This document shows positions 1 to 64,000 of a DNA stretch of 64,000 nt, one piece after another; positions within the stretch are counted from its first letter, which is position 1; every line of letters begins with the position of its first letter. A program made the position numbers and the translations under genes. Under the pieces are notes generated by a model. The model did no database searches. It saw only the letters and a program-made list of their open reading frames with translations, and had not been told where the DNA came from. This DNA comes from an uncultured virus (IMG/VR IMGVR_UViG_3300036398_005783) (lineage: Duplodnaviria > Heunggongvirae > Uroviricota > Caudoviricetes), in IMG/VR virus record IMGVR_UViG_3300036398_005783; one strand, 5' to 3'.

Positions 1-483
1 AAATTTTACTGTTCTCAAACTTTGATATGCACTATTTATTAAAGGTTCAGTAAATTCTGGATTGTTTATATCTGCACCATGTTCAAAGAGAAGTTTGACA
101 ATGTTGTAATTATTACACTCCACAGCACATAAAAGTGGAAAACCTATATCACTTTTATTTTTCTCTTCATTTTTTAAGTTTGGGTTTGAACCGAGTTTCA
201 ATAAAGATTGAACTGCTATTTCATTTCCATAACAAACTGCTTCCCATAGAAATGTTGATTCTTCTGAAAAATTAAAGCCAATTCGCTTTATGGCAGAGAG
301 AACGATATTCATATTCTCTTTATCTTTAACATTCCTGATTGCAAATAATACTATTTCTTCTACTGAGAAACCAACTTGCAAAAGAGCTTCTATTTTATGA
401 AATTCATTCTTTTGGAAAATTTCAGTAATAATAGTTCTTCTTGATTCTTCTTGAATTTTTAAGATTTCTTCTTCGGTTGCCAT
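1..483 (-). CDS. ankyrin repeat protein (3' end runs off the window)
   Basis: ATG at 483 after TAAGGA; translation contains GFPLLCAVECNNYNIVKLLFEHGADIN; not in the ORF track because it is open at the edge. Confidence 0.8.
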   Translation of the reverse strand, partial: MATEEEILKIQEESRRTIITEIFQKNEFHKIEALLQVGFSVEEIVLFAIRNVKDKENMNIVLSAIKRIGFNFSEESTFLWEAVCYGNEIAVQSLLKLGSNPNLKNEEKNKSDIGFPLLCAVECNNYNIVKLLFEHGADINNPEFTEPLINSAYQSLRTVKF

Positions 484-524
484 ATCTTTAATTCCTTACA
501 ATAAGTGATTCGTTTAACTTGATA

Positions 525-556
525 CAAAGATAATAAAACTTTTTGAGATATGCAAA
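525..556 (-). promoter_or_regulatory. Bacteroidota-type primary-sigma (early) promoter, representative copy
   Basis: Minus strand TTTG-N20-TATCTTTG. Near-identical copies at about 1143, 2497, 3006, 3414, 4229, 4773, 5323, 5626, 5970, 6709, 7413, 7606, 8709, 10727, 11421, 32382, 37793, 39374, 55472, 58947, 60420, 60654 and 62470. Confidence 0.8.
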
Positions 557-574
557 TGTTTTTTGTTTTTTATT

Positions 575-672
575 GTGTTCGGTTGCGTTCGCTTGGGTTC
601 ACCCTTGCGTGTTCGCTTGGGTTCGCTCTTGCGTGTTCGGGGTTGCGTTCACCCTTGCGTTCGGTATTGCGT
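575..672. repeat. GC-rich degenerate tandem repeat (TTGCGTTCG/TTGCGTGTTCG units)
   Basis: Repeats visible directly; related copy at 6021-6117. Confidence 0.85.
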
Positions 673-675
673 TTG

Positions 676-1116
676 TTATTTTGATTTCTGTGATTTCCAG
701 AACTCATATTCAGCAGGTAGAGCTTTCATATAACGGAACAAACATTCAGAAGCATATTTATCGTAATCTTTTCTTTCAATTTGAATGTTCAACCTTTTAG
801 CCAACTTAAACCCAGTTTCCCATGCTTCCATTTCTTCTCTCATAATTTGAACTGCTGATACCTTATCTTTAGCACTATGTTCTCCAAGTTCAGAAATTCT
901 CCATGTTCTAAATGAGAAACTTTTTGTTTTATGAGTTAAGGCATGACCTAGTTCATGGAGCATTGTATAAACCCATACCTTTGTTGGCTTACCTCTCCAT
1001 ACTTCTGTGATTATTCTCTCATTGTGATCGTATGACCAAACATTGCTGGAAACTACTTCGATATTATTTGTATGGCAGTAATACAAAATGCTCTTATATG
1101 CTAATTCAATATTCAT
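676..1116 (-). CDS. HEXXH zinc metallopeptidase-like (ImmA/IrrE-like) protein
   Basis: TMLHELGH followed by EEMEAW; paralog of 6250-6684. Confidence 0.65.
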   Translation of the reverse strand: MNIELAYKSILYYCHTNNIEVVSSNVWSYDHNERIITEVWRGKPTKVWVYTMLHELGHALTHKTKSFSFRTWRISELGEHSAKDKVSAVQIMREEMEAWETGFKLAKRLNIQIERKDYDKYASECLFRYMKALPAEYEFWKSQKSK

Positions 1117-1429
1117 AGTAGCACTCCTTGAATAATCTGATACAAAGATAATAAAAAGATTTCAAATTTCCAAATTTTATTTTAATCTATCTCCATTCTA
1201 CTCAATATCACATAACATATACCCAGCTATCAATCTGATACAAAGAGAATAGGAGATTGAACATACTAATATAGACAGTCCTATTGCATTTTGATTCTAC
1301 TAAAACTTTGAAGTTCCCAAAGGAAAGAAACATAATCTATTGATCTGAAATTTATGGAAATATCAGAAATGCTTTATCCCCCATATCATTTTGAAATAAA
1401 CCCAGATTCAAATGCGATTGTATTTTAAT

Positions 1430-1512
1430 CCCTAATTTATTTTAATCCTTTCTTGGATTCAATCCCCTTTTGGACTAAAACCTTATTTGGATTCAATCCC
1501 TTTTTGGATTGG
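1430..1512. repeat. low-complexity TTGGATT/AATCCC repeat
   Basis: Repeated ttggattcaatccc / ttggactaaaacc; related copy at 6905-6992. Confidence 0.6.
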
Positions 1513-1516
1513 GTAT

Positions 1517-1540
1517 AAAAAAAGCTCCCGAAGGAGCTTT
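1517..1540 (-). terminator. intrinsic terminator downstream of ardA
   Basis: AAAGCTCC-CGAA-GGAGCTTT hairpin with a T-run on the minus strand. Confidence 0.7.
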
Positions 1541-1542
1541 GA

Positions 1543-2037
1543 TTAATAATCACGGAAATAATGACCATTGGATCCTGAAATATCATACATAAGATTCCGA
1601 GCAGTTTGAGACCAATCAATTACAACCCACGATGGAATGTCTCCCATTTCACCAACTTCATTTGTATATTCTTCTGCAAATTCTTCATCATCGCTATAAG
1701 ATCCGATGTATTTATCTTCAACATCTTTTAAATCAATTCCAAGATCGTGTGCAGCTTCAAATACATCAATATCCCAACCACTTTCTTCTATTATATAAAG
1801 ATTTTTCTCAATCTCTTCCCAGTTATGCAAAAATTCAGGAATATCTTCAAATGAAACTTCAGCTTCTTCTGGTTTGATTTTCTTTATAGGTTCAAAGTTT
1901 TCATCTTCACTGTGTTCCATATTGTATTCATCTGCAACTTCTTGCAGAACATCTTCTAAAGTATTACAAGTAAGACCATCTAATTCTATTTCAAAGAGTT
2001 CTCCTTTGTATTTGACTTCTACGGAAAGCATATGCAT
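1543..2037 (-). CDS. ardA: antirestriction protein ArdA-like (acidic DNA mimic)
   Basis: Very acidic; C-terminal YIGSYSDDEEFAEEY...IPSWVVIDWSQTARNLM...GHYFR pattern typical of ArdA. Confidence 0.75.
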   Translation of the reverse strand: MHMLSVEVKYKGELFEIELDGLTCNTLEDVLQEVADEYNMEHSEDENFEPIKKIKPEEAEVSFEDIPEFLHNWEEIEKNLYIIEESGWDIDVFEAAHDLGIDLKDVEDKYIGSYSDDEEFAEEYTNEVGEMGDIPSWVVIDWSQTARNLMYDISGSNGHYFRDY

Positions 2038-2079
2038 TCTCCCATTTTTTATTTATATATTGATATTGAAGTTGGTGAT

Positions 2080-2463
2080 TTAGTTATTTCTTCCATTCCT
2101 TGATAAGACCTGAATCATTTTCTCTTTTTTGAGTAATTGAGCCAACAGAACTACATTGATTGGATTCGGTTTATTCACTTCAAAACCATGTTCTAATAAC
2201 ACTTCAGCACATTCTATGCTATCGTATATAACTGATAAATGTAATGGGTTTAGTTTTTTATTGCTTTCAACGTAAATATTAGCACCATGCTCAATAAGAA
2301 GTTTAGACATTCGAAAGTTATTCATAATGACTGCAAGATGCAATGGCGTATGTCCATCATAATCCGTAGCATGTAAGGAAATGCCTCGTTCCAACATTTC
2401 TTTAGCTTCTTTATATTCATCTGTGATAACAGCAACCATGAGCGATCTTTCTTCTTTATTCAT
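2080..2463 (-). CDS. ankyrin repeat protein
   Basis: GHTPLHLAV...LLIEHGAN repeats. Confidence 0.9.
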   Translation of the reverse strand: MNKEERSLMVAVITDEYKEAKEMLERGISLHATDYDGHTPLHLAVIMNNFRMSKLLIEHGANIYVESNKKLNPLHLSVIYDSIECAEVLLEHGFEVNKPNPINVVLLAQLLKKEKMIQVLSRNGRNN

Positions 2464-2570
2464 ACTCTTATTCCTGAATGATAATTTAACTTAATACAAA
2501 GATAATAAAACTTTTTGAGATATGCAAGAGAAATTTTAAGAGGGATTCATTACTGAACCCCTCAATGTGC

Positions 2571-2972
2571 TTATACTACTTTAAGGGCTTGTATTTCTTT
2601 ACGGATTTGAGATTTGGCTTTTTCTTTTTGGCGTTTCGCTTCCGCTTTTATGGATTCTTCTCGCCTTTGAATTTCTTTTTTTATTTTTAGAATTTCTTTT
2701 TGAATAGAAGCACCATATTTTGTTTCAAGGAGAAAATGTGAGACACTTGTATTTGCTCCTGCTTCTATAAGGACTATGGCAAGTTCTGTGTGACCATGTA
2801 TAACAGCTCTATGCACAGGGGTTTGCCAAAATTGTTTCGCTAAATCCTTCACATAATAATATTGTTCATTCTCAATATCCACGCCAAGTGCAATAAGCCC
2901 TTTTACTTCTTCTATATTATTTTCTTCAATTGCTTCAAAAAGCATTTCATTCATAATTTCTTCTTTATTCAT
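2571..2972 (-). CDS. ankyrin repeat protein with coiled-coil tail
   Basis: QTPVHRAVIHGHTELAIVLIEAGAN. Confidence 0.8.
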   Translation of the reverse strand: MNKEEIMNEMLFEAIEENNIEEVKGLIALGVDIENEQYYYVKDLAKQFWQTPVHRAVIHGHTELAIVLIEAGANTSVSHFLLETKYGASIQKEILKIKKEIQRREESIKAEAKRQKEKAKSQIRKEIQALKVV

Positions 2973-3044
2973 ACTCTTACTCCTGAATGATAATTTAACT
3001 TAATACAAAGATAATAAAAGTGGGGGAGATATGCAAGAGAAATT

Positions 3045-3380
3045 TTATTCACCATCTTCATCATATATGATTTCCGAAATATCGCCTTCAAGCAATTCTA
3101 AAACGGAGACTAATGCATCTAACTTGAGATCTTCAAATCTATATTCATCTACATCCATTCCTTCGCATCCTAATGATACAGTTTCTTGATTAATCTGCAT
3201 TATTTCAAGATATGAATACTTTTCTACATAATCTGTTAGTATGTAAAATTCGGGGTTAAGCATAATGCTTGTTATTTCTTTTTCTTTGATTATATCTTTG
3301 ATTGTTTGTAGAATTTCTTTTTTTGAAGAATTGTACTGCTTTAACATTTCAGATGCCGTTTTTCTTTGAGTTGTTGCCAT
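3045..3380 (-). CDS. hypothetical protein
   Basis: ORF with its own promoter and CAGGAG RBS. Confidence 0.75.
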   Translation of the reverse strand: MATTQRKTASEMLKQYNSSKKEILQTIKDIIKEKEITSIMLNPEFYILTDYVEKYSYLEIMQINQETVSLGCEGMDVDEYRFEDLKLDALVSVLELLEGDISEIIYDEDGE

Positions 3381-3452
3381 AACCTTACTCCTGAATGATA
3401 ATTTAACTTAATACAAAGATAATAAAACTTTTTGAGATATGCAAGAGAAATT

Positions 3453-3863
3453 TTAATACGCTGATGAAATTCCTGATCTTCGGGCAGATTTTGTTGCTAA
3501 AGCATCCCAGTTTGTTTCTCCTGTTTCATCTTCCTCACTATTCAGACCTTCTTCATTTTCTATATTTTCATACACTCGGACAAATGCTTCAAGCAAAGCA
3601 TCTAACAATTCTTTTTTCTTTCCTGTAATTTCATTGCTGTATGTTGAAGATTGGATTGATCCTCTTATTCCACCACCAAGATAATTTACAAAAGCACCTA
3701 ACATTCTTGGCATCAGTTCTTCAGGTATTCCTAATTGATCTGAAATATCACTTGAAGAAATACCTATTGTTCCTCCTCTATAACCTATATCTACTTGAAC
3801 TCTTCCAATGGTTTGTAATTCTTCTAATGTTTGAATTGCATTCAATTTTTTCTTTGTAAGCAT
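3453..3863 (-). CDS. hypothetical protein
   Basis: ORF with AAGGAG RBS. Confidence 0.75.
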   Translation of the reverse strand: MLTKKKLNAIQTLEELQTIGRVQVDIGYRGGTIGISSSDISDQLGIPEELMPRMLGAFVNYLGGGIRGSIQSSTYSNEITGKKKELLDALLEAFVRVYENIENEEGLNSEEDETGETNWDALATKSARRSGISSAY

Positions 3864-4024
3864 AAATCATTCTCCTTGATTATTGAAAACTATTTTCTAT
3901 ATGGGGTCGTGGTTCTACTTTTGCACATAAAACTTGAACCTTTGCCTTTATTTTCATCAATATTTAGAGATGTGGGCAAGTTATGTGGGGCAAAATATGC
4001 TCTCAAAATTTAGATATATGCTGA

Positions 4025-4204
4025 TTAAATCCAACAGGGTTCGTAGCAATAATATTGCAAATCATCATCTGATACTTCATAGATTTCAGTAAAAGACTGA
4101 TTCTTTTCAGTCAAAATCTTCTCAACTTGTTCAACACTAAAGCGTTCTGTGAAAATCATAACATCTTCATCAGAATCATTATAATTTACAACTAATATAT
4201 TCAT
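4025..4204 (-). CDS. small acidic hypothetical protein (59 aa)
   Basis: MNILVVNYNDSDEDVMIF...EPCWI; AAGGAG RBS and promoter at about 4229; below the ORF-track cutoff. Confidence 0.7.
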   Translation of the reverse strand: MNILVVNYNDSDEDVMIFTERFSVEQVEKILTEKNQSFTEIYEVSDDDLQYYCYEPCWI

Positions 4205-4276
4205 AACATTTCTCCTTAATTTCTAATACAAACATAATAAAAAATTACGAAAAAAACAAATCTTTTCTAAAGGTTC

Positions 4277-4760
4277 GGTTGCTTATACCATATGGGGAAC
4301 TAAGATATAAGCAACCTTGCCTTACATTCAGGGGTGGTCAGGTGGATCAGGATACAATAAATATTTCTACGAGTTCACATTGTGTCGGCTTAGGGGTATC
4401 ATAAACATCAACTGTGTGAGTGAGTAAAGATGACTTTCAAAGAAGCATAAACACATTTTGCAAATAATGAAATGCAGCAAAGAAATCCATTGGTTGCAAT
4501 AATGTTCGATAGAGGAACATCGTGTTATACTCAAGGGTATCAGGGGAAATGCCATTGTAGATTTATAATCAGGTCTTTGACTTTCACCACATACTCACCC
4601 ACATAGTTGGAATTGTTGTGCTGGGAATACACAAACTATATTCATTCCTTAAAGAAGTCTGTATAAGTGAAATGATCTTATAGAAATGTTGAGGGGACAA
4701 CTACTTCGTATCAATTTCACCTATACAGATTCGAGCATAGGAGAATTATTTATTTCAATG
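4277..4760 (-). ncRNA. candidate structured non-coding RNA
   Basis: Promoter at about 4773; no convincing ORF; inverted repeats at 4658-4673/4714-4729 and 4277-4287/4306-4316. Confidence 0.3.
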
Positions 4761-4845
4761 AACTTTCTAATACAAATATAAGGACTTTAACGCAATTATG
4801 CAAATTTTATTTTTTGAAAAAACTCAAAGATATTTATTCGGATTC

Positions 4846-5289
4846 TTACTCTTCTTTTATTTCTTCTATTTTTTCTTCTAATTCGATGATTTCATCTTCC
4901 AATTGTGAGATTTCTTCATCTAATTCATTTAGTTCTTCTTCAAGTTCTTCAATTCTTTCTACAATTTCCACATATTCATCCAGACTTTCTATATCCAGAT
5001 TTTCAGCCCACTCTTGCAAAGCATACCTATATGCTAGTGGATCCATCTCTTTCAAAACTTCTGACGGTAAAAATGTAATGCTTCCAATATGGATTTCTTC
5101 TTCATCTAAGAAATCGCAAAAGCCTTCTTCATAATCCTCTGGATCTACTGTGAAATTCTGCAATTCATCTTTTTTGCCATCAAGTTTTGCTTCAACAGAT
5201 TCTCTTGAATATTTCAAAGTTTGAATTGATCTCTCAACATTTGAGATTTGCTCTTTAATTTCTTCTATTAATTCTTCTTTGGTTTTCAT
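4846..5289 (-). CDS. very acidic coiled-coil protein
   Basis: E/D-rich; paralog of 31821-32270. Confidence 0.75.
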   Translation of the reverse strand: MKTKEELIEEIKEQISNVERSIQTLKYSRESVEAKLDGKKDELQNFTVDPEDYEEGFCDFLDEEEIHIGSITFLPSEVLKEMDPLAYRYALQEWAENLDIESLDEYVEIVERIEELEEELNELDEEISQLEDEIIELEEKIEEIKEE

Positions 5290-5368
5290 ACCCTTACTCC
5301 TGAATGATTGTTTAACTTGTTACAAAGATAATAAAACTTTTTGAGATATGCAAGGGAAATTTTAGTTT

Positions 5369-5590
5369 TTATTTAAGTTTTAAATCCTTCACACTATTCA
5401 ATAATTTACATTGATAATCGACATATCCTTTCAATACTTCAACTGATTTAAGATAATCTTTACGTTTTTTATGAAATATGGGATCATCAATTTCTTCCCA
5501 TGAAAATTCAAAAGCGTGTTCGATACCATCGAATTCAATTCGTTCTTGAATATCTTCAAAAATTTCTAGTTGCTTTTTAATTCTTGACAT
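5369..5590 (-). CDS. hypothetical protein
   Basis: ORF with its own promoter and RBS. Confidence 0.7.
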   Translation of the reverse strand: MSRIKKQLEIFEDIQERIEFDGIEHAFEFSWEEIDDPIFHKKRKDYLKSVEVLKGYVDYQCKLLNSVKDLKLK

Positions 5591-5663
5591 AATCCTGATT
5601 CCTTATATGATTGTTTAACTTGATACAAAGATAATAAAACTTTTTGAGATATGCAAATGTTTT

Positions 5664-5933
5664 TTATTCATCATCTGCATTAAACCATTCGCCATTTTCA
5701 TCTTGTATGATGATTCCTGCGGTTTCTAAAGCATATATTGCCAAACTTGATGCCATTTCAAAATTATTTTCTTGCCATTCTTTGAGTGCTAAATCTTTCG
5801 AGTTGTTTGTATTAAAGATATATTGATTCCATTCGCATTGGACATCTTCATCTTCAACCCAAACATCAATCCAAGCCTTTATATTTTTATCTTGGATTAA
5901 AACCGATTGTGGTTCTACTTTTACTACTTTCAT
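5664..5933 (-). CDS. hypothetical acidic protein
   Basis: ORF with its own promoter and RBS. Confidence 0.7.
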   Translation of the reverse strand: MKVVKVEPQSVLIQDKNIKAWIDVWVEDEDVQCEWNQYIFNTNNSKDLALKEWQENNFEMASSLAIYALETAGIIIQDENGEWFNADDE

Positions 5934-6020
5934 AATCCTAATCCCTTATAGTGTGTAATTAAACTTATACAAAGATAATAAAACTTTTTGAGATATGCAA
6001 ATGTTTTTTATTTTTTTTAT

Positions 6021-6117
6021 TGTGTTCGGGGTTGCGTTCGCTCTTGCGTGTTCGGTTGCGTTCGCCCTTGCGTGTTCGGGGTTGCGTTCGCTCTTGCGTG
6101 TTCGGTTGCGTTCGCTT
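6021..6117. repeat. 24-26 bp tandem repeat GTTGCGTTCGCTCTTGCGTGTTCG(GG), about 4 copies
   Basis: Visible directly; no adenine on the + strand. Confidence 0.9.
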
Positions 6118-6249
6118 CTATTCAGATGTGAATTTTTCACACACGATTTCAAACTCTATTGTATAAATTGAATATAAGCGATTAAATGCTGAATAGTATG
6201 CTGTTATATGTAAATAAGACTTTCGTTGATTCTGATGGATTTATGTGGC

Positions 6250-6684
6250 TTATTTCTTGGTTTTTCTTGCTTCATATTGTAATGGAAGCTCTTTCATGTA
6301 TTTCATAAGGCAGTTTGAAGCATATTTATCGTAATCTTTCCGTTCAATTTGAATGTTCAGGCGTTTAGCTAATTTCAAACCTGTTTCCCATGCTTCAATT
6401 TCTTCTCTCATAATTTGAACAGTTGCTACCTTATCAATGGTAACACTTTCGCCAATTTCTGAAATTCTCCAGCTCTTATAGGAAAAACTTTTTTTACTAC
6501 GATTCAAAGAATGACCTAGTTCATGGAGCATTGTATAAACCCATGATTTAGTTGCCTTTCCTCTCCATACTTCTGTGATTATTCTTTCAGAATGATCGTA
6601 TGACCAAACATTACTAGGAACTACTTCGATATTCTTTTTAATGCAATAATAAAGAATACTCTCATATGCTTTTTCTAAATTCAT
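6250..6684 (-). CDS. HEXXH zinc metallopeptidase-like protein
   Basis: TMLHELGH; paralog of 676-1116. Confidence 0.65.
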   Translation of the reverse strand: MNLEKAYESILYYCIKKNIEVVPSNVWSYDHSERIITEVWRGKATKSWVYTMLHELGHSLNRSKKSFSYKSWRISEIGESVTIDKVATVQIMREEIEAWETGLKLAKRLNIQIERKDYDKYASNCLMKYMKELPLQYEARKTKK

Positions 6685-7068
6685 AGTAATTCTCCTTGAT
6701 TTCTAATACAAACATAATAAAACTTTTTGAGATATGCAAATGTTTTTAATCTTTTTCATTTATTTATGATTTGATTCCCATATAAAATCATTCGTTGTGT
6801 GATTGGCATAAGTAAAGAAAGGAAGATTTGACAGAAAGTAATATTCATAATTTTCCTGATTAAAATTAGTTTTTGATTTCTTTTGAGGTTAAATCATCTA
6901 TTAAATTCAAACCCTACTTGGATTAAAACCCCCTTTGGATTAAAACCTTTCTTGGATTCAATCCCTCTATGGATTAAAACTCCATTTGGATTGTATATAA
7001 AAAATAGGATACATTATCACGAAGATAACATACCCTACAATGAAGGAGAGAAATATGAAAACCAATTT

Positions 7069-7374
7069 TTACAATTTTTCAAGTTCTTCTTTAATTTCCG
7101 AGAGTGCTTCTTCTGTTATAGATCCTGAATGACCTCCAATATGCCATCTTATTGATTCATCTAAGAAGATTGTTCTATATTCTTTATAATCGTATATGGT
7201 AAATATATGACCAGAATTTGTTTCAGCCACCCACTCAAAATTTACTTTCCAACCACCATTTTGCTCATAGGATGCTTTGCCTAAAATTTTCTCTATTTGA
7301 TTCACACTTGCAATAAAAGTATGATTATAGAAACTCGTTCCATTTGTGGCTTGTAAGTTATTACTTGCTTTCAT
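7069..7374 (-). CDS. hypothetical phage protein
   Basis: KVNFEW...FTIYDYK...WHIGG pattern; promoter at about 7413. Confidence 0.7.
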   Translation of the reverse strand: MKASNNLQATNGTSFYNHTFIASVNQIEKILGKASYEQNGGWKVNFEWVAETNSGHIFTIYDYKEYRTIFLDESIRWHIGGHSGSITEEALSEIKEELEKL

Positions 7375-7638
7375 ATTAAATTCCTTTCAATAAAAATGTG
7401 CTAAATTCATTACAAAGATAATAAAACTACTGCATTTACGGGATTATTTTTCAGTTTCCTTTGGTTCTTCTTGTTTCAGAGCTTCTAATAGAGCTTGGAT
7501 TTTATCCAGTTTTTCAAGTGTTTTAGCAACTTCGGTTTCCAAGACTTTAATCATTTCTGTGTTTCCCATATTCCTGATTCCTTATGTGATTCATTTAACT
7601 TGATACAAAGATAATAAAACTTCCTATCATTTCCAAAT

Positions 7639-7836
7639 TTATTTTTTATTTGTTGGATTTAGTAATTCCCCAGCACTTGTGAATATAAGATCATTCTGCA
7701 TGATCTGGGAGTTTTCTTCATCATTTTCTGAATTGTCAGGTTTTTCTTCTCCACTTCGTTTTAGTTCTTGTAGAATTTTACTGAGGTTTTCCACCGCTTC
7801 TCGTTTTTTTTCTTCTAAAGTTTTTGAGCTTTCCAT
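7639..7836 (-). CDS. hypothetical protein
   Basis: ORF with TAAGGAATCAGGA leader. Confidence 0.6.
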   Translation of the reverse strand: MESSKTLEEKKREAVENLSKILQELKRSGEEKPDNSENDEENSQIMQNDLIFTSAGELLNPTNKK

Positions 7837-7940
7837 ATTCCTGATTCCTTATGTGATTATTGAATTTATACAAAAATAATAAAAATGGATGAGATAGGTA
7901 AATCTTTTTTTATTGCCTAAGATTCCATAAAAATCATAGG

Positions 7941-8363
7941 TTAGTTTAATTGAATTGAGTTTTTATTCTTGATAGCATCTAAAAGTAATTGAGCAGATTT
8001 AGATTTTTCTGACATTCTAATGAGTTGTAAGGGTGTCATATCTTGAATACCTTTCATATTAACATCAGCCCCAGCTTCTAAAAGCATATGCACAATTTTA
8101 GGATTATCACGAAATGTAGCAATATGCAAAGGGGACATATCTTTATTATCTTTGAAATTTACATTTATACCTGTATCTACGATAGATTTAACTACATTAG
8201 CATGTCCACGAAATGTAGCATCAATCAACATAAGTTGTAGTGTAGATTCTGCACAATATCCCGAATTAAATTCTGCTCCTTGTTCAAGTAGCATTTGGAT
8301 AGCAAGTGTGCTTTTTGTTTCAATCGCTTCATACATTCTTTCGTTTAATTCTTCTTGATTCAT
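7941..8363 (-). CDS. ankyrin repeat protein
   Basis: MSPLHIATFRDNPKIVHMLLEAGADVN; start placed at MNQEE after TAAGGA. Confidence 0.88.
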   Translation of the reverse strand: MNQEELNERMYEAIETKSTLAIQMLLEQGAEFNSGYCAESTLQLMLIDATFRGHANVVKSIVDTGINVNFKDNKDMSPLHIATFRDNPKIVHMLLEAGADVNMKGIQDMTPLQLIRMSEKSKSAQLLLDAIKNKNSIQLN

Positions 8364-8798
8364 TTGTTTATTCCTTATGTGATTATTGAATTTATACAAA
8401 AATAATAAAAATGGATGAGATATGCAAGGTATTATAGGATTACCTTTATGGTTACAAATACAAAGAGTAAAACGACTACAATGGTTTCAATGGTTTTGGT
8501 TTTCATAGTTTATTTCCTTATTTGGTATTGATAAAGAGATATTTATATTGTTTCTTCTTTCTACTTTTTTCAACTGATTTGGTTAGGGCAAATAATTGAT
8601 CTAATGACATGTGTTGAGGATTAATCGGTTTTACAAATGGTTCAACTTTGATGGCATTTATTTTCTTTTTCATAGTGCTGATTCCCAGATGAGTTGTTTA
8701 ACTTGATACAAAGATAATAAAACTTTGAATCATTTCCAAATGTTATTTAAATCCTAAACCTTTTTGAAGAAGCCCTATTTGGATTCAGATAAAGGAAA

Positions 8799-8806
8799 GA
8801 TATATA
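8799..8806 (+). promoter_or_regulatory. putative phage late promoter motif GATATATA, representative copy
   Basis: Also at 13564(-), 14061(-), 30573(+), 32478(+), 41201(-), 49189(-), 58044(-), 59010(+), 61233(-), 62521(+) and 63167(+); mostly about 20-45 nt upstream of MKY(I)K(L)FE-tagged genes. Confidence 0.65.
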
Positions 8807-8829
8807 AGTGAAAATATTAGAATATAGAC

Positions 8830-9918
8830 ATGAAATGGATATTAACACTTGAATCCTTTACTTCTAAATTACCCAAAAAATACTTTGTTAAATATGATAA
8901 TAATTTGAAGGGTATGATTGGTCCAGATACTTCTCTGAATCACAAATTAATAAATATGCTTATAGATACATTATTTGATGAAGTGATTATACTAGAAGAT
9001 ATGTCTATGAAAGAAATAAAGGGTTGGATTGATTCTATAAAAGAAGGGGATAAGGTATTCAGTTATAGTTCATTACCATTAGATGTCAAGGATGTTAAAT
9101 ACGATAAATTATTGTATATGCGTGAAAGATTGAATAAAAAGGGGGGAATAGATTTTTGGATGAATGATAACTTTACAAAAAGTAAAAGAGATTATTACAA
9201 TCTTTTGAAGCAATATGATTTTATGCCTAAAACATATTTCTCTAAAAGAGATGCAATTAAAAATTTAGAGTTTCCTATCGTTGCAAAACCTGATGGTGGA
9301 TCTCTCGGATTTGGAATAGAAAAATTTGATACAAAAGAAGAACTTGAATCATCAACATTAAAATTTGATTTATATTGTGAATATGTTGAGCATATACATG
9401 AATTTAGAGCATTTGTTTTAGATGGAAAGGTAATTTATATCATAGAACGCATAGCAAAATATAAGGATAAAAAGAACATTGATACAAAGGAAGCAAATGA
9501 AATAATTGATTTTGTTTATATTCCCCAAGAACTCAAAGGATTTCCTTATTTGAAAAAAATTAACAATGTGATTGAAGTCTTAGATAAAAAATTAGGTTCT
9601 CATGTAAAATCCATTTATACTGTGGATTTGTTTATTACTCCTCAAAAAGAAGTGAAAGTAATAGAATCTAACTCTAAATCACAAATGGGACCTTATACAT
9701 TTGCAGAGGTATGTAAGAACTTATTTGATATTCGATATGACACTACTCTCTTATTGGAAGAAATTAAAAACTTGTATCTTCATAATAGTTATGAAGATCA
9801 TAAAAAGCAAATTGAAAAATCTTTGCATCCAGTAAGTTATGATACGAAACCTATTAGTGATGGACTACTTTCTGCTGTAGAAAAATATAAAGTTAAAACC
9901 ATATCAGGACTCTATTAA
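8830..9918 (+). CDS. ATP-grasp (RimK-like) ligase with N-terminal tag MKWILTLESF
   Basis: PKTYF, FPIVAKPDGGSLGFGI, EYVEH..EFRAFV, VDLF, VIESNS motifs. Confidence 0.75.
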   Translation: MKWILTLESFTSKLPKKYFVKYDNNLKGMIGPDTSLNHKLINMLIDTLFDEVIILEDMSMKEIKGWIDSIKEGDKVFSYSSLPLDVKDVKYDKLLYMRERLNKKGGIDFWMNDNFTKSKRDYYNLLKQYDFMPKTYFSKRDAIKNLEFPIVAKPDGGSLGFGIEKFDTKEELESSTLKFDLYCEYVEHIHEFRAFVLDGKVIYIIERIAKYKDKKNIDTKEANEIIDFVYIPQELKGFPYLKKINNVIEVLDKKLGSHVKSIYTVDLFITPQKEVKVIESNSKSQMGPYTFAEVCKNLFDIRYDTTLLLEEIKNLYLHNSYEDHKKQIEKSLHPVSYDTKPISDGLLSAVEKYKVKTISGLY

Positions 9919-10061
9919 AAAACAAAGCCCCCTGAGGAAGAGGAGTTCAGGGGGTTTTGTATGCTTCAGATGAAGCATCAGGATAAAGGCTTTACTTACA
10001 CTACTTACAAATATACAATATCCTTACAAGATTTCCAAGGATTATTTCAAAACCATTGAAA

Positions 10062-10688
10062 TTAATGAAGTTCTAAACATTCTTCTCTTTCTACAACCTT
10101 TGATGGATTAGTTCCTAAGAAATCCCACCAACCATTCCAACCTTTACCTAAATAAAATTGTTGAGGAGTTGCAGGGATATTTTGAGGTTTCCTCCCGCTT
10201 TTAACAAATGCAACCCATTCCTTTTGGCTTTTCAAGTTCTGATTACGAGCAAATACTCTCGCTTCTTCAAATGGTATGTGCTTATTGGCTTTCAGTTCAG
10301 AAGTTCCTAAAAAATCTATCCAACTTACCCAACCTTTACCTACATATGTTTGATAAGGATTCGTAGGGATATGTGGAGGCAATGCTTTTGTTTTAGCGTA
10401 TGCACGCCATTCTTCAACGCCTTTAAATCCAAGTGTATGTGCATATGCCCTTGCTTCTTCATAGGAAACATATTCCCTATTAAATGTTGCAAGGGTATTA
10501 GTTCCTAAAAAATCTCCCCAACCTTGCCAACCTACATTCTTGTATGTCCAGTTAGGAGTTGCAGGGATATTCTGGGGTTTATTTCCGCTTTTAGAGAATG
10601 CAACCCATTCCTTTTGAGTTTTCAAGTTCTTAGTATGAGCAAATGCTCTCGCTTCTTCAAATGATACATATTCTTGACGGATTGGCAT
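10062..10688 (-). CDS. protein made of three 'phage-integrase repeat unit'-like repeats, no catalytic domain
   Basis: Three copies of FEEAR.FA...LK.QKEW...P.NIPATP...Y...GW..W.DFLGT. Confidence 0.7.
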   Translation of the reverse strand: MPIRQEYVSFEEARAFAHTKNLKTQKEWVAFSKSGNKPQNIPATPNWTYKNVGWQGWGDFLGTNTLATFNREYVSYEEARAYAHTLGFKGVEEWRAYAKTKALPPHIPTNPYQTYVGKGWVSWIDFLGTSELKANKHIPFEEARVFARNQNLKSQKEWVAFVKSGRKPQNIPATPQQFYLGKGWNGWWDFLGTNPSKVVEREECLELH

Positions 10689-10781
10689 AATAGTGTTCCC
10701 GATGAGTAATATAAACTATAACAATACAAAGATAATAAAAATGGGTGAGATATACAAGGGATTTTTGAGATAGGTGAAACT

Positions 10782-11393
10782 TTAAGATACAAGAGCCGAT
10801 TTCAAATCATGCATCTTAATAATTTTAATCATTTCTGGATTATTAGTTTTTTCCACTTCTTTTAAGACTGTTCGTTTCTTTTTATCTTTCAAATTTACAT
10901 CAGCCCCAGCATTTAAAAGCATCTGAGCAATTTTTATATCCTCTTTCCATATAGCCGAATGTAATGCTGTTTGACCAATTTCCATTTCTTGTATATTTAC
11001 ATCAGCCCCAGCATCTAACAGTATTTTACAAACATCAATATCCCCTCTACTTTCAGCCCAGTGTAATGCTGTTCGACCAAATTTATCTTGCATATTGACA
11101 TTCACTTTAGCATTTATTAAAATTTCAAGAATTTCAATTTCTAAACTAGCATAATATATCAATGTGAAACCGAAATTATTCTTTATGTTTAAATCTATAC
11201 CTGTATGTATGATTGATTTTATTATTGTAGTGTTTCGTTCTTCTACAGCACTAAAAATTAAATCTTCAAGAGTTTCTTTTGTCAATTGTTCTAAATTCAT
11301 AGGTATTCCTATTTCAAGAAGAATTTCAATTGCAAGTATATTACCTGATAAAAGTGCTTCATACATTTTTTGATGTAATACTGATATATTCAT
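10782..11393 (-). CDS. ankyrin repeat protein
   Basis: GRTALHWA, GQTALHSA, LLDAGADVN. Confidence 0.9.
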   Translation of the reverse strand: MNISVLHQKMYEALLSGNILAIEILLEIGIPMNLEQLTKETLEDLIFSAVEERNTTIIKSIIHTGIDLNIKNNFGFTLIYYASLEIEILEILINAKVNVNMQDKFGRTALHWAESRGDIDVCKILLDAGADVNIQEMEIGQTALHSAIWKEDIKIAQMLLNAGADVNLKDKKKRTVLKEVEKTNNPEMIKIIKMHDLKSALVS

Positions 11394-11499
11394 ATCCTAT
11401 CTCATTATTTTGAATTTATACAAAGATAATAAAAGTGGGTGAGATATACAAGGGTTTTTTGAGATAGGTAGGAAATGTAAATTGGTAAAAATAAACCCC

Positions 11500-13152
11500 C
11501 TAATATTCATATGGGGGTTTCGGATTTCTTGGGTTCAATAATGTTTTCAGAACATCAGTCTTTGCAAGTTCGTAGGGGGTTTTACCTTCATTATCCCGAA
11601 TATCCTTTATAGCCCCACCATCTATTAGGATTCTTACTATTTCTTCTTTTCCATTTCTTGCAGCTTCATGTAAAGGCGTTCTGCCTGACTGATCTTTCAA
11701 ATTCAAATCTGCCCTAGCATCTACAAGCATTTGGACTACTTTTTCTTTTCCATAATATGCAACTAAATGCAAAGGTGTGTTCATTTGAAAATTCTGAATA
11801 TCTAAATTACAATCAGCATCAATTAAAACTTTAATGATTTCTTCAGATTTACTATTACCAGAAAAAGCAGATTGTTGACAAGCAATATACAATGGTGTCT
11901 GATGATCATTATCATACAAATCTACATCTGCCCCTGAATCAACAAGCATTTTAACAATAGCTAATGCCTCATCTGATGTATTTCGTGATGCTATAAATAA
12001 AGGGGTTTCCCCTTCAATATTTTTTTTGTTTATACCTGCACCAGCTTCAATTAACAATTTACAAATCTCCCATTTCTCCCACCATGAAGCAAAATGTAAA
12101 GGTGTCTGATCCCATTTATTTTTTACATTCACTTCCGCCCCAGCTTCAAGTAATAATTTAACAATTTCTATATTTCCTAAATCCGATGCTAAATGTAATG
12201 GAGTTCTTTTTTGAAGATGTTCTTGGGGGTTCAAATCAGCACCTAAATCTATAAGGAGTTCAGCTATTTTCACATTATCTAATAAACTTACCAAATGCAA
12301 AGGAGTAATGTAATACATATCATCACCGAGGTCTTGTAAAAACACTGGGAACTTACCATTTATATCAAATTCAGGATTTGTAATGATTTCTTCGGCTTTT
12401 TTTGTGTTTTTCTCTCGAATTGCATTTTCAAAATCTTTATGCATTCTTTCAGATGAAGTTAGTTCGCTTGGATTAGAAACAAATAAATCCTCATCTAATC
12501 CACTTAAACTTAAAATAAAATCAAAATCTATTATCCCATCAGTTGCATCTCTGCATTCTTTCGTACCATCTAAATGCACAGATACCGCCATCTTATAATG
12601 AGGATTTGAAATATCTAAATTCTTCATAATTACAAAATAATGCGTTACCTCATCTATTCTATATTGATTATAAAATACATCGTCCTCCCCCGTTATACAC
12701 CATTTAGTCCCTGATCCGTATTTACAAACTGCCTCACGACTTCTTGGGATAATAACCAATACTGTATCATCTTCATAAACTATATCTACATCCCCTAATT
12801 TTTCTTTATATTCCTTTTTAGCTACATATGTTGATTGAGCCGTTTGAGTAACTGATTCAAGTTCTCCTAATGACTTGTATCTTGATATGTCGGGATTCTT
12901 TACTTGATTCTTTTGAACTAATACATCAAAGTCTTTGAAAACTTGTCCTAATGTTGAAATTGAAGGAGATTCATTAATATAAAACTCAACCATCTTTTCA
13001 ATGTATTTGAAAGTTTTAGAGGGGTCTAATCCCTTAATGGTATCAAAATCTTCTTGGGAAATCAGCCCTCGTTTCAAATACAAGTTTCTTGCACTTGCAA
13101 GTGATTCATTTAAACTATTTGTAAATTCTTCAAAAAGTTTAATGTATTTCAT
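11500..13152 (-). CDS. tagged ankyrin repeat protein with an N-terminal YGSGTKWCIT domain
   Basis: MKYIKLFEEF tag; about 8 TPLH repeats in the C-terminal half. Confidence 0.9.
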   Translation of the reverse strand: MKYIKLFEEFTNSLNESLASARNLYLKRGLISQEDFDTIKGLDPSKTFKYIEKMVEFYINESPSISTLGQVFKDFDVLVQKNQVKNPDISRYKSLGELESVTQTAQSTYVAKKEYKEKLGDVDIVYEDDTVLVIIPRSREAVCKYGSGTKWCITGEDDVFYNQYRIDEVTHYFVIMKNLDISNPHYKMAVSVHLDGTKECRDATDGIIDFDFILSLSGLDEDLFVSNPSELTSSERMHKDFENAIREKNTKKAEEIITNPEFDINGKFPVFLQDLGDDMYYITPLHLVSLLDNVKIAELLIDLGADLNPQEHLQKRTPLHLASDLGNIEIVKLLLEAGAEVNVKNKWDQTPLHFASWWEKWEICKLLIEAGAGINKKNIEGETPLFIASRNTSDEALAIVKMLVDSGADVDLYDNDHQTPLYIACQQSAFSGNSKSEEIIKVLIDADCNLDIQNFQMNTPLHLVAYYGKEKVVQMLVDARADLNLKDQSGRTPLHEAARNGKEEIVRILIDGGAIKDIRDNEGKTPYELAKTDVLKTLLNPRNPKPPYEY

Positions 13153-13223
13153 GGTCTTAATAGATTTTTAAGTTCTTCAGTCTTTGCAAAATCGTAGGGG
13201 GTATTACCTTCATTATCACGAAT
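13149..13223 (-). pseudogene. 3' remnant of a deleted ankyrin gene
   Basis: Translates IRDNEGNTPYDFAKTEELKNLLRP*, near-identical to the C-terminus of 11500-13152; its TGA overlaps the next ATG. Confidence 0.65.
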
Positions 13224-13252
13224 GCATTGTAAACTTGACATTTAGATTATTT

Positions 13253-13540
13253 TTACCATTGGCTATTATTCCATTCATCTTCTTCGTATCTATCATTATC
13301 CCATTCACCACTCCGTTTGTATGAAATAGATTTAGCTCTTTCGGTTGCAATCTCGTTAGCATAATCGCTCGCATATCCTCTTAATGTATCAGCACTTTCT
13401 CCGCCTTCTAAATTAAAATCCATTAATTCTAAACTGCTAAGGCGTTCTATTCCAAATTCTTCTAAATAGTCATTTAGTATTTCTTCTGATTCTTTTTTTG
13501 AAGAAGTTGTCCAATTCTCAAAAAGTTTAATATACTTCAT
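13253..13540 (-). CDS. small acidic protein with MKYIKLFENW tag
   Basis: Tag plus GATATATA at 13564. Confidence 0.7.
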   Translation of the reverse strand: MKYIKLFENWTTSSKKESEEILNDYLEEFGIERLSSLELMDFNLEGGESADTLRGYASDYANEIATERAKSISYKRSGEWDNDRYEEDEWNNSQW

Positions 13541-13711
13541 ATACATTTGTTTTTATTTTAATCTATATATCAAAATCCTTACTATAATTCAATCTCTCTT
13601 TGGATTCAGTATGATACAACACTATTTTCATTTCGGTAAGGTTTTGATTATAGTATCAAAGAAGAAATGAATCAATCTTATTATCAGGGATTAAAGTTTT
13701 GATATGGTGAA

Positions 13712-14029
13712 TTACCAAATGACCACTTTTGGATTATCTATATGGATATTAAATACCCTTTCATAACTCTTTCTATATTCATAAGGCATATATATAACCA
13801 TATCACAGGTCTTTATCCAAAATATTATCATTTCTATTACTATTCTTAAACTCTTATTGGATTTAAGAGATCCGCTTAATTGTAATCCTTCTGAGGTTTC
13901 ATAACTTATATTTGCTCCTTCATTTGATTTGGAAATCTTAATATGAAAGCACTCTCCATCTTTAGTAATTACTGATGGCAATAATTTTTCAAATAAGTAT
14001 TCAGTTGATAGATTTTGTAACTCGTTCAT
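13712..14029 (-). CDS. hypothetical protein
   Basis: ORF; GATATATA at 14061. Confidence 0.6.
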   Translation of the reverse strand: MNELQNLSTEYLFEKLLPSVITKDGECFHIKISKSNEGANISYETSEGLQLSGSLKSNKSLRIVIEMIIFWIKTCDMVIYMPYEYRKSYERVFNIHIDNPKVVIW

Positions 14030-14120
14030 TTCTTGGGGGATTAAAAGTGATTATATGTTCTATATATCCCAAATAATATGGGGCTAAATCCGATACACGA
14101 GTTCAGCCCTTTTCTATGGT

Positions 14121-14912
14121 TTATTGCATTATAGTAAGTATTTCGGTTCGATTAAGTTCTTGGGCTAATTGTATGGGCGTTTTTCCATAATGATTTTCTA
14201 TATGTGGATTTGCTCCTCTTTTCAAGAGAGCATTTGCTATCCTTTTATGATTTAAGCGTATGGCTATGAAAAGTGGTGTTTCTCCTAATAGGTCTGGCGT
14301 ATTAAGGTTTGCTCCTCCTTTTAAGAGGAGTTGGGTTAGTTTTAGTGATTTTCTTTCTGTGGTAAGATGTAGGAGAGTATTACCACCATTGATGATTTCA
14401 TTAGGATTGGCTCCTTTATCAAGGAGTTCTTTTGTTATTTGAATAGCATAATATTTAATAGCTGTATGTAGTGGTGATTTACCAAATCTATCTATGAGAT
14501 TAGGGTTTGCTCCGAGTTCAAGGAGTTCTTTGGCTAATTTAGGTTTTTTGAAAAATATGGAATGATAGAGTGGTGTTCTTTTGTCTTCGTCTTTGAAATT
14601 AGGATTCATTCCCATAGCGATAAGGGATTTTATGGCTAAGGTATTTTTGCTTTTGATGGCTTTGAGCATTATTTCATTAGGGGATAAAGTGAATAGATTG
14701 GATTTTTCGGATTGTTTAGATCTCCTTTCTATTTCTTCTTTCATTATAGCTGCAGCAATTTTGGCTTCTTCTACTCTTTTATGAGTTTCTGAGCATTCTT
14801 CAGATAGTCTTTTCCCCATTTCATGTAAGATGGCTTTTTGGACATGGATGAGTGTATCTTGTATGTCTGTTTCTTGTTTTTCTCTTTTAAATAGGTTGAA
14901 TAGGTTTTTCAT
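14121..14912 (-). CDS. ankyrin repeat protein with coiled-coil N-terminus
   Basis: RTPLY, GKSPLH, GETPLF, LL..GANPN repeats. Confidence 0.9.
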   Translation of the reverse strand: MKNLFNLFKREKQETDIQDTLIHVQKAILHEMGKRLSEECSETHKRVEEAKIAAAIMKEEIERRSKQSEKSNLFTLSPNEIMLKAIKSKNTLAIKSLIAMGMNPNFKDEDKRTPLYHSIFFKKPKLAKELLELGANPNLIDRFGKSPLHTAIKYYAIQITKELLDKGANPNEIINGGNTLLHLTTERKSLKLTQLLLKGGANLNTPDLLGETPLFIAIRLNHKRIANALLKRGANPHIENHYGKTPIQLAQELNRTEILTIMQ

Positions 14913-14977
14913 AGTGTTTTTATTGATTATAGTAATATTGTCAGATTTGTTCTGACTTGGATGCTATGTAATGTAAT

Positions 14978-15250
14978 TTATTCATGGTTGCTTCCGTAGG
15001 TTTCTTGGTAATATTCTTCTGCTTTTGTTAAATCCCCATGTACACTAAATGGGGTTTCAATGCTATTACCTCTTACATGTGCTTTCTTTATTTGCATTTT
15101 TTCCATTTCCTTTGCTTCGAAAACTAATGCATCTATCCTTTGCATTTTTGGGTCAGGCGCAATGCCTGTAATTCCATAGCGTTCTATTGGATCCTTTATA
15201 AAAGGTTCTAGTGCTTGCATCAGCCACTCTACAGATGTCTGGTTGTTCAT
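14978..15250 (-). CDS. QT(A/S)VEWL...YGGDHE family small protein
   Basis: NQTSVEWL...AKEMEK.QI...YYQETYGSNHE. Confidence 0.75.
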   Translation of the reverse strand: MNNQTSVEWLMQALEPFIKDPIERYGITGIAPDPKMQRIDALVFEAKEMEKMQIKKAHVRGNSIETPFSVHGDLTKAEEYYQETYGSNHE

Positions 15251-15639
15251 TTTGTCTCCATAAGGTTTGATTGCAATAGTTCGGAATTTTCATAGATATT
15301 TCCAATCACTTGAGGATTAAGTGGGATTTCTTGGAGTTTGGCTAATCTTCCCCATAGGGACTTATCGGGATTGAGGAGAACATACTCACAGCCCCTAAAG
15401 GCGACTTCATAGGTGTTGGGGTCTTCAGATAGGGAGAGTATATCACCTTCGTAGATTTCCTTGCCATTGGAATCCAAAAGACCTGTGAATTGCATAAGAA
15501 TTTCATCGTGGCAAGCTATAGCATCATTTAAATACACAGATGCTGTTGAGTAACCATCTCTTCCATCGGAGACTGCGGGTTCTAAGACCATTTTCTTTCT
15601 AAAGGGATCCCATTCTCTAAATTTTAGTTCTCTATTCAT
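15247..15639 (-). CDS. YopX family protein
   Basis: RELKFREWD...LMQFTGLLDSNGKEIYEGDI...VIGNIYEN. Confidence 0.9.
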   Translation of the reverse strand: MNRELKFREWDPFRKKMVLEPAVSDGRDGYSTASVYLNDAIACHDEILMQFTGLLDSNGKEIYEGDILSLSEDPNTYEVAFRGCEYVLLNPDKSLWGRLAKLQEIPLNPQVIGNIYENSELLQSNLMETK

Positions 15640-16358
15640 GAGGTAGCCATATTATAAGTAAATAAACGCTCAACTGGATTATAAGTTTTAGTTGTATTCA
15701 TCGCATTGGTAATAGTTTTTGACCATAAGCATATAAAGTCTTCAGGTGCTTCGTATTCTGAAATAAACACTTTGTGTCCATTTCTGCTCATTTCTCTACA
15801 CCATTCCCAAAATTTATCATGATCAAAATCCTTAGAAGTGGAATATTGCTTTGTATTCTTATATGGAATATCACAATATATTATTGAATTAGGTGGTATT
15901 TGAATAGTATCATATTCACCATACTGAAATTGAATCCCATCTATTAGTGGAATTTGTTTTTCTGTATTTCTGATTTGCTCATCAATATAGTTTCTTCTTT
16001 CAGTTTTACCACTATATCCACCATCAAAGAATCTACCTTTGAATGATCCCATAAATCCAATCCAACCAATCATAAAATCATCAAATTCATTGTTTATATT
16101 ATTTCGGAATTCTATGCGGGCTTTTGAATATAGTTCTTTTGAGATTTCTTTAGGTCTTTCTCTATTTTCTTGCAGACCTTTCCACATTGCAATCAAATAC
16201 CTATTGTTATCGCTTCCTATTCTATATCCCCCCACTTTATCTAAAGTCCCTAAACCACCGCAAAAAGGTTCTACATACCATTGGCTATCCTCTCTATCTT
16301 TTAGAATGATAGGAAGTATATCTTTGGCTATTCTATTTTTTGAACCCATATACACCAT
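15636..16358 (-). CDS. Dam-like DNA adenine methyltransferase
   Basis: YMGSK, YVEPFCGG, IYCDIPY. Confidence 0.88.
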   Translation of the reverse strand: MVYMGSKNRIAKDILPIILKDREDSQWYVEPFCGGLGTLDKVGGYRIGSDNNRYLIAMWKGLQENRERPKEISKELYSKARIEFRNNINNEFDDFMIGWIGFMGSFKGRFFDGGYSGKTERRNYIDEQIRNTEKQIPLIDGIQFQYGEYDTIQIPPNSIIYCDIPYKNTKQYSTSKDFDHDKFWEWCREMSRNGHKVFISEYEAPEDFICLWSKTITNAMNTTKTYNPVERLFTYNMATS

Positions 16359-16360
16359 AC

Positions 16361-16702
16361 TTATTCTGGAACTCCGTTTGCTCTGGATTCTAATATACTC
16401 ATATAATCATTGAGTTCTTTGATATAGTTTTTAAGTTGCAAGTAATCGTGATAAGGGATACTTTCTTTTGTATCCGTAGGATATTTAGAGCAATGTTCTA
16501 TTTGAGTATTAATCTGTTCTGATTGTTTTGTAATATCAGCACAAATATTTTGAATAGTTAGCAGATGCACTGGTGTGATATATTCACGGAGTTCTTCGCC
16601 TAATTGTTGAAGTTTGGCATTTCTTGATGCTGTTGTTTTTTCAATATACTCTTCACGAGAAGTATAACCCATAGGGATCATTGTATTAGAGTTGTTCATC
16701 AT
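16361..16702 (-). CDS. hypothetical protein
   Basis: ORF with TAGGA RBS. Confidence 0.6.
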   Translation of the reverse strand: MMNNSNTMIPMGYTSREEYIEKTTASRNAKLQQLGEELREYITPVHLLTIQNICADITKQSEQINTQIEHCSKYPTDTKESIPYHDYLQLKNYIKELNDYMSILESRANGVPE

Positions 16703-16893
16703 TGTATTTCCTATATGATTGAAAGTAATAATCAGTTAAATACTTGAATTTGTGATAATTTTACCCAATCGGGTATAATTAACGAATACATCTTTTGATT
16801 TATACCCCATCGGGTATTGGGTGATTATGAGAATATTGCTACATAAAAATGATATTCTGACAATTAAACTTGATATTTGTAGTTAGGATTTAG

Positions 16894-17030
16894 TAGTCAT
16901 GATAGGATTTGAACCTATATGGTGATTGAGAACTGACTTACTCTGCTATTATTCTGAACTTTGGGTTCAAGGAGTTACACCTTTCAGCAAAATCACCGCA
17001 GCTGCGTCTAACCATTTCCGCCACATGACT
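16894..17030 (-). ncRNA. tRNA-like element 1 (137 nt, no anticodon arm)
   Basis: AGTCATG/CATGACT-A acceptor, D arm GGCGGAAATGGTTAGACGC, T arm ATAGG-TTCAAAT-CCTAT; long insert closed by GGTGATT/AATCACC. Confidence 0.75.
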
Positions 17031-17092
17031 AACCATCGTTTTTATATATTTAGTAATTTGTCTTTTACCCATTATATCTTCAAAAGAATAAA

Positions 17093-17821
17093 TTAATCTC
17101 TAAACCAATCAATCATTTTATCGTAGAGGGCACCGCCATGATTGATTATGCCATAGTCTTTGCTTTCTTGGAAAGAATCATTGGACATTTCTTCCATTTG
17201 CTTTTGAAAGGCATTCATTTCTTTATTCTTTGGTTGAATGTTAGACTGTCTTTGATGGAGTAAATCCCACCATTCTTCAGAATCTATGTAGCTATAATCT
17301 GGTTCTATTCGGATTTCTCCAGCATCATAACCCAAAAGAATTTTGGCAGGGAGTCCATAATACCATATCTTTCTACCGATTTCTTTTTGGGGGTTGACAA
17401 AATCAAACGGATGTTCTGACATAGTTTCAATTTTAACTTGAGCGGTAGCTAAAGCACCAGAGAGTTCTCTATGATGAAATTTATAGACTTCTTTACCATT
17501 TGCGGTGATTGTGCAAATACCTCCGTTACTGATTCTATATTCATCCCACTTATGCTTAGTAGAATTGAATTGCTGATATTGCACACCCCAGCAGACTCTA
17601 TGGACTCCTTTATCAATATAAGGGACTAATCCTTGTTGACCAGGATAATCCAACCACCACTGGTCAGGGCAACCATTGTCCTTTCCTAATTCGTGTTCGT
17701 AACCTTCTATTGAATAGACATTATGGATTTCATTTCTGATTTGGATTTGGAATATCTCTCTGACATTATCCTCTCCAAACTTTTTCTTTGCTTCTTCAAG
17801 CGTGAAATATTTTTCTGTCAT
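17093..17821 (-). CDS. hypothetical protein
   Basis: 242-aa ORF directly downstream of tRNA-like element 2. Confidence 0.8.
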   Translation of the reverse strand: MTEKYFTLEEAKKKFGEDNVREIFQIQIRNEIHNVYSIEGYEHELGKDNGCPDQWWLDYPGQQGLVPYIDKGVHRVCWGVQYQQFNSTKHKWDEYRISNGGICTITANGKEVYKFHHRELSGALATAQVKIETMSEHPFDFVNPQKEIGRKIWYYGLPAKILLGYDAGEIRIEPDYSYIDSEEWWDLLHQRQSNIQPKNKEMNAFQKQMEEMSNDSFQESKDYGIINHGGALYDKMIDWFRD

Positions 17822-17844
17822 AACTCTTCTTTATTATTAATTTG

Positions 17845-17956
17845 TAGTCAGGACAGGACTCGAACCTGCATTTGTGGAACACCATTTCCAACGTCTGAAT
17901 CGAACAGAACCAATCAACCCTCCACGGGCAGCGTCTACCAATTCCGCCACCTGACT
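17845..17956 (-). ncRNA. tRNA-like element 2 (112 nt)
   Basis: AGTCAGG/CCTGACT-ACA, D arm GGCGGAATTGGTAGACGC, T arm GCAGG-TTCGAGT-CCTGT; three-hairpin insert. Confidence 0.78.
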
Positions 17957-17994
17957 ATATTGTATTTGCGAAGTTTTATATCGTGTATATGGGA

Positions 17995-18475
17995 GTTATA
18001 AACAATTTATTAAAAAACCACATCTTCTGTAAAAATTAAACAACCAAAATCATCAATAACTTCATAAGGAAATACCGATTTCAAGATTGTATCAAAAACT
18101 ATGTAATCTTTACCGATTGATAAATCATGTTTTATACTATTTTCAACATTTGGATGAGATTTGTATTCATTTAACTTACATGTTTTTTTATAGAAAGAAA
18201 TCTTTTCACCACTTTCAAATGATAAATGAAACCCCTCAATGTCACCTAACTTATTCAAATCTTCTGAAATTATAGGAATGATTATGAAGTTATTATACCC
18301 ATTATTTTTTAGTATTTCTTTGATATTACTACCATTGAATTTACAACTTGAAATAAGTCTTTTAATTTTTTCCATATTTTAATAAACAGTTTATAACAAG
18401 GTATATGTGAAATACCTTATAAAGTTTCTACTAATTTTTAAGTTCTGTTGTAAGGTACTTCACATATACCCAACC
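17995..18475 (+). mobile_element. integron-like gene cassette (antisense ORF 18010-18375)
   Basis: Begins GTTATAAAC (17995); complementary GTTTATAAC at 18389-18397, then an attC-like hairpin. Confidence 0.65.
18010..18375 (-). CDS. hypothetical cassette protein
   Basis: ORF fills the cassette. Confidence 0.7.
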   Translation of the reverse strand: MEKIKRLISSCKFNGSNIKEILKNNGYNNFIIIPIISEDLNKLGDIEGFHLSFESGEKISFYKKTCKLNEYKSHPNVENSIKHDLSIGKDYIVFDTILKSVFPYEVIDDFGCLIFTEDVVF

Positions 18476-18485
18476 GTTATGTGCC
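18391..18485 (+). repeat. attC-like site
   Basis: TAAC-AA-GGTATATGTGAAATACCTTA ... TAAGGTACTTCACATATACC-CAACC-GTTA; very similar copy at 28154-28243. Confidence 0.75.
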
Positions 18486-18493
18486 ATTAAAGA

Positions 18494-18607
18494 CTACCTA
18501 TAATTCCAACCAACGGCTACACCACATAAAAAGACCCATAACCAAGCTAAGTTCCATTGCCAGTCTTTGTATTTAAACTCTCCGTGTTTTGTTTTAATTG
18601 TTACCAT
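18494..18607 (-). CDS. 37-aa hydrophobic cassette peptide
   Basis: MVTIKTKHGEFKYKDWQWNLAWLWVFLCGVAVGWNYR; lies between GTTATGTGCC (18476) and GGCACATAAC (18623). Confidence 0.5.
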   Translation of the reverse strand: MVTIKTKHGEFKYKDWQWNLAWLWVFLCGVAVGWNYR

Positions 18608-18625
18608 TTTGATAAGATTAACGGC

Positions 18626-18721
18626 ACATAACAAGGGCTTTGCGTAATAGCCATATCAAGTGTCGTGGTTAATTTTAAGTTTATACTAAGGGCTACTACG
18701 CAAAGCCCTGAACCGTTATGC
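18626..18721 (+). repeat. attC-like site
   Basis: ACATAAC-A-AGGGCTTTGCGTAATAGCC ... GGCTACTACGCAAAGCCCT-GAACC-GTTATG. Confidence 0.78.
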
Positions 18722-18904
18722 GCCATTTTGGGAAAACCACTCTTGAAACAACTTTTCCAGTTCTTCACAGTCATATACAGTCTCATCGCTTTCTCCCATA
18801 GTTACTGTCCAATTTTCACTTGAATGCCTTGTGTATCTGTTTAGTTCGCTTTCATCTGTTTCAACATAAAAAACGATTGACCTTGTTGCATTTGTAATTT
18901 TCAT
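18716..18904 (-). CDS. hypothetical protein
   Basis: Start MKITNATRS chosen because the longer start overlaps tRNA-like element 3; stop codon is the TTA of the attC core. Confidence 0.65.
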   Translation of the reverse strand: MKITNATRSIVFYVETDESELNRYTRHSSENWTVTMGESDETVYDCEELEKLFQEWFSQNGA

Positions 18905-18926
18905 AAGTTTCTCTTGTTGTTGTTTG

Positions 18927-19004
18927 TAGTCAGGGCAGGACTCGAACCTGATAAGCAACCGTTTTAATGGACTTGGAACCTTTCCTCATTACGCCCACCT
19001 GACT
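18927..19004 (-). ncRNA. tRNA-like element 3 (78 nt, divergent D arm)
   Basis: AGTCAGG/CCTGACT-ACA, T arm CAGG-TTCGAGT-CCTG; no canonical anticodon stem-loop. Confidence 0.6.
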
Positions 19005-19016
19005 GTTCTCTTTGCC

Positions 19017-19265
19017 TTATTTAAGAGTTTCGCATATAGGCTCGCATCGCACTAATTCGCTCTCCTTTGGGAGCTCTTCAGGAGCGTATTTCTCGCCAAC
19101 ACCAATCGGGTCTTTGGTGTATGCTACAAGTTCTGCCATCGCTTTTTCAATGCTCTCAAAGGCAAATGATTTGCATCCCACCCTGACAAGGCATCCTCGG
19201 TCAAAGAATGTGATTTCAAGATTCCAGCGCTTTAGTTCATTGATTTGTTCTCTTGTGTGTGTCAT
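19017..19265 (-). CDS. hypothetical protein flanked by tRNA-like elements 3 and 4
   Basis: ORF. Confidence 0.7.
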   Translation of the reverse strand: MTHTREQINELKRWNLEITFFDRGCLVRVGCKSFAFESIEKAMAELVAYTKDPIGVGEKYAPEELPKESELVRCEPICETLK

Positions 19266-19302
19266 TTTTTTTTGGGTTTAGTTAATGATTTTTAATTGTT
19301 TG

Positions 19303-19473
19303 TAGTCAGGGCAGGACTCGAACCTGCATGCCATCTGTGGCTTTCTCTTCCATTTACGTTTGCAACCGTACCACAAGCGTTTTGCCACTCCTGTATAATG
19401 TCCGCTAACGTCTATCATACAATATTAACCTTGCGAGTTAATGTGTGCGTCTAACCAATTCCGCCACCTGACT
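19303..19473 (-). ncRNA. tRNA-like element 4 (171 nt, multi-hairpin insert)
   Basis: AGTCAGG/CCTGACT-ACA, D arm GGCGGAATTGGTTAGACGC, T arm GCAGG-TTCGAGT-CCTGC; own TATCTTTG promoter about 50 nt upstream. Confidence 0.78.
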
Positions 19474-19557
19474 TCCAAGCATTTTTTATCTATGAAGTGG
19501 TTCGCTTTCCACTTATTATCTTTTGCAAAGATACTTATATTATTCTGATTTTCCAAA

Positions 19558-19815
19558 TTAATTATTTTTAGTATTAACAATCCATTCTATAATCGGATTA
19601 AAACTTTGAGCATTCCAATAGTTTCCATTAAAATCAAAATATTCTTTAGTGGGATTGTAGGTGTATCTGAAGTGAACTTCTCCATCAGTTCTATTATGTC
19701 TTTCAAGTTTTTGAACAGAGAAATCCATTTGCATCAGTTCATTATTAAATCCATCATAATCAAACCAACCGTGACTATTAGAAAACTCATTTAATAAATC
19801 CCCTTTGTTATCCAT
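19558..19815 (-). CDS. hypothetical protein
   Basis: ORF with TAAGGA RBS; degraded copy of its 3' end at about 30325-30400. Confidence 0.7.
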   Translation of the reverse strand: MDNKGDLLNEFSNSHGWFDYDGFNNELMQMDFSVQKLERHNRTDGEVHFRYTYNPTKEYFDFNGNYWNAQSFNPIIEWIVNTKNN

Positions 19816-19841
19816 AGAATCGTTTCCTTAATATATTTGAA

Positions 19842-20108
19842 TTACATATCAGAAACATCATTATCGTCTATCTTATGGAAATGGTCTATATTAAAACAAT
19901 CTATACAAGCATTGTAACCTTCCACATATCCTTTCTTGAATTCATCTTCTTTGCATACTTCATATCCTCTCTTATATGCCGATTTGTATTCAACATCCTT
20001 AACTGCTTTATATCCTTGGTCATGTGCAATACCAATCATTTTTGAAACATGGTCGGTGTGATAGTATAACTCACCATCTATGGTTATTGCTCGTTTTGGT
20101 TTGTCCAT
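19842..20108 (-). CDS. GYxxG-repeat protein
   Basis: C-terminus near-identical to that of 23000-23845. Confidence 0.7.
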   Translation of the reverse strand: MDKPKRAITIDGELYYHTDHVSKMIGIAHDQGYKAVKDVEYKSAYKRGYEVCKEDEFKKGYVEGYNACIDCFNIDHFHKIDDNDVSDM

Positions 20109-20172
20109 ATTAAATTATTCCTCTTATTTCTATTGGGTCTGTCCAGATAACCTTATCAGGATCTACCGATGG

Positions 20173-20898
20173 TTATTCAACGCCGTCTGTGTCTCTACCG
20201 TATTTTAAGATGCGTTCTGCTACTTCTCTACAATCCTTATATCCAGAAACATATCCCGTAATATACCTTGATCCAAATATAGTTTCGTTCCAAGTTTTTG
20301 AACCCATGTCTTTGGTTGATGGCACAGCAAAATGTTCTACCATTTTTCTCAGTTTTACTTCTCTACAATCATCGTAACCTTCTTTATATCCCTTATGGAA
20401 TGCTTCTTCTATATGAGCAAGGTATTCACCTGGTATTTCTTTATTACTGATACCGTCATCTTTACATTCTTTACAGTAATCATCGTAATCATGGTCATAA
20501 TCAACAGTACTCTGATTGGGATATTCGGGAACGGGCACAGCAATGTAGGGTGAACAGTTTTTCTTACCTGCTTCATATCCTATGCGATACCATTGCTCTT
20601 GTGTACGGACAATGTCACTATCAGTATAACCGTTAGCAACGCCTTCAACTTGGGCTAACTTATATCCTTCAGATTCACCTTCTTTATATCCTTTCATATA
20701 TTCATTACTATTTTGGGCATCAGGTCGTGTCAATCCACTATTAGCCATTGATTTACCATCATCAACACCCATTTCATACCAAGCATTGTGTACCTTTGCC
20801 ATTTTTAATGATGAATAGTATGTAACTCCATTTACTTCAACCATCAGAGGTAAATCTTCTTTTGATATACCCCATTGATTAAATTTCCAATCTTTCAT
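20173..20898 (-). CDS. GYxxG-repeat protein
   Basis: Repeated GYKEG/GYDD; N-terminus similar to 23000-23845. Confidence 0.75.
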   Translation of the reverse strand: MKDWKFNQWGISKEDLPLMVEVNGVTYYSSLKMAKVHNAWYEMGVDDGKSMANSGLTRPDAQNSNEYMKGYKEGESEGYKLAQVEGVANGYTDSDIVRTQEQWYRIGYEAGKKNCSPYIAVPVPEYPNQSTVDYDHDYDDYCKECKDDGISNKEIPGEYLAHIEEAFHKGYKEGYDDCREVKLRKMVEHFAVPSTKDMGSKTWNETIFGSRYITGYVSGYKDCREVAERILKYGRDTDGVE

Positions 20899-20915
20899 AG
20901 TATTTGTTCCTTATC

Positions 20916-21125
20916 TTAAAAGTTTCTTAAATGTTCATTAATGCCGTGTAGTCTTTCTTTTATATAATCTACCGATTCTTTTACGCAAATGGCATCATTA
21001 CCGATATTAAGTTTGGTTAAATCGCCATAGTCAATGGCGTTAATAGTTTGCATATAGTCAATCTTAGCTATATTAATCGATATTTTATTTTCATCCATAT
21101 CGGTTAGATCAATAAAGAATATCAT
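20916..21125 (-). CDS. hypothetical protein (FlbD-like small beta protein)
   Basis: FIDLT...ISIN...I...TKL.IG...VKESVDYI pattern. Confidence 0.5.
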   Translation of the reverse strand: MIFFIDLTDMDENKISINIAKIDYMQTINAIDYGDLTKLNIGNDAICVKESVDYIKERLHGINEHLRNF

Positions 21126-21255
21126 TTTTGGTTATTCCTTATAATTAGAATTTGTTGCATCTTGTTTTCTATAAATGTCAAAAAGTGTCTTCATAATATA
21201 GCATAATTTCTACTTATGTTTAGTAGAAAATAATCTTTTTCAGCACCTAATACTT

Positions 21256-21543
21256 TTAATCTACTACTTCATAAGTAGTTTCAAATATATCAGGTTTGCA
21301 AGGATAATACTCTCCTTGAACACCTTTGATAATCCAATCACCAATTGATGCAATATGTTCGCCTTCTAATGTTTTTATGATTAAGCCACCATTGACTTTA
21401 TTCCAGTCAATATAAAAATTGACTCCTGTGGCTTGAATATACTCTTCATCTTCTCCACCTAAAAAATTGAACATTTCTCTGTGGTTATCTCCAGTCCATT
21501 GCACGGCTTCAATCTCTATTGGTTTTTTTCTGAATTTTGGCAT
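21256..21543 (-). CDS. PGDYG-like phage protein
   Basis: KFRKKPIEIEAVQW...TLEG...GDWIIKGVQGEYYPCKPDIF..TY. Confidence 0.8.
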   Translation of the reverse strand: MPKFRKKPIEIEAVQWTGDNHREMFNFLGGEDEEYIQATGVNFYIDWNKVNGGLIIKTLEGEHIASIGDWIIKGVQGEYYPCKPDIFETTYEVVD

Positions 21544-21582
21544 AGTTTTATTTGGTTAGTTAATTAATTACATAAAATAAAA

Positions 21583-21879
21583 TTAATCCTTTATCTCTTC
21601 CTCAAATACATCTCGTTCTTCTTTAGTATCAAAATATCTCAATACAACTCCTTCTGCTTTACAAATAGCCTCGAAATCGCATATATAACTTGCATCCATC
21701 TCGTCTAAAAGCATTGATCCGTTTTGATAAATGCTATCACAAACTTTACAAGTGCAGGATGTTTTATTTCTCCACACTATTTTACCTATGCGATCATAAA
21801 ACCACTTCTCTCTTTCTGTTATTTCTCTTTTCGTCATTGTATTTCTAAATAGGTAGACAATTGGCTTCAACTTTTTCAT
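21583..21879 (-). CDS. hypothetical protein (start uncertain)
   Basis: ORF with CxCxxC. Confidence 0.6.
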   Translation of the reverse strand: MKKLKPIVYLFRNTMTKREITEREKWFYDRIGKIVWRNKTSCTCKVCDSIYQNGSMLLDEMDASYICDFEAICKAEGVVLRYFDTKEERDVFEEEIKD

Positions 21880-22372
21880 AAGCTATTACATATCCGCCGC
21901 TTCTTTTTTCATCTTTATGGATTAAGTAACAAGCTCTATGTTCTGAAAAGCCAGTGACATAAACAATGTCGCCTTTCTTTTCTTTAGGATTCAAGGGTAT
22001 TTCTATAATTAGTTTCTGTCCTTTTTGAAATTTAGGCTGAGGATTATGTGCAGAAACCCATGTTTCAATAGTTTTTTCTAAAATACGATATTTCTTAAAA
22101 TCAAAATCATCTAAAAACTGAATGAAAGAAGTATCAATATCATAAATGGCTTTGCTTCCAAATCCTTCTAAATATTTAGCAATTTCATATCCGTTATCGT
22201 GAGGAGATATTTTTGAAACATCATGGATAACATCTTCTAAATCACTATCACTCCATCCGTTTTTAATAATTTCTTCAGCAATAGATTTGTAAAATTCCTG
22301 CTTTTGTTTTTCAGTAATTTTTGTCGGCCTAACTTTTGTAAAGGTTTCCGCATCTGAAAATAATTTTTCCAT
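21845..22372 (-). CDS. hypothetical protein
   Basis: 175-aa ORF. Confidence 0.75.
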   Translation of the reverse strand: MEKLFSDAETFTKVRPTKITEKQKQEFYKSIAEEIIKNGWSDSDLEDVIHDVSKISPHDNGYEIAKYLEGFGSKAIYDIDTSFIQFLDDFDFKKYRILEKTIETWVSAHNPQPKFQKGQKLIIEIPLNPKEKKGDIVYVTGFSEHRACYLIHKDEKRSGGYVIAYEKVEANCLPI

Positions 22373-22384
22373 TTTTATATTCGT

Positions 22385-22822
22385 TTAATTATTAATAATG
22401 TTCTTTTTATCAATACTAACCGTAATATATGTTGGGATATATTCAAGAGTAATATCTTCCAACTTGATTTTAGAAACATCTTCGATAGAGTTATTTTTAG
22501 CAATTTCAATAAACTTATTCATAATGTCCAAGTCTGTATCACCATCGTTTATTTCAACAACTGCTCGAAAATCATTATAGCCAACTAATGCACTCATAAC
22601 TAAACAATCTTCTGAAAGTGTTTTTAATATAGAAATAACCTCAACCCATTGATTGCTATCTATATTCATCGATTCGTCAGTTTGACCAATATCAGCAAAG
22701 TTCTTGCATAATTCCGCTAAACCAATAGCTCCCATTATATTTGCTTTCTTTGATAATAACCCATTATATGGGTGATGGTCTGATGATTTTATCATCAACT
22801 CTACTATTTCATTCGTTTCCAT
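22385..22822 (-). CDS. hypothetical protein
   Basis: ORF downstream of tRNA-like element 5. Confidence 0.7.
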   Translation of the reverse strand: METNEIVELMIKSSDHHPYNGLLSKKANIMGAIGLAELCKNFADIGQTDESMNIDSNQWVEVISILKTLSEDCLVMSALVGYNDFRAVVEINDGDTDLDIMNKFIEIAKNNSIEDVSKIKLEDITLEYIPTYITVSIDKKNIINN

Positions 22823-22857
22823 AACTTGTAATCCTATGGGTATATTAATTTAAAGTG

Positions 22858-22937
22858 TAGTCAGGAACATGATTTGAACCTGTATCTCTTGTGAGCATAT
22901 TTATGGAGGCGTATGTTACCATTATCACCACCTGACT
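22858..22937 (-). ncRNA. tRNA-like element 5 (80 nt, degenerate)
   Basis: AGTCAGG/CCTGACT-ACA, D-like GTGATAATGGTAACAT, T loop GGTTCAAATC; TATATTTG promoter element just upstream. Confidence 0.55.
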
Positions 22938-22999
22938 TTTCTTTGTTAATTGCAAATATACATTAGTTTTGTATTAAATCATAGCATTATTTATTATTA

Positions 23000-23845
23000 T
23001 TACATATCAGAAACATCATTATCATCTATTTTATGCTCATAATCTATATTAAAACAATCTATACAAGCATTGTAACCTTCAACATATCCTCTCTTAAATT
23101 CTTCGTCTTTGCATACTTCATATCCTCGTTTGAATGCTTCTTCAAGTGGTTTTTTTCTGCTTATCGGTTTAACTATTTCAGCAACCATTCTATCCATACC
23201 TTGTTTATATCCTCTGAAGAATGCCTCGCAAAGTTCGTTTTTATCTTCTTTCAATTTCTCTTTCGATTCTACTACAACATCTGAATTATCGGTGGAATCT
23301 TTAGAATTGCTTAATTTACCATCAGCAAAACCTTCCTTATATCCTTCATCATTTCCTTCTACCTTACCATTAGCAAAACCTTGTTCATACCATTCTTTTT
23401 TCAGTTCATACAATTCTTCATCATCATAATAATGGTCATTTGGTTGAGGTTCTTTCTTAGCGGCTTTCCATCCAATATCATGACCTTCTGAAAAACCTCT
23501 TCCGTAACCTTTTCCAAAACCATCGCATTCGCCTTGTTTATATCCTTCATCATAACCTTTCTTCTTACCAGCAAAATATCCATCTTGGTATGCGGTATAT
23601 CCATCACCATATTTCAGGGCATCATTGATGATACTTTCATATCTATCAGGTGATGATGGTTCTGAAATTACTTCATTTCTGCATAGTTCCAATCCTACTT
23701 TGGATAATTCCATATTTATTTTGGATAGGTTTTGTGATGAATCAAATAGTTTTGATGAGAAATATTCTATACCATTTATCGTAATTGATAATGGTAACTC
23801 TTCATTTGATTTTGAGTTGAAATCTAATGTCATTGTATTTTCCAT
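23000..23845 (-). CDS. GYxxG-repeat protein
   Basis: Long GYxxG arrays. Confidence 0.78.
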   Translation of the reverse strand: MENTMTLDFNSKSNEELPLSITINGIEYFSSKLFDSSQNLSKINMELSKVGLELCRNEVISEPSSPDRYESIINDALKYGDGYTAYQDGYFAGKKKGYDEGYKQGECDGFGKGYGRGFSEGHDIGWKAAKKEPQPNDHYYDDEELYELKKEWYEQGFANGKVEGNDEGYKEGFADGKLSNSKDSTDNSDVVVESKEKLKEDKNELCEAFFRGYKQGMDRMVAEIVKPISRKKPLEEAFKRGYEVCKDEEFKRGYVEGYNACIDCFNIDYEHKIDDNDVSDM

Positions 23846-23880
23846 GTTTGTAAGATTTAATAGTGAATATAGAGATAATA

Positions 23881-24192
23881 TTACGATTCAAATTTCAATT
23901 TAAGTTTTTCATATTTCTTTCGTTCTCTTTCTTCTTTTTTCTGAATAGCCAATAATTTCTTTTGTTCATCAGCTATTCTCTCATTGTATTCATCATCATT
24001 TTCTAATCTCATTCCCATAACAATAAGTTCAGCAAATTCATTATAATATTCCATTTCAAGATGGAGGTTTGTCCAACCTTCTCGCTCTAACTTATCTTTT
24101 TGTTCTAAAAGAATTTGAGCCGCTTTTTCAAAAGAAGTCAGAAACATATCTGTATTAATGTTTACTTGACTTAAAACTCGCTTTCTTTCCAT
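23881..24192 (-). CDS. hypothetical protein
   Basis: ORF preceded by the half-site leader repeat. Confidence 0.7.
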   Translation of the reverse strand: MERKRVLSQVNINTDMFLTSFEKAAQILLEQKDKLEREGWTNLHLEMEYYNEFAELIVMGMRLENDDEYNERIADEQKKLLAIQKKEERERKKYEKLKLKFES

Positions 24193-24201
24193 AACTAAAT
24201 T

Positions 24202-24270
24202 CCATCGGTAACTAAAATAATAATTGTAATTGTGTATTGACGAAGGTTTATATCGTGTATCAGAGAGTTA
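24202..24270 (+). repeat. about 68-bp half-site/leader repeat ending in G-TTA
   Basis: CCATCGGTAACTAAAATAA...GTATTGACGAAG(G/T)TTTATATCGTGTAT-N5-AGTTA; copies at about 27499, 28541 and 29051; partial copies at 17958, 27256 and 29520. Confidence 0.85.
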
Positions 24271-24279
24271 GTGGCAATT

Positions 24280-24564
24280 TTACTCACCACTCCGAAAGAC
24301 ATCAGCGTTGAAATATTTAGCCAAGTTTTCAACCTCTTGCTTAAATTCTTCTTCATCACGCATTGTCTTGCATAATAACATCTCTATCACTCCATCAACT
24401 TTTCTGCTCAAACAATAAGCAAGAGCATCTTTGTCGTATGTATCAACGCCCATTGCATAATACGGTTGTTTAATGGTAGCTTTCTCCAACAATGATTTGT
24501 CGAAGAAAAAACTGCCACTAACATCGGTTTGGCAAGATTGGGGCTTTTGTGGTAAATTGTTCAT
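24280..24564 (-). CDS. hypothetical cassette protein
   Basis: ATG lies in the attC loop; first about 18 aa encoded by the attC arm. Confidence 0.7.
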   Translation of the reverse strand: MNNLPQKPQSCQTDVSGSFFFDKSLLEKATIKQPYYAMGVDTYDKDALAYCLSRKVDGVIEMLLCKTMRDEEEFKQEVENLAKYFNADVFRSGE

Positions 24565-24654
24565 TTGTATTTCTATTTAAAATTTGTACTAAAATTGAGC
24601 GATTGTACTTCTAAGTCCCCAACCTCGCCAAGCCGAGAACCGTTAGCACCAATA

Positions 24655-24897
24655 CTAAGAAAGGTACTCCGCTTCAATATACTTTATCATATCAGGCTGG
24701 CATTTGTCCGTATCAGGCAAGCCATTTACAGCAAATCTATGTCTGTATCTCAACCCCCTAATAGTGTGATAGCTTTCAAACAGTTCACCATCTTCAATCC
24801 AAAAATGGCTATGCCTTCTATCTCGTGAAAGAAGTACTGGTGCTAACACATTATTTGCGTCAGTGGGGTTTTCGTTTTTCAAATTATCTTTCTGCAT
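24655..24897 (-). CDS. hypothetical cassette protein
   Basis: ATG lies in the attC loop. Confidence 0.65.
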   Translation of the reverse strand: MQKDNLKNENPTDANNVLAPVLLSRDRRHSHFWIEDGELFESYHTIRGLRYRHRFAVNGLPDTDKCQPDMIKYIEAEYLS

Positions 24898-24968
24898 ATT
24901 ATTAAAGTTTTGTTTTTAAAATGAAGTTCAGTGGCTTAAATCCCCACCGAACGCAAATAATCGGCACG

Positions 24969-25682
24969 TTACCCGCAATTTTGGGGCGACACGTTCCAAA
25001 TCAAATTTTGTTCTTCGACATTTATACAGAACTGCCCAGTTGGAAAATCTGAACGAACATATTTTGCCAAAAAATCAACTTTTCCTTTTCGCTCAACACG
25101 ATAAACAATTCCTTCGGGGTTTTCTTCGCTCTCAAAGCCTTTTGTTTTCAAATTTAAAATTGGCAATAGTTCATTTACTGTTATTGGTTCGCCTTCACTC
25201 AGTAATCTTGGCATAGTTAAGCCGTATTTGCCTGTAATTTGTCGCAAATCAGTTTGTAATAGTCTTTCATTTTTCTGTGTAAAATAATCGAAAAATAAAA
25301 TAGGGTCGCTTTCAATTTTGTATTTAAGTCCATGAGCTTGTAAAAGCCATTCGCCTGTTATCCTTTCTCCTTCGCCAAGCATTTCAGCAAATAGTTTTTC
25401 ATTACTGTAAACACAATCACTAAAATAGTGGTGTTGTTTATATTGGCTTGTTTTTGCTTCATAACCCGAACGAGTTAAAGCAAATATTTTACCATTCATT
25501 TTACCTATGCCAATATTTGAACCATCGTATTTTTCATACGCAAATATGGTATCGTGTTTATCTCGTTTTTTCTCGGTCAATATTCGCTCCATGCCTTTTT
25601 CAACATAGTAATCGCCTTCACCTAATTTAGAGTTTGAAAGGTGTGGAATTGAACCGTAATTTTTTCTTTCTGTTGGTTTCAT
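24969..25682 (-). CDS. RNA ligase family (Rnl2-like) nucleotidyltransferase
   Basis: Motif I EKYDGSN, ITGEW, FFD, EGIVYR, LAKYV. Confidence 0.8.
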   Translation of the reverse strand: MKPTERKNYGSIPHLSNSKLGEGDYYVEKGMERILTEKKRDKHDTIFAYEKYDGSNIGIGKMNGKIFALTRSGYEAKTSQYKQHHYFSDCVYSNEKLFAEMLGEGERITGEWLLQAHGLKYKIESDPILFFDYFTQKNERLLQTDLRQITGKYGLTMPRLLSEGEPITVNELLPILNLKTKGFESEENPEGIVYRVERKGKVDFLAKYVRSDFPTGQFCINVEEQNLIWNVSPQNCG

Positions 25683-25802
25683 ATTTCAAATTTAATGATT
25701 AAAAAAAACTGCGGGTAACACGGGTTTGGCAAAATGGCTTTCCGACACACAAGCCAACGCACAAAAGCCACTTCGCCAATCCCGATACCGTTATAACCAA
25801 TG

Positions 25803-26060
25803 CTACCAAAGCATCGCATATTCATAACCGAAATTAGTTACACCATCAGTTATGATATATTTCCAATCTACCTCCATCCCTTCTAATTTGTCAGGAGTTG
25901 TATTGAATTTCGCTAACAAAAGCGAAACGGCTAATTGCTCATTTTTATCTTCCAGCTCATAAATTGGCAATCCTGATGAACCAGCACTAATAACAAACCA
26001 CTTACCATTAACTTTGCTAAGTTTGCCTTTCTTTGTTTCTGTTGTAATCTTTGGCATCAT
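25803..26060 (-). CDS. hypothetical protein
   Basis: ORF ending next to the core GTTATAACC. Confidence 0.6.
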   Translation of the reverse strand: MMPKITTETKKGKLSKVNGKWFVISAGSSGLPIYELEDKNEQLAVSLLLAKFNTTPDKLEGMEVDWKYIITDGVTNFGYEYAMLW

Positions 26061-26200
26061 AGTAATTCACCATAAAATTCTTTCATCAACCACTCCACCG
26101 CTGTTTGCTTACTCATGGTCGCCTCCATGAAGTTGGTTTTCTACATATCCAAAAAACAAAAGCTATCACAAATAATGTGAAAAAACATTTTACAATTGTT

Positions 26201-26482
26201 TCAATCATGGTCGCCTCCGTAGGTTGCTTGGTAATATACTTTGCATTCTGGTGTATTATATGGCTGTAAGAAATAAAGCTTACTAAAATTTTCACCTTCA
26301 TTGAAGGCATCCTCAATTTGCTTCTTTTCCATACGGAGCGCACTCTTTACTAACCATCTCAAACGGTTTACTTCAATCATATGGTAACGCTCAATAAATT
26401 CAGTGCCTCTATACAAATCATTCGTTTTACTGATTTCGTTGATATTGTATATCAACCACTCTACCGCCGTTTGCTTACTCAT
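26201..26482 (-). CDS. MSKQTAVEWL...YGGDH family protein
   Basis: Family motif. Confidence 0.75.
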   Translation of the reverse strand: MSKQTAVEWLIYNINEISKTNDLYRGTEFIERYHMIEVNRLRWLVKSALRMEKKQIEDAFNEGENFSKLYFLQPYNTPECKVYYQATYGGDHD

Positions 26483-26681
26483 CTATATACTCCTGATACG
26501 GGTCTCTTAAATTGCGAATCTTCACTTGTTCGCGTTCATGTATTGTCATTTTGGCTATGCTGTACATTTCTTTCTCAAAGCGATCATAAGCCCACTCTCT
26601 GACATCCTCTTCGGATAGCGAGTAGTCAAGGAGCACATCGTCTTCGTCAAATGCGCCCCAGACTTCGAAGGTGTTACTCAT
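26475..26681 (-). CDS. hypothetical acidic protein
   Basis: MSNTFEVWG start after GGAG; overlaps its neighbours. Confidence 0.65.
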   Translation of the reverse strand: MSNTFEVWGAFDEDDVLLDYSLSEEDVREWAYDRFEKEMYSIAKMTIHEREQVKIRNLRDPYQEYIDE

Positions 26682-26962
26682 AACATACTCCAAATACAAT
26701 AAAAACACCATACCCAAAAAGCAACGATTACAAAACCCAATAAGATAATTATATGCCATGATGCAATTTTGTAAAGCCAGTATTCTAATGTTGCGTTATC
26801 AGAAGCTTCAATGCCAAGTGCTTTCCAATAGGTTTCGTTAATTTGCTCTTTCTCAATTTGCTTAGCTTGGTGAATAAGTCCGTCCCATTTTGCATGCTCT
26901 TCGTAATTCCAATGGCTTGCAAAACACTTCTCCAACCACTCTACTGCGGTTTGCTTACTCAT
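26678..26962 (-). CDS. MSKQTAVEWL family protein with C-terminal hydrophobic segment
   Basis: First about 40 aa near-identical to 27053-27247; GGAGG RBS. Confidence 0.7.
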   Translation of the reverse strand: MSKQTAVEWLEKCFASHWNYEEHAKWDGLIHQAKQIEKEQINETYWKALGIEASDNATLEYWLYKIASWHIIILLGFVIVAFWVWCFYCIWSML

Positions 26963-27052
26963 GGTTGCCTCCATAAAAAATAAAATGCTCCAGTTATACA
27001 TATAACGAAAATACTAATCAATACAATGTCTACGATATTAAATACAGGTCGC

Positions 27053-27247
27053 TTACTCATGGTCGCCTCCGTAGGTTTTTGGTGGTATTGGTAAATGATG
27101 AGAGCCTGCAATATATGCCTTTGTAGTCTGCTCTTTTTCCATTTGCTTTGCTTGTTGGATTAGTCCATCCCATTTTGCATGCTCTTCGTAATTCCAATGG
27201 CTTGCAAAACACTTCTCTAACCACTCTACTGCGGTTTGCTTACTCAT
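27053..27247 (-). CDS. MSKQTAVEWL...YGGDHE family protein
   Basis: Family motif. Confidence 0.75.
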   Translation of the reverse strand: MSKQTAVEWLEKCFASHWNYEEHAKWDGLIQQAKQMEKEQTTKAYIAGSHHLPIPPKTYGGDHE

Positions 27248-27278
27248 AACTGAATCCTAACGGTAACTAAAATAATGC

Positions 27279-27491
27279 TTACATTACATACCAATTAAAT
27301 ACTATATTAACCATCAATGAAATCAATAACAATATGTTTCCCAATATGGCTTCACTCTTATAGATATAGTATGCTCCTGCAATGAGACATACCAAACCTG
27401 TAATAACATTCCACCCACTTGTTGCAGGCACAATATAGAATACGGTCAATGTTGCTATGGCCAATCCATAACCAATGAGTTTGTGTTTCAT
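27279..27491 (-). CDS. small membrane protein
   Basis: Three hydrophobic segments. Confidence 0.7.
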   Translation of the reverse strand: MKHKLIGYGLAIATLTVFYIVPATSGWNVITGLVCLIAGAYYIYKSEAILGNILLLISLMVNIVFNWYVM

Positions 27492-27598
27492 AAGGATTCC
27501 ATCGGTAACTAAAATAAAAATACTGTAATTTTGTATTGACGAAGTTTTATATCGTGTATAAGTGAGTTAGTTTCAATATCAAAAATTTTATGAGTTTA

Positions 27599-27808
27599 TT
27601 ATTTTACTTCACGTTTCTTAACAATGAAATGAAGACCACACCAACCACTTTTTCTCTCATCTTCTGTTGTCTGTTCCTTCCATAATTTATCAGCCTCTTT
27701 ATCTGCCATATCTTTATCAAAAAATAATAATCCTGTTGAATACTCTACATTAGGTGATTCAACTAAACCGAATCCCACTACTTTTACTATTTCAAATATA
27801 TTTTTCAT
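27599..27808 (-). CDS. hypothetical cassette protein
   Basis: Between core GTTAG (27566) and the attC-like site at 27841. Confidence 0.65.
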   Translation of the reverse strand: MKNIFEIVKVVGFGLVESPNVEYSTGLLFFDKDMADKEADKLWKEQTTEDERKSGWCGLHFIVKKREVK

Positions 27809-27840
27809 ATTTATATTTTTTTAATTAACTAAAAACCTAC

Positions 27841-27894
27841 ACATAACAAATGATAAACAACATTAAAACGATTGTTTATCATTGGACGTTATAA
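27841..27894 (+). repeat. short attC-like site
   Basis: ACATAAC-A-AATGATAAACAA ... TTGTTTATCATT-GGAC-GTTATAA. Confidence 0.7.
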
Positions 27895-27908
27895 ACAATA
27901 AAAAATTA

Positions 27909-28139
27909 TTATTGTTCTTTATCTACAATAAACCAATTTCCGTTAAAAATATTGAGTTCTCCAATAGCATTTTTTTGATTAATTATTTCATACCAGTTTG
28001 TTGGTAGGTTATCTATGATTTCAATCTCAAACTCAATATTTTCTTTATTGAGCATTAGTACTTTGTAGTTACCAAAATCGTAATTATACAATAGTGTTCC
28101 AATCTCCAATTGGTTTATTGTTTCTAATTTCTGCTTCAT
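27909..28139 (-). CDS. hypothetical cassette protein
   Basis: Bounded by GTTATAAACA (27888) and TGTTTATAAC (28151). Confidence 0.65.
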   Translation of the reverse strand: MKQKLETINQLEIGTLLYNYDFGNYKVLMLNKENIEFEIEIIDNLPTNWYEIINQKNAIGELNIFNGNWFIVDKEQ

Positions 28140-28244
28140 AATTTTTTACATGTTTATAACAAGGTATATGTGAAATACCTTATAAAGTTATACTAATAAT
28201 TTAAGTTTTGTGGTGAGGTACTTCACAAATAAACGAGTTGTGTG

Positions 28245-28472
28245 TCATTTTAGACGAGCATGCCATTTCAATCTATCATCACTACCAATTTCAACCAATT
28301 CAAATTTAACCGTTCTGTTTTCTAAGATAGCCCAAGGATGAAAATTAAAACTCAAAAGGTCTATTGGTAATTCACCATTTCTATTACCAATTAAATTTGA
28401 ATTATCACATTTTACAACCCAATATGGTGTTGTGTTGAAATTGGTTGATTGAATTAAATTTCCTGTTTCCAT
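28245..28472 (-). CDS. hypothetical cassette protein
   Basis: Bounded by GTTGTGTGT (28237) and ATACATAAC (28491), an imperfect match. Confidence 0.65.
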   Translation of the reverse strand: METGNLIQSTNFNTTPYWVVKCDNSNLIGNRNGELPIDLLSFNFHPWAILENRTVKFELVEIGSDDRLKWHARLK

Positions 28473-28618
28473 ATTTTATTTAATTTACATATACATAACA
28501 ACAAATATAAGGAATTATTCGCTAAGATCAAAGCACTTTTCCATCGGTAACTAAAATAAAAATTGTAATTGTGTATTGACGAAGGTTTATATCGTGTATA
28601 AGTGAGTTATATGAAATG

Positions 28619-29041
28619 TTAATTTTTAGAGTGCCAGTCCGACTTTGAAACCCAACACACTTCTGTATTCATCATCAACCAACCTCTTGATATTTTACCA
28701 TTTTCATCAAATCTACTCTTTATTTTACAAATTAGATATGAAGAATCTGTAACCCACCCTATCCAAGCTTCATCATAACCTTCAAGTTTAACCTCGTCAC
28801 CTTTTTTAAGTTCTGTACCATTGTGGTATTGGTCGAAACATACACCACCTTCATCTTGTGATGCCATCCCACCTTTCCAATACTCAAACAAGAGTTCTTC
28901 TTCCATTTCCTTTGCTTGTTGAAATATACCCTTTGAATTAAATAGTGTACTTTTACTTTCTATATCTTCAATCAGTTTGTAATAATATAGTGAATTTGAT
29001 ATTTGTCCAAATAACCAATCCACTGCGGTTTGCTTACGCAT
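28619..29041 (-). CDS. MRKQTAVDWL family fusion protein
   Basis: Family N-terminus with an unrelated C-terminus. Confidence 0.7.
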   Translation of the reverse strand: MRKQTAVDWLFGQISNSLYYYKLIEDIESKSTLFNSKGIFQQAKEMEEELLFEYWKGGMASQDEGGVCFDQYHNGTELKKGDEVKLEGYDEAWIGWVTDSSYLICKIKSRFDENGKISRGWLMMNTEVCWVSKSDWHSKN

Positions 29042-29163
29042 AACAAAACTCCAACGGTAACTAAAATAAAAATTGTAATTGTGTATTGACGAAATTTTAT
29101 ATCGTGTATATGGGAGTTAGGTTCAATTAAACAAAATTTATGAGTTAATCAAAAAACCATATA

Positions 29164-29421
29164 TCAGTTAATGCCCCTACAATAATCATAACCAATGTTG
29201 TCTAACTCAACTTTATACAGTGTTCTATCATTGAAGTTTTCTTTTGAAAAACCTTTTATCACATCATTATTTTTGTGTGAAATTGTTTCAATGTCATCTA
29301 TATTGTTTTTGATGTCATTTAGTGTTTTCCCCAACCTACTCCAGTAAATTTGTTTATACAAAAATATACCAGTCCATTGTAGGTTTTTCAAAATAAAATC
29401 TGTTAATTTAGTTCGTTTCAT
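29164..29421 (-). CDS. hypothetical protein
   Basis: ORF with TAAGGA RBS. Confidence 0.65.
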   Translation of the reverse strand: MKRTKLTDFILKNLQWTGIFLYKQIYWSRLGKTLNDIKNNIDDIETISHKNNDVIKGFSKENFNDRTLYKVELDNIGYDYCRGIN

Positions 29422-29551
29422 TTGTTTAATTCCTTAATAGTAGAGAAATGATATTTATTGGTATCTGGTTCTAAACCAGTATTTCTGTGTTTAAAATAAA
29501 ATTTATTCATAACAAAACTCCAACGGTACATAAAACAAATTCACTATGTAA

Positions 29552-29836
29552 TCAATACTCACAAAACCATTCAGTTACGACAAATGATAAGTTTAAGGCT
29601 TCACCTTTTTCATTAGATTCATATTCAACATAAAAACCACCAGTTCCAACGGTTGTTTTTTCCATAATTGCTTCTTTAAGAAGTTTTCTTACAGTATGTT
29701 TCATTTGTTGAATAGATGGAACTCCATTATCTCTCCATTCCAAATTCAAGTGTGTCATAACATCATGGACTTTATCGAAATCAAACCAGTCCATAATTTC
29801 ATCTATCGCTTCTTGTTGCTTTTCTGTTATACTCAT
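29552..29836 (-). CDS. hypothetical phage protein
   Basis: IMDWFDFDKVH.VM..L..W...VP...TGGF pattern. Confidence 0.7.
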   Translation of the reverse strand: MSITEKQQEAIDEIMDWFDFDKVHDVMTHLNLEWRDNGVPSIQQMKHTVRKLLKEAIMEKTTVGTGGFYVEYESNEKGEALNLSFVVTEWFCEY

Positions 29837-29837
29837 A

Positions 29838-30029
29838 TTATTTACCCACTATTCCAAATTTAGAAAGGATATATTGTAGTTTAGATAGTCCAGTCAATAA
29901 GTCTTCTTGTTTGGGAATTTCTTTATCCCACATATTAACACCTTCAACTATTACTGACTCAGCATCAGCACAATCAAAACAAACACCAACTCTCAATTCT
30001 TTTTCTCGGTTACAACATTTGCATTTCAT
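29838..30029 (-). CDS. small Zn-finger-like protein
   Basis: CxCC...CFDC; AAGGAG RBS. Confidence 0.65.
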   Translation of the reverse strand: MKCKCCNREKELRVGVCFDCADAESVIVEGVNMWDKEIPKQEDLLTGLSKLQYILSKFGIVGK

Positions 30030-30116
30030 AGTTTAACTCCTTTGTTTCATATAATTATATCCAATTATGACTTTTGAATAAATAACTACAATTAGTTTTT
30101 AAAGATAATATATCTG

Positions 30117-30232
30117 TAGTCAGGAACAGGATTTGAACCTGTATTTGTGGAACACCACTTCCAATGTCCGAGTCGAACGGAACCAATCACCCACACTAGT
30201 GGGTAGCGTCTAACCAATTCCGCCACCTGACT
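30117..30232 (-). ncRNA. tRNA-like element 6 (116 nt)
   Basis: Same scaffold; insert homologous to element 2 with a compensatory pair change; upstream flank homologous to element 4. Confidence 0.78.
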
Positions 30233-30609
30233 TCCAAGCATTTTTTATCTATGTAGTGGTTCGCTTTCCACTTATTATCTATTGTAAATATACTTATACT
30301 ATTTTGATTTTCCAAACTAATTTTTTTAGTATTAACAATCCATTCTATAATGGGATTGAAACTTTTAGCGTTTCAATAATTTCCATTAAAATCAAATCAA
30401 CATACACATAAGTGAACTATCAATTTGCTAAACAAAAATAGGATTTTTTAGTTTTGAAAAGAGTGCAAATACTTAATAAATATACTATTTAGTTCTATTC
30501 AAATATACAATAATATTTTATATTATCAAAAATTATTTTATTACGAGTTTCAAATTTCAGTATTTGTAAAACGATATATAACTAAAATGTAATTAATGGA
30601 AAGAATCTA

Positions 30610-31806
30610 ATGAAATACATTAAACTTTTTGAGAATTTTGATGCTGAAAGAGAGATGTCAGGTATACTTGGCTATGATGTTAAACTATTTCATCAAGTTA
30701 ATAAACTTATATTTTTAAGTCCTGAACAACTTCAAGAGTGGTTTGAAGAAGAAATAGAAAAGGATGAACCTAATTTGGATTTGATTAAAATTCTTGAAAC
30801 TCAGCACGGTATAGAATTTGATTTGGGATATAAGGACTTACATTGGGCGGCATGGGATAATAAAGTAGGATTAGTGAAATATTGGCTTAATAAGGGAGTA
30901 GATAAGGATGCTCAAGGTAATAATTTAAGAACTCCTTTGCATCAGGCGGCAATCAATGATAACGAAGCAGTTGCTAAACTCCTTATAGATGCTGGGGCAA
31001 ATAAGGATGCTCAAGATGGATTTTTACAAACTCCTTTACATTGGGCAGCACAGTATGATAAAAGAGCAGTTGCTAAACTCCTTATAGATGCTGGGGCAAG
31101 AACGGATATTAGGGATATGAGTGGGGAAACGGCTTTAGATTTAGCAAAGAAGAAAGGAGAGGTTATTTCTATGCTTTTTGAGGATAGGATTATTGATAGA
31201 ATGGGAGCTAAATACTCAACCTTTGAAATTGGTAAAATACAAAACAGACCATTTCTCAATAAAAATCAGATAGAGAGTTTATTGAAAACTACACTTAAAA
31301 CTAAATGTATTATTGGAATACGAGGATTTTATTTATCAAAGGGTAAAACGCCATTAAAGAATTTTTATTCTAAGAATGATAGGGGAATATACGATGATGC
31401 TATATTTATTTATGATGGTGTGAATATAGTAGGATTTAATGCAAATACTGATCCAGGTATGAGTGGTTTTAATCCTGATTTAAATACACAAAAGGGGTAT
31501 GCTACCTTATCAACTGGAACTTGGAAATACAAGATTGGATTACATAAAGGATATGAGGCATTAGTTCAGCAAGATGATGTTAAGGTCTATAGGGATTCTT
31601 ATGATGATGTTCCAAGTATGACTGAAACTGGAATGTTTGGTATAAATATTCACAGGGGTGGAGATACAACAGTATCATCAAAGGGTTGTCAGACTATACG
31701 ACCTGATCAATATGATGAATTTATGTCAAAGGTTAAATCTCTTTGGTCTGGTAATGAAATTGTTACTTATATGCTGATTGAAAATAAAGGTAATTCTTTA
31801 GCATAA
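30610..31806 (+). CDS. tagged ankyrin module fused to a putative L,D-transpeptidase-fold (His/Cys) cell-wall hydrolase
   Basis: MKYIKLFENF tag, TPLH repeats, C-terminal GIRG...TDPG...GINIHRG...SKGCQ. Confidence 0.7.
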   Translation: MKYIKLFENFDAEREMSGILGYDVKLFHQVNKLIFLSPEQLQEWFEEEIEKDEPNLDLIKILETQHGIEFDLGYKDLHWAAWDNKVGLVKYWLNKGVDKDAQGNNLRTPLHQAAINDNEAVAKLLIDAGANKDAQDGFLQTPLHWAAQYDKRAVAKLLIDAGARTDIRDMSGETALDLAKKKGEVISMLFEDRIIDRMGAKYSTFEIGKIQNRPFLNKNQIESLLKTTLKTKCIIGIRGFYLSKGKTPLKNFYSKNDRGIYDDAIFIYDGVNIVGFNANTDPGMSGFNPDLNTQKGYATLSTGTWKYKIGLHKGYEALVQQDDVKVYRDSYDDVPSMTETGMFGINIHRGGDTTVSSKGCQTIRPDQYDEFMSKVKSLWSGNEIVTYMLIENKGNSLA

Positions 31807-31820
31807 TGTAATAAAGGCAT

Positions 31821-32270
31821 TTAACTATTAGATCCATTTAGCATGGCAATTTCTTCTTGTAATTCATTAAGTTCAGATTCTAAATCTTCAATAATTTCTT
31901 GAGTAATTTCTTTATCATTAATTAAATCAAGCAATTCTGCATTAAGTTCAGCATATTTCTCATTATCTTTTATATCTATACTATAAGCATAATCACGAAG
32001 ACCATTTTTATATTCAGTAGGATTTTCCATTTCCATATATTCTGAATTACTATATGTTATATCATCAATGACAACATCTCCTTCTTCGTCCAAATGTTCT
32101 CGGTATTCTTCTTCATAATCATAGATATTGATTTCAAAATTTTCAATCTCATTTCTTTTTTCATCAATTTCATTTTGTGCCATATGAAGATGTGATGAGA
32201 GAAATGTTATATTATTTCTTATTTCATCAATGTCGTTTTGCAAATTTGAGATTTTCATTTCTTTATTCAT
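31821..32270 (-). CDS. very acidic coiled-coil protein
   Basis: Paralog of 4846-5289. Confidence 0.75.
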   Translation of the reverse strand: MNKEMKISNLQNDIDEIRNNITFLSSHLHMAQNEIDEKRNEIENFEINIYDYEEEYREHLDEEGDVVIDDITYSNSEYMEMENPTEYKNGLRDYAYSIDIKDNEKYAELNAELLDLINDKEITQEIIEDLESELNELQEEIAMLNGSNS

Positions 32271-32523
32271 TGTTTAACTCTTTATATTATTACCTGATTT
32301 TATATATTCTACATATGATTAAAATCTGAAGTTTTACACTTCTTTTATGTTTTTCACATCATATATTAAATATATCACTTACAAAGATAATAAAAATTGT
32401 GAAATATTCAAAATATATTCTTTTTTTATTTTATAGATTTATTTCATTCTCTCATTTGAGTTTTAATCTAAATAATAGATATATAGAAATTATCTACAAA
32501 ATAGAGCAAACTATCTGCATTTT

Positions 32524-35500
32524 ATGAAATATATTAAACTTTTTGAAAACTTTGATGCTGAACGGGAGATGTCAGGTATACTTGGTTATGATGTTAAACT
32601 ATTTAATCAAGTGAATAAACTTATATTTTTAAGTCCTGAACAACTTCAAGAATGGTTTGAAGATGAAATGGGTAAAGAAGAACCTAATTGGGATTTGATT
32701 GAAGTTCTTCAATCTCAGCATGGTATAGAGTTTGATTATAAGAATTTACATTGGGCAGCTGAACATAATAATATAGGATTAGCGAAATACTGGATTGATA
32801 AGGGAGCAGATAAAGATGCTCAATCTAAAATTTTATTATGGACTCCTTTGCATTATGCGGCAATTTATGATAGCAAAGCAGTTGCTAAACTTCTTATAGA
32901 TGCTAGAGCGGATAAGGATGCTCAAACTGAGAATTTAAACACTCCATTGCATTATGCGGCACTTAATGATAGCGAAGCAGTTGCTAAACTTCTTATAGAT
33001 GCTGGAGCGGATAAGGAAGCGATAAATAAGTATTTACGCACTCCTTTGCATTATGCGGCAATTAAAAATAGTGAAGCAGTTGCTAAACTTCTTATAGATG
33101 CTGGGGCGGATAAGGATGCAAGAGATAAGGTTTTACAAACTCCTTTGCATTTGGCGACAGAAGAAAATAGCGAAGCAGTTGCTAAACTCCTTTTAGATGC
33201 TGGAGCGGATAGAGGGGCTAAAAATACGCATAACCTAACTCCTTGGGGTTTAGCAAGTTCTGAAATTCGTCAATCTTTACCTGAATTGAATCCTGATGTT
33301 AAGCAATTTGAAAGTGAAACCTTTGATGCTGAACGGGAGATGTCAGGTATACTTGGTTATGATGTTAAACTTTTTCATCAAGTAAATAAACTTATATTTT
33401 TAAGCCCTAAAGAACTCCAGCAATGGTTTGAAGAAGAAATAGATAAAGAGCAGCCTAATTGGGATTTGATTAAAATTCTTGAATCTCAGCATGGTATAGA
33501 GTTTGATTATAAGGACTTACATTGGACAGCTCAAAATGATTCAGTAGGATTAGCAAAATACTGGATTGATAAGGGAGTGGATATGGATGCTAAAGATAAG
33601 TATTACTGGACACCATTATCTATAGCGGCAAGAGAAAATAGCGAAGAAGTTGCTAAACTCCTCATAGATGCTGGGGCAGATAAAGAAGCTAAAGATGAGG
33701 ATTTACGAACCCCTTTGCATTATGCGGCAAGTAAAAATAGCGAAGCAGTTGCTAAACTTCTTATAGATGCTGGGGCGGATAAGGAAGCTAAAAATAGGGA
33801 TTTACACACTCCTTTGCATTTTGCGGCGATTTATGATAGCGAAGCAGTTGCTAAACATCTTATAGATGCTGGAGTGGATAAAGAAGCGAGAAATAAGTAT
33901 TTAAGCACTCCTTTGCATTTGGCGGCAAATTATGATAGAATATCAGTTGCTAAACTCCTCTTGGATGCTGGATTGGATAGAGGGGCTAAAAATGAGCATA
34001 ACCTAACTCCTTGGGATTTAGCAAGTTCTGAAATTCGTCAATCTTTACCTGAGCTGAATCCTGATTTTAAGCAATTTGAAAGCGAAAACTTCAATGCTGA
34101 ACAGGAGATGTCAGATATACTTGGTTATGATGTTAAACTTTTTAATCAAGTTAGCAAGTTATTGTTTTTAAGCCCTGAAGAACTTCAAAAGTGGTTTGAA
34201 GAAGAAATGGGTAAGGAACAACCTAATTGGAATTTGATTGAAGTACTTGAATCTCAGCATGGTATAGAGTTTGATTATAAGGACTTACATTGGGCAGCTA
34301 AAAATGATTCAGTAGGATTAGCAAAATACTGGATTGATAAGGGAGTGGATATGGATGCTCAAGCTAAATCTTTATGGACTCCTTTGCATGTGGCGGTATA
34401 TTGGAATAGCGAAGCAGTTGCTAAACTTCTCTTAGATGCTGGGGCGGATATGGATGCAAGAGATAAGGATTTACGAACACCTTTGCATTGGGCGGCATGG
34501 AATGAAAGCGAAGCAATTACTAAACTTCTTATAGATGCTGGAGCGGATAAGGGGGCTAAAGATGATGATGGTGCTATACCATGGAATTTTGCAGGTTCTA
34601 GACTTCGCCAATCGTTACCTGAACTGAATCCTGATGCTAAACAATTTGAAAGTGAAAACTTCAATGCTGAACGAGAGATGTCTGATTTTCTTGGCTATGA
34701 TGTTAAACTCTTTAATCAAGTAAATAAACTTCTCTTTTTAAATCCTGAAGAACTTCAAGAGTGGTTTTACAATGAAATCGGTAAAGAAGAACCCCGTTGG
34801 GATTTGATTAAAATTCTTGAAACTCAGCATGGTATAAAGTTTGATTATAAGAATTTACATTGGGCAGCTGAACAGAATAAAGTAGGATTAGCGAAATATT
34901 TGCTTTATAAGGGAGCGGATAAAAATGCTCAAGAAATAAATTTAAATACTCCTTTACATGAAGCTGCAAAATATGATAGCGAAGCAGTCGCTAAACTTCT
35001 TATAGATGCTGGGGCGAATAAGGAAGCTAAAAATTCATTGTCACGAACTCCTTTGCATTGGGCGGCAATTAATGGTAGCGAAGCAGTTGCTAAACTTCTT
35101 ATAGATGCTGGAGCGGATAAGGGGGCTAAAGATGAACTTGGTGCTATACCATGGGATTATGCACGTTCTGGACTTCGCCAATCTTTACCTGAATTGAATC
35201 CTGATGCTAAACAATTTGAAAGTGAAAACTTTGATGCTGAACAGGAGATGTCAGGTATACTTGGCTATGATGTTAAACTCTTTCATAAAGTAAATAACTT
35301 ATTGTTTTTAAGTCCTGAAGAACTTCAGCAATGGTTTTACAATGAAATGGGTAAAGAAGAACCCCGTTGGGATTTAATCAAAGCACTTCAATCTCAACAT
35401 AGTATAAAGTTTGATTACAAGGACTTACATTGGGCGGCTGAGTATAGTAATATAGGATTAGCAAAATACTGGCTTGATAGAGGAATAGATAAGGATGCAA

Positions 35501-36555
35501 GAAATAGGTATTTGAGCACTCCTTTGCATTTTGCAGCAAGTAATAATAGCGAAGCAGTTGCTAAACTTCTGATTGATGCTGGGGCGGATAAGAATGCTAA
35601 AGATGATGATTTATATACCCCTTTACATTGGGCTGCATCATATGGTAATAATAGCGAAGCAGTTGCTAAACTTCTGATTGATGCTGGGGCGGATAAGAAT
35701 GCTCAAAATAAGTATTTACGCACTCCATTGCATTATGCGGCAAGGGATAATAGAGAATCAGTTGCTAAACTTCTGATTGATGCTGGGGCAGATAAAGAAA
35801 TTAAAGATGAGTTTAGACTAACTCCATGGGATTATGCTACTGATGAACTTCGCCAATCTTTACCTGAATTGAATCCTGATGCTAAACAATTTGAAAGTGA
35901 AAACTTTGATGCTGAACAGGAGATGTCGGGTATACTTGGCTATGATGTTAAACTATTTCATCAAGTAAATAAACTTCTCTTTTTAAGCCCTGAAGAACTT
36001 CAGAAATGGTTTTATAAGGAAATGGAAAAGGAAGAACCTCGTTGGGATTTGATTAAAATTCTTCAATCTCAATATGGTATAGAGTTTGATTATAAGGACT
36101 TACATTGGGCGATATGGAATAATAAGGTAGGATTGGCGAAATATTGGCTTGACAAGGGAGCAGACAAGGATGCAAGAAATAGGTATTTACGCACTCCTCT
36201 GCACATAGCATCAATTAGAAATAGAGAAGCAATCGCTAAACTTCTTATAGATGCTGGAGCAGATAAAGAGGCAAGAGAGGAGTGGTTACTCACTCCATTA
36301 CATTTGGCGGCAATAAATAATAGAAAAGCAATTGCTAAACTTCTCATAGATGCTGGGGCGGATAAGGAAGCAAGGGATAAATATTTATTAACTCCATTGC
36401 ATTATTCGGCAAGGAGTAATAGCAAAGCAGTTGCTAAAATTCTTATAGATGCTGGGGCGGATAAGGGGTCTAAAGATAATGAAGATCAAACTCCGTGGAA
36501 TTTAGCAAGTTCTGAACTTCGCCAATCTTTACCTGAATTAAAACCAAATAAATGA
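32524..36555 (+). CDS. six-module ankyrin repeat polyprotein
   Basis: Module = F(D/N)AE(R/Q)EMS..LGYDVKLF... head, ankyrin repeats, RQSLPELNP; five internal KQFESE junctions. Confidence 0.93.
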   Translation: MKYIKLFENFDAEREMSGILGYDVKLFNQVNKLIFLSPEQLQEWFEDEMGKEEPNWDLIEVLQSQHGIEFDYKNLHWAAEHNNIGLAKYWIDKGADKDAQSKILLWTPLHYAAIYDSKAVAKLLIDARADKDAQTENLNTPLHYAALNDSEAVAKLLIDAGADKEAINKYLRTPLHYAAIKNSEAVAKLLIDAGADKDARDKVLQTPLHLATEENSEAVAKLLLDAGADRGAKNTHNLTPWGLASSEIRQSLPELNPDVKQFESETFDAEREMSGILGYDVKLFHQVNKLIFLSPKELQQWFEEEIDKEQPNWDLIKILESQHGIEFDYKDLHWTAQNDSVGLAKYWIDKGVDMDAKDKYYWTPLSIAARENSEEVAKLLIDAGADKEAKDEDLRTPLHYAASKNSEAVAKLLIDAGADKEAKNRDLHTPLHFAAIYDSEAVAKHLIDAGVDKEARNKYLSTPLHLAANYDRISVAKLLLDAGLDRGAKNEHNLTPWDLASSEIRQSLPELNPDFKQFESENFNAEQEMSDILGYDVKLFNQVSKLLFLSPEELQKWFEEEMGKEQPNWNLIEVLESQHGIEFDYKDLHWAAKNDSVGLAKYWIDKGVDMDAQAKSLWTPLHVAVYWNSEAVAKLLLDAGADMDARDKDLRTPLHWAAWNESEAITKLLIDAGADKGAKDDDGAIPWNFAGSRLRQSLPELNPDAKQFESENFNAEREMSDFLGYDVKLFNQVNKLLFLNPEELQEWFYNEIGKEEPRWDLIKILETQHGIKFDYKNLHWAAEQNKVGLAKYLLYKGADKNAQEINLNTPLHEAAKYDSEAVAKLLIDAGANKEAKNSLSRTPLHWAAINGSEAVAKLLIDAGADKGAKDELGAIPWDYARSGLRQSLPELNPDAKQFESENFDAEQEMSGILGYDVKLFHKVNNLLFLSPEELQQWFYNEMGKEEPRWDLIKALQSQHSIKFDYKDLHWAAEYSNIGLAKYWLDRGIDKDARNRYLSTPLHFAASNNSEAVAKLLIDAGADKNAKDDDLYTPLHWAASYGNNSEAVAKLLIDAGADKNAQNKYLRTPLHYAARDNRESVAKLLIDAGADKEIKDEFRLTPWDYATDELRQSLPELNPDAKQFESENFDAEQEMSGILGYDVKLFHQVNKLLFLSPEELQKWFYKEMEKEEPRWDLIKILQSQYGIEFDYKDLHWAIWNNKVGLAKYWLDKGADKDARNRYLRTPLHIASIRNREAIAKLLIDAGADKEAREEWLLTPLHLAAINNRKAIAKLLIDAGADKEARDKYLLTPLHYSARSNSKAVAKILIDAGADKGSKDNEDQTPWNLASSELRQSLPELKPNK

Positions 36556-36603
36556 TAATATATTTTCATAAAAAAAGACTACCTCAATCTACTAATCAGT
36601 AGA

Positions 36604-36900
36604 TTATAAGGCATTATTTTTGAACTTTTGATTTCTTTGCAAATCAAAATCCTGAATCCATCTTTTATATTCTTTTAGTTTTACATTAGAATAGATTTGT
36701 TTTAATCGTTTCATAAATTCTATTTTAGAATTATTCTGTTTTGCTATTTTAGTTGTTTTATACCATTCTTTTGTTCCCGCTCCGTGACCATGTACGGAAT
36801 CAAAGCATAATATAGTATTTGTATTTGACCAAGCCAATGTAGGAAATACTGCTGATAATCCATATTGGTCTTCTACGATAATGACTGGTAATTGTTTCAT
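36604..36900 (-). CDS. hypothetical protein
   Basis: ORF. Confidence 0.65.
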   Translation of the reverse strand: MKQLPVIIVEDQYGLSAVFPTLAWSNTNTILCFDSVHGHGAGTKEWYKTTKIAKQNNSKIEFMKRLKQIYSNVKLKEYKRWIQDFDLQRNQKFKNNAL

Positions 36901-37133
36901 AGTTTTATTCTTTCAAAATGATTTAATATAATTATATGTTTAAGGTGAACACTCGCAATAGTTTTTATCTATGAAATCTACACGAATTATTTTCATTAGA
37001 TTTGATACATTTCTTTCATATAAACATTGTAGTTTTGATATACTCTTTGAATGATATATCATTCATAATATACCATTTTATTTGTTTTTGAATGATTACT
37101 CATACAAAGATGATAATAATCTGATGGCTTTTA

Positions 37134-37760
37134 TTATTTATTAATTTCACTAAATTCTTTTTCTGTTAATGGCCTTCTCAACTCATTAACGAGTAAAATC
37201 ATAAAGTTATCATTCTTGGAATTCAAAAAGATTTCATCACCTTTGATTGTTATAGATTCAAATCCATCTCTTGAAATTATAAAGTTTCTAAACTTTCCTT
37301 TTGTATTTTTCAAAAATTGCGATGCTACTTCATCATCCATTTTAAATAATTTAGCAATATTACTTTTTTCATTTACATACAAAATTTTATAATCTATATG
37401 CATTATTTTTGGAATTTGAACACCAAGACTTTGTTTGATTTCTTCAAATTTTTTAAAATACTCTGGGAATAATTCAGATGCTCTTGTATTATTGTAGAAC
37501 TCACTATAATTTTTCCTGATATATTCATCAATATCTTTTGATTTTTTTTCGCTTTCACTTTCTTCAAGATATTCAATTTCAGGATTTACACGAATTGTTC
37601 TGAAACTCACAGCAGTAGATTTATGCTCTACGAAACTTACATTAACTGGTTTTTTGATGCTTATAAGTTGCTCAATGAGTTTATCTATTGATAGTAGAGA
37701 GATTGGTATAGTAAATTCTTCCCCACTATTAATAATGGATTCAACATTTGGTGTATTCAT
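37134..37760 (-). CDS. hypothetical protein
   Basis: Own promoter; similar to 38650-39339 (VSFRT.., RPLT..E). Confidence 0.75.
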   Translation of the reverse strand: MNTPNVESIINSGEEFTIPISLLSIDKLIEQLISIKKPVNVSFVEHKSTAVSFRTIRVNPEIEYLEESESEKKSKDIDEYIRKNYSEFYNNTRASELFPEYFKKFEEIKQSLGVQIPKIMHIDYKILYVNEKSNIAKLFKMDDEVASQFLKNTKGKFRNFIISRDGFESITIKGDEIFLNSKNDNFMILLVNELRRPLTEKEFSEINK

Positions 37761-37824
37761 ACAATTACCTCATATAATAAATAGATTTAATACAAACATA
37801 ATAAATTTTTACTAAATAAAAAAA

Positions 37825-38277
37825 TTATTTCTTTTTAAGGATATAATATCCATAAACACAGCGATTTCCATTTCTTGAGCAATCGTAAGTATCGTGTAAT
37901 ACACCATCAATAACAGCAGTATAATGTTTGCTGACACTTACAACAAGATTTCCTTTTGGAAGTTCATCTGCATTCAAGTGAGTTTTACATCCAACTCCAA
38001 CTTTCATTGTTGGAATCCATTCAAACCCAAGTTCTTTCATATAATCTTGAAACCATTTTCTTTTTACACTTATACCTTTGGAAGCAGTTTTTTTTCCAGC
38101 TTTACTACTTGATTCATGCTTACCTTTTCTTTGAGAAGCATTCCCACTTGCCAAACGATCATAAACTTCTTGATAAGGTTTTCCAGTTGCTATGCAAATT
38201 GCTCTGCATACACAATCTCCTGTTTTACCTTTATACCCTGTTTCTTTTCTACCACCATCATTCTGTTCAAATTTCAT
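37825..38277 (-). CDS. phage protein with putative Cys-His-Asp (papain-like) triad
   Basis: GDCVCRAI...YQEVY...HYTAVIDG...DTYD. Confidence 0.6.
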   Translation of the reverse strand: MKFEQNDGGRKETGYKGKTGDCVCRAICIATGKPYQEVYDRLASGNASQRKGKHESSSKAGKKTASKGISVKRKWFQDYMKELGFEWIPTMKVGVGCKTHLNADELPKGNLVVSVSKHYTAVIDGVLHDTYDCSRNGNRCVYGYYILKKK

Positions 38278-38302
38278 AAGACCTCCTGAATGAAATTACT
38301 CT

Positions 38303-38593
38303 TTAGAGTTTTGTGTATAATCCTGTTGTTGCTTCAAAAATCTGTTGTAGTTGATCTGAATAAACATCATTGTGTGTTTCTATGGTTTTAAGTTTTGTAC
38401 CTCTTAATTTGCGAAAAGTCATATCATACAGATCTTTTGAATTGTATTTTATTTCTAAAATATTCGTTTTATTTGAACCTTTGAATCTCACAACGAGGGT
38501 ATTTCCAGCATCTTGTTGTAGAAAAACTGCCCCTGTCATCATAGCAAATCTTCTACCGCCTAATTGCTGTGCTATTGTTTCTGCTATAGTCAT
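38303..38593 (-). CDS. hypothetical phage protein
   Basis: IAQQLGGRRFAMMTGA...DLYDM.F...DVY.DQL..IFE..TGL. Confidence 0.75.
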   Translation of the reverse strand: MTIAETIAQQLGGRRFAMMTGAVFLQQDAGNTLVVRFKGSNKTNILEIKYNSKDLYDMTFRKLRGTKLKTIETHNDVYSDQLQQIFEATTGLYTKL

Positions 38594-38649
38594 AGATATA
38601 TCTTCCTAAAAATAAAGTGTGCGTTAAGGATGCGCACCCCCCTTTATAA

Positions 38650-39339
38650 TTATGCAATACACATTTCTTGGTATTCTTCCCAAGTAAGTGGCCTTCCGAG
38701 TTCTACAACCTTTGCTTTTAGTTCTTCTACTTGTGGAGAATTGAATGTAATAGAATTTCCTTTGAATGTTGTAGAGTGAATTCTTTCTGGATGAAGAATA
38801 AATTTTCTGTAATTACTGCTTTTCAGCATTTTCTTAATTCTATTTTTTTCAATAGTTTTTGGTTTGGAATTTCTTTCTTTATATGGTTCTTTTACAACCA
38901 AGATGGTTTTATTTATAGAGAGTGCTGAAAAATAAAGAGTTCCATGTTCTTTGTGCATTGATAAAGTTGAATTTTTACCACCTTCTATGGTTGCCATAAC
39001 ATCTTTGCAAGTATATTTGGAATTATTACCAATTCCCTTTTCAAGAGATTCTTCAATAGAATCAATTTGCTCTTGAATTGCAACAAGCGTAATTGGATTG
39101 GTTTCAACTGTTAATAGTTCTTTCAGAGTTTTCAAATCACTCTTATACATATTCAAAGTTGAAAAACCTACACTAACTGTGCGAAATGATATATCATGCT
39201 TTGATTCATACAAAGCAGATACAAATGATGGTGAATTAAACTCTGAAAATGCTTCCACAATAAGTGATACTGGAAGATTTTCAGTTAGAATTGTCTGGAC
39301 ATCACCAGACAAAAGCGATTCGATTTTAACTTTATTCAT
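38650..39339 (-). CDS. hypothetical protein
   Basis: Own promoter; similar to 37134-37760. Confidence 0.75.
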   Translation of the reverse strand: MNKVKIESLLSGDVQTILTENLPVSLIVEAFSEFNSPSFVSALYESKHDISFRTVSVGFSTLNMYKSDLKTLKELLTVETNPITLVAIQEQIDSIEESLEKGIGNNSKYTCKDVMATIEGGKNSTLSMHKEHGTLYFSALSINKTILVVKEPYKERNSKPKTIEKNRIKKMLKSSNYRKFILHPERIHSTTFKGNSITFNSPQVEELKAKVVELGRPLTWEEYQEMCIA

Positions 39340-39473
39340 GCTAACTCCATATGGTTATAAATAATTTCTAATACAAACATAATAAAGTATTACGAATTAT
39401 GCAAGAAAAAAATGTAATGATATAAAAAAAGCCATCAAAATAATTTAGATGGCTTCAGGTAAAATGGCTTATA

Positions 39474-39992
39474 CTAAAGGGAATCTTCTATTTCTTTAAT
39501 TTCTTTTTCTTTGGATTGGAGTTCATATTTATTAAGAATGGCAAATGACATAGCACAAAGATCAAGAGTTTTAATCATTGTTAGAACATCGTTTCTTCCA
39601 CTTCTTCTATACAATTTATAGAGTTTCGGTTCTGTTTCTAATGTTTGTTTATCTACAATTTTTTCTTTTAGGAATTTAAGCAAAGTTCTTCGTTCTACAA
39701 GTATCCAATAATCAATCGTTTCAAAAGCAATTATATGTGCTTTTCCATGAATCCATCCTTTGTTTCCATGTACATTTCTTAATTCTATCCATTGAATGTT
39801 TTCATTATAATCATCATCATTGCGTTTGATTTTTCTCAATCCTTTAACATCAAAAAGAGTTTCAAGAGAAACATCCCAGTGTTCGTGAATATCTTCTTCT
39901 TTATTTGCTTCACGAGTAATTCCAAATTTTTTGATGAGATCGGTAAATAAGTATTCGACTTTTTTACCTTGACTGAAAAATGAAAACGACAT
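39474..39992 (-). CDS. PD-(D/E)XK-like nuclease fold protein
   Basis: HWD...DVK...WIE motif spacing. Confidence 0.5.
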   Translation of the reverse strand: MSFSFFSQGKKVEYLFTDLIKKFGITREANKEEDIHEHWDVSLETLFDVKGLRKIKRNDDDYNENIQWIELRNVHGNKGWIHGKAHIIAFETIDYWILVERRTLLKFLKEKIVDKQTLETEPKLYKLYRRSGRNDVLTMIKTLDLCAMSFAILNKYELQSKEKEIKEIEDSL

Positions 39993-40151
39993 AGTTATTC
40001 ATAAATAATTTTTTGATGCAAACCTATTAATTCCCTCTATTTTAATCTTATGATTCCCCAATGTTTTGAATTTTATTCTATTACCATTAGTAGTATTTTT
40101 TTGATTTTTGTTCAATAAATTTTCAAAATTTTTAATACTATTTTTATTATT

Positions 40152-40649
40152 TTATTCTGTATAGATAGTATCATATATTACAATATCACTTGGATTAAAA
40201 ACAGCAATTTCATTCCCATCTAAAACAGAATCAAAACCTCCTGCCTTATAGACATTTTGTTGTGCTTTACCACTCATTCCAGTGAACGGCATAATCCCTT
40301 TATCCATAAAATCCCACGCTTTATCTAAAATCCAATTTCCATCTATTGGTAAATGTGGGTCTTCTTTATGTAATTCTTTTTTATACTCTTCAATCATTTC
40401 ATAAGAAGGTTTATCTTTTCCTAAAATATATGGATTCTTTATATTCAATTTTGCTATGGTAATTATATCACCATAACTTTTAGCTTTATCTAAAAGTTTT
40501 GTGAAATAAAAACCCTCAACATTACCTCTTCTATTTATAGTAGGTTTTAACTCAAATGATTCAATATGTGAATTACCTCCATGATACCATAAATCATTAT
40601 GTTCACTTTCACTTAAAAAGTCTTTAATGGTAGTTTTAAGTTTTTTCAT
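40152..40649 (-). CDS. ADP-ribosyltransferase-like (ART-PolyVal type) protein with MKKLKTTIKDFLSE tag
   Basis: WYHGG...GFYFT...A.SYG...LNIKNP...GFDSV...EIAVFNP. Confidence 0.7.
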   Translation of the reverse strand: MKKLKTTIKDFLSESEHNDLWYHGGNSHIESFELKPTINRRGNVEGFYFTKLLDKAKSYGDIITIAKLNIKNPYILGKDKPSYEMIEEYKKELHKEDPHLPIDGNWILDKAWDFMDKGIMPFTGMSGKAQQNVYKAGGFDSVLDGNEIAVFNPSDIVIYDTIYTE

Positions 40650-40683
40650 TACTTACTTTTATTTTAATTATTTGTTTTCAGTT

Positions 40684-41181
40684 TTAATCATCTTCATCAC
40701 TATAAATATAATCTATTTCTTTTACATCTTCGGAAGAAAGGATATATGCTAATGAATCTCTATTATTTTTTCTATCAAAATATAATCTATGGTGGCCATC
40801 TAATATCCAAATTCTTCCCTTTCTATCATATACCAAAATTATATCTGATTCATCATAATTATCATTATTATCTTCTAAATAATTAAGAAATGAACTTGAA
40901 ATATATTTTTGAGATGTATAGAGTTTTAGTTCTTTATCTAATTTTTTCTTTTTCCATTTAAAAAAGTTTAATGTTTCTTCCCAATATTTTTGCATAGTTG
41001 CAGTATCATGAACATTCAAAAGATAATCTGGGAAATTTTTATTGAATATAATATTAAATTCATTTTTAGATAAATCAATAGCATCTCCGAAACCAATTCT
41101 TTCATCTGAAATAATGCTATGTAATTGGAGATCTTTTTGTTCACTTAAAAAGTCTTTAATGGTAGTTTTAAGTTTTTTCAT
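40684..41181 (-). CDS. ParB/Srx-like domain protein with the identical MKKLKTTIKDFLSE tag
   Basis: ILDGHHRL motif. Confidence 0.6.
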   Translation of the reverse strand: MKKLKTTIKDFLSEQKDLQLHSIISDERIGFGDAIDLSKNEFNIIFNKNFPDYLLNVHDTATMQKYWEETLNFFKWKKKKLDKELKLYTSQKYISSSFLNYLEDNNDNYDESDIILVYDRKGRIWILDGHHRLYFDRKNNRDSLAYILSSEDVKEIDYIYSDEDD

Positions 41182-41208
41182 TACTTACTTTTATTTGCTT
41201 TATATATC

Positions 41209-41448
41209 TTACATTGTATAGTTAGTTATCAAAACTTCAATACTTGAGTTTTTATATCGGTTGAGTGTATGGTAATTACAATTTGAATATGTATAGTCTA
41301 AATAATTCATAGTAAATCCTTTAGAATCTATAAATTCAATTAGTAAATCATTAGTCAGACCTTTATGTTGGATTACATTGGATAATCCAAATTTTATTCC
41401 CATCTTATCTAAATTCAGGCGAGATTTGATGTATCTGTTCATTTTCAT
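41209..41448 (-). CDS. hypothetical protein, possibly a Dam-like methylase C-terminal fragment
   Basis: Ends ...FGLSN...Y..CNY...EVLITNY. Confidence 0.4.
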   Translation of the reverse strand: MKMNRYIKSRLNLDKMGIKFGLSNVIQHKGLTNDLLIEFIDSKGFTMNYLDYTYSNCNYHTLNRYKNSSIEVLITNYTM

Positions 41449-41456
41449 ACTATTAT

Positions 41457-42302
41457 TTAGAAATTACAAACAAGTGCTTCTACAACACTTTTGCGGTTTT
41501 CAAGTTTCCCACCATTGTGGTAAAAATGGTCTTTTGTTATTATTCTAAATTTATTCCAATACTTATCAATCATATCATTTTTTCTCCATTCTGTATGATG
41601 CCAAGTAGAGAGGACAAATTTGGCTTTTGTTTGAGAAAGAAGGGTAAAAAGCAATTCTTCGTCTTCTTCTTTCCACCCATTATAATAATCAACATGTCTT
41701 CCGAAATAAGGAGGGTCGCAATAAATAATATCGCCTTCCTTTGCTTTGATTATAGTTTTAGAAAAATTTTCTGATGTAAACTCCCATAGGGGTGTTATGA
41801 CTTTTGAAACTTTTTCAATCTGATTTGAAATTTTGGTTATGTAAGACTTTGAAAATCTATTAGGTTTTTTGCAAAAAGGAACATTCCACTTACCCCCTCT
41901 ATTGAATCTCATTAGGCCGTTAAATCCTGAGCGAGAAAGAAACATAAAATCAAGTGGGGAAAAGTCTTCATTAAATCTTTTTCGGATTTCAAGATAAACC
42001 TCATAACCGTCATTATTTGAAAGAGATAATCGCTTTCCTTCAAATTGGAGATATTCTACGGCTTTTTCTTTCGTTATAGAACCACTTTGGATTTCTTTAT
42101 AGAATTGAATTATATGAGGATTGGCATCGTTTAATATGGCTTCTTTGTATCCTGAATTAAATGCTACTACTCCAGTTCCGAGAAAGGGTTCAATCCATCT
42201 ATCCGTTTGATTTAGGTTTTTTGTAATATCCAAAATCCAAGGAACTAATTTTGTTTTAATTCCTTGACTTTTAATTGGGGGTATTATGATTGATGGTGAC
42301 AT
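41457..42302 (-). CDS. Dam-family DNA adenine methyltransferase
   Basis: IKSQGIK, IEPFLGTG, FNGLMRFN..G..NVPF, YCDPPY. Confidence 0.92.
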   Translation of the reverse strand: MSPSIIIPPIKSQGIKTKLVPWILDITKNLNQTDRWIEPFLGTGVVAFNSGYKEAILNDANPHIIQFYKEIQSGSITKEKAVEYLQFEGKRLSLSNNDGYEVYLEIRKRFNEDFSPLDFMFLSRSGFNGLMRFNRGGKWNVPFCKKPNRFSKSYITKISNQIEKVSKVITPLWEFTSENFSKTIIKAKEGDIIYCDPPYFGRHVDYYNGWKEEDEELLFTLLSQTKAKFVLSTWHHTEWRKNDMIDKYWNKFRIITKDHFYHNGGKLENRKSVVEALVCNF

Positions 42303-42324
42303 TTTTGAGTAGTCATTTTTCTTA

Positions 42325-43041
42325 TTATTTATTCAGATTATTTGAAGGTGCAATAAATAGTTTCTCAACATTACTTAATGTTTCTTTATGTATATTATTT
42401 CCACTAACTATTACTTTTTTACTCCATATACATTCAAAGTCTTTTGGTGCTTCATATTCGCTGATGAAAACAATATGTCCAGAATTTGATTGTTCTCTAC
42501 ACCAATCCCAAAATTCAGAATGTATTATTTTGTTATCTCCAATATAAACTCTTGTTCCCTTATACGGAGGATCGCAATAAATCAAACTATTCTCTGGGAT
42601 TTTTAAATCCTTGTAATCTCCACAAACAAATTCAATATTTTTTAGATTCGGGTGTTGTTTCAATACATTATTATATGCTTCTAAATCATATTTTCTTTTA
42701 CCTATATTGTCCCTTCTAAATGATCCAAACCATATATTACCAAAAACTAATTGAGTACCAAAATACCCAACTAACTCTTTGGGAAATGTATGTTTATTAT
42801 GTTTAACTTCATTATACCATTCTTCACTAACCTCTTTAGGAGGAATCCAACCTTCTTTCAAAGCATTTAATAGTGCTATGACATATTCGTTTGTATCGTT
42901 ACCTATTCTATTTCCATCAACTTTGTCAATAACATTAGCACCACCAACAAAAGGTTCTACCCAATGTCTATCGCCACGATACCTTAACATTATGGGTATT
43001 ATGTATTTGGCGATTCTATTTTTACTTCCTAAATATTTCAT
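42325..43041 (-). CDS. Dam-like DNA adenine methyltransferase
   Basis: YLGSK, VEPFVGG, YCDPPY; paralog of 15636-16358. Confidence 0.9.
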   Translation of the reverse strand: MKYLGSKNRIAKYIIPIMLRYRGDRHWVEPFVGGANVIDKVDGNRIGNDTNEYVIALLNALKEGWIPPKEVSEEWYNEVKHNKHTFPKELVGYFGTQLVFGNIWFGSFRRDNIGKRKYDLEAYNNVLKQHPNLKNIEFVCGDYKDLKIPENSLIYCDPPYKGTRVYIGDNKIIHSEFWDWCREQSNSGHIVFISEYEAPKDFECIWSKKVIVSGNNIHKETLSNVEKLFIAPSNNLNK

Positions 43042-43610
43042 TCTTCTTTCTGTTCATTATCAATTTGAACATCAGAAGAAACTTCATTACCCCAAACATC
43101 CCACCCATCAGTTTTTTGACGAGCAAAAAGTTCTACCTTTGGTACATCTCCAAACATTCGTTCAATCCTTTTTCTGAATTCGTCTGGTTTCTTACTATGT
43201 TTTGTTTTTTCTTCTTCTAAATAACTCCTTTCCTTAAAGGACTTTAGTAATTTGTGTGCTGTACCTTTTGTTGCGAGTAAGCATATTTCACATTGTTTTA
43301 CAGTCCATTTGCCCATAAACCCACGCTTTTTGTTCCAAGTAAAAGCAATGGTTTTATATTTGAAGCCCCAATTATTTATCGCTTTAATTGCAACTTCAAG
43401 GTGTGCGTCTGTTGTCCATAAAAACAAAACGCATTCATTATCAGCAATACTACTTACATTCAAATTGATTATTTCATTATCTGACATAGTTGGGTATTGC
43501 AAAGATAATTCTTCATTAGTTCCGAATTTATCACGAATCGTTTTTCTTCTGTTTATACCTTGAGAAAAACGCCACGCAGGGTCTGCATATATTATATTAT
43601 AGCGTTTCAT
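43038..43610 (-). CDS. MT-A70 family adenine methyltransferase
   Basis: IIYADPAW, YPTM, LFLW, WGFKYKT, HSKKPD, ELFAR, WGNE. Confidence 0.9.
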   Translation of the reverse strand: MKRYNIIYADPAWRFSQGINRRKTIRDKFGTNEELSLQYPTMSDNEIINLNVSSIADNECVLFLWTTDAHLEVAIKAINNWGFKYKTIAFTWNKKRGFMGKWTVKQCEICLLATKGTAHKLLKSFKERSYLEEEKTKHSKKPDEFRKRIERMFGDVPKVELFARQKTDGWDVWGNEVSSDVQIDNEQKEE

Positions 43611-43629
43611 AATACTACATTTAGATAAA

Positions 43630-44049
43630 TTATTCAATACCAATTGCTTTCAAAAAATAATTACTTTGAAATGAAAGCATATTTGATGTAATATTATGTT
43701 CTTTAAGAATATCTTTAATAGATTCCTTAAAGATTTTATCACACCCAAATGGAGTTTTAATATCATCAAAACTTAAAAATTTCCCATCAAGGTCTTGTAT
43801 ATCTATCTTTGTTAAAAGATTGATTTCATCCCAAAACCCCCAGAAAATACTTTCATAACAAGCATGTAAAGGGTCTATATCATTTAATTCTTCTCCCTGT
43901 TCATTGAGGAGTTCAAGAACTGAATCTGCCACCCATTTATCCGTTTTATTCACATCATGAGCAAGTTGCATAGCTTTTGCTATTCTTTTAGGTGAATGAG
44001 GTACAATATTTCTATAATATTGTTCAATAGAATCTGGATTAATTGCCAT
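43630..44049 (-). CDS. hypothetical protein
   Basis: ORF with TAAGGA RBS. Confidence 0.7.
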   Translation of the reverse strand: MAINPDSIEQYYRNIVPHSPKRIAKAMQLAHDVNKTDKWVADSVLELLNEQGEELNDIDPLHACYESIFWGFWDEINLLTKIDIQDLDGKFLSFDDIKTPFGCDKIFKESIKDILKEHNITSNMLSFQSNYFLKAIGIE

Positions 44050-44108
44050 AGCTAAATTCCTTATAGTGATTATATTATTATAGATAATAATAATGATTTA
44101 TTTTATTT

Positions 44109-45710
44109 TCACCAAAGCGGTGAACTTGAATTATCTGTATTATCTGATGAGGTTTGTTTTGAATTCTTAATTCCTTTTGGTTTCTTTTCTTCTTTCACAT
44201 TTGATTTATTCAAAGCAAACTCAATTCTCGCTTCTGCTATTTTACAATATTCAGGATCAAGATCAATTCCTATGAAACGAAATCCTTCATACATTGCAGC
44301 TTTACCTGTGCTTCCTGAACCCATAAATGGATCAATAATCAAACCATTTGGGGGTGTAATAAGTCTGCAAAGATATTGCATAAGGTCTGTGGGTTTGACC
44401 GTGGGGTGATGGTTTGCCCTTGGCAATCCCAACGCATTTTTCCTACCCTCTGCTGGTTTTCTCCTTGCACTTGCAGGTGGATCACCCAATGCGAATCCGT
44501 CTAATCCTTCATCTCTATCCCTTTTACTTGCTTTAGCACAATAAAAGAAACGGGCGGCTGAACCTGAATCATTGTAATTACTTGGGGCGACAGGTTTATC
44601 GCCATTAAACATCGATGTTTCTTTATTATTGTATTCTCTACCATTATAGTTATAAGCACCCGTATTGTTTCCAGAACCTGCGTTTGGAAAAAGACCTACC
44701 ACTTCATCACTTCCATCATGAATGAAATTTGCAGGGAAACGACCTGATGGCTGAATAAAATCATGACCGACAGTTTTACCAGTAGCATTCATACCACCAC
44801 TATTCAAACTTTGTGATTCTTTTCTATTTCCTTCTTTTGCATATGCACCTCCGTTCAAATTATCTTCAGTTCCAACTCTACATCCACCAATATTAATTCC
44901 ACCTGTACCCCACTCAAGAACATTTTCAGCAACAGTTCCAATGAGGGGTTTTCTCGCAAGGCATATAGGTTCATGAGCAGGCTTTATTTGAGTACCCCAC
45001 CCTTCCCATTCCTTCGCTTCTTCGGTTGCAGGTGCAGTAATTGATATAACTTTATTTGCATTTATATTATCACCTTCAGATTGAAGCATACCAAAAGTTT
45101 TTCCTGTTCCCATACCTGCTGTTTTTTTACCTATTATTTCTCTTTCTATATCTTCCATACTATCGAATGGTAAATTAAAAGTTTCTTTTATCAAATTAAA
45201 TTGCTCTATAGTAGGCATATTTAAGCCAAGTTCCCAATTAGCGACACATCCAGTCATTCCGCCATTTTTACTTGGAAATAGCACCGCAACATCTTTTTGA
45301 GTTATGTTATTTTCAATCCTCCATTGACGAAACCAAGGACCGAACCAAGATACCAATTTCCCCCCTCGTTTATCTATGGCTTTACTTATGTCCAAACTTT
45401 TAGGAAAACCTGACCCATAAACCCACATAATTTGGTCTCTGATTTCAAACCCTGCATCTTCAATAGCCACAGCCATTCTATGATAAGTTCTACTTCCAGA
45501 GAAAGCTAACAAATGCCCACCAGGTTTTAGAACCCTCAAACATTCCTTCCAAAGTTCAACATTGTAAGCAATTCCTGTCGAATCCCACTTTTTGTTCATG
45601 AATCCAAGTTCATAAGGGGGATCGGTAACAATGCTATCAATTGAATTTTCTTCTAATCCCTTTAAGACCTCAAGGGAATTTCCATTATGAATTGTATAAG
45701 GTTTTTGCAT
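44109..45710 (-). CDS. beta-class N6A/N4C DNA methyltransferase with an inserted XRE-type HTH
   Basis: TDPPY, HPTVKP, DPFMGSGST; insert WRIENNITQKDVA...VANWELG...PT. Confidence 0.9.
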   Translation of the reverse strand: MQKPYTIHNGNSLEVLKGLEENSIDSIVTDPPYELGFMNKKWDSTGIAYNVELWKECLRVLKPGGHLLAFSGSRTYHRMAVAIEDAGFEIRDQIMWVYGSGFPKSLDISKAIDKRGGKLVSWFGPWFRQWRIENNITQKDVAVLFPSKNGGMTGCVANWELGLNMPTIEQFNLIKETFNLPFDSMEDIEREIIGKKTAGMGTGKTFGMLQSEGDNINANKVISITAPATEEAKEWEGWGTQIKPAHEPICLARKPLIGTVAENVLEWGTGGINIGGCRVGTEDNLNGGAYAKEGNRKESQSLNSGGMNATGKTVGHDFIQPSGRFPANFIHDGSDEVVGLFPNAGSGNNTGAYNYNGREYNNKETSMFNGDKPVAPSNYNDSGSAARFFYCAKASKRDRDEGLDGFALGDPPASARRKPAEGRKNALGLPRANHHPTVKPTDLMQYLCRLITPPNGLIIDPFMGSGSTGKAAMYEGFRFIGIDLDPEYCKIAEARIEFALNKSNVKEEKKPKGIKNSKQTSSDNTDNSSSPLW

Positions 45711-45777
45711 AACAAATAAATAGAAAATAAAAATATGATTAAATATAAGCAATTTTTAAGATTAATTACACATATTT

Positions 45778-46317
45778 TTAATATCGTAAGTCTTTTTTCA
45801 TTGAAATAGTTATTTCATAATAACCATTAATATTATCGTTAGTCATTAAAGTAGATACATCACCAGAAGAATCTTTTAGAATCCATGTGTATTGAAATCC
45901 ATTATCTTTATAAATACTTCCGCTATATTCATCATCATATATTGTTTGAAATCTTTTTTGTAGTTTTTGAGAATAATTATATCCCATTCCAGAAATTAAT
46001 ACATGTTTAGTATTAAACATAATAAATCTTGAATTTTTATCAAATATAATTTCATGTTTTGAAAGTATATCTTGTTCAAAAATAATTGATGAATCTGTTT
46101 CTATAAATGTCAGAGAATCTTCAATAAGTGCTTGTTTGAATAATTGTCGGTCCACTCCCCAAAATGCAATCCAATATCCCGTTTTAGCATGATCCATGAT
46201 TTCTACAGCATAACAATAAGAACTCAATCTTTCTTTTTGCCATTGCGGTTTAATATTTTGAGAAAACAAAGTAGATATGTTGATTAAACATAAAAGTAAG
46301 ATAATAAAGAATTTCAT
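45778..46317 (-). CDS. secreted protein (signal peptide ending FSQ)
   Basis: MKFFIILLLCLINISTLFSQ; paralog of 58363-58908. Confidence 0.7.
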   Translation of the reverse strand: MKFFIILLLCLINISTLFSQNIKPQWQKERLSSYCYAVEIMDHAKTGYWIAFWGVDRQLFKQALIEDSLTFIETDSSIIFEQDILSKHEIIFDKNSRFIMFNTKHVLISGMGYNYSQKLQKRFQTIYDDEYSGSIYKDNGFQYTWILKDSSGDVSTLMTNDNINGYYEITISMKKDLRY

Positions 46318-46392
46318 TCTATAATTCCTTTGCAATGTTTGTAAGAACATTAAATTTAAGGAATTTGATTATTAATATCAAAGAAATTGATT

Positions 46393-47316
46393 TTACTCAA
46401 GTGTTGGTTTAAGTTGAGGTAGGTTTTTTTTCATAGATGCACTTGCTAAATTCCAAGGAAAATCCCCCCTTCTATCTTTAACATTTACATTCGCCATAGC
46501 ATCTAAAAGCATTTTAGTTATTATTTCATTATTTAATGATACTGCCCAATGCAAAGGGGTTCGCAATGTTTCATCTTGTCCTTCAGTATAAGCATTGTAC
46601 TCAATGAGAAGTTTAGTTATAATTTCAGAATTATTTTTTACTGCCAAATGCAAAGGAGTTTCATTTTCAGAATCAGACTGATTATAATCCACACCCTTTT
46701 TTAATAATAAAGATACAAGTTCATAACTATTAAGTATAATTGATTGTATGAGTGGAGTTATCCATTCTGAATCTTCGCTAAAGATTGTTATATTTAATTC
46801 TGCATGTCTTTTAATAAGATATTCGGCTATTTCCGTATTTCCATATAATAAAGCAAAACCTAAAGGTGTATTGTCGTAATAATCCGTACTTTCTATATCA
46901 GCACCATAATCTAAAAACAATTTAACAATTTCTATTTGGTTTTGAAATATTGCATAAAAAAGTGGATTAAGAAGGTCATCATTTGTAATATAAAAATCAA
47001 ATAAATCATATTCTAACAAATCTTTTAACAAATCTAAATTAGGTTGTTTTTCATTTATCTCTTCAAAAACAAGATACTTTAAATCTTCATCGGGCATATT
47101 GATATATTCTTTAACTCTTTCAAATTGTTCTTTATCAACCAATCCATATTCAAGTAAATCTTTAATAAGTTGTTGATCAGGATTCTCTAAAAACTCTACT
47201 TTGAAAGTTCTATTAACTTTCAACGGATCCATTAAAAAATATTTAGATACCCTATTGATACCATTAATATCGGAATTATCGCTTTCAAATAAATTAAATG
47301 ATTTAATGTATTTCAT
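46393..47316 (-). CDS. tagged ankyrin repeat protein
   Basis: MKYIKSFNLFES; TPLH repeats; LPQLKP end. Confidence 0.9.
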   Translation of the reverse strand: MKYIKSFNLFESDNSDINGINRVSKYFLMDPLKVNRTFKVEFLENPDQQLIKDLLEYGLVDKEQFERVKEYINMPDEDLKYLVFEEINEKQPNLDLLKDLLEYDLFDFYITNDDLLNPLFYAIFQNQIEIVKLFLDYGADIESTDYYDNTPLGFALLYGNTEIAEYLIKRHAELNITIFSEDSEWITPLIQSIILNSYELVSLLLKKGVDYNQSDSENETPLHLAVKNNSEIITKLLIEYNAYTEGQDETLRTPLHWAVSLNNEIITKMLLDAMANVNVKDRRGDFPWNLASASMKKNLPQLKPTLE

Positions 47317-47317
47317 A

Positions 47318-49165
47318 TTAGTTGTTTGGTTTTAATTCAGGTAAAGATTGGCGAAGTTCATTATGAGCATAATCCCATGGAGTAAAGTCATTATCATCTT
47401 TAGCCCCCTTATCCGCTCCAGCATCTATAAGTGCTTTAGCAAGTTCTGGGCGATTATCTATAGCCGCCCGATGCAATGGAGTCTGTTTAGCAGAGTTCTC
47501 CGCATTCAAATCCGCACCAGCATCTATAAGCATCTTAGCGATTTCTGGGTGATTACGTGTAGCCGCCCAATGCAATGGAGTTGATTCCCACCTATTCTCC
47601 GCATTTACATTCGCCCCAGCATCTATAAGCATCTTAGCAATTTCTGAGCGATTATCTATAGCCGCCCGATGCAATGGAGTCCATTTTTCATAGTCCTTCG
47701 CATCCATATCCGCCCCAGCATCTATAAGAAGTTTAGCAACTGCTTCGCTACCAAAACTTGCGGCAAAATGCAAAGGAGTGCGTAAATACTTATTTCTCGC
47801 TTCCTTGTCTGCTCCTTTGTCAAGCCAATATTTTGCTAATCCTATATTATTATACTCAGCCGCAAAATGTAAAGAGGTATAATCAAACTTTATACCATGC
47901 TGAGATTGAAGAATTTCAATCAAATCCCAATTAGGTTCATCCTTTTCTATTTCCCTATAAAACCACTCTTGAAGTTCTTCAGGACTTAAAAATATAAGTT
48001 TATTTACTTGATGAAAAAGTTTAACATCATAGCCAAGTATATCTGACATCTCCCGTTCAGCATTGAAGTTTTCACTTTCAAATTGTTTAGCATCAGGATT
48101 CAGCTCAGGTAAAGATTGACGGAGTTCATCATTAGCATAATCACATGGAGTTTGATTATGTATGTCTTTAACCCCCTTATCTGCCCCAGCATCTATAAGA
48201 AGTTTAGCGACTGCTTCGCTATTATAACTTGCCGCATAATGCAATGGAGTACATAATTCATTATCTTGAGCTTCCTTATCTGCTCCAGCATCTATAAGAA
48301 GTTTAGCGACTGCTTCGCTATTATAACTTGCCGCATAATGCAATGGAGTACGTAAATCCTTATCTCTTGCATCCTTATCCGCCCCAGCATCTATAAGAAG
48401 TTTAGCAACTGCTTCGCTTTCATTCATTGCCGCCCAATGCAAAGGGGTTCGTAAATCCCTATTTTTAGCCCCCTTATCCGCTCCAGCATCTATAAGAAGT
48501 TTAGCGACTGCTTCGCTATTATTACTTGCCGCCAAATGTAAAGGGGTTTGTAAATCCCTATCTTTTGCTTCCTTATCCGCTCTAGCATCTATAAGAAGTT
48601 TAGCAACTGCTTCGCTATCATTAATTGCCGCAAAATGCAAAGGAGTTCGTAAATACTCATTTTGAGCATCTTTATCCGCCCCATTATCTATAAGAAGTTT
48701 AGCAACTGCTTCGCTACCATTAATTGCCGCAAAATGCAAAGGAGTCCATAAACCTTTAGATTGAGCATCCTTATCCGCCCCAGCATCTATAAGAAGTTTA
48801 GCAACTGCTTCGCTATCATGTTCTGCCGCAAAATGTAAAGGAGTTTGTAAATTGTCATCTTCAGCATTCTTATCCGCCCCAGCATCAATCAGAAATTTAG
48901 CAACTGCTCCACTATTATGTTCTGCCGCCCAATGTAAATTCCAACCTCCAAAATCAAACTTTATACCATGCTGAGATTGAAGAATTTCAATCAAATCCAA
49001 ACGGGGTTCTTCCTTTTCCATTTCTTTGTAAAACCATTGCTGAAGTTTTTCAGGTTTTAAAAACAATAACTTATTCACTTGATGAAATAGTTTAACATCA
49101 TAGCCAAGTATATCTGACATCTCCCGTTCAGCATCAAAATTCTCAAAAAGTTTAATGTATTTCAT
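47318..49165 (-). CDS. two-module tagged ankyrin polyprotein
   Basis: Same module as 32524-36555; one internal KQFESENF. Confidence 0.93.
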   Translation of the reverse strand: MKYIKLFENFDAEREMSDILGYDVKLFHQVNKLLFLKPEKLQQWFYKEMEKEEPRLDLIEILQSQHGIKFDFGGWNLHWAAEHNSGAVAKFLIDAGADKNAEDDNLQTPLHFAAEHDSEAVAKLLIDAGADKDAQSKGLWTPLHFAAINGSEAVAKLLIDNGADKDAQNEYLRTPLHFAAINDSEAVAKLLIDARADKEAKDRDLQTPLHLAASNNSEAVAKLLIDAGADKGAKNRDLRTPLHWAAMNESEAVAKLLIDAGADKDARDKDLRTPLHYAASYNSEAVAKLLIDAGADKEAQDNELCTPLHYAASYNSEAVAKLLIDAGADKGVKDIHNQTPCDYANDELRQSLPELNPDAKQFESENFNAEREMSDILGYDVKLFHQVNKLIFLSPEELQEWFYREIEKDEPNWDLIEILQSQHGIKFDYTSLHFAAEYNNIGLAKYWLDKGADKEARNKYLRTPLHFAASFGSEAVAKLLIDAGADMDAKDYEKWTPLHRAAIDNRSEIAKMLIDAGANVNAENRWESTPLHWAATRNHPEIAKMLIDAGADLNAENSAKQTPLHRAAIDNRPELAKALIDAGADKGAKDDNDFTPWDYAHNELRQSLPELKPNN

Positions 49166-49205
49166 CTAATTTAATTTACATTTGTATCTATATATCCTGA
49201 ATATT

Positions 49206-50036
49206 TTATAGAGATGGAATATAACTAAAAATATGAGCTATAACATCCACAGTCCAACTATTTCCCATACATTTTTTTGCTTGATTTTCACTTATAGGAT
49301 TTGTATAACCGATAGGTATTGTTTGCAACAATTCAGCTTCAGTACGAGTTAAATTTCTGTATCCATCTTTTGTTTTAATCCACATATTCCCATTATATGA
49401 ATTTGTTCTAAGGGTTGTTGATTTATCCTTAATTTCTTTTCTATTGTAAGGATCACAATACTTTGGTAAATGTGTGGGTACTCTTAACTCCCAATTTTTA
49501 GGAATTTTGTATTCTTTAATTGAATGGTCTATAATGTGGTCTAATACAATCTCTTTATCTTTTATTTTAGTATCAAATGGTATATTAGTCCAATAAAGTC
49601 TTTTTCTTCGCTGTGCAGAAAATAAAGAACTGCACAATTCAATGGGTTCAATACCCATATAATTTGTGATAACTTCTTTCCATTCTTTCTTCATTTTGAC
49701 ATTTTCAAGAAGAAAATACTTTGGGTTAATTTCTTCTAAAAGTCTGATAAATTCAAAAAATAAAGAACTTCTTGGATCTTGAAAATTCAAACCTTTACCT
49801 ATAAATGAAAATCCTTGACATGGGCTTCCGCCTATTACTACATCAATTTTCGGTAAGTCAGAACCCTTAATCTTTGTTATATCACCTAATTGAATTGTAT
49901 TAGGAAAATTATTTTGGGTAACTTTTATGGCATGTTTATCTATCTCTGAAGCAAAATATGTATCGTATTTAATTTTAGCACGATTAAGTGCTATTTGACC
50001 ACAACTGATACCATCAAAAAGACTTAATACATTCAT
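49206..50036 (-). CDS. C5 cytosine DNA methyltransferase
   Basis: SLFDG, GGSPCQ, LENV, QRRKR, GNSW. Confidence 0.92.
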   Translation of the reverse strand: MNVLSLFDGISCGQIALNRAKIKYDTYFASEIDKHAIKVTQNNFPNTIQLGDITKIKGSDLPKIDVVIGGSPCQGFSFIGKGLNFQDPRSSLFFEFIRLLEEINPKYFLLENVKMKKEWKEVITNYMGIEPIELCSSLFSAQRRKRLYWTNIPFDTKIKDKEIVLDHIIDHSIKEYKIPKNWELRVPTHLPKYCDPYNRKEIKDKSTTLRTNSYNGNMWIKTKDGYRNLTRTEAELLQTIPIGYTNPISENQAKKCMGNSWTVDVIAHIFSYIPSL

Positions 50037-50076
50037 TTATGTTGTAAAGTTAATATAGGTAATTGGATATAATTCT

Positions 50077-50475
50077 TTATTTATCTTTAGCCCGATATTT
50101 TCTCATAGCCAATGTATGTAAAATTTTACATCCTTCACATCTACACCCATTTCTATATGCACTTCTACTTGGGTGTTTCTTTAGATGTTCATTTTTAGGG
50201 GGTGTTATAGTTCCTCTTTTAACACCATTTTGATAATTTTCTTTTGCTGTGACAAGAATCAAATGTTTCGGATTTACACAGAGTTTATTATTGCATTTAT
50301 GAGAAACAAAATAATTTTCTGGTATTTCTCCTTTAAGTTTCATATATGCAAATTTATGAACACTTATTACTTTACCTTCAACTTTTACAGCACCATAACC
50401 ATTTTTACCACGAGTACCGCCAATCCAATTCCAGCACTTTCTTGTTTTTTTTACTTTTGAAAAGAATCGTTCCAT
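50077..50475 (-). CDS. HNH homing endonuclease-like protein
   Basis: CWNW...GYG...H...SHKCNNKLCVNPKHL...EN. Confidence 0.8.
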   Translation of the reverse strand: MERFFSKVKKTRKCWNWIGGTRGKNGYGAVKVEGKVISVHKFAYMKLKGEIPENYFVSHKCNNKLCVNPKHLILVTAKENYQNGVKRGTITPPKNEHLKKHPSRSAYRNGCRCEGCKILHTLAMRKYRAKDK

Positions 50476-50536
50476 TGTTTTGCTATAAAATTTTAGTCAA
50501 AATTTGTTATTTGATTGTATATCAAATACCAACATT

Positions 50537-50998
50537 TCAAGGTTTTAGAATTTGAATAATCGTTTGAAGACCTTCTTCTAATGTAGAAACAACGATATTT
50601 CCGAATGTGAGCATAGCGTGATGATGTGAATTATTTTCTTCCATAACAATAACCACAGGAATTTGAAATGCTCGTGCCCAAGCAATTTCCATAACTGTCC
50701 CTATGCTAATTTTATCTCCTGAACCTGAAAAATTAACAAGGATTGCATCGGAAGTTTTAGTGTCATTGTAATCTCTTACATTGATTCCAATAATTGAGGA
50801 CATTGTATGTTCTGCATAGGAATCCGCTATATTAGATTCTTCAGAAAGATAATGTTTTTCTCTCATAGGAGAGTATCCAAGAATATCATTGTCTTTCAGA
50901 TATTCTTTTGAATATTCTCTCCAATCAGTAACATCATTGTATTTATGACCTGATATAGGTCCAGCCAAATAAACTTTATGATATTTCACAATTATCAC
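50537..50998 (-). CDS. nucleoside 2-deoxyribosyltransferase family protein
   Basis: VYLAGPI...D....D...SIGTVMEIAWA. Confidence 0.85.
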   Translation of the reverse strand: MIIVKYHKVYLAGPISGHKYNDVTDWREYSKEYLKDNDILGYSPMREKHYLSEESNIADSYAEHTMSSIIGINVRDYNDTKTSDAILVNFSGSGDKISIGTVMEIAWARAFQIPVVIVMEENNSHHHAMLTFGNIVVSTLEEGLQTIIQILKP

Positions 50999-51695
50999 CT
51001 ACTTTAGTTTTATAGTGTTTAATATAATCTGGATTGTAAAAAGTCCTAACCTTTTCTTTATCACCAGAAACATGTTTAATCATAATTCCAAGATGGGGAA
51101 TAGATGTTCCTTCAATATAATTGTTGTAAAGAAATTCACGATGGATTTCTTCACTCCATTCTCCTGTATGGAGAATTTCTATATGGGGAATATTCAGAAT
51201 TTGGTCAAAAATTAATTTAGAAGCATCTGGACTTTCAAAGTTTTTTTCTTTGAAAACATCAGTTCCATAAAAGCCAATTTCATTTTCACCATATGTGTAA
51301 ACATCACATATATCTTTGCCATATACAACGCCATAGATTGTAAATTCTTCTTTAATGAAATTTTTACCTAAACTTCTTACGGCATTCCATAAAGTGTTCT
51401 TTATATTTAATTTATTATCAACCTTTTTTAATTTAGAGTCAGCCGATATGTGATACATATCAGTTGGGGATTCTGCATTTTCAATAGATTGGTAATAAGC
51501 AGAATAATACTCATAGTCAATCCATTCATCTGCTAATTTAAATGTCTTTTTAATTTTATCCAATAATGATAATCTTTTCTTTTTACGGATAGAGAATAGA
51601 CAATCTCTTCCACAAATTTTTCTTGTTATTTGTACTTCATCATCGGGAGTAGGGTTATACATATAATCACCTTTTGAATTAATATTTTTTTCCAT
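50976..51695 (-). CDS. degenerate RNA ligase-like protein
   Basis: IYGVVYG..I...YTYG, IPHLGIMIK and NPDY resemble ligase motifs, but the catalytic residues appear replaced. Confidence 0.45.
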   Translation of the reverse strand: MEKNINSKGDYMYNPTPDDEVQITRKICGRDCLFSIRKKKRLSLLDKIKKTFKLADEWIDYEYYSAYYQSIENAESPTDMYHISADSKLKKVDNKLNIKNTLWNAVRSLGKNFIKEEFTIYGVVYGKDICDVYTYGENEIGFYGTDVFKEKNFESPDASKLIFDQILNIPHIEILHTGEWSEEIHREFLYNNYIEGTSIPHLGIMIKHVSGDKEKVRTFYNPDYIKHYKTKVGDNCEIS

Positions 51696-52068
51696 GTAAA
51701 TAAGGTCTTGTTTTATTGTAATTTACTTTTGCATTTATTTGTTTTTCTACATCTATGTTTAGTCTCGCTGATAAATCTAAAAGTCTTAAAATAGCATCTG
51801 CTATTTCATCTTCAAATGTATCTTTTATATGTAATTCAAATGCTTTAGTTTCTCCTAATTCGGAAATGTCTTTGTCAAAGGATTGCCAATTTGAGAATCT
51901 TTCTTTTCTATGAGATTCAAGAGCTTCACCGAGTTCGCTAGTGATAAGCATAAGAAGTTCACCTATATTGTAATTAGGATTATCAAACCCTTTTTCTTTA
52001 TTATTGTTTAATACAATTTTAGATGATTCGTTTAATCCAATACAAATAGTATTTTTATTATCTTTCAT
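51679..52068 (-). CDS. MazG-like NTP pyrophosphohydrolase
   Basis: LITSELGEALE...EDEIADAILRLLD...K..YN..RPY.HGK. Confidence 0.85.
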   Translation of the reverse strand: MKDNKNTICIGLNESSKIVLNNNKEKGFDNPNYNIGELLMLITSELGEALESHRKERFSNWQSFDKDISELGETKAFELHIKDTFEDEIADAILRLLDLSARLNIDVEKQINAKVNYNKTRPYLHGKKY

Positions 52069-52105
52069 TTTGCATCATTTTTAAATTAAAGTCAATTTGA
52101 CTAGT

Positions 52106-52930
52106 TCAATCATTAGTGTAGTTAAATATAACTATTTCTTGACTTTCTTTTGAATTTTTCTTTCGGGCTACCTTTTCATAGTCTAAATCAATAATCTTGT
52201 AGTTAAATCCATAATCAATTAAGTTATAGATTAATTCAGATTCTTTATTATCTTTATGTTTTCCTTTTACCCCACTCAACATAAATGAATGTCCAGAATC
52301 GTGGAGTTTAAGGATATAATCATATAATTTTTTTTCAAAACTCAAAGACCAATATGAGTTATATCCAGCTTCGGTATTGATATATGGCGGATCAAGATAA
52401 ACCATAGTTGGTTTTGTTGGAAAAATCTCATAGAAATTTTTACTTTCAAATTTTATTTTGTCTTTATATTCTTGAATATAATTGACAAATGTATTTACTT
52501 TATTTTCTGTTGAATCGTTCCAAGTTCTTTTTCCAAAGGTTTGATTAAATTCAAATTTTTTATTGAATCTCATCATATTATTTGTGCATGAAAGCATAAG
52601 TGCCCAAAGTTTTTCAGGGCTTTTATTTTGATTGTAGTCTTTTCTCAATTCTAAATAGTAATCTAAATCATCCTTTGATTTAACTATGACTTCTTTTACT
52701 TTTTCTATAAATTCATCAGGATTCTGTATTAGATTTTTGTGAATTAAAACTAAATCAGAAATGACATCATTAATCATTACCTTTTTATATTTTGATGCCA
52801 CATTAGTATAGACAGAACCGCCACCGCAAAATAAATCTATAAAATAATCTTTATTGTAATCAAACAATGGTAGAATTTGAGAGAGTATTTTATACTTATT
52901 TCCAGTATAATTAAAAGGAGTATTAATCAT
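52106..52930 (-). CDS. Dam-family DNA adenine methyltransferase
   Basis: NYTGNK, DLFCGGGSV, RFN..FN..FG, YLDPPY. Confidence 0.92.
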   Translation of the reverse strand: MINTPFNYTGNKYKILSQILPLFDYNKDYFIDLFCGGGSVYTNVASKYKKVMINDVISDLVLIHKNLIQNPDEFIEKVKEVIVKSKDDLDYYLELRKDYNQNKSPEKLWALMLSCTNNMMRFNKKFEFNQTFGKRTWNDSTENKVNTFVNYIQEYKDKIKFESKNFYEIFPTKPTMVYLDPPYINTEAGYNSYWSLSFEKKLYDYILKLHDSGHSFMLSGVKGKHKDNKESELIYNLIDYGFNYKIIDLDYEKVARKKNSKESQEIVIFNYTND

Positions 52931-53722
52931 TTATATTAATCTATAAGGTTGATTCATAATTCTATTAACTGCAATATCATAGTATTTCTTTTCCTTTTCA
53001 ATTCCTATGAATTTACGATTCAATTCTTTAGCACCTAATGGAGTTGTTCCGCTACCCATAGTATTATCTAATACAAACTTATGTTCTTCTGAATATGACT
53101 GAATCAACCACTTTATTAATTCCAATGGTTTTTGTGTTGGGTGTATTTGGTCTTGTCTTCGCCATTGTTGAGGGAAATCTAATATAGTGCTTGGATGTCT
53201 TGTTCCTTCATTTTTTACTTCAACACCACCAATCCCATATTTCATATTATTTGTTTTCATAGGAGTCCAATTTCTTTTATATGGAGTCCCTTTCTCAAAT
53301 TGAGGACTATAGTATGATGCACTTTCACCAAATACCAATATCATTTCATGTTTTTTCATAGGCATATATTTTGCAGTAAGAGGGCTACCGCACTTACTTT
53401 TTTTCCAAACCATATCATATCTAAATAATTTTGGATTACTCAAAGCAAGATTAAAAGCAAATAGACCTGCACCGAACAAAATTATATTTCCCTTTGGGGC
53501 TATTATTCTTTCGTATTCTTTCCATAATTGCGTCATATTTATGACACTATCCCACTTATTAGCAGTCGTTCCATATGGTAAATCTGCTAATATAAGTTGA
53601 ACAGATTTATCAGGAATAAGTGGCATTATTTCTAAACAATCTCCAAGAAATAAAGCATTCTCTCCATTATCTGTATTATATGATAATTCTCTTTCTGAAT
53701 TTTTTATAATTACATCAAGCAT
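52931..53722 (-). CDS. beta-class N6A/N4C DNA methyltransferase
   Basis: GDCLE, ADLPYG, HPTQKP, LDNTMGSGTT. Confidence 0.92.
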   Translation of the reverse strand: MLDVIIKNSERELSYNTDNGENALFLGDCLEIMPLIPDKSVQLILADLPYGTTANKWDSVINMTQLWKEYERIIAPKGNIILFGAGLFAFNLALSNPKLFRYDMVWKKSKCGSPLTAKYMPMKKHEMILVFGESASYYSPQFEKGTPYKRNWTPMKTNNMKYGIGGVEVKNEGTRHPSTILDFPQQWRRQDQIHPTQKPLELIKWLIQSYSEEHKFVLDNTMGSGTTPLGAKELNRKFIGIEKEKKYYDIAVNRIMNQPYRLI

Positions 53723-53755
53723 AATAACAAGATAATAGGGATTAGAATTCTTATA

Positions 53756-54379
53756 TTATAAGATTGAATTAAGAATTTCTTGACACAATTGTTCGGGGAT
53801 TTTACTTCTTTCGTATGAACCTTTTCTACCTTGAGTTCCTGTTCTTGAACCTCTTGGAGCTGGTTGGTGATGGCATTCTTTATTACCATTATGGCAAACA
53901 GGTCTTGGCTTCCACTTTTCAGAATTTGTCCAAATATCTGTAGGTTTAGCTCTATCATCACCATAAGTGCAATACCATATTGTATGCCTTTTATATTTCA
54001 ACATCCACGGCATTTTACGAAGCATTCCACGAGGATTCTCTACGAAAAAAACCATATTAGGATTTAATTTTAACCATTGTTCAATTAGAGATAGGAAGTG
54101 CTGATTTACAATATCACATTTTTTTGCATAATCACTTTTCGGTTCAGTTCCAGTTCTATGTTTGCTAATTGCAGCAATAGTATATGTTGTACAATCTGGA
54201 GAAGCCCAAATTAAATCAGGTATAAATGGAACATCTGAAAGTTTCATATCTTGTACATCACCAACCCAATTGATTTTTTCAAAAGGTTGCCAATCTACAC
54301 TAAATACTTCCATTCCAAGAGATTCTGCTTTATTACCTATTGATCTACTACCAGCAAACAATTCTAAAACTTTTTTCAT
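53756..54379 (-). CDS. short C5 cytosine methyltransferase-like protein
   Basis: MKKVLELFAG, WASPDC, VENP; start moved downstream of the tRNA. Confidence 0.8.
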   Translation of the reverse strand: MKKVLELFAGSRSIGNKAESLGMEVFSVDWQPFEKINWVGDVQDMKLSDVPFIPDLIWASPDCTTYTIAAISKHRTGTEPKSDYAKKCDIVNQHFLSLIEQWLKLNPNMVFFVENPRGMLRKMPWMLKYKRHTIWYCTYGDDRAKPTDIWTNSEKWKPRPVCHNGNKECHHQPAPRGSRTGTQGRKGSYERSKIPEQLCQEILNSIL

Positions 54380-54400
54380 ACAAATACTAACTAAAGTGGG

Positions 54401-54484
54401 TGGGAGCGGCGGGACTTGAACCCGCACACCCTTACGGATCCAGCATTTTAAGTGCTGTGCGTCTGCCGATTTCGCCACGCTCCC
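54401..54484 (-). tRNA. tRNA-Leu(TAA)
   Basis: GGGAGCG/CGCTCCC-A, D arm GGCGAAATCGGCAGACGC, CAGCA-CTTAAAA-TGCTG, long variable arm, GCGGG-TTCAAGT-CCCGC. Confidence 0.93.
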
Positions 54485-54542
54485 AATACATAGATTCTAA
54501 CCAAAAGTTATCTTATCTATGCAAAGATAAACTATATTTATA

Positions 54543-55322
54543 TTACTGCAAAATATTTTTTACTATTCTTGTTTTTTTAACAAGTTCTCCATTTCCTTTT
54601 ACATGCGAATTAACCCATGTATATCCAACAACACTTTCTTTATTGTTTCTATCTTTTCCAATACCATTAATTTTTCTCCAATGACCTCTCACACTCCAAG
54701 AATGACTCCAATCTATTTTTTTATTAGATACACCACTAATTTTATTTCTCAATTTTTTTGGAGCAATGTGAATGACTCTGCGTATCCTTCTGCAAACTTT
54801 TGATTTACCACTACCTAACTTAACAATTTCTCCAGGATTTTCTACACCCCAAGATTCTTGATTTATTCTTTTGATATAAGCATCTGCTATTCTACCATAC
54901 ATGCTAGTTTCATACATCATATAATTTTTATGCTTGAATTTTTTTGTGTTTTCTTCATATTCCATAACTTGATAATATGACCATATTCTAAATAGCTTAG
55001 GTTCAACCTCGTGAATAAGCAATCCTAATGTGAAAAGCAATGATTCACTTTCTTTATGGAAATCACTAGTAAGAGATACAGATTCTTTTTCAGAATCTGA
55101 CATTTCAATCCAAATAGTTTGAAATGGAACATCCAATTCATCTCTATAACCTTCATCACTATGCTTTACACCATCTGCACTAACGCTAAATTTTTCTTTG
55201 AAAGAAGAATCAATACAAAATATTTCAGCATCATTCATTAAAGATAAAACTTCTTTAACATGAGGGACTTTAGAAATTTTATGATTTGAAAGAAATTTAC
55301 AAAAATTCAAATAATGTTTCAT
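54543..55322 (-). CDS. hypothetical phage protein
   Basis: C-terminal H..VRGHWR...WV..H.KG motif. Confidence 0.75.
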   Translation of the reverse strand: MKHYLNFCKFLSNHKISKVPHVKEVLSLMNDAEIFCIDSSFKEKFSVSADGVKHSDEGYRDELDVPFQTIWIEMSDSEKESVSLTSDFHKESESLLFTLGLLIHEVEPKLFRIWSYYQVMEYEENTKKFKHKNYMMYETSMYGRIADAYIKRINQESWGVENPGEIVKLGSGKSKVCRRIRRVIHIAPKKLRNKISGVSNKKIDWSHSWSVRGHWRKINGIGKDRNNKESVVGYTWVNSHVKGNGELVKKTRIVKNILQ

Positions 55323-55552
55323 ATCATATCTCCTTACATAATACCAATTGAAAATTCTGTTTTTTCAATAAACTCATTTACTTTTGAAAGATTATTTTAC
55401 AGGTAAAATAAATCAGCATATCTATTTTTTCATATAGAAACTATCTATTGTGCTTATAATTTTACCTAAAACAAAGATAATAAAAAAATATGAGAATTCC
55501 AAAAAAATCCCAATATAAAATATCGGGATTCAATCAATAGGGCATTTAATCG

Positions 55553-55792
55553 TTATGATTTTCTATTTTGGTTCTTTTCAGGATTAAATTCATCATTGAT
55601 ATTTCCACATTTTACACAAATGCAGGTTTCAATAGGAATGATAATCTCTTCACCATTTGGTGAGACTATTGCTGAAATTTTCTTAAAAAGTAAAACTGGT
55701 TGGAAAATTTTACTTCCACATTCTGAACAAAGAATGTCAGTTGCAAGAGACAAATCAAGAGGAACTCTTTCTTGAGAATTTTGAGTATTCAT
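55553..55792 (-). CDS. small zinc-ribbon protein
   Basis: CSECG...CVKCG. Confidence 0.7.
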   Translation of the reverse strand: MNTQNSQERVPLDLSLATDILCSECGSKIFQPVLLFKKISAIVSPNGEEIIIPIETCICVKCGNINDEFNPEKNQNRKS

Positions 55793-55838
55793 AATGTATG
55801 ATTTCTCTATAATAGTAAAAAAAAATAATGGATATATG

Positions 55839-56138
55839 TTAAAAACTCTTCTTTCCAAATTTAGCATAATTTATAAGATTATCTACATACTTACCTCTAT
55901 ATCCTGTTGATTTACAGACAAATGCACCGCCACCAGGATAAAATTCAATCTTACCATGAATACCATCTACAATAATCAAACTTCCATTGAATTTAGATTC
56001 ATAAACAAGATTAGACTTTTTAATCTTGTTAATGGCGTAATCTTTTCCATTATCAAAGTCTTTTCTTGATATTTCTTTTTTGTTATTATTTCTATATGTT
56101 TCGCCAAAGAAACGAAACGATGAATCATCACTTTTCAT
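55839..56138 (-). CDS. hypothetical protein
   Basis: ORF. Confidence 0.65.
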   Translation of the reverse strand: MKSDDSSFRFFGETYRNNNKKEISRKDFDNGKDYAINKIKKSNLVYESKFNGSLIIVDGIHGKIEFYPGGGAFVCKSTGYRGKYVDNLINYAKFGKKSF

Positions 56139-56183
56139 AATTGAGGGTATTAAATTTATAATATTACAAACAAAAAACTAAAG

Positions 56184-56257
56184 TGGGCCCAGGAGGACTT
56201 GAACCTCCAACCTGCGGATTATGAGTCCGATGCTCTAACCTATTGAGCTATAGGCCC
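56184..56257 (-). tRNA. tRNA with CAT anticodon (Ile2-like; Met not excluded)
   Basis: GGGCCTA/TGGGCCC-A, GCTCAATAGGTTAGAGC, CTCATAA loop, GGAGG-TTCAAGT-CCTCC. Confidence 0.9.
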
Positions 56258-56493
56258 GAGTTCAATAAAAGGACAATCAAAATTATTATATGCAATATAG
56301 CATAAATAACTCACTTTAGCAAATATATTTTGAAATAAAATTCTAATTATACAAATAGAGTTTCTTCTGGTTGGGATGATTTTTTTGATTCAGACTTTTT
56401 TTTGGCAATAATCAAAGTTGCAACAATTACTGCTGTGACTGAAGCGATTTTAAGAATGGTCTTTAAGGAATTTTTCATATATCTATAATAATG

Positions 56494-57384
56494 TTAATCT
56501 ATCTTTGTTAATTTTTTAATAAAATCATTTTTAGTTAAATCATACGGAGTTTTATCGTCTCCATCTTTTATGTCTAATTTAGCCCCAGCATCTACAAGGA
56601 GTTTTGCAATCTCTTCTCTATTTTTTATTGCTGCCCAATGTAATGGAGTACGTAAATACTCATCTTGAGCATCCTTATCTGCTCCAGCATCCAAGAGAAG
56701 TTTTAATATCATCTTACTATCAAATACTACCGCCACATGCAAAGGAGTTAATAAATCATCATCTTTAGCATCCTTATCCGCCCCAGCATCTAAAAGGAGT
56801 TTAGCGACTGCTTCGTTATCCCATTGTGCAACTTTATGTAAAGGGGTGCGTAATCCATCATCTTTAGCATTTTCATCCGCTCCAGCGTCTAAAAGGAGTT
56901 TAGCAACTGCTTCGCTATCATTTCTTGTTGCTAAATGTAAAGGAGTCCTTAACCACTGATCTTCAGCATTTTCATCTGCTCCTTTATCCAAAAGGAGTTT
57001 TGTAATTTCTTCATTGTTATTAAGTGATGCCCAATGTAAAGGGGTTTGTAAATTATCATCTCTAAAATCCTTACCATCCATAGCTTCTAAAAAAAACTTA
57101 ACTCTATCAACATTATTTTGTGAAATGCCTATGAATAATAAGTGTATTTGATTTGATATATCAAATTTTAAGCCAATAGTAGAAAGTGCATATAGTAATT
57201 CATAATTCGGTTCTTCTTTATATAATTCATTTACAAACCAAAAATCTATTTCTTCATCGCTCATTGAATTAAACTTATTAATTTCTGGAATAAGTTTAGG
57301 ATTAAAGCCAAGAAAATCAGATATATCTTTTTGAATATCTAAATTTTCACTTTCAAACAAATTAAATGGTTTTATATATTTCAT
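56494..57384 (-). CDS. tagged ankyrin repeat protein
   Basis: MKYIKPFNLFES; five TPLH repeats with the same framework as the polyproteins. Confidence 0.92.
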   Translation of the reverse strand: MKYIKPFNLFESENLDIQKDISDFLGFNPKLIPEINKFNSMSDEEIDFWFVNELYKEEPNYELLYALSTIGLKFDISNQIHLLFIGISQNNVDRVKFFLEAMDGKDFRDDNLQTPLHWASLNNNEEITKLLLDKGADENAEDQWLRTPLHLATRNDSEAVAKLLLDAGADENAKDDGLRTPLHKVAQWDNEAVAKLLLDAGADKDAKDDDLLTPLHVAVVFDSKMILKLLLDAGADKDAQDEYLRTPLHWAAIKNREEIAKLLVDAGAKLDIKDGDDKTPYDLTKNDFIKKLTKID

Positions 57385-57417
57385 AACTTTTGCATTTTTA
57401 CTACGATTAAGCCGAAA

Positions 57418-58002
57418 TTATTCTTCTATATCAGGTTTAAGTATTTGATTCTTTTCTTTTCTCCAATCAGATAATTCATCCCATGCAGTTTTATTATCTT
57501 TATTTTTTATATTTTTATCTGCTCCATTTTTTAACAGAAAATTTAACATTTTGTCATTGTTAGTATAAAAGAGAACAGTATTACCTAAATCATCAGTAGC
57601 ATTAATATCTGCACCCATCTTAATAAAAAGAGATGCTATTGAATTATCTTCCTTAACAGCAACATGTAATGGTGTCATACCTTTTTTAATTCTATACCTA
57701 TCTGTTTCTCCACTTTTTACATCTATGTTTGCATCTTCTTTCAATAGCATTCTCGCTAATTTTCCATCATTTAATCTAGCAATATAATGTAAAGGTGCTA
57801 ACCCATGCTTATCCCTTCCATCTAATTGAACAAGTCTTAAATCAATCAAATCCTGAATTTCATCATAATTAGGCCATTCAGTATTGACTTTACTATTAAA
57901 CATCTCCTGTAGTTCATCAAAAGACTTACTTGTTAAAGAAATGTATTTAATTTCTTTAGCAAAGTCTTCCTCAAAAGTTTCATACAACTTAATATATTTC
58001 AT
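57418..58002 (-). CDS. tagged ankyrin repeat protein
   Basis: MKYIKLYETF; GMTPLHVA, GADIN. Confidence 0.88.
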   Translation of the reverse strand: MKYIKLYETFEEDFAKEIKYISLTSKSFDELQEMFNSKVNTEWPNYDEIQDLIDLRLVQLDGRDKHGLAPLHYIARLNDGKLARMLLKEDANIDVKSGETDRYRIKKGMTPLHVAVKEDNSIASLFIKMGADINATDDLGNTVLFYTNNDKMLNFLLKNGADKNIKNKDNKTAWDELSDWRKEKNQILKPDIEE

Positions 58003-58051
58003 ATAAACGCATTAAATTTAATAACGAAAAGTTCGCTTTACTCTATATATC

Positions 58052-58072
58052 AAAAGCCCTTAACGGGCTTTT
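58052..58072. terminator. hairpin terminator
   Basis: AAAAGCCC-TTAAC-GGGCTTTT. Confidence 0.7.
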
Positions 58073-58098
58073 AGATATTTTTTTATTTATAACTTTTA

Positions 58099-58347
58099 TT
58101 ATTGATTTTCAAATGACATCAATTCTTCTGTATCTTCATTATACAACTCATTCATTGTTGTATTTTGAGCAATAGTTTTTAAGAAATGAGAATAGTCTTT
58201 TGATACAGCATCATCAATTATACTATTAATTTCCAAATCACTCCATTGCTGATTAGAAGCAGTTTTAATAAATGAATCCATAATGTGCAAAGCATTTCCA
58301 TTGAAATCTTTACCATCCATAATAACTAATTTTCTTTCTGATTTCAT
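58099..58347 (-). CDS. hypothetical phage protein
   Basis: NGNALHIM...A..Q.WS..EI......A.S.DY.HFL pattern. Confidence 0.65.
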   Translation of the reverse strand: MKSERKLVIMDGKDFNGNALHIMDSFIKTASNQQWSDLEINSIIDDAVSKDYSHFLKTIAQNTTMNELYNEDTEELMSFENQ

Positions 58348-58362
58348 AACGATTCCTCAAAA

Positions 58363-58908
58363 TTATTTGGACAATTTGGTAGAAAATAAAGTAATAAGGT
58401 AAATTTCAGAATTTACAACAGTTCTTGAAAGCATTGAAATTACTTGGTTTGGACAATTATTGTCAGCCCATGTATAAGAAATTCCGCTACTTTGATTTGG
58501 GTAATATTTTCCAGGTTTTTTATAGATGGCTTCAACTTTGCTCTTCAATGATTCTGCTAGTTTTGGACCACTTGATAAAGGTGCGTAAATAATTGTTCCA
58601 ATTCTTGAAATCTTTTCATCTGGAGAAAAACCAATTTCATAAGTTAAAATACTTCCTTGCTCCCATCTGATTGTTGAATCGGTTTCAGTAAATGAGATGC
58701 CCTCATTAGATAAAGCATATTTAATCATTTCTCTATTGTGATCCCAAGAAACAACCCATACTCCTTTATCCGAATCAACCATTACATCATATTCTTTACA
58801 ATAAGAAAGAATTACATCTTTTCTCCAACCAATCGGATTACTCGTTGATTGACTAAACAAACTGCTATAACCCAACAAAATAGAAATAGCAACAATAAAT
58901 GTTTTCAT
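58363..58908 (-). CDS. secreted protein (signal peptide ending FSQ)
   Basis: MKTFIVAISILLGYSSLFSQ; GAGG RBS; paralog of 45778-46317. Confidence 0.72.
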   Translation of the reverse strand: MKTFIVAISILLGYSSLFSQSTSNPIGWRKDVILSYCKEYDVMVDSDKGVWVVSWDHNREMIKYALSNEGISFTETDSTIRWEQGSILTYEIGFSPDEKISRIGTIIYAPLSSGPKLAESLKSKVEAIYKKPGKYYPNQSSGISYTWADNNCPNQVISMLSRTVVNSEIYLITLFSTKLSK

Positions 58909-59041
58909 ACAAACCTCAAAAATAATAAAATTAAAAATTGACAATACAAAGATAATAAAAAGTAGTGAATAATCCAAATAAAATATTTTAAGAATACATT
59001 TTCAAATCTGATATATAGAATTAAATATAACTTTTAATATT

Positions 59042-59767
59042 ATGGCTACAAAATATGTCAAATTATTTGAAAATTGGCTCAACGAAGACGAAAATAAACA
59101 AAATGAGCAAAAACCATTTAATCCCGATAAACCTAGTTTAACAAATGTTCTTCTAATAAAAACAGAAGATATTGAAAAGAATCCACAAAAAGATGGTGAA
59201 ATTATAGAAAGTATAGTTGATAGAATAGCATCCAAAATGGGAGAAAAAAATACAACTGTAAATGTATTCAAATACTATATGGGTGAACCAGATTATAAGA
59301 ATGGTCTTTTTCCTCTTTTCAAAAATGCTGAAGATACCAATAAACAAGTAATTTGGAAACCTTTTAGTGAAGGTGGAGAAACAAAAGGATTATTACCATT
59401 TGCTTCTGGTAAAGGTCCGCAAGAACCAAAAGGCAATTTTTATTTAGAAACATATGTTATACCAATGGCAGAAGATTGGAAAATGCAAGGCGATATATTA
59501 AACAATGATAAAGTTTTGATTATTGCAAAAAGTGATAAAAAAAGCAAAATGGCATTAAATTCTAAATGGTGGCTTTGGAATCATAAGAAGAGAGTTTGGG
59601 AATTAGTTTCTCTCGGTCAAATTGCAATGTTTGGATCAAGCGATTTCAAAGACCAAAGTTATCTTACTGACGCTACTAAATCAACTCCTTCACTAATATC
59701 AGGGTATTTAGATATGAAAGATTTTTATGAAAAGTATGCACCTGAAATTGAAGAACCTGAATCTTAA
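59042..59767 (+). CDS. hypothetical protein with MATKYVKLFENWLNE tag
   Basis: Tag plus GATATATA at 59010. Confidence 0.8.
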   Translation: MATKYVKLFENWLNEDENKQNEQKPFNPDKPSLTNVLLIKTEDIEKNPQKDGEIIESIVDRIASKMGEKNTTVNVFKYYMGEPDYKNGLFPLFKNAEDTNKQVIWKPFSEGGETKGLLPFASGKGPQEPKGNFYLETYVIPMAEDWKMQGDILNNDKVLIIAKSDKKSKMALNSKWWLWNHKKRVWELVSLGQIAMFGSSDFKDQSYLTDATKSTPSLISGYLDMKDFYEKYAPEIEEPES

Positions 59768-59789
59768 AACATTAATAAGTATTTCAAAT

Positions 59790-59821
59790 AAAGGTGGTAG
59801 TTAAACTAACCACCTTTTTTT
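59790..59821. terminator. terminator between convergent genes
   Basis: AAAGGTGGT-AGTTAAACTA-ACCACCTTTTTT. Confidence 0.75.
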
Positions 59822-60389
59822 ATTTTTCACAGATTCGTTTTGGCAACTCTGGATTATGATCTTGAAGATAAAAAAGATTTAGAGAAGCCACAATTCCATT
59901 TTTTGTTTCAATCCAATCAATAGTAACAAATGTAAATTCTTCATTCATAATTGCTTCCCAATGAGGTTGGCTATTTTTCCACCCATTGAAAAATTTTTCT
60001 AAGCATTCTTCATTCTCAATGTATGGAGGAATAATAGCTGAACATTCTCCTTTCAAACCAAATTTTACATTATTAGGAAGATTAACACTATTGAAGAAAC
60101 AAATATCTTTCTTAAAATTAAAATGCAATGCTTTTCTGGAATCGCTCATAAATAGTTCTTTAGACAAAGTATCTAAATGCTCTTTGATTGATTGTGTTCT
60201 TTGGCGTGAAAGATTTTCATACTCAAAAGAATAACGGAATGGAGAAAGACCTGCTTCTACCCTATATTTATTCAATGAATCTAAAATTTCCATTTTATCT
60301 TCAAGAGTAATAATAGTTTTATTTTCAGAAGAATTTTGAGCAAACAAACTTGTTGCAAAGAGAAACAATATAATTACAAACTTTTTCAT
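59820..60389 (-). CDS. secreted CAP/SCP domain protein
   Basis: Signal peptide ending FAQ; LNKYR..AGL, GE, GWKNSQPHW..IM. Confidence 0.75.
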   Translation of the reverse strand: MKKFVIILFLFATSLFAQNSSENKTIITLEDKMEILDSLNKYRVEAGLSPFRYSFEYENLSRQRTQSIKEHLDTLSKELFMSDSRKALHFNFKKDICFFNSVNLPNNVKFGLKGECSAIIPPYIENEECLEKFFNGWKNSQPHWEAIMNEEFTFVTIDWIETKNGIVASLNLFYLQDHNPELPKRICEK

Positions 60390-60467
60390 AAGATAACTCC
60401 GTTGTTTTAATTTCTAATACAAACATAATAAAAAATATAGAATAATCCAAGAAAAAAGTTAAAAATC

Positions 60468-60623
60468 TTAATAATACTTAAATTTGAAAGTTCTGCATTC
60501 AAATTTATTCTCTTTCTTTTTCTTATCTTCAACGATTCTGCTTTTGAAACGACCATCGTATGCACCAGCTTCAAGCATCTGTTCTCTCTTTATTTTGAGA
60601 TATATGTTGCTTTTCTTTTTCAT
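60468..60623 (-). CDS. small basic protein (51 aa)
   Basis: MKKKSNIY...AGAYDGRFK...; own promoter and TAAGGA RBS. Confidence 0.55.
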   Translation of the reverse strand: MKKKSNIYLKIKREQMLEAGAYDGRFKSRIVEDKKKKENKFECRTFKFKYY

Positions 60624-60696
60624 AATATAATTCCTTAAATAAAATAACTATTACAAACATAATAAAAAATACAATACATTCCAAATAAAAATTACA

Positions 60697-61209
60697 TTAT
60701 TTCTCAAAATCTATCTTGTGAACTTCAAGCGGAACGAACATATTTACAATAGGATATTGACCATCATAATATATTCCATCAAAATGCTTTTGGAGTTTTT
60801 CTAAAAGGTATTGAAAATTCATACCACCCATTTTCATAAAGTTATTTATTATTTCAAAAATTTCTAATGAAAGCAATTTGAATGTATCTGGAGATTTTCT
60901 ATAAAACTCAATCGCTTCAATTATATTAAATATAGTATCACCCGAAACTGTGGTTTTATAGAGATAATTAGAAGAACGAACTACTAATGGTTCTGTTTTA
61001 GTTAAATCTGTATAATAAAATACTCTTGCGACATCCGAGCGTTTATAATCATTCATTGAATAATATTGTGCTCTTTTCTTTGCTTCAATTGGATCAAGTA
61101 TTGTTTCTTCACCCAAATCCTGATTTGTATAGTGAAATAAATTTACTTTACCTTCTAAAGTAAAAGGAAGGGGGTTTCCCCCCTTGCTATTTTTAATATC
61201 TGAATTCAT
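60697..61209 (-). CDS. hypothetical protein, possibly ART-like
   Basis: LFHYT...RVFYY...E pattern; GATATATA embedded in the metK 3' end. Confidence 0.55.
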   Translation of the reverse strand: MNSDIKNSKGGNPLPFTLEGKVNLFHYTNQDLGEETILDPIEAKKRAQYYSMNDYKRSDVARVFYYTDLTKTEPLVVRSSNYLYKTTVSGDTIFNIIEAIEFYRKSPDTFKLLSLEIFEIINNFMKMGGMNFQYLLEKLQKHFDGIYYDGQYPIVNMFVPLEVHKIDFEK

Positions 61210-62419
61210 TGATTTCTAAACTATTTGGAATGTATATATCGGAACTTTGTTCCGAACTACCATTTTTTTGGTAAGACTCCCATTTGAAGAATGATACATC
61301 TCCATTCTTTTTATGTGGATTACCAAAGTGACCATATCTTGATGTTTGCAAATAAATAGGAGATTTTAATTCTAAATAATCTATAATAGAACTTGGGGTT
61401 AAATCTTCTAAATTAAAATCTTGAAGACTATATTCTTTACCATTAGTAGAATCAAATATTCTATAAGAGATAGGATATTTTTCTCCAATTGCATAAGAAA
61501 GTTGAACTTTAATATTTTTGGCTTCTGGATTATTATGTAATGTTGTGAGTGCTATATGTCTTGCCATATAAGCAGCACTCCTATCAACTTTACTTGGATC
61601 TTTTCCAGAAAATGCACCGCCACCTATTTCACAATCAGCACCATATTGATCTACAACAATTTTTCTTCCAGTTAAACCTGAATCTGAAACTGGACCTCCC
61701 ATATTCCAAGTTCCTGCTGGATTGATGTAATACTTGGTTGTATTTTGAAATAGAGACTTAATTTCTTCAGGAACAGAATCAAGAACTTTTGGAAGAAGAA
61801 CATAATGAAATAATTCTCTTAATGCTTTTAGAGAAAGTTCTTCTTTATGACATGTTGAAAAAACTAAAGAATGAACTTTTTTCGCTTTTCCATTTTCAAA
61901 TTCAAGAGAAATTTGACTTTTCATATCAGGTCTAAACGGATACAATTTATCTCTAAATTCATACGCTTCTGAAATAAAAAGTTTTGACAAATAAATAGGC
62001 AAAGGCATTTTTGTTGGAGTGTCATTTGTTGCAAATCCAAACATAATTCCTTGATCACCTGCTGTGACTTCCTCACCTGTTACAACAGCGTGATTAATTT
62101 CAGGTGATTGTTTTGATATATCAAATTGAATATTACAAGTATTACCATTAAAACCCAATTCATCGGAATTATATCCGATTTCAGAAATGCAATTACGAAC
62201 TGCATTCTCAATATAATCATTACTCAATTCAATATCGGATGTTATCTCACCAGCCAAATAAACATTATTACCCTTTACAAGAGTCTCACATGCTACTTTG
62301 GCATTAGGATCGACCGATAGGTATGCATCTAAAACCACATCAGAAATTTGATCCGCTACTTTATCTGGGTGACCAGGTGAAACATATTCACTTGTCCAGA
62401 TATAAGAATTTTTACTCAT
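61193..62419 (-). CDS. metK: S-adenosylmethionine synthetase
   Basis: SEYVSPGHPDKVADQISD, AGDQG, GLTGRKIVVD.YG, GGGAFSGKDPSKVDRSAAY. Confidence 0.97.
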   Translation of the reverse strand: MSKNSYIWTSEYVSPGHPDKVADQISDVVLDAYLSVDPNAKVACETLVKGNNVYLAGEITSDIELSNDYIENAVRNCISEIGYNSDELGFNGNTCNIQFDISKQSPEINHAVVTGEEVTAGDQGIMFGFATNDTPTKMPLPIYLSKLFISEAYEFRDKLYPFRPDMKSQISLEFENGKAKKVHSLVFSTCHKEELSLKALRELFHYVLLPKVLDSVPEEIKSLFQNTTKYYINPAGTWNMGGPVSDSGLTGRKIVVDQYGADCEIGGGAFSGKDPSKVDRSAAYMARHIALTTLHNNPEAKNIKVQLSYAIGEKYPISYRIFDSTNGKEYSLQDFNLEDLTPSSIIDYLELKSPIYLQTSRYGHFGNPHKKNGDVSFFKWESYQKNGSSEQSSDIYIPNSLEINEFRY

Positions 62420-62546
62420 AAAACCTCAAAAATAAAAACAACAATTAATATAAAGTAAATTAGTTATCACAAAGATAATAAATATTCCAATACAAAGCAA
62501 ATTATTTTTATCCATTTATAGATATATAAGGAAAATGATTCTTTAT

Positions 62547-63026
62547 ATGAGATACATTAAAGTATTTGAAGATTTTTATGAAGTAAATGAAATAGGATAT
62601 AGACCCATAGATAATAATGAAATTTCATCAAATACTCAAAATTACTTAAATGATATTTTTTTCAAGGAATTAGGTAAATCAGAACCAAATTTTGAAATTA
62701 TAGAGAATTTGTTAAAAAATAAAATAGTAGATATAAATTGTAAGGGTATATGGAATAGAACAGCACTCCATCTTTCAGCATATTACAATCATATAAATAT
62801 AATTAAAATGCTTTTAGAATTAGGAATTGATATAGAAAGTTTAGATATTTGGAACAAAACAGCATTACATATAGCATCTTTTTATAATAGATTTGAGATT
62901 ATTCAAATGCTTTTGAATAAAGGTTCAGATAACAATAAAAAAGATAGTTATGGAAAAACTGCTTGGGATTATGCAAATGAATTTATTAAGATTTCATTAC
63001 CTGAATTAAAACCTAAAAATAAATAA
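62547..63026 (+). CDS. tagged ankyrin repeat protein
   Basis: MRYIKVFEDF; RTALH/KTALH; SLPELKPK end. Confidence 0.88.
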   Translation: MRYIKVFEDFYEVNEIGYRPIDNNEISSNTQNYLNDIFFKELGKSEPNFEIIENLLKNKIVDINCKGIWNRTALHLSAYYNHINIIKMLLELGIDIESLDIWNKTALHIASFYNRFEIIQMLLNKGSDNNKKDSYGKTAWDYANEFIKISLPELKPKNK

Positions 63027-63238
63027 TAATACTATGAAATTCACAAAAATAAGAATGGGAAAAGAAAACCGAAAATTAAGAATAGGAATTGGAAAATATG
63101 AAGGTTCTTGGTTTTTTAGAATAGATTTATGGTTTATTGGTTTCAGATTATCAAGTAAAAAATCCTGATATATAGAAATATGGGTACTTGACTCCTCTGC
63201 TTTATATCAAAGCATAATCAAGTAGGAATGGGAAAGGG

Positions 63239-63263
63239 AAAGAGGGCTTTTAGCCCTCTTTTT
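63239..63263. terminator. bidirectional terminator
   Basis: AAAGAGGGC-TTTTA-GCCCTCTTTTT. Confidence 0.75.
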
Positions 63264-63265
63264 AT

Positions 63266-64000
63266 TTATTGCATAATTTGAATTTTCTCAACTATCATAT
63301 CTCCTACATGCTTTCCATTATGTTTATAGAATGAAAAATTGTAAGATTCCGCTTTGTTAATTTCATATTCAAATGTAACAAGAGTTCTTCCACTTTTGGT
63401 TGTTTCTTTACAACATCCTCCACCGCAATCTTTTGAAATCATCTCATGATCAGAACCGAAGAAAGTCATATAACCTACAAAGTTAGGTATTGATGGGTAT
63501 GGTAAAATATTCTTGTTTCTATTCAGATAAACTTCATAAACTCCCTTTGGTCTTTTAGTAAAAGATACTTGTATTAAAACTTTTGTTTTAGCATTAAAAC
63601 TTGATTTTAATGGTTGCTTTTTCACATTAATAGTAATAGCATCTGTTATCTGAGAGTTAATAGATATTTTTTCCACACTTTCGCCAATCACTTGTTTGAA
63701 TGATGCCTGAGCAAGTAATTGATTTTCATTCTTCATAACGGGTGTATCATCAAAATCATAGTCCATAGTGTAAAGAATTTTCATAACATCTTCCATTGTA
63801 TAGACTACTTTCTTACCATGTTCATCAAAAAATACATAGTCCCAAGGAATTGATTTTAATTCTTCAATAGTTACCATTTGACCATTTTTTGAATTTGTCC
63901 ATTGTTGCCAAATTCTATCTATATTTGAATGATGCATCCAAAATATAGGATCAAAACCTGCTGTTGGAACCCAACCCATTAAACCATCTTCAGTAATCGT
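63266..64000 (-). CDS. tyrosinase/polyphenol oxidase (C-terminal part; 5' end outside the window)
   Basis: CuB signature AGFDPIFWMHHSNIDRIWQQW; frame open to the window edge. Confidence 0.85.
   Translation of the reverse strand, partial: TITEDGLMGWVPTAGFDPIFWMHHSNIDRIWQQWTNSKNGQMVTIEELKSIPWDYVFFDEHGKKVVYTMEDVMKILYTMDYDFDDTPVMKNENQLLAQASFKQVIGESVEKISINSQITDAITINVKKQPLKSSFNAKTKVLIQVSFTKRPKGVYEVYLNRNKNILPYPSIPNFVGYMTFFGSDHEMISKDCGGGCCKETTKSGRTLVTFEYEINKAESYNFSFYKHNGKHVGDMIVEKIQIMQ

What the first reader, a model, noticed from the sequence alone, without database searches (positions are those of the whole stretch)
17845..30232. Elements 2 and 6 share an insert with a second T-loop hairpin and a compensatory base-pair change
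Seen: the insert of element 2 has TCTG-TTCGATT-CAGA where element 6 has TCCG-TTCGACT-CGGA, a T-A to C-G covariation around a TTCGA T-loop. Both keep TGGAA-RTGGTG-TTCCA. The first hairpin differs in sequence (GCCC-GTGGA-GGGT versus ACCCAC-TAGT-GTGGGT) but still pairs. Element 3 also has an internal GGTTCCAAGTCC T-arm-like tract. Element 6 has the insert of element 2 but the upstream flank and promoter region of element 4 (19474-19638 similar to 30233-30397). Inference: RNA structure in the insert is under selection, and inserts are exchanged by recombination in the constant scaffold. Paired T-loops are known tRNA-elbow-binding modules in T-box leaders and RNase P.
Basis: partly seen in the sequence, partly recalled or inferred. 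Interest (0 to 1): 0.75.

Follow-up and report, generated by a model that had tools for sequence, protein, structure and literature searches.

The report
Anticodon-less leucine-tRNA-shaped phage RNAs
Elements 2 and 6 are two copies of a phage gene for a small RNA that keeps the body of a leucine tRNA but carries a conserved three-hairpin module instead of an anticodon, one member of a very large, little-described family whose job is unknown.

Summary
On the minus strand, E2 (17956-17846) and E6 (30232-30118) share a constant tRNA-Leu-type acceptor stem, D arm and T arm. Between these lie three hairpins. The second is a perfect T-arm copy (G-C closing pair, UUCGAYU loop). Across 18 distinct homologs the hairpins stay paired: 98% of cells pair, 8 pairs change on both sides, and 0 of 500 shuffles do as well. 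Hairpin 2 shows U-A (13), C-G (4) and the U-G intermediate (1). The window holds six such elements. The same chassis with hundreds of different inserts occurs in more than 127 viral contigs, but only in 11 MAG contigs among 185,579 reference genomes. Elements sit in or near phage tRNA clusters and carry the same leader and trailer signature as the phages' true tRNA genes. Flanks, chassis halves and inserts assort independently, so recombination is supported. E2 and E6 have no anticodon loop and are not intron-bearing tRNAs. The closest known relatives are phage T5 RNA1 and RNA2, annotated as tRNA-like stable RNAs of unknown function. My best reading is a non-decoding RNA processed like a tRNA that displays a structured payload.

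The parts
17846..17956 (-). Element 2 (E2), 111 nt. From the 5' end: acceptor 5' strand 17956-17950; D arm 17949-17931; hairpin 1 17929-17917; linker TGATTGGT 17916-17909; T-arm-like hairpin 2 17908-17894; hairpin 3 17890-17875; junction CAAAT 17874-17870; T arm 17869-17853; acceptor 3' strand 17852-17846. The trailer ACAA follows at 17845-17842.
   Evidence: Sequence. Structure counted. An identical copy lies in metagenome locus L167.
30118..30232 (-). Element 6 (E6), 115 nt, with the same architecture. Hairpin 1 30204-30189; linker 30188-30182; hairpin 2 30181-30167; hairpin 3 30163-30148; T arm 30142-30126; one extra T at 30125 between the T stem and the acceptor strand; acceptor 3' strand 30124-30118.
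   Evidence: The Rfam tRNA model scores 21.8 bits (cut-off 29) and places hairpin 1 at the anticodon arm and hairpins 2 and 3 in the variable region. Identical copies lie in L193 and L208.
19304..19473 (-). Element 4 (E4): the same chassis with a different 119-nt insert.
   Evidence: Its homolog in L005 keeps the fold, with 3 pairs changed on both sides. A 161-nt contig from an RNA library matches 19339-19499 exactly.
19474..19638 (-). Upstream flank of E4. It comprises the 3' end of ORF 19558-19815 and a TATCTTTG promoter-like box at 19533-19526. This flank is duplicated upstream of E6.
30233..30397 (-). Upstream flank of E6, 91.5% identical to E4's flank. The box reads TATATTTA here, so the final G is lost.
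16895..17030 (-). Element 1 (E1): chassis with a compensated acceptor stem (AGTCATG/CATGACT) and an 85-nt insert. L097 carries the same insert class.
18928..19004 (-). Element 3 (E3): a divergent member with a remodelled D region and the GGTTCCAAGTCC tract at 18980-18969. A second element in L050 carries the same class.
22859..22937 (-). Element 5 (E5): a short, partly degenerate member. Its 3' half (TTCAAAT loop plus an extra T before CCTGACT) matches that of E6.

Best explanation
E2 and E6 are paralogous genes for a non-decoding small RNA built on the body of a bacterial-type leucine (class II) tRNA.

Shown:
- The acceptor stem, D arm with G18G19, T arm, U48 and A73 are kept.
- The anticodon arm is reduced to a capped stub: 4 bp with a 5-nt loop in E2, and 6 bp with a 4-nt loop in E6.
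- The variable region is expanded into two conserved hairpins. One is an exact T-arm copy. The other has an invariant GGUG in its loop.
- The helices covary.
- The elements belong to a phage-only family with hundreds of different inserts on one chassis.
- They carry the same 5' leader and 3' trailer signature as the phages' true tRNA genes, and they often sit inside tRNA clusters.

Inferred:
- They are transcribed with their neighbours, or from their own promoter as for E4.
- The host tRNA machinery cuts them out: RNase P at the 5' end, then 3' trimming and CCA completion.
- They fold into an L shape and accumulate as stable RNAs.
- The chassis gives stability and recognition, possibly including charging by LeuRS. 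Every E. coli leucine identity element is retained, and only the parts LeuRS does not need are replaced.
- The insert is the working payload. For this class I think the T-arm copy docks onto the GG loop of hairpin 3 (or onto the GAUUGG linker) to form a second elbow-like knob that binds an unknown partner.
- The constant chassis halves also act as homology for swapping flanks and payloads between copies and between phages.
For: Structure. 18 distinct class members give 98.0% of 504 cells paired, 8 of 28 pairs changed on both sides, and 0/500 shuffles as high on all five measures. Slid controls pair at 28-45%. Hairpin 2 reads U-A 13, C-G 4, U-G 1. Hairpin 1 reads C-G 10, U-A 7, U-G 1 at one pair. 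Hairpin 3 reads A-U 17, G-C 1. The GGTG of loop 3 and TCCACAAAT are invariant although no search pattern fixed them.

Family.
- Of 165 unique elements collected, 151 have T before the T stem and 140 have discriminator A.
- A reference-genome scan found only 11 loci, all in MAG contigs.

tRNA-like handling.
- In the elements, -1 is T in 127/163. In the same loci, it is T in 16/29 usable canonical tRNA calls.
- In the elements, +74 is C in 149/165, +75 is A or T in 142/165, and +76 is A in 118/165.
- In the 29 canonical tRNAs the matching counts are C 26/29, A or T 25/29, and A 21/29.
- 49 of 138 element loci have an ARAGORN tRNA call within about 400 nt.
- In L331 an element starts 1 nt after tRNA-Met and is followed by tRNA-Arg.

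Expression hint. An RNA-library contig matches E4 plus 26 nt upstream exactly. Another contig, at depth 13.5, carries a different family member. The tool warns that DNA can be present in such a library.

Leucine identity. According to passages of PMC9976931, E. coli LeuRS needs A73, A15-U48, G18G19, A20a and the D/T-loop contacts. Variants lacking the anticodon arm and variable arm are still charged.

Precedent. The T5 record AY543070 annotates RNA1, RNA2 and RNA3 as tRNA-like stable RNAs of unknown function inside its tRNA cluster. RNA1 has the Leu-type D arm. RNA2 has the T arm GCAGGTTCGAATCCTGT and an internal CTCG-TTCGATT-CGAG hairpin.
Against: - Nothing here shows processing, accumulation, CCA addition or charging of E2 or E6. 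The RNA evidence is two contigs from one library.
- Minimum-free-energy folding of E2 alone is not better than shuffles (z = -0.89). It prefers an alternative helix between the D region and the linker. That helix is 93% pair-compatible, though it has no covariation.
- E6, L187 and E5 carry an extra nucleotide between the T stem and the acceptor strand. No true tRNA has this, and it could impair recognition.
- A73, G18G19 and U48 are common tRNA features, so their retention is weak evidence for leucylation specifically.
- The strong sequence identity of the chassis is partly forced by my exact-match search. It could also reflect gene conversion rather than function.
- The docking of hairpin 2 onto hairpin 3 cannot be tested by covariation, because both loops are invariant.
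Confidence: 0.6

Rival explanations
1. Cis-acting 'punctuation' elements. The tRNA-shaped fold serves only as an RNase P/RNase Z cutting signal that separates and stabilises neighbouring mRNAs, like the t-elements of plant mitochondria. The excised RNA itself has no job.
For: In the window E4, E3, E2 and E1 alternate with single same-strand ORFs. In 90 of 165 elements an ORF of 40 or more codons starts within 200 nt downstream, at a median of 25.5 nt. The elements share the processing signature of tRNA genes. Plant t-elements are a known precedent (PMC1920247; I saw only the search listing and the start of the abstract).
Against: A cutting signal would not need dozens of insert classes, each kept by compensatory changes. 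Insert class does not track the downstream gene: E2-class inserts stand before at least four unrelated flanks. Some elements abut tRNA genes with no ORF to punctuate. In a tightly packed phage genome any intergenic element lies close to the next start codon.
Confidence: 0.15
2. The insert's T-loop together with a second T-loop forms a tRNA-elbow-docking platform like those of T-box stem I, RNase P and the L1 stalk. The RNA would then capture or sense host tRNAs.
For: Hairpin 2 fits the T-loop consensus exactly: a G-C closing pair and UUCGAYU. Its stem covaries. T5 RNA2 also carries an internal TTCGATT hairpin, so a second T arm recurs in phage tRNA-like RNAs. An earlier scan note, e1-5406146, reports another 'double-elbow' case.
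Against: Only one loop in the insert fits the T-loop consensus. Loops GURGA and RUGGUG do not start with U. The chassis T-loop should be occupied by its own D loop. The known docking motif, as I recall it, is two interdigitated T-loops in one helical domain, which is not the layout here. No specifier-like or antiterminator partner is present.
Confidence: 0.1
3. Decaying or intron-bearing tRNA genes. E2 and E6 would be pseudo-tRNAs, or tRNAs whose insert is spliced out to restore a decoder.
For: With introns allowed, ARAGORN calls E2 tRNA-Ser(cga) with a 20-nt intron and E1 tRNA-Tyr(gta) with a 42-nt intron. Rfam's tRNA model gives E6 21.8 bits. It scores other family members at 32-42 bits, above the 29-bit cut-off.
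Against: ARAGORN's E2 model needs an anticodon stem with 2 non-pairs out of 5 and an intron at position 32/33. No 7-nt loop with U33 exists in E2 or E6. The 'intron' would cut through hairpins that covary. Identical or near-identical copies persist in several independent contigs. All members share one acceptor stem whatever 'anticodon' ARAGORN reads, and those loops mostly lack U33.
Confidence: 0.06
4. Mainly a DNA-level feature. The constant halves would be recombination or homing sites that shuffle gene cassettes, and any RNA is incidental.
For: Flanks, chassis halves and inserts are mosaic. HNH and GIY-YIG endonuclease genes lie in or near such clusters: window 50077-50475, an ORF in L331, and T5 hegC. 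Chassis words are about 30-55 times deeper than the unique flanks in a lake DNA run.
Against: Compensatory changes in the T stem, the acceptor stem (E1: AGTCATG/CATGACT) and the insert hairpins point to selection on a folded single strand. The elements are strictly co-oriented with their genes and share the tRNA leader and trailer signature.
Confidence: 0.06

Closest known systems
Phage T5 RNA1, RNA2 and RNA3 (GenBank AY543070, 30501-30644, 32959-33083, 33877-33949; annotated 'tRNA-like stable RNA with unknown functions')
   Same: They lie inside a phage tRNA cluster, interspersed with small ORFs and an HNH endonuclease. The acceptor stem and T arm are kept, and the anticodon arm is replaced by a larger folded domain. 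RNA1 has the Leu-type D arm GCCGGAATTGGTAGACGG. RNA2 has the same T arm, GCAGGTTCGAATCCTGT, and an internal second T-arm hairpin CTCG-TTCGATT-CGAG.
   Different: They have different acceptor stems and different inserts. There is no alignable similarity to the E2/E6 insert beyond the T-loop hairpin. T5 has single copies, not a multi-copy set on one shared chassis. INPHARED holds no record covering 80% or more of E2 (0 of 131 matching records).
Bacterial class II tRNA-Leu (Rfam RF00005)
   Same: It has the 7-bp acceptor stem, a 3-bp D stem with the AAUUGGUAGA loop, the T arm, U48 and A73. The 5' 21 nt match annotated tRNA-Leu genes at 100% (rows H13-H16).
   Different: E2 and E6 have no anticodon loop. 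The variable region is a two-hairpin module. The score is below Rfam's cut-off or gives no hit.
Phage T4 species 1 and 2 RNAs (rnaC, rnaD) of the tRNA cluster. This is recalled, and it is also named in earlier scan notes; I did not examine it here.
   Same: They are phage-encoded stable RNAs in a tRNA cluster with tRNA-like ends and no known function.
   Different: No comparison was made here.
tRNA-like domain of tmRNA
   Same: It keeps the upper half of a tRNA (acceptor and T arm), with the anticodon side replaced by other RNA. It is processed by RNase P and charged without an anticodon (start of the PMC3985003 abstract, listing).
   Different: ARAGORN found no tmRNA. There is no tag reading frame or pseudoknot ring. 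E2 and E6 have a full D stem and lack the G3-U70 pair.
Engineered 'tRNA scaffold' for expressing RNA aptamers (recalled; the general topic appears in PMC10155629, search listing only)
   Same: A payload RNA is placed where the anticodon arm was, so that tRNA processing and folding protect it.
   Different: That scaffold is man-made. Here it would be a natural, evolving library. Whether the payloads bind anything is unknown.
Interdigitated double T-loop elbow-docking motif of T-box stem I, RNase P and the L1 stalk (recalled; PMC4919913 seen only as a search listing)
   Same: It uses T-loop modules.
   Different: That motif has two T-loops locked into each other within one domain. The E2/E6 insert has one.

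Membership tests
Canonical tRNA (RF00005) | 7-bp acceptor stem, D arm with G18G19, and a 5-bp T stem with a UUCRANY loop | tested here: met
   acceptor stem 96% paired, D stem 100%, T stem 100%, with 3 covarying pairs.
Canonical tRNA (RF00005) | 5-bp anticodon stem closing a 7-nt loop with U33 and an anticodon | tested here: not met
   E2 has 4 bp and the 5-nt loop GUGGA. E6 has 6 bp and the 4-nt loop UAGU.
Canonical tRNA (RF00005) | Reaches Rfam's gathering score of 29 bits | tested here: not met
   The window scan finds only the Leu and Met tRNAs at 54.4 and 56.2 kb. E6 scores 21.8 bits. E1-E4 give no tRNA hit at E up to 5.
Intron-bearing tRNA | Removing one insert restores a canonical anticodon arm | tested here: not met
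   ARAGORN's intron model for E2 has 2 of 5 stem positions unpaired, places the intron at 32/33, and cuts through covarying hairpins.
Phage tRNA-like stable RNAs (T5 RNA1/RNA2 type; 'leucine-tRNA chassis' family) | tRNA acceptor and T arm (with a Leu-type D arm) plus a folded domain in place of the anticodon arm, encoded by a phage | tested here: met
Phage tRNA-like stable RNAs (T5 RNA1/RNA2 type; 'leucine-tRNA chassis' family) | Accumulates as a discrete stable RNA in infected cells | not testable with these tools
   The only data are assembled contigs from one RNA library, covering E4 and another family member. They give no information on ends or abundance.
Double T-loop elbow-docking module (T-box stem I, RNase P, L1 stalk) | Two T-loop pentads in one domain | tested here: not met
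   Only hairpin 2 fits UUCRA with a G-C closing pair. The other insert loops are GURGA and RUGGUG. The consensus used is recalled.
Double T-loop elbow-docking module (T-box stem I, RNase P, L1 stalk) | Binds the elbow of a tRNA | not testable with these tools
   This needs a binding assay or a structure.
tmRNA | tRNA-like domain plus a tag reading frame, detectable by ARAGORN | tested here: not met
   ARAGORN reports no tmRNA in the window.
YrlA / Y RNA (RF02553) | Match to the Rfam model; RNA termini on the Ro-binding stem rather than the acceptor stem | tested here: not met
   No YrlA hit in the window. One weak sub-threshold hit (26 bits against a 69-bit cut-off) appears in L013.

The most novel reading that the evidence does not exclude
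Large aquatic phages run a natural 'tRNA scaffold' platform. One leucine-tRNA chassis is matured, and perhaps leucylated, by host enzymes, and it displays hundreds of interchangeable structured payloads that recombination shuffles between phages. The E2/E6 payload would build a second tRNA elbow. The RNA would then act as a two-elbow decoy or adaptor for factors that read tRNA elbows or acceptor ends. Candidates are RNase P, ribosomal sites, and tRNA-sensing or tRNA-cutting host defences.
Probability: 0.15. Interest if true: 0.85.

Novelty: new variant of a known kind. Interest (0 to 1): 0.62.

Why it matters
Phage tRNA-like stable RNAs have been annotated since the T4 and T5 era without a function. 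This window shows that they are not oddities. One leucine-tRNA chassis carries many conserved, covarying payloads, is very abundant in lake metagenomes, and is shuffled modularly. If the RNAs are processed and charged like tRNAs but cannot decode, they represent an unexplored way for phages to interact with host tRNA biology, translation or defence. They would also be a ready-made natural library of stable RNA folds. On the practical side, several members are called as ordinary tRNAs (Ile, Gln, Val, Lys, Glu, Tyr, Ser) by ARAGORN or pass Rfam's tRNA cut-off, so counts of phage tRNAs and suppressor tRNAs can be inflated.

Tried and rejected
- Rfam at gathering score over the whole window found only two true tRNAs. 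At E up to 5 there was nothing meaningful over E1-E4.
- ARAGORN intron models are unconvincing.
- An alternative helix between the D region and the linker, predicted by energy folding, has 0 pairs changed on both sides and cannot be told from shuffles. It is not supported and not excluded.
- Antisense pairing of the six inserts to same-strand transcripts of the window gave longest matches of 10-11 nt. In 45 to 199 of 200 shuffles the match was at least as long (after a time-out).
- The viral scan with GGTGTTCCACAAAT returned 120 loci, and only 1 was a true member.
- Of the 64 metagenome hits, 14 were true members and 50 were chance matches.
- INPHARED phage searches: the 4-kb region gave no match. 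E2 gave only partial hits to tRNA-Leu and tRNA-Thr arms.
- No whole genome is held for the window.
- Notes by place and by sequence in this scan returned nothing.
- Pfam on ORFs around element clusters in two jumbo phages showed no recurrent partner protein.
- In the window I saw no aaRS or CCA-adding enzyme among the 81 ORFs scanned.
- RNA run X20 gave no cover of the ORFs flanking E1-E4.
- Literature: six full-text searches found no paper describing this family. PMC subscription journals and the older T5 literature are largely outside the library.

Full report
**What is at the coordinates.** The window is AT-rich (31% GC) and phage-like. It encodes many DNA methyltransferases, at least a dozen ankyrin-repeat proteins, an ArdA-like protein, YopX, an RNA ligase and SAM synthetase. 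No host genome is held for it. The flagged strings all read on the minus strand.

E2 (17956-17846) and E6 (30232-30118) begin with AGTCAGG-TG-GCGGAATTGGT(T)AGACGC. They end with a T arm (RCAGG-TTCRARU-CCTGT), then CCTGACT, then ACAA or ACAG. That is the acceptor stem, D arm and T arm of a bacterial class II leucine tRNA. The 5' 21 nt match annotated tRNA-Leu genes at 100%.

Rfam's tRNA model aligns E6 at 21.8 bits, below the 29-bit cut-off. It puts hairpin 1 at the anticodon arm and hairpins 2 and 3 in the variable region. There is no 7-nt anticodon loop. E2 has 4 bp capped by GUGGA, and E6 has 6 bp capped by UAGU.

**Check of the observation.** Every quoted motif is present. A permissive scan for a T arm plus a complementary acceptor stem finds six such elements in the window: E1 17030-16895, E2, E3 19004-18928, E4 19473-19304, E5 22937-22859 and E6. 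It also finds the two true tRNAs. The chassis motifs are far beyond chance: 4 and 5 matches against 0.00 and 0.08 expected.

**Homologs and covariation.**
- A viral-contig scan that left the three variable positions of hairpin 2 free gave 7 loci with 5 distinct sequences.
- A metagenome scan that left the whole hairpin 2 stem free gave 64 loci. Of these, 14 are true members and 50 are chance hits with no chassis.

After removing duplicates, 18 distinct sequences remained. E2 is identical to L167, and E6 is identical to L193 and L208. I counted the cloverleaf plus three hairpins on this alignment:
- 98.0% of 504 cells pair.
- 8 of 28 pairs change on both sides.
- All five measures exceed 500 of 500 shuffles.
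- Sliding the partner by 1-3 columns drops pairing to 28-45%.

Hairpin 1 shows C-G 10, U-A 7, U-G 1 at one pair and C-G 16, U-A 1 at another. Hairpin 3 shows A-U 17, G-C 1. The T stem has three covarying pairs.

Five unpaired cells in hairpin 1 need explaining. Four come from the one-column register shift of the E6-type hairpin, which pairs perfectly in its own register. One comes from L105, which carries an extra 34-nt hairpin.

Hairpin 2 matches the T arm in detail: a G-C closing pair like G53-C61 and a UUCGAYU loop. The loop of hairpin 3 keeps GGUG in all 18 sequences, although no search pattern fixed it. The caveats on pattern-forced positions are given in the observation check.

The energy-preferred alternative helix between the D region and the GAUUGGUUC linker has no covariation.

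**The family.** From all loci I extracted 165 unique elements of 68-278 nt (median 110) with extremely varied inserts. Many insert classes recur, and the E4 class also shows compensatory changes.

In 185,579 reference genomes the 20-mer occurs in only 11 contigs. All are MAGs (three Flavobacterium, two Chitinophagia-type, others scattered), so it is not a host tRNA. Complete jumbo-phage records of 206-289 kb hold 1-5 copies, often clustered within 2-3 kb.

In a lake DNA run the chassis words are about 30-55 times deeper than this phage's unique flanks, which means many other members are present. Lake-water metagenome runs hold the stretch: 5 runs under 5 study codes, besides 14 rows that may be the source itself.

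**Signs that they are handled as tRNAs.** The tallies below compare the elements with 29 usable canonical tRNA calls from the same loci. Those 29 come from 37 calls, after excluding 6 with the family acceptor stem and 2 that were unusable.

| Position | Elements | Canonical tRNAs |
|---|---|---|
| -1 is T | 127/163 | 16/29 |
| nt before T stem (U48 position) is T | 151/165 | not counted |
| discriminator (73) is A | 140/165 | 20/29 |
| 74 is C | 149/165 | 26/29 |
| 75 is A or T | 142/165 (C in only 10) | 25/29 |
| 76 is A | 118/165 | 21/29 |

The elements therefore carry the leader and trailer signature of the phages' own tRNA genes. In addition, 49 of 138 element loci have an ARAGORN tRNA call within about 400 nt. 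In L331 an element begins 1 nt after tRNA-Met and is followed by tRNA-Arg.

One RNA-library run holds a 161-nt contig identical to 19339-19499 (E4 plus 26 nt upstream). It also holds a 172-nt contig at depth 13.5 with a different insert on the same chassis. The tool warns that such libraries can contain DNA, so this is only a hint.

**Leucine identity.** The review PMC9976931 (passages read) states the following for E. coli. A73, the A15-U48 pair, G18G19, A20a and the D/T-loop contacts define leucine identity. The anticodon and the long variable arm do not. Variants lacking both arms are still charged unless A73 or the D/T contacts are destroyed.

The chassis keeps exactly these features and replaces exactly the dispensable parts. 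That makes charging by LeuRS plausible, but it is not shown, and the same features are common to many tRNAs.

**Recombination.** E4 and E6 share 165 nt of upstream flank at 91.5% identity, plus the GGTTAGACGC chassis variant. E6's insert is of the E2 class. Its 3' half (TTCAAAT loop and an extra T before CCTGACT) matches E5. Other contigs show the same mixing:
- In L208 an E6-type element follows 235 nt of E4-like flank.
- In L187 an E6-type body, with the U-G intermediate, sits in front of E2's downstream gene (98% over 250 nt).
- In L144 an E2-class insert precedes E3's downstream flank.

**What it is not.**
- It is not a decoder, because it has no anticodon loop.
- It is not an intron-bearing tRNA. 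ARAGORN's model for E2 needs a poor stem and an intron at position 32/33.
- It is not a tmRNA.
- It matches no other Rfam 15 family.
- It is not antisense to this window's transcripts.
- It is not convincingly the double T-loop docking module, since the insert has only one T-loop.

**Closest known.** Earlier notes of this scan pointed to T5, and I checked this. The T5 record AY543070 annotates RNA1, RNA2 and RNA3 as tRNA-like stable RNAs of unknown function inside its tRNA cluster. RNA1 has a Leu-type D arm. RNA2 has the same T arm and an internal CTCG-TTCGATT-CGAG hairpin at the tip of an extended anticodon-side helix. E2 and E6 are thus a new variant of an old, unexplained kind of phage RNA. 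Six literature searches found no description of the chassis family. The library lacks most subscription journals and older papers.

**Verdict.** The inferences of selection on structure and of recombination are supported. The elbow-binding interpretation is untested and fits the architecture poorly.

My best reading, at about 0.6 confidence, is a non-decoding leucine-tRNA-derived small RNA. I think it is matured like a tRNA, and its remodelled anticodon and variable region is a conserved payload, perhaps a second elbow. Its molecular partner is unknown.

Noticed in passing
window 18400-18488 and 18618-18727: Two long hairpins (arms of 23 nt and 19 nt, 91-95% complementary). On the + strand each is followed by the 17-nt motif AACCGTTATGYGCCATT. 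The second hairpin is also preceded by the inverted motif. In a lake DNA run these bins are 7-9 times deeper than the flanks, so this is probably another repeated structured element.
   Followed up: partly
window, minus strand, e.g. 525, 1143, 2497, 3006, 3414, 4825, 5323, 5626, 5970, 7413, 10727, 11421, 19526, 54522, 62470: TATCTTTG recurs in intergenic positions. The general pattern TANNTTTG occurs 134 times against 103.5 +/- 8.4 expected. It resembles the Bacteroidota -7 promoter box (recalled). E4 has one 53 nt upstream of its 5' end. The homologous site at E6 has lost the final G.
   Followed up: partly
loci L004-L152 (canonical tRNAs next to elements) and all 165 elements: In these phages, tRNA genes and the tRNA-like elements both encode N73-C-(A/T)-A-A rather than CCA. 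C75 is avoided (2 of 29 tRNAs, 10 of 165 elements). This suggests a shared, specific 3' maturation route.
   Followed up: partly
L015, L031, L070, L074, L167, L203; L002, L019, L022, L059, L137: Short family members are called by ARAGORN as tRNA-Ile, Gln, Val, Lys, Glu, Tyr or Ser, although most of their 'anticodon loops' lack U33. Other members pass Rfam's tRNA cut-off at 32-42 bits. They are likely to be misannotated as tRNAs in phage genomes.
   Followed up: partly
window 1-64000: Unusual gene content for a phage. At least 14 ORFs have ankyrin repeats, including a 1343-aa protein at 32524-36555. About nine are DNA methyltransferases. There is also an ArdA-like protein (1543-2037), SAM synthetase (61193-62419), an RNA ligase (24969-25682), nucleoside deoxyribosyltransferase (50537-50998) and a tyrosinase-domain fragment (63266-63979).
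   Followed up: no
L332 (T5 AY543070) 2960-3084, minus strand: T5 RNA2 folds as a cloverleaf whose anticodon-side helix is capped by a second T-arm hairpin (GCUCG-UUCGAUU-CGAGU). It has the same loop sequence as hairpin 2 of E2.
   Followed up: partly
RNA run X20, contig laid at 17844-17956: A 172-nt contig from a freshwater RNA library carries the 3' end of one chassis element, a 9-letter spacer after the ACA trailer, and then a complete element with an 80-nt insert unlike any in the window. It looks like a tandem pair, possibly a dimeric precursor.
   Followed up: no
L331 (G004:C1:207000-213500) 1345-2016 and 5541-6473: A SegE-like GIY-YIG endonuclease ORF and a class II aaRS-like ORF lie inside a cluster of tRNAs and chassis elements in a 246-kb phage.
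   Followed up: no

Follow-up and report, generated by a model that had tools for sequence, protein, structure and literature searches.

Does this phage carry single genes that move as cassettes in the manner of an integron, and if so, by means of which enzyme? The question comes from a 64-kb stretch of DNA from a large, uncultured lake-water phage of the Caudoviricetes, analysed at its full length and referred to here as the window. The initial annotation had described six units in it that open with GTT plus a private word and close with the reverse complement of that word plus AAC, each unit being followed by a hairpin. A string check found every one of the six pairs to be exact, and this observation is confirmed; the reading of the units as mobile single-gene elements of an integron-like cassette system is supported. 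The units, including a seventh, are as follows.

17995..18397, minus strand: unit 1, ends GTTATAAAC / GTTTATAAC (9 nt; pair 17995/18389-18397), with an ORF at 18010-18375 (121 aa) that matched no family
18476..18632, minus strand: unit 2 (157 nt), ends GTTATGTGCC / GGCACATAAC (10 nt; pair 18476/18623-18632), with a doubtful 46-aa TTG ORF as its sole content
24267..24522, minus strand: unit with ends GTTAGTGGCA / TGCCACTAAC (10 nt; pair 24267/24513-24522); its ORF, 24280-24564 (94 aa), begins within the loop of the preceding hairpin
24642..24847, minus strand: unit with ends GTTAGCACCA / TGGTGCTAAC (10 nt; pair 24642/24838-24847); its ORF, 24655-24897 (80 aa), likewise begins within the loop of the site that comes next
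24968..25719, minus strand: RNA-ligase cassette, ends GTTACCCGCA / TGCGGGTAAC (10 nt; pair 24968/25710-25719); its ORF, 24969-25682 (237 aa), matches PF09414 (4.3e-18), and the TAAC core includes its TAA stop codon
27568..27847, minus strand: unit with ends unpaired beyond GTTA/TAAC, ORF 27599-27808 (69 aa)
27888..28160, minus strand: unit with ends GTTATAAACA / TGTTTATAAC (10 nt; pair 27888/28151-28160), ORF 27909-28139 (76 aa)

Complementary words are in themselves common, with 17 pairs of at least 10 nt lying within 3 kb of each other across the window, only five of which are the pairs described. The strength of the observation therefore comes from the exact register in which the pairs sit and not from any rarity of such words. 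In gene orientation, six of the seven hairpin sites have bases after GTTA that find their match, in exact register, immediately ahead of the following TAAC core (TAAC being the G|TTA core of the initial annotation, which was written on the plus strand). The single miss in the window is the unit at 27568-27847, which is either decayed or not a cassette.

A structure scan located the six hairpins where they had been described and, in addition, a decayed copy at 28157-28240. The same seven places were recovered by a custom covariance model (CM) made from 30 foreign sites and two window sites and run on the window with filters off, all seven on the minus strand at 25 to 110 bits. Two of the sites register on the plus strand, at 13.6-13.7 bits only, and nothing else in the 64 kb reached E<0.01, while an Rfam search of the window returned two tRNAs and nothing else. 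The hairpins are imperfect, range from 48 to about 127 nt, are framed by (T/C)AAC...GTT(A/G) inverted cores, and cluster as two, three and two.

18394..18479, minus strand: hairpin site TAAC...GTTA, 50.2 bits (E 6e-9), outside the training set
18629..18718, minus strand: hairpin site, 56 bits (plus strand: 13.6 bits), with nearly complete pairing of its two outer boxes
24519..24645, minus strand: hairpin site of the 127-nt class, 109.9 bits (training member)
24844..24971, minus strand: hairpin site of the 128-nt class, 85.4 bits (training member)
25716..25793, minus strand: hairpin site before the ligase gene, 41.6 bits; covariation is seen among its relatives from other loci
27844..27891, minus strand: short hairpin site of 48 nt with loop TCGTTTTAATG, 27.7 bits (E 6e-4)
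28157..28240, minus strand: decayed hairpin site, a copy of 18394-18479, 25 bits (E 0.0026)

The initial annotation had noted that the arms differ in sequence between sites, which they do, yet all sites form one covarying family. Loci bearing the ligase gene hold 54 CM sites, and in the 54-site alignment, which was fitted to the model, 85.3% of cells pair, compared with 61.0% after shuffling and 36-49% when partners are slid. Changes on both sides of a pair were counted in 316 cells of that alignment, against 121.5±9 in shuffles, none of 500 of which reached the observed count; RNAalifold predicted no structure on a plain MAFFT alignment. It had also been remarked that the arms show no obvious extrahelical base; strand marks exist nonetheless, in the form of two G·T pairs, each fixed in 53 of 54 sites, and of a spacer bulge on one side; the sites are not symmetric. 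When the orientation of 90 sites was set by spacer length alone, G·T outnumbered A·C by 94 to 29. The minus strand gives the more stable fold at six of the seven window sites.

Each array in the window terminates at a promoter-like repeat of 70 nt, which is present in five copies.

17957..17998, minus strand: truncated copy with its TAAC core at 17995-17998 (GTTA on the plus strand); it passes directly into a tRNA-like gene
24201..24270, minus strand: repeat composed of TAAC, 6 nt, ATACACGATATAAA..., a promoter-like A/T stretch and CCGATGGA, then the start of gene 23881-24192
27498..27571, minus strand: repeat, then gene 27279-27491
28540..28610, minus strand: repeat without an attached hairpin site
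29047..29119, minus strand: repeat before gene 28619-29041; the relative L005 keeps only its gene-proximal half

Where the window has this repeat, arrays of related phages have a recombinase gene. The absence of an integrase from the window, as first annotated, was borne out, with no match to PF00589 among its 97 ORFs and no recombinase relic recognisable by tblastn; the records of the closest relatives, 124 kb and 200 kb long, contain no recombinase gene either. Linkage of the sites to a recombinase was observed in other phages and in one flavobacterium. Many related phages encode an Xer-like recombinase of 266-271 aa themselves at the array end: across 80 IMG/VR loci, there are 232 CM matches, all on the strand of the recombinase gene and nearly all just upstream of it. 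The gene is preceded, 45-60 nt before its start codon, by TAAC and an A/T-rich ATATATA-type word (judged by eye, 13 of the 14 loci printed). These arrays share with the window the site family, the chain rule described below and the gene polarity, and differ in what stands at their end. An Aequorivita genome has a six-site chain directly behind an Xer-like recombinase, a XerD-like recombinase is present beside the same site family in G006:C61, and a Flavobacteriaceae array contains that family at CM scores of 31-76 bits. The enzyme named by the initial annotation, IntI, was rejected as the identity of this partner, since the linked recombinases score 151-205 bits on TIGR02249, below the NCBI integron-integrase cut-off of 265.

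End words match within a unit and not across one hairpin in six of the seven window units, as first noted, and the rule extends to the recombinase-linked phage arrays, where 152 of 224 neighbouring sites agree at six or more of the seven positions; the corresponding counts are 12 of 306 within one site and about 8 of 224 when partners are shuffled. The end words covary with the gene. Exact own-pair ends of at least 9 nt occur in 9 of 78 ligase loci, in seven different words, and only 37 of 6006 non-self pairs match.

Exchange at the G|TT core had been proposed, and blocks shared between unrelated loci do border at TAAC cores. Such blocks start at the TAAC core before the hairpin in 83 cases, at the GTTA core in 7 and elsewhere in 177, with only about 0.7% of bases being near a landmark; they end at a TAAC core in 36 cases and just past the next GTTA in 20. 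In L003 and L010, the hairpin and ligase are common from TAAC to TAAC between unrelated flanks, and one ligase end word is preceded in each of six loci by a different upstream word. The RNA-ligase and 76-aa cassettes recur elsewhere with different neighbours and with breakpoints at cores; for the latter, the match of L227 to the window runs core to core from 28243 to 27887. The 76-aa protein is 95-96% identical in two IMG/VR contigs in which its neighbours differ, a sign of recent movement. The window and L226 have in common the hairpin behind the 76-aa gene, and this, together with the 20 block ends past GTTA, makes it ambiguous in some cases which hairpin is a cassette's own.

The close relatives L004 and L005 are without the three array-holding segments. 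The one junction followed closely falls within the repeat and a paralogous gene rather than at a GTTA/TAAC core, so homologous recombination may contribute more to the gain and loss of arrays in this lineage. Among the assembled contigs, which were the material covered, neither a circular junction nor an insertion event appeared. As separate observations, one core-to-core joint was encountered, 18480 to 27572, with a short side of 26 letters, which may be another genome's; contigs from lake water branch at hairpins; and the summed depth over 27850-28283 is several-fold above that of most other bins.

The window very probably holds three small arrays of mobile cassettes, part of an integron-like site-specific recombination system that is typical of Bacteroidota-type phages, with no recombinase here; the system is widespread and barely described. 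Read in gene orientation, a cassette would comprise TAA|C, a 4-6-nt spacer, the hairpin, GTTA with a private word y, the gene, and y' with TAA. The gene-coding strand would fold, y'TAAC would pair with GTTAy once the cassette is circular, and an Xer-like tyrosine recombinase would cut within the TAAC core. Cassettes would be excised as circles and would enter either a different site or the putative docking end of an array; that end carries the recombinase gene in full versions of the system and, in the window, the five-copy promoter-like repeat starting with TAAC. The enzyme would be supplied from elsewhere in the roughly 0.4-Mb phage genome, by a co-infecting phage or by the host, and a host or distant recombinase may act on this phage, as had been suggested. 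Xer recombinases that use a folded DNA single strand, or short paired sites flanking single genes, are known from the folded attP of the CTX phage and from Acinetobacter pdif modules. Those elements use host chromosome-dimer resolvases at dif-like 28-bp sites, whereas the present arrays have hairpins of 48-127 nt, private end words and a dedicated recombinase gene at array ends.

The arrays might instead be dead relics, cassettes acquired long ago by a recombinase-bearing ancestor and by now fixed genes, with sites that persist by inertia or have been co-opted for expression. This is unlikely: it agrees with the lack of a recombinase in the window and in the relatives' records, with the one decayed site and the one unit with unmatched ends, and with closest relatives that gain or lose whole segments and not single cassettes, but perfect pairing of 9-10 nt is kept in six of seven units and five sites reach CM scores of 41-110 bits. 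The near-identity of the 76-aa cassette in two viral contigs with different neighbours also speaks against it, as do the branching of the lake-water contigs and the raised summed depth mentioned above.

It is quite unlikely that the hairpins work at the RNA level within polycistronic phage transcripts, whether as processing sites, as attenuators or in translational control, and that gene shuffling merely results from homologous recombination among similar hairpins and promoter repeats. In T4-type phages, cassettes of a promoter plus a stem-loop are shuffled by homologous recombination between similar elements. The better-folding strand in the window is the mRNA strand, the fixed mismatches are of the G·U type, two ORFs begin inside hairpin loops, the array-end repeat resembles a promoter and leader before the next gene, and the large differences from L004 and L005 trace to recombination in the repeat and paralog. 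Gene orientation argues otherwise. All cassette ORFs in the window occupy the site-forward strand and have the hairpin upstream; they had first been called antisense to the sites as then written, and phage arrays generally show this orientation (188 of 194 inter-site ORFs). In one flavobacterial genome, the genes of five chromosomal arrays are oriented the other way, and there it is the strand opposite to the genes that folds, whereas in phages the folding strand is the gene strand. The conserved polarity therefore does not follow transcription, and because the folding strand flips relative to the genes between phages and flavobacterium, the sites are better explained by a function in DNA than by one in RNA. 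An RNA-level role would also leave unexplained why unit ends pair with each other and not across the hairpin, why a tyrosine recombinase gene abuts the arrays in 80 viral loci, and why block borders fall at a 4-nt core.

Very improbable is an origin of the units as relics of hairpin-guided single-strand transposons of the IS200/IS605 or REP/RAYT type, which an HUH (Y1) transposase moves by cutting next to a short target word. Strand-specific hairpins, a fixed 4-nt word TAAC at every border and units that abut as if each inserts 3' of the target word all resemble IS608. However, none of the 97 window ORFs matches an HUH or Y1 transposase in Pfam, the gene recurring beside such arrays is that of a tyrosine recombinase, each unit has one hairpin and not two subterminal ones, and pairing of private end words is not required by HUH transposition chemistry.

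For a mobile cassette system, the nearest published counterparts, as far as the excerpted texts go, are phage CALINs (Qi 2023, PMC9892861) and rAID-1 (Ross 2019, 10.1101/471110). As in integrons and CALINs, single-gene cassettes are parted by imperfect hairpin sites with inverted AAC/GTT cores, the two ends of a cassette pair, exchange is at the core, and one strand is marked for folding. CALIN arrays can likewise be without a recombinase, and provided that the present sites count as attC-type, the window holds CALINs, that is, clusters of at least two sites with no integrase. In contrast to integrons, the recombinase here is short, Xer-like and below the integron-integrase cut-off. The genes sit on the strand that folds and each is preceded by its hairpin, an arrangement inverse to that of integron cassettes; a spacer occurs on one side only, and fixed G·T pairs mark the strand.

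One published site bears directly on the enzyme. P12002L_attC1, called by HattCI, was, in the excerpted results of that study, the only one of six sites without recombinants with IntI1 (Qi 2023, PMC9892861). It corresponds to NC_028924 (Polaribacter phage P12002L) 30008-30056, minus strand, and scores only 17.7 bits with the CM (E 0.083). Around it lie seven CM matches at E<0.01, six of them between minus-strand genes, DNA methyltransferases included, and P12002L_attC1 is placed in the site family of the window. Its lack of IntI1 recombinants argues against IntI and leaves the family as candidate recombination sites.

In gut Bacteroidales, rAID-1 links a XerD-family recombinase to rows of small, low-GC genes whose intergenic sequences are repetitive, and its authors, in the text excerpted, call it reminiscent of integrons (10.1101/471110). 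The flavobacterial array of like build carries the window's site family. Compared by description, rAID-1 is chromosomal, recombinase-headed and co-directional in its genes and stocks immunity genes, whereas the window is phage DNA with no recombinase and with the opposite polarity of genes to sites.

Tentatively, and with rather less confidence than the cassette reading itself, these arrays may be the Bacteroidota phages' own gene-capture platform, with a cassette pool apart from that of their hosts, genes and recombinase flipped relative to the site and, in this jumbo phage, a docking end uncoupled from the recombinase and fused to the repeat. If this is true, the phages would share the site family and the Xer-like enzyme class with their hosts, and cassettes would be read with phage transcription. 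The folding strand would then be the gene strand, possibly the lagging-strand template, and one enzyme supplied in trans could load cassettes at several places in the genome.

The six units that the initial annotation had delimited by a GTTA+x start and a complementary x'+TAAC end are exact in all six cases. Complementary pairs of at least 10 nt within 3 kb number 17 in the window, so word length alone is not rare, and it is register, not word length, that gives the observation its weight. In gene orientation, each junction runs x'TAAC, a spacer of 4-6 nt, arm-loop-arm, 0-2 nt and GTTAy, and y is matched exactly by the bases preceding the next TAAC core in 6/7 cases (the chain rule). A covariance model (CM), the check that had been proposed for these hairpins, was trained on 32 aligned sites of 117-130 nt (two from the window and 30 from elsewhere), with its structure set by hand from column-pair counts; RNAalifold had predicted no pairs on a MAFFT alignment of the sites, probably because of register shifts. 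With filters off, exactly seven sites were found by the CM in the whole 64 kb. All lie on the minus strand, with scores of 25.0 to 109.9 bits, and five had no part in the training; just two of them also registered on the plus strand, at 13.6-13.7 bits. Many sites cluster at the modal length, about 125-127 nt. Those of the short class, 47-49 nt, have the loop TCGTTTTAATG in common, which occurs at 27860-27870 of the window, at 30008-30056 and 30909-30955 of Polaribacter phage P12002L, and just upstream of the recombinase in two further loci, L163 and L216. In the latter two, a tiny GTTA-y / loop / y'-TAAC element with TCGTTTTAATG directly precedes a TAAC + ATATATA word before the recombinase gene. 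In several 127-nt sites (window 24519-24645 and 24844-24971; 10712-10838 of L003, a ligase locus) the hairpin loop contains the start codon of the following gene, so that the right arm and GTTA core are coding and read DV(S/G)GS in two homologous proteins.

Over 54 CM matches, 85.3% of cells were paired (column shuffles, 61.0%; slid partners, 36-49%), and changes on both sides were seen in 316 cells against 121.5±9 in shuffles (0/500 reached 316). The alignment had been fitted to the model, which biases these counts in its favour. The sites form a single family whose structure is under selection. Each of two G·T pairs is fixed in 53/54 sites, one between the G following TAAC and the T preceding GTTA, the other inside an A-G-T word of the arm. 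When 90 sites were oriented by spacer length alone and scored in a strand-neutral way, G·T pairs numbered 94 and mirror A·C pairs 29. With DNA parameters the minus strand gave the more stable fold in 6/7 window sites, and in the folded window sites the long spacer becomes a one-sided bulge. The arms had been described as having no obvious extrahelical base; the G·T excess, minus-strand stability and one-sided bulge mean that the sites do carry strand marks, of a kind other than the extrahelical bases first looked for.

Relatives of the RNA ligase (PF09414) encoded in one window cassette were gathered from IMG/VR, metagenomes and genomes. Among the 78 ligase loci with full flanks, nine have exact own-pair ends of at least 9 nt, in seven different words, while non-self pairings matched in 37/6006 cases, mostly between close kin. 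The TAA stop of the ligase gene is part of the core, and its last two codons covary with the word preceding the gene. Homology between loci L003 and L010 begins at the TAAC in front of the upstream hairpin and stops at the TAAC behind the ligase gene. Six different upstream neighbours are seen for a hairpin-plus-ligase module that carries CCCGCA as its end word, and the arms of this module show compensatory changes. At 2183-3100 of another locus, L002, the ligase cassette is flanked by the outer words GCGCCCAAC and GTTGGGCGC, which pair with each other, a layout as would be expected if it had inserted into a single complete site standing alone. The cassette with a 76-aa gene was found again in two viral contigs at 95-96% protein identity; the match of L227 to the window covers 28243 to 27887 and runs between cores, and L226 shares the 76-aa gene and the hairpin behind it. 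Within the window, units 1 (17995..18397) and 6 (27888..28160) have the same hairpin and end words around unrelated ORFs. Over all loci, distinct homology blocks start at a TAAC core in 83 cases, at a GTTA core in 7 and elsewhere in 177, and end at TAAC in 36, just past GTTA in 20 and elsewhere in 209, with only about 0.7% of bases near a landmark. From these borders and the shared segments the usual module is TAAC-spacer-hairpin-GTTAy-gene-y'TAAC. Its border corresponds to G|TTA on the plus strand, in agreement with the G|TT crossover first proposed, with a minority of borders at the other core.

The statement that the window holds no integrase was borne out: none of its 97 ORFs of at least 60 aa is a tyrosine, serine or HUH recombinase, and tblastn found no recombinase relic (best E 0.23). 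The five viral records G001-G005 likewise contain no PF00589 match. Among 41 long ORFs of ligase loci, Pfam detected tyrosine recombinases in L013, L025 and L038, and these were rejected as none adjoins an array. At 4116-6267 of L013, a high-coverage metagenome contig, the start of an IS91-type Y2 transposase is overlapped by a Xer-like recombinase (PF00589 4e-36), 3.3 kb from the ligase cassette. Across five Bacteroidota genomes, one of 20 recombinase neighbourhoods had an array of at least three sites. In an Aequorivita genome, which also holds a ligase relative, a six-site array obeying the chain rule comes directly after a recombinase of 376 aa. The protein matches PF00589 at 8.7e-40, carries SAM-like domains, and scores 232 bits with NF040815 (cut-off 220) and 205 bits with the integron-integrase model TIGR02249 (cut-off 265); 13/29 CM matches in the genome lie within 5 kb of a PF00589 match. 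As a single query the bacterial recombinase found no viral relative, and an alignment of 14 homologues led to 538 relative-encoding stretches in IMG/VR. The 80 loci kept contain 232 CM matches at E ≤ 0.01, all on the recombinase strand and nearly all upstream of the gene, and 152/224 neighbouring sites in these arrays obey the chain rule at 6 or 7 of 7 positions. Five of the IMG/VR recombinases are 266-271 aa long and score 151-171 bits with TIGR02249 (cut-off 265); loci with such a phage Xer-like enzyme include L163 and L178.

The cassette ORFs had been noted as antisense to the sites, and this polarity is real and general to the phage arrays. The site-forward strand carries the genes in the window, in P12002L, in a phage-like contig of the Aequorivita bin and in the IMG/VR recombinase-linked arrays (188/194 inter-site ORFs). 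In integrons, by contrast, the genes are on the strand opposite to the site-forward one, and five chromosomal arrays in the Aequorivita genome follow this integron pattern. Relative to site polarity, phage and chromosomal arrays alike have the recombinase at the same end; genes and recombinase are flipped together between the two. Since this conserved polarity is independent of the direction of transcription, the sites fit a DNA-level role better than an RNA-level one.

A repeat with five copies marks the end of every window array. It is laid out as TAAC, 6 nt and ATACACGATATAAA..., followed by A/T-rich sequence resembling a promoter, then CCGATGGA and the start of the next gene; as a pattern it had 0 matches in IMG/VR. 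The corresponding end in recombinase-bearing phages is TAAC and an ATATATA-type word, then the recombinase gene (13/14 loci, by eye). The likeness of this word to the TAAC-proximal part of the repeat is weak and A/T-rich and may serve as a lead, as may a docking role for the repeat, which is not a finding. The idea that the repeat is a sigma-70-type promoter on the plus strand, directed into the arrays, was dropped, since the genes are all on the minus strand (throughout 17-30 kb) and L005, a locus of a close relative, retains only the gene-adjacent half of the repeat. L005 and a second such locus, L004, lack three segments and are otherwise 86-98% identical to the window.

Window segments absent from L004 and L005
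29013-23938, 5.1 kb, first segment
22962-21576, 1.4 kb, middle segment
19840-17031, 2.8 kb, third segment

The first and third carry all the cassette arrays, and the middle one carries none. In the whole records of the relatives, G004 and G005, the CM had no match among the 150/159 and 150/223 first-look candidates scored. Where cassette gain or loss at G|TT had been the proposed comparison, the borders shared by L003/L010 and by L227 and the window run core to core, and the junction traced for L004/L005 lies in the repeat and a paralogous gene. Small paralogous genes starting MSKQTAVEWL or MRKQTAVDWL occupy 26201-27247 and 28619-29041, closely packed and with overlapping frames; where the window has 5 kb of extra DNA, two of them are recombined in L005 into a sequence that contains a stop.

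The window belongs to a large phage whose DNA is A/T-rich, at about 31% G+C. The stretch occurs in many lake-water metagenome runs, 17 of which contain at least 77% of sampled words. These are assembled contigs, in which circles, starts and rare variants are invisible. The contigs break at hairpins and at the array-end repeat. Summed depth over 27850-28283 is several-fold above most other bins, comparable only to a tRNA-like stretch (17434-18301), and one contig links 18480 with 27572, both at GTTA cores, with a short side of only 26 letters. Breaks, depth and joint fit, without proving, cassettes that sit in several contexts.

tRNA-like genes of the window
16893-17030, minus strand, tRNA-like gene
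17844-17956, minus strand, tRNA-like gene
~18925-19005, minus strand, tRNA-like gene
~19300-19475, minus strand, tRNA-like gene
~22850-22945, minus strand, tRNA-like gene

All have acceptor and T arms in common around oversized middles, and are missed by plain ARAGORN and Rfam; with introns allowed, ARAGORN called tRNA-Tyr(gta) and tRNA-Ser(cga), whose introns measure 42 and 20 nt, respectively. Their ends recur in lake-water contigs with the 61-69-nt middle replaced by 27-35 different letters. Rfam at gathering score found nothing but two tRNAs in the window, megablast of 17000-29000 against the phage collection gave no match, and a 242-aa gene (17093-17821) had no relatives in IMG/VR. Closest to the window are two contigs in IMG/VR, 124 and 200 kb long (CheckV completeness 30% and 52%); judged by relatives, the complete phage genome would measure about 0.4 Mb. 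Cassette ORFs other than the ligase were unnamed by Pfam and PHROGs. The window encodes about ten DNA methyltransferases, an ArdA-like protein and a SAM synthetase. Ankyrin-repeat proteins are unusually dense over 1-64000 (at least 14 ORFs, one of 1343 aa), and a CAP-domain protein and a tyrosinase-domain fragment are also encoded.

Integrons are the textbook device for single-gene capture, with the IntI integrase as defining enzyme. Folded sites, cassette ends private to each unit and a 4-nt core for exchange make up an integron logic that is common to both systems; unlike integrons, the present one has a simpler Xer-like recombinase, cassettes turned round and a home in lytic-type phages. 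The integron-like reading of the initial annotation is supported, at the level of sequence, by the site family, the core-bordered modules, the chain rule and the recombinase linkage elsewhere. The window arrays appear to belong, without a recombinase of their own, to a cassette system that operates in integron fashion and is non-integron by enzyme and gene polarity. Qi et al. (2023, PMC9892861) report integrase-less attC clusters in virulent phages including P12002L, and that P12002L_attC1 was the sole site among six not recombined by IntI1. That site is 30008-30056 of NC_028924, which reaches just 17.7 bits (E 0.083) with the CM; the cassettes of P12002L lie at 29.2-32.3 kb and 37.3-39.3 kb. 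In Bacteroidales, arrays with integron-like repeats headed by a XerD-like recombinase are described by Ross et al. (2019, 10.1101/471110). As far as the portions of the literature retrieved extend, the phage system as a whole is not described, the partial accounts being isolated sites (Qi 2023) and a bacterial cousin (Ross 2019). The RNA ligase in the window and DNA methyltransferases in relatives suggest counter-defence cargo. Integron searches keyed to IntI would overlook the system. If the sites are active, it would be a general route for Bacteroidota phages to trade small accessory genes, and the hyperplastic regions of such phages would also be explained.

Follow-up and report, generated by a model that had tools for sequence, protein, structure and literature searches.

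We have found that 14 ankyrin ORFs take up 23% of the bases in a 64-kb stretch of DNA (the whole stretch analyzed, from here on the window) that appears to belong to a large tailed phage of lake bacteria. In our judgement they are probably a paralogous family of cytoplasmic ankyrin binders, whose parts have been rearranged through unequal recombination and the fusion of genes. The family has a modular anatomy, a clear pattern of fixed and variable sites and strain-level differences in copy number, and bears no signature of a diversity-generating retroelement (DGR). The building block would be a self-contained capped module, found either alone or in in-frame fusions that resemble beads on a string. 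Change would come by ordinary mutation together with unequal homologous recombination, both among 99-bp units and at the level of entire modules, the outcome being gain or loss of units, gain or loss of modules, and fusion or fission of genes. We found no sign of a dedicated mutator.

Ankyrin genes in the window

The initial annotation had seen dozens of 33-aa repeats in four ORFs, and these are indeed there. A sliding scan gave 38 windows of 33 aa, i.e., 36 internal units and two N-cap-like segments, and Tandem Repeats Finder detected period-99 arrays in all four genes (A–D). All four are open reading frames that match Pfam ankyrin families, with Ank_2 scores of 114–476 bits (cut-off 27.3) and E-values of 4.6e-33 (A), 7.4e-146 (B), 5.8e-114 (C) and 1.5e-53 (D). 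Besides chance-level matches under the cut-off, Pfam gave only ankyrin families for these genes, and neither NACHT nor NB-ARC. The family is wider than the four ORFs first noted, since another 10 in the window match ankyrin models, nine of them above the Ank_2 cut-off.

Gene A (30610..31806, plus strand, 398 aa) joins one module, made of an N-domain, an N-cap and two internal ankyrin units, to a C-terminal domain of ~210 aa whose fold was not recognised. This C-terminal part matches phrog_3000 (1.3e-25, unknown function) and, weakly, an endolysin PHROG, and a 100%-identical protein cluster is labelled 'lysozyme' in one source. The Atlas neighbours of the domain are Uroviricota hypothetical proteins, with a 0.78 match to Tlde1_dom that is a lead only. 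The search for PDB relatives by sequence found none (best E = 0.26), and the single-sequence AlphaFold model was unusable (pLDDT 33).

Gene B (32524..36555, plus strand, 1343 aa) holds six modules in one frame: B1 (32551-33321) and B2 (33322-34089) with four internal units each, B3 (34090-34659) and B4 (34660-35229) with two, and B5 (35230-35904) and B6 (35905-36552) with three. Its linkers read LPELNPD[AVF]KQFESE[NT]F, and an exact repeat of 81 nt is common to the B4/B5 and B5/B6 junctions. Gene C (47318..49165, minus strand, 615 aa) has two modules, C1 (48068-49138), where the N-cap is followed by seven internal units, and C2 (47321-48067), with four. Gene D (56494..57384, minus strand, 296 aa) is a single diverged module of five internal units that starts with MKYIKPFNLFESEN, the unfused form of the linker motif.

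Among the remaining genes, L (46393..47316, minus strand, 307 aa) is a diverged ankyrin gene of the MKYIK type that starts one base past the gene C stop. Gene M (57418..58002, minus strand, 194 aa), also of the MKYIK type, adjoins gene D, and gene N (62535..63026, plus strand, 163 aa) is of the MRYIK type, with the motif at 62547 and a C-terminus ending in SLPELKPKNK. Gene J (11500..13152, minus strand, 550 aa) has an MKYIK start and ankyrin repeats in its C-terminal half, on which its PHROG matches fall; no family was found for the N-terminal ~270 aa. The other six ORFs, all on the minus strand, are diverged: 1..483, which extends beyond the window edge, 10782..11393, 14121..14912, and three small ones at 2080..2463, 7941..8399 and 2571..2972. 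The last is a weak case, barely over the Ank_4 and Ank_3 cut-offs and under that of Ank_2. A GATATATA motif lies upstream of several family genes; it is barely enriched (12 occurrences against 6.4 expected, with at least 12 in 3 of 100 shuffles).

Module architecture and predicted structure

Genes A, B and C together contain nine modules. Each consists of a rare N-domain of ~61 aa, an N-cap, 2–7 internal units of 33 aa, a C-cap and an LPEL[NK]P tail; the N-domain is predicted to form four helices that continue the solenoid, and the tail to be flexible. This self-capped architecture is a new element of the present analysis. An ORF carries one, two or six modules, joined by linkers of the form LPEL[NK]P…FESEN. 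Comparison of the module-junction DNA with the boundary between genes C and L indicates that these linkers retain both the former gene end (LPEL[NK]P) and the former gene head (FESEN).

The predicted model of module B3 (pLDDT 90.7) is all helical with a low-confidence linker, and its closest PDB folds are consensus ankyrins and DARPins (rmsd 1.4–1.7 over ~120 residues). No signal peptide was detected in genes A–D by a crude hydropathy test (maximum 12-aa hydropathy of the first 40 residues 0.63–0.90), nor a membrane helix (no 19-aa stretch above 1.4). Because both are missing we infer that the proteins of genes A–D act in the cytoplasm of the infected cell, as a putative panel of host-protein binders. 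Their place among anti-restriction genes, and that alone, suggests a role in host takeover or counter-defence.

Fixed and variable columns of the repeat units

The annotation's picture of a fixed framework with a variable binding face agrees with both the entropy profile and the B3 model. Eight unit columns (5, 6, 7, 8, 10, 15, 18 and 19) reach an entropy of 2.0–3.2 bits, compared with 0–0.5 bits at TPLH, K26, L28, D30, A31, G32 and A33. In the model, columns 5–8 and 10 are in the loop preceding helix 1, 15 and 18 within helix 1 and 19 where that helix ends, and the invariant columns 22–30 coincide with helix 2. Since TPLH and helix 2 are kept and the loop and helix 1 differ, each module would present a distinct concave face. 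All ten residues listed earlier for the position after TPLH were recovered (Y8, W7, F6, L5, I2, V2, R2, Q1, E1, K1, and a single A contributed by a mis-registered unit). In the variable cells R (3.3x), W (3.2x) and Q (2.6x) are over-represented, as are D, N and Y; G, A, T and S are scarce, the first three of them depleted 4–5x, so the residue mix at these positions is not neutral.

The statement that the repeats are almost unchanged even in DNA applies to helix 2; when all scaffold codons are counted, units show a synonymous difference of 0.35 per site, by no means a small value. The 32-nt core of the DNA word first noticed, which lies in helix 2, has 29 copies at up to three mismatches, all inside the four ORFs, and none in 100 shuffles. 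Scaffold synonymous codon diversity is 43% of the saturation expected from the phage's own codon usage (5.27 vs 12.16, 22 columns); relative to saturation, helix 2 stands at 0.33, TPLH/AA at 0.54 and the loop at 0.78. Rare codons are kept across units in a position-specific way. The word, the rare codons and the low helix-2 diversity all point to shared descent or homogenisation. Exact repeats of 58–81 nt occur within and between genes. The near-identical neighbours noticed around 48190 and 48290 are the gene C units 48182-48280 and 48281-48379, with 91 of 99 nt identical and an exact run of 67 nt.

Probable reshuffling of units and modules between strains

The repeat shuffling that had been proposed is supported by the sister contigs. 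Two of them (L001 and L002) differ by a clean one-unit indel of 99 bp between flanks of 100% and 99.7% identity. Gene B has six modules in the window and four in L002, and the L005 version of gene C has 194 aa where that of the window has 615; flanking sequence at these differences is 93–99% identical. Modules B5 and B6 also exist as a separate ORF of 450 aa. Family proteins (21 after removal of the unrelated match P0011 from P0001-P0022) have architectures of one to six modules. Contigs from the lake-water runs also contain in-frame joints, e.g., a net loss of 99 bp in three of four runs. The recombination test that had been advised was not significant in a PHI-like form (p = 0.13 with the N-domains of the window, 0.075 with the full set of 24 distinct N-domains and 1.0 with the 87 units).

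Possible selection on the variable face

The support for diversifying selection at the variable columns is weak. Tree-based counts over the eight columns gave an omega of 1.47 with the scaffold dS and 1.17 with their own-codon dS, the omega of the scaffold being 0.32. The excess over 1 is modest, and it vanishes once omega is scaled by the synonymous rate of the variable codons themselves. Site by site, six columns change at 1.4–1.7x the global synonymous rate in parsimony counts; the parsimony was run on a tree from the same data, which should bias against raised rates in those columns. The uncorrected nearest-neighbour values (scaffold pS 0.209, variable pN 0.44) are biased, as the pairs were chosen on the same sites, and were discarded for a split-site version. 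In these cross-validated pairs the variable pN was 0.40–0.45, against a held-out scaffold pS of 0.19–0.35 and an own-codon pS of ~0.39.

Orthologous modules of different strains behave in another way. In B3 none of ~41 nonsynonymous sites of the variable columns differs, with 13.5 synonymous differences module-wide, and in B4 the variable pN (0.109) is below pS. Since the variable residues are kept between strains, these two faces are at present conserved rather than racing, and their persistence in spite of synonymous change is best read as purifying selection on specific faces. It had been proposed that even spread along the repeat and fixation in the population would speak against a hypervariable face; the variation is concentrated in eight columns, and in B3 and B4 the variable residues are kept between strains. 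Variation in four lake runs gave no help to the claim: among 28 single-letter variants listed for genes A and B, only three fell in internal units, and only one in a variable column, with contigs fragmented inside the arrays. We have consequently set aside the lake-run contigs as a source of population variation.

Alternative explanations

Part of this pattern would be expected if constraint were merely relaxed, the eight columns being the unconstrained surface of an old, much-duplicated family, the scaffold identity a product of recent duplication or conversion, and diversity not selected at all. The omega of 1.17 against the own synonymous rate is in line with this, as is the closeness of the cross-validated pN (0.40–0.45) to the own-codon pS (~0.39); moreover, to our knowledge the same positions vary in every ankyrin family, and DARPin design rests on that. 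What makes us regard relaxation alone as unlikely, although worth serious consideration, is the non-neutral choice of residues (R, W and Q 2.6–3.3x enriched, G, A and T 4–5x depleted), the retention of the variable residues of B3 and B4 while synonymous sites change, and the six columns that outpace the global synonymous rate. At the other extreme, a DGR or another targeted mutator could write the variable codons, and a fixed frame with variable codons does superficially resemble a DGR variable region. However, no reverse transcriptase (RVT families) was found in the 66 window ORFs of at least 100 aa or in 27 ORFs of the sister contigs, and a search for a non-coding copy of the 32-nt word found none, all 29 copies being coding and within the four ORFs. 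The adenine-specific variation that had been put forward as a check did not appear either: by consensus base the variable nucleotides are T 10, G 9, A 8 and C 2, which means no adenine bias, and substitutions per consensus site were 15.2 for A, 18.6 for G, 15.9 for T and 8.1 for C. Besides, the variation extends across dozens of units in several genes rather than one C-terminal variable region, and the variable residues of B3 are identical between strains. From these features of the window and sister contigs we reject a DGR, and the chance of any such mutator seems to us close to nil.

The copy-number differences come from short-read metagenome assemblies, and the arrays, real in themselves, might have been assembled with wrong numbers of units or modules. 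The exact repeats of 58–81 nt favour such errors, and the Logan contigs break into pieces of 150–300 bp inside the arrays, none spanning them, so that some differences could be repeat collapse or chimeric joins. Word depth in the lake runs (25–245 over the arrays vs ~10–15 in the flanks) mixes paralogues and relatives and is therefore not a copy number. Yet every difference is in frame and at a unit or module boundary, and the identical net 99-bp joint recurs in three runs from three studies. The four-module form of gene B ends properly, with LPELKPNK and a stop, in two contigs and one protein cluster, and the separate B5+B6 ORF has its own MKYIK start and five member sequences. Artefact as the general explanation is, we think, rather improbable. 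As to the target, the proteins could instead be effectors against eukaryotes such as protist grazers, protecting the host from grazing, as has been suggested for ANKp, which sponge Ankyphages encode and which is secreted. In macrophage assays ANKp reduces both phagocytosis and the cytokine response (Jahn et al., 10.1101/608950), ankyrins are, according to Dyrka et al. (2014, PMC4986451), typical of host-associated bacteria, and grazing is common in lake water. Two of the Ankyphage ANKs carry N-terminal signal peptides (10.1101/608950), though, and in genes A–D neither a signal peptide nor a membrane helix was detected. These genes are also surrounded by DNA methylases and other genes of the early type, and their relatives are in free-water metagenome contigs, 185,579 species genomes having given a single matching contig of 2.6 kb. 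We hold this target to be quite improbable.

The phage and its host

The genome is probably that of a large tailed phage of lake bacteria with a host among the Flavobacteriia. The window has nine DNA methylase genes (eight by Pfam and one more by PHROG), YopX, HNH, an ArdA-like gene, SAM synthetase and two tRNAs. One protein is 61% identical to one from Flavobacterium psychrophilum phages. Megablast of 20 kb of the window against phages gave only a 164-nt methylase match, at 78% in DNA to a Polaribacter phage methylase. Sister contigs carry Amidase_2 and a peptidoglycan-binding domain, and a related contig measures 184 kb; no capsid or terminase gene was found in the window and sister-contig DNA examined. 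A giant-virus origin was set aside on account of the Flavobacterium and Polaribacter phage homologues, the Uroviricota Atlas neighbours and the peptidoglycan enzymes of the relatives.

The phage was detected in 20 lake-water runs of 20 studies. In a viral contig collection gene C found no relatives, and module alignment confirmed none of 267 pattern matches. By tblastn with gene C, 28 of 50,697 phage records match, all at 40% identity or less and more than half of them (15) from Wolbachia phage WO, so by this measure ankyrin genes appear to be rare in sequenced phages. Among the titles and abstracts listed we found the work on Ankyphages and phage WO, and no ankyrin gene family in jumbo, freshwater or Flavobacterium phages.

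Comparison with known systems

The closest relatives in kind are the internally conserved repeats of fungal NLRs and the ankyrin expansions of phages and giant viruses. Giant viruses have tandem expansions of ankyrin genes (the 'genomic accordion', e.g., in Bodo saltans virus), thought to reflect a host arms race. Many paralogous ankyrin genes per viral genome are common to both cases; here, in contrast, the host would be bacterial and the genes phage-like, judging by the peptidoglycan enzymes of the relatives and the Flavobacterium-phage homologues.

DARPins and consensus ankyrins (PDB 1n0r, 4gpm and others) are the best fold match (37–41% identity, rmsd ~1.5–1.7) and, like the phage modules, have N- and C-caps flanking 2–7 internal repeats. 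The DARPin library of Binz et al. from 2003 reportedly randomised positions 2, 3, 5, 13, 14 and 33, all six of which we take to fall among the eight most variable columns of the phage units. The other two columns presumably equal DARPin positions 1 and 10, the latter being mostly Y, W, F or L. Much of this likeness belongs to ankyrins in general, given that natural variability was the starting material for DARPins; the phage modules differ in being natural proteins with an extra four-helix N-domain.

Ankyphage ANKp and the proteins of phage WO are likewise products of ankyrin accessory genes of tailed phages. ANKp carries a signal peptide, which was not detected in the proteins of genes A–D, and exerts its effect on eukaryotic cells (10.1101/608950). 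The phage WO proteins have at most 34% identity to our family (tblastn). Those phages are known to have one or a few ankyrin genes, compared with 14 in 64 kb, a six-module fusion and the N-domain here.

Fungal NLRs contain highly internally conserved (HiC) ANK, TPR and WD repeats, a class in which repeats must be 85% or more identical across 100 aa or more (Dyrka et al., 2014, PMC4986451). In that study they have near-identical repeat DNA, repeat numbers that vary between isolates and concerted evolution by inter-repeat recombination. The phage units resemble them in repeat-number polymorphism (the 99-bp indel and the module differences, from short-read assemblies), but their best internal identity over 100 aa is 81% in C, 69% in B, 64% in D and 36% in A, under the 85% threshold. 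The fungal proteins are STAND receptors with NACHT or NB-ARC, which the phage proteins do not have. Positive selection at concave-face positions, reported for HiC repeats, is only weakly indicated here (omega 1.17–1.47), and the phage units, unlike HiC repeats, make up self-capped modules, which have in turn been duplicated and fused.

Biological implications

A bolder idea is that the phage population keeps a combinatorial repertoire of binders, with modules as cassettes, the helix-2 word as a recombination handle and multivalent or polyprotein ORFs, such as the six-module gene B, in which each module would neutralise a different host defence or toxin protein. What is offered for the handle is the synonymous diversity, 0.33 of saturation in helix 2 vs 0.78 in the loop codons. 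We see this as speculative and unlikely; if it were true, the turnover of units and modules between strains would track variable host immunity.

A lake phage devotes 23% of a 64-kb accessory region to ankyrin genes that are modular, fusable and subject to strain-level turnover. Should the modules bind targets in host defence or takeover, they would be nature's equivalent of engineered ankyrin binders, at work in the conflict between phages and bacteria, and compact, stable binders on known scaffolds might be drawn from them. Otherwise, the genes would still be a clean case of concerted evolution of a viral repeat family.

The ankyrin units and their variable positions

The four ankyrin genes A (30610–31806, plus strand), B (32524–36555, plus), C (47318–49165, minus) and D (56494–57384, minus) are all open reading frames that match Pfam Ank_2 with E-values from 4.6e-33 to 7.4e-146, and tandem arrays of period 99 are present in each. 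A sliding scan gave 38 windows of 33 aa, 36 of them internal units and two N-cap-like. Among the 36 units, amino acid entropy was 2.0–3.2 bits at unit columns (positions 1–33) 5, 6, 7, 8, 10, 15, 18 and 19, and near zero in TPLH, K26, L28, D30, A31, G32 and A33. We also found 29 copies, at three mismatches or fewer, of a 32-nt word of helix 2, all within genes A–D (none in 100 shuffles), and one pair of adjacent units in gene C that shares 91 of 99 nt, with an exact run of 67 nt. These results therefore confirm the fixed ankyrin frame with variable positions described in the initial annotation. That this frame is almost unchanged even in DNA is true of the helix 2 word but not in general, as the synonymous difference of the scaffold (the remaining, conserved columns) was 0.35 per site.

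The phage's own codon usage sets the level to be expected at saturation, and synonymous diversity in the scaffold amounted to 43% of it (5.27 vs 12.16). When measured along the 99-bp unit, in the units of genes A–D and of related metagenome loci (L001–L011), the ratio of synonymous codon diversity to saturation was 0.33 in helix 2 (bootstrap 0.28–0.37), 0.54 in TPLH/AA (0.47–0.60) and 0.78 in the GADKDA loop (0.70–0.84). Simple common descent would predict uniformity. Either conversion or crossover events focused on helix 2 or selection acting on that stretch of DNA or RNA may explain the gradient.

Modular architecture

The units are organized in a higher-order structure that is absent from the initial description. 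Genes A, B and C are made of nine modules (one, six in a single frame, and two, respectively), each composed of a conserved 61-aa N-domain, an N-cap, 2–7 internal units, a C-cap and the tail LRQSLPEL[NK]P. Gene B reaches 1343 aa this way, and gene A carries in addition an unrelated C-terminal domain. The consensus of the internal linkers is LPELNPD[AVF]KQFESE[NT]F. Where gene C meets gene L (46393–47316, minus strand, another ankyrin ORF), the sequence is LPELKPNN-stop-MKYIKSFNLFESDN, and gene D starts with MKYIKPFNLFESEN. The linkers thus preserve a gene end followed by a gene head, as expected from the in-frame fusion of tandem single-module genes.

A C-terminal motif P-E/Q-L-K/N/Q-P is found in genes B, C, L, M (57418–58002, minus) and N (62535–63026, plus), in the family proteins P0009, P0010 and P0014, and in every internal linker, and is retained in relatives with N-domain identities of just 43–54%. 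This motif may serve for processing or recognition.

The AlphaFold2 model of B3, the third module of gene B (pLDDT 90.7), is a single continuous helical solenoid, four helices of which come from the N-domain, with a low-confidence linker. Of the variable columns, 15 and 18 map to helix 1, 19 to its end and 5–8 and 10 to the preceding loop, and helix 2 corresponds to the invariant columns 22–30. The closest solved folds are consensus ankyrins and DARPins, and the closest solved sequences ankyrin-1, ankyrin-2 and DARPin constructs.

Reshuffling of units and modules

We have found twelve related metagenome loci, three of which (L001, L002 and L005) show synteny to the window, with 93–99% identity. 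L001 and L002 differ by a clean one-unit indel of 99 bp, flanked by stretches of 100% (638 nt) and 99.7% (1362 nt) identity. In L002, gene B has four modules, with LPELKPNK-stop after the counterpart of B4, and B5 and B6 are found elsewhere as a separate ORF of 450 aa with its own MKYIK start. The 615-aa gene C of the window has a counterpart of 194 aa in L005. Over 21 family proteins (P0001–P0022 minus the unrelated match P0011), the number of modules per ORF varies from one to six. In four lake runs there were contigs with in-frame joints, for example net losses of 99 bp (three runs) and of 675 bp, which matches module B5 in size (one run), and a net gain of 669 bp (two runs), although such joints may stem from paralogues or other organisms. 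Contigs spanning the arrays were absent, so collapse or chimeric joins are possible for individual variants.

The repeat shuffling proposed earlier is thus borne out by the indel and by the module numbers of genes B and C: reshuffling does occur, with the caveat that the sequences compared are metagenome assemblies. The recombination tests suggested alongside that proposal gave no significant signal, a PHI-like test detecting none within the N-domains (p = 0.13 and 0.075) or the units (p = 1.0).

Origin of the variation: mutator, drift or selection

A diversity-generating retroelement (DGR) had been considered as a possible source of the variation. No reverse transcriptase was found among the 66 ORFs of the window or the 27 of the sister contigs, nor any non-coding template of the 32-nt word in the window. 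The adenine-specific variation that was to be looked for did not appear: the consensus base at the variable nucleotide positions was T in 10, G in 9, A in 8 and C in 2, the substitution load per consensus base was alike for A, G and T, and the single-letter variants in lake contigs were mainly ordinary transitions. Neither the window nor the sister contigs give any indication of a mutator behind the variation of the units.

Regarding diversifying selection, pN in the variable columns was 0.50 vs a scaffold pS of 0.35 (all 34 in-register units). For reference, the N-domains of the nine modules had a pS of 0.32 and a pN of 0.11 (omega about 0.27). We also analyzed 87 distinct units, drawn from both the window and the loci; nearest neighbours were picked with one half of the scaffold codons and measured on the other, which gave a scaffold pS of 0.19–0.35, and a pN of 0.40–0.45 and a pS of about 0.39 in the variable columns. 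When changes were counted by parsimony on an IQ-TREE tree of the same units, omega was 0.32 for the scaffold, and for the variable columns 1.17 against their own dS or 1.47 against that of the scaffold, with columns 7, 8, 10, 15, 18 and 19 changing at 1.4–1.7 times the global synonymous rate. R, W and Q are overrepresented 2.6–3.3 times in the variable cells and G, A and T underrepresented, a bias that counts for function and against pure drift. An evolutionary race finds little in its favour when strains are compared, since the orthologous modules are conserved: B3 had no change in the variable columns over 13.5 synonymous changes in the module, and in B4 the variable pN (0.109) was under its pS. 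An excess appeared in a single comparison, that of B2 with the first module of L002 (variable pN 0.303, scaffold pS 0.164), and this pair may be a cassette replacement. The diversifying selection put forward initially is weakly supported overall, and the conservation of B3 and B4 between strains speaks against it. In our view, every face has a function and is largely conserved after it has formed; new faces would appear episodically and be retained as paralogues.

The wider ankyrin family in the window

Genes A–D and ten more make 14 ankyrin ORFs, and these take up 23.1% of the 64-kb window. Eight have MKYIK or MRYIK as their start, and the corresponding DNA motif occurs eight times (0.04 expected), always at an ankyrin gene start. 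The N-domain is rare, with 10 matches at E ≤0.001 among 1.84 billion representative proteins and 11 clusters among 5.77 billion sequences. The names that the sources give to these clusters are just "ankyrin repeat protein", or "lysozyme" for that of gene A. No PHROG family was found for the N-domain, and the ankyrin PHROGs carry the label "unknown function".

Some family members have other peculiarities. The C-terminal half of gene A (31150–31806) is a domain of ~210 aa fused to the ankyrin module that matches phrog_3000 (unknown function). It has an Atlas lead to Tlde1_dom, mostly Uroviricota as Atlas neighbours, and an H...SxGC motif, spotted by eye, that resembles L,D-transpeptidase folds; its single-sequence structure model had a pLDDT of 33. 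Gene J (11500–13152, minus) has ~270 aa ahead of its repeats (12301–13152), with the family start MKYIKLFEEF and no match to a Pfam family. Genes A and B (30610–36555) lie on the plus strand with positive GC skew, amid minus-strand transcription, and the paralogous genes C, D, L and M are encoded by the minus strand; there may have been an inversion between inverted ankyrin paralogues. The sequence GATATATA occurs at 30573, 32478, 49189, 58044 and 62521, among other sites, and precedes the starts of genes A, B, C, M and N by 14–46 nt. With 12 occurrences in the whole window against 6.4 expected, a number reached by 3 of 100 shuffles, it is only a weak promoter lead.

The carrier phage and its habitat

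The window has 27–37% G+C and small genes, nearly all on the same strand. Pfam identified eight DNA methylases (four D12-class, one MT-A70, two N6_N4 and one C5) at 41457–54478 and 15636–16358, and PHROG a ninth (53756–54478). There are also a SAM synthetase (61193–62419), weak matches to ArdA (1543–2037; 26.7 bits, just below the cut-off of 27) and ART-PolyVal (40152–40649), YopX, HNH and RNA-ligase-like genes, a pyrophosphatase (by PHROG) and two tRNAs, one of them tRNA-Leu(taa) at 54397–54485. This methylase-dense region with its neighbours looks like an anti-restriction or host-takeover island. At the tRNA-Leu(taa) position (54380–54399), L005 has ~860 extra bases (L005 3899–4758) with an ORF of 228 aa (L005 3963–4649) missing from the window. 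A further small pair of paralogues is probably represented by two ORFs of unknown function (20173–20898 and 23000–23845), which both match phrog_4785.

Seven Flavobacterium psychrophilum phage records contain proteins with 61% identity to the RNA-ligase-like protein, and a methylase shares 78% in DNA with Polaribacter phage P12002L. The sister contigs encode Amidase_2, a peptidoglycan-binding protein, OmpA, DNA ligase, UvdE and additional ankyrins. The sequence was present in 20 runs from 20 studies, 19 labelled as lake-water metagenome and one simply as metagenome, and a 184-kb contig is among those matching the window. A search of 185,579 species genomes had as sole match a 2.6-kb contig from the bin of a Pirellulales MAG. 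The accessible DNA of this phage contained no capsid or terminase gene. Gene content, phage homologues and lake runs indicate that the carrier is probably a large tailed phage of lake Flavobacteriia.

Comparison with known systems and possible function

The likeness to DARPins is real in the fold, and the positions randomized in their design presumably resemble the variable columns as well, but this resemblance is inherent to ankyrins. Distinctive here are a rare N-domain, duplication by whole self-capped modules, ORFs in which as many as six modules are fused in frame, and the density of ankyrin genes for a phage whose hosts are free-living bacteria. The initial observation is confirmed and its interpretation partly supported.

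As for the evolutionary mode, the closest analogue is the HiC ANK, TPR and WD repeats of fungal NLRs, in which repeat number is polymorphic, the repeats evolve in concert and positions of the concave face are under selection (PMC4986451). The phage units fall below the 85% identity threshold given there (best 81%), and the phage proteins are without the STAND domain. The ANKp of Ankyphages is likewise phage-encoded but secreted (10.1101/608950), whereas a crude hydropathy test found no Sec-type signal or membrane helix in genes A–D.

The capped modules differ in their concave face, and we predict that they are binders of host proteins acting inside the infected cell. One mycobacteriophage ankyrin match is annotated as a polymorphic-toxin immunity protein, and toxin neutralization is therefore a known use of the ankyrin fold. 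The position of these genes among others of anti-restriction type suggests a role in host takeover or counter-defence.
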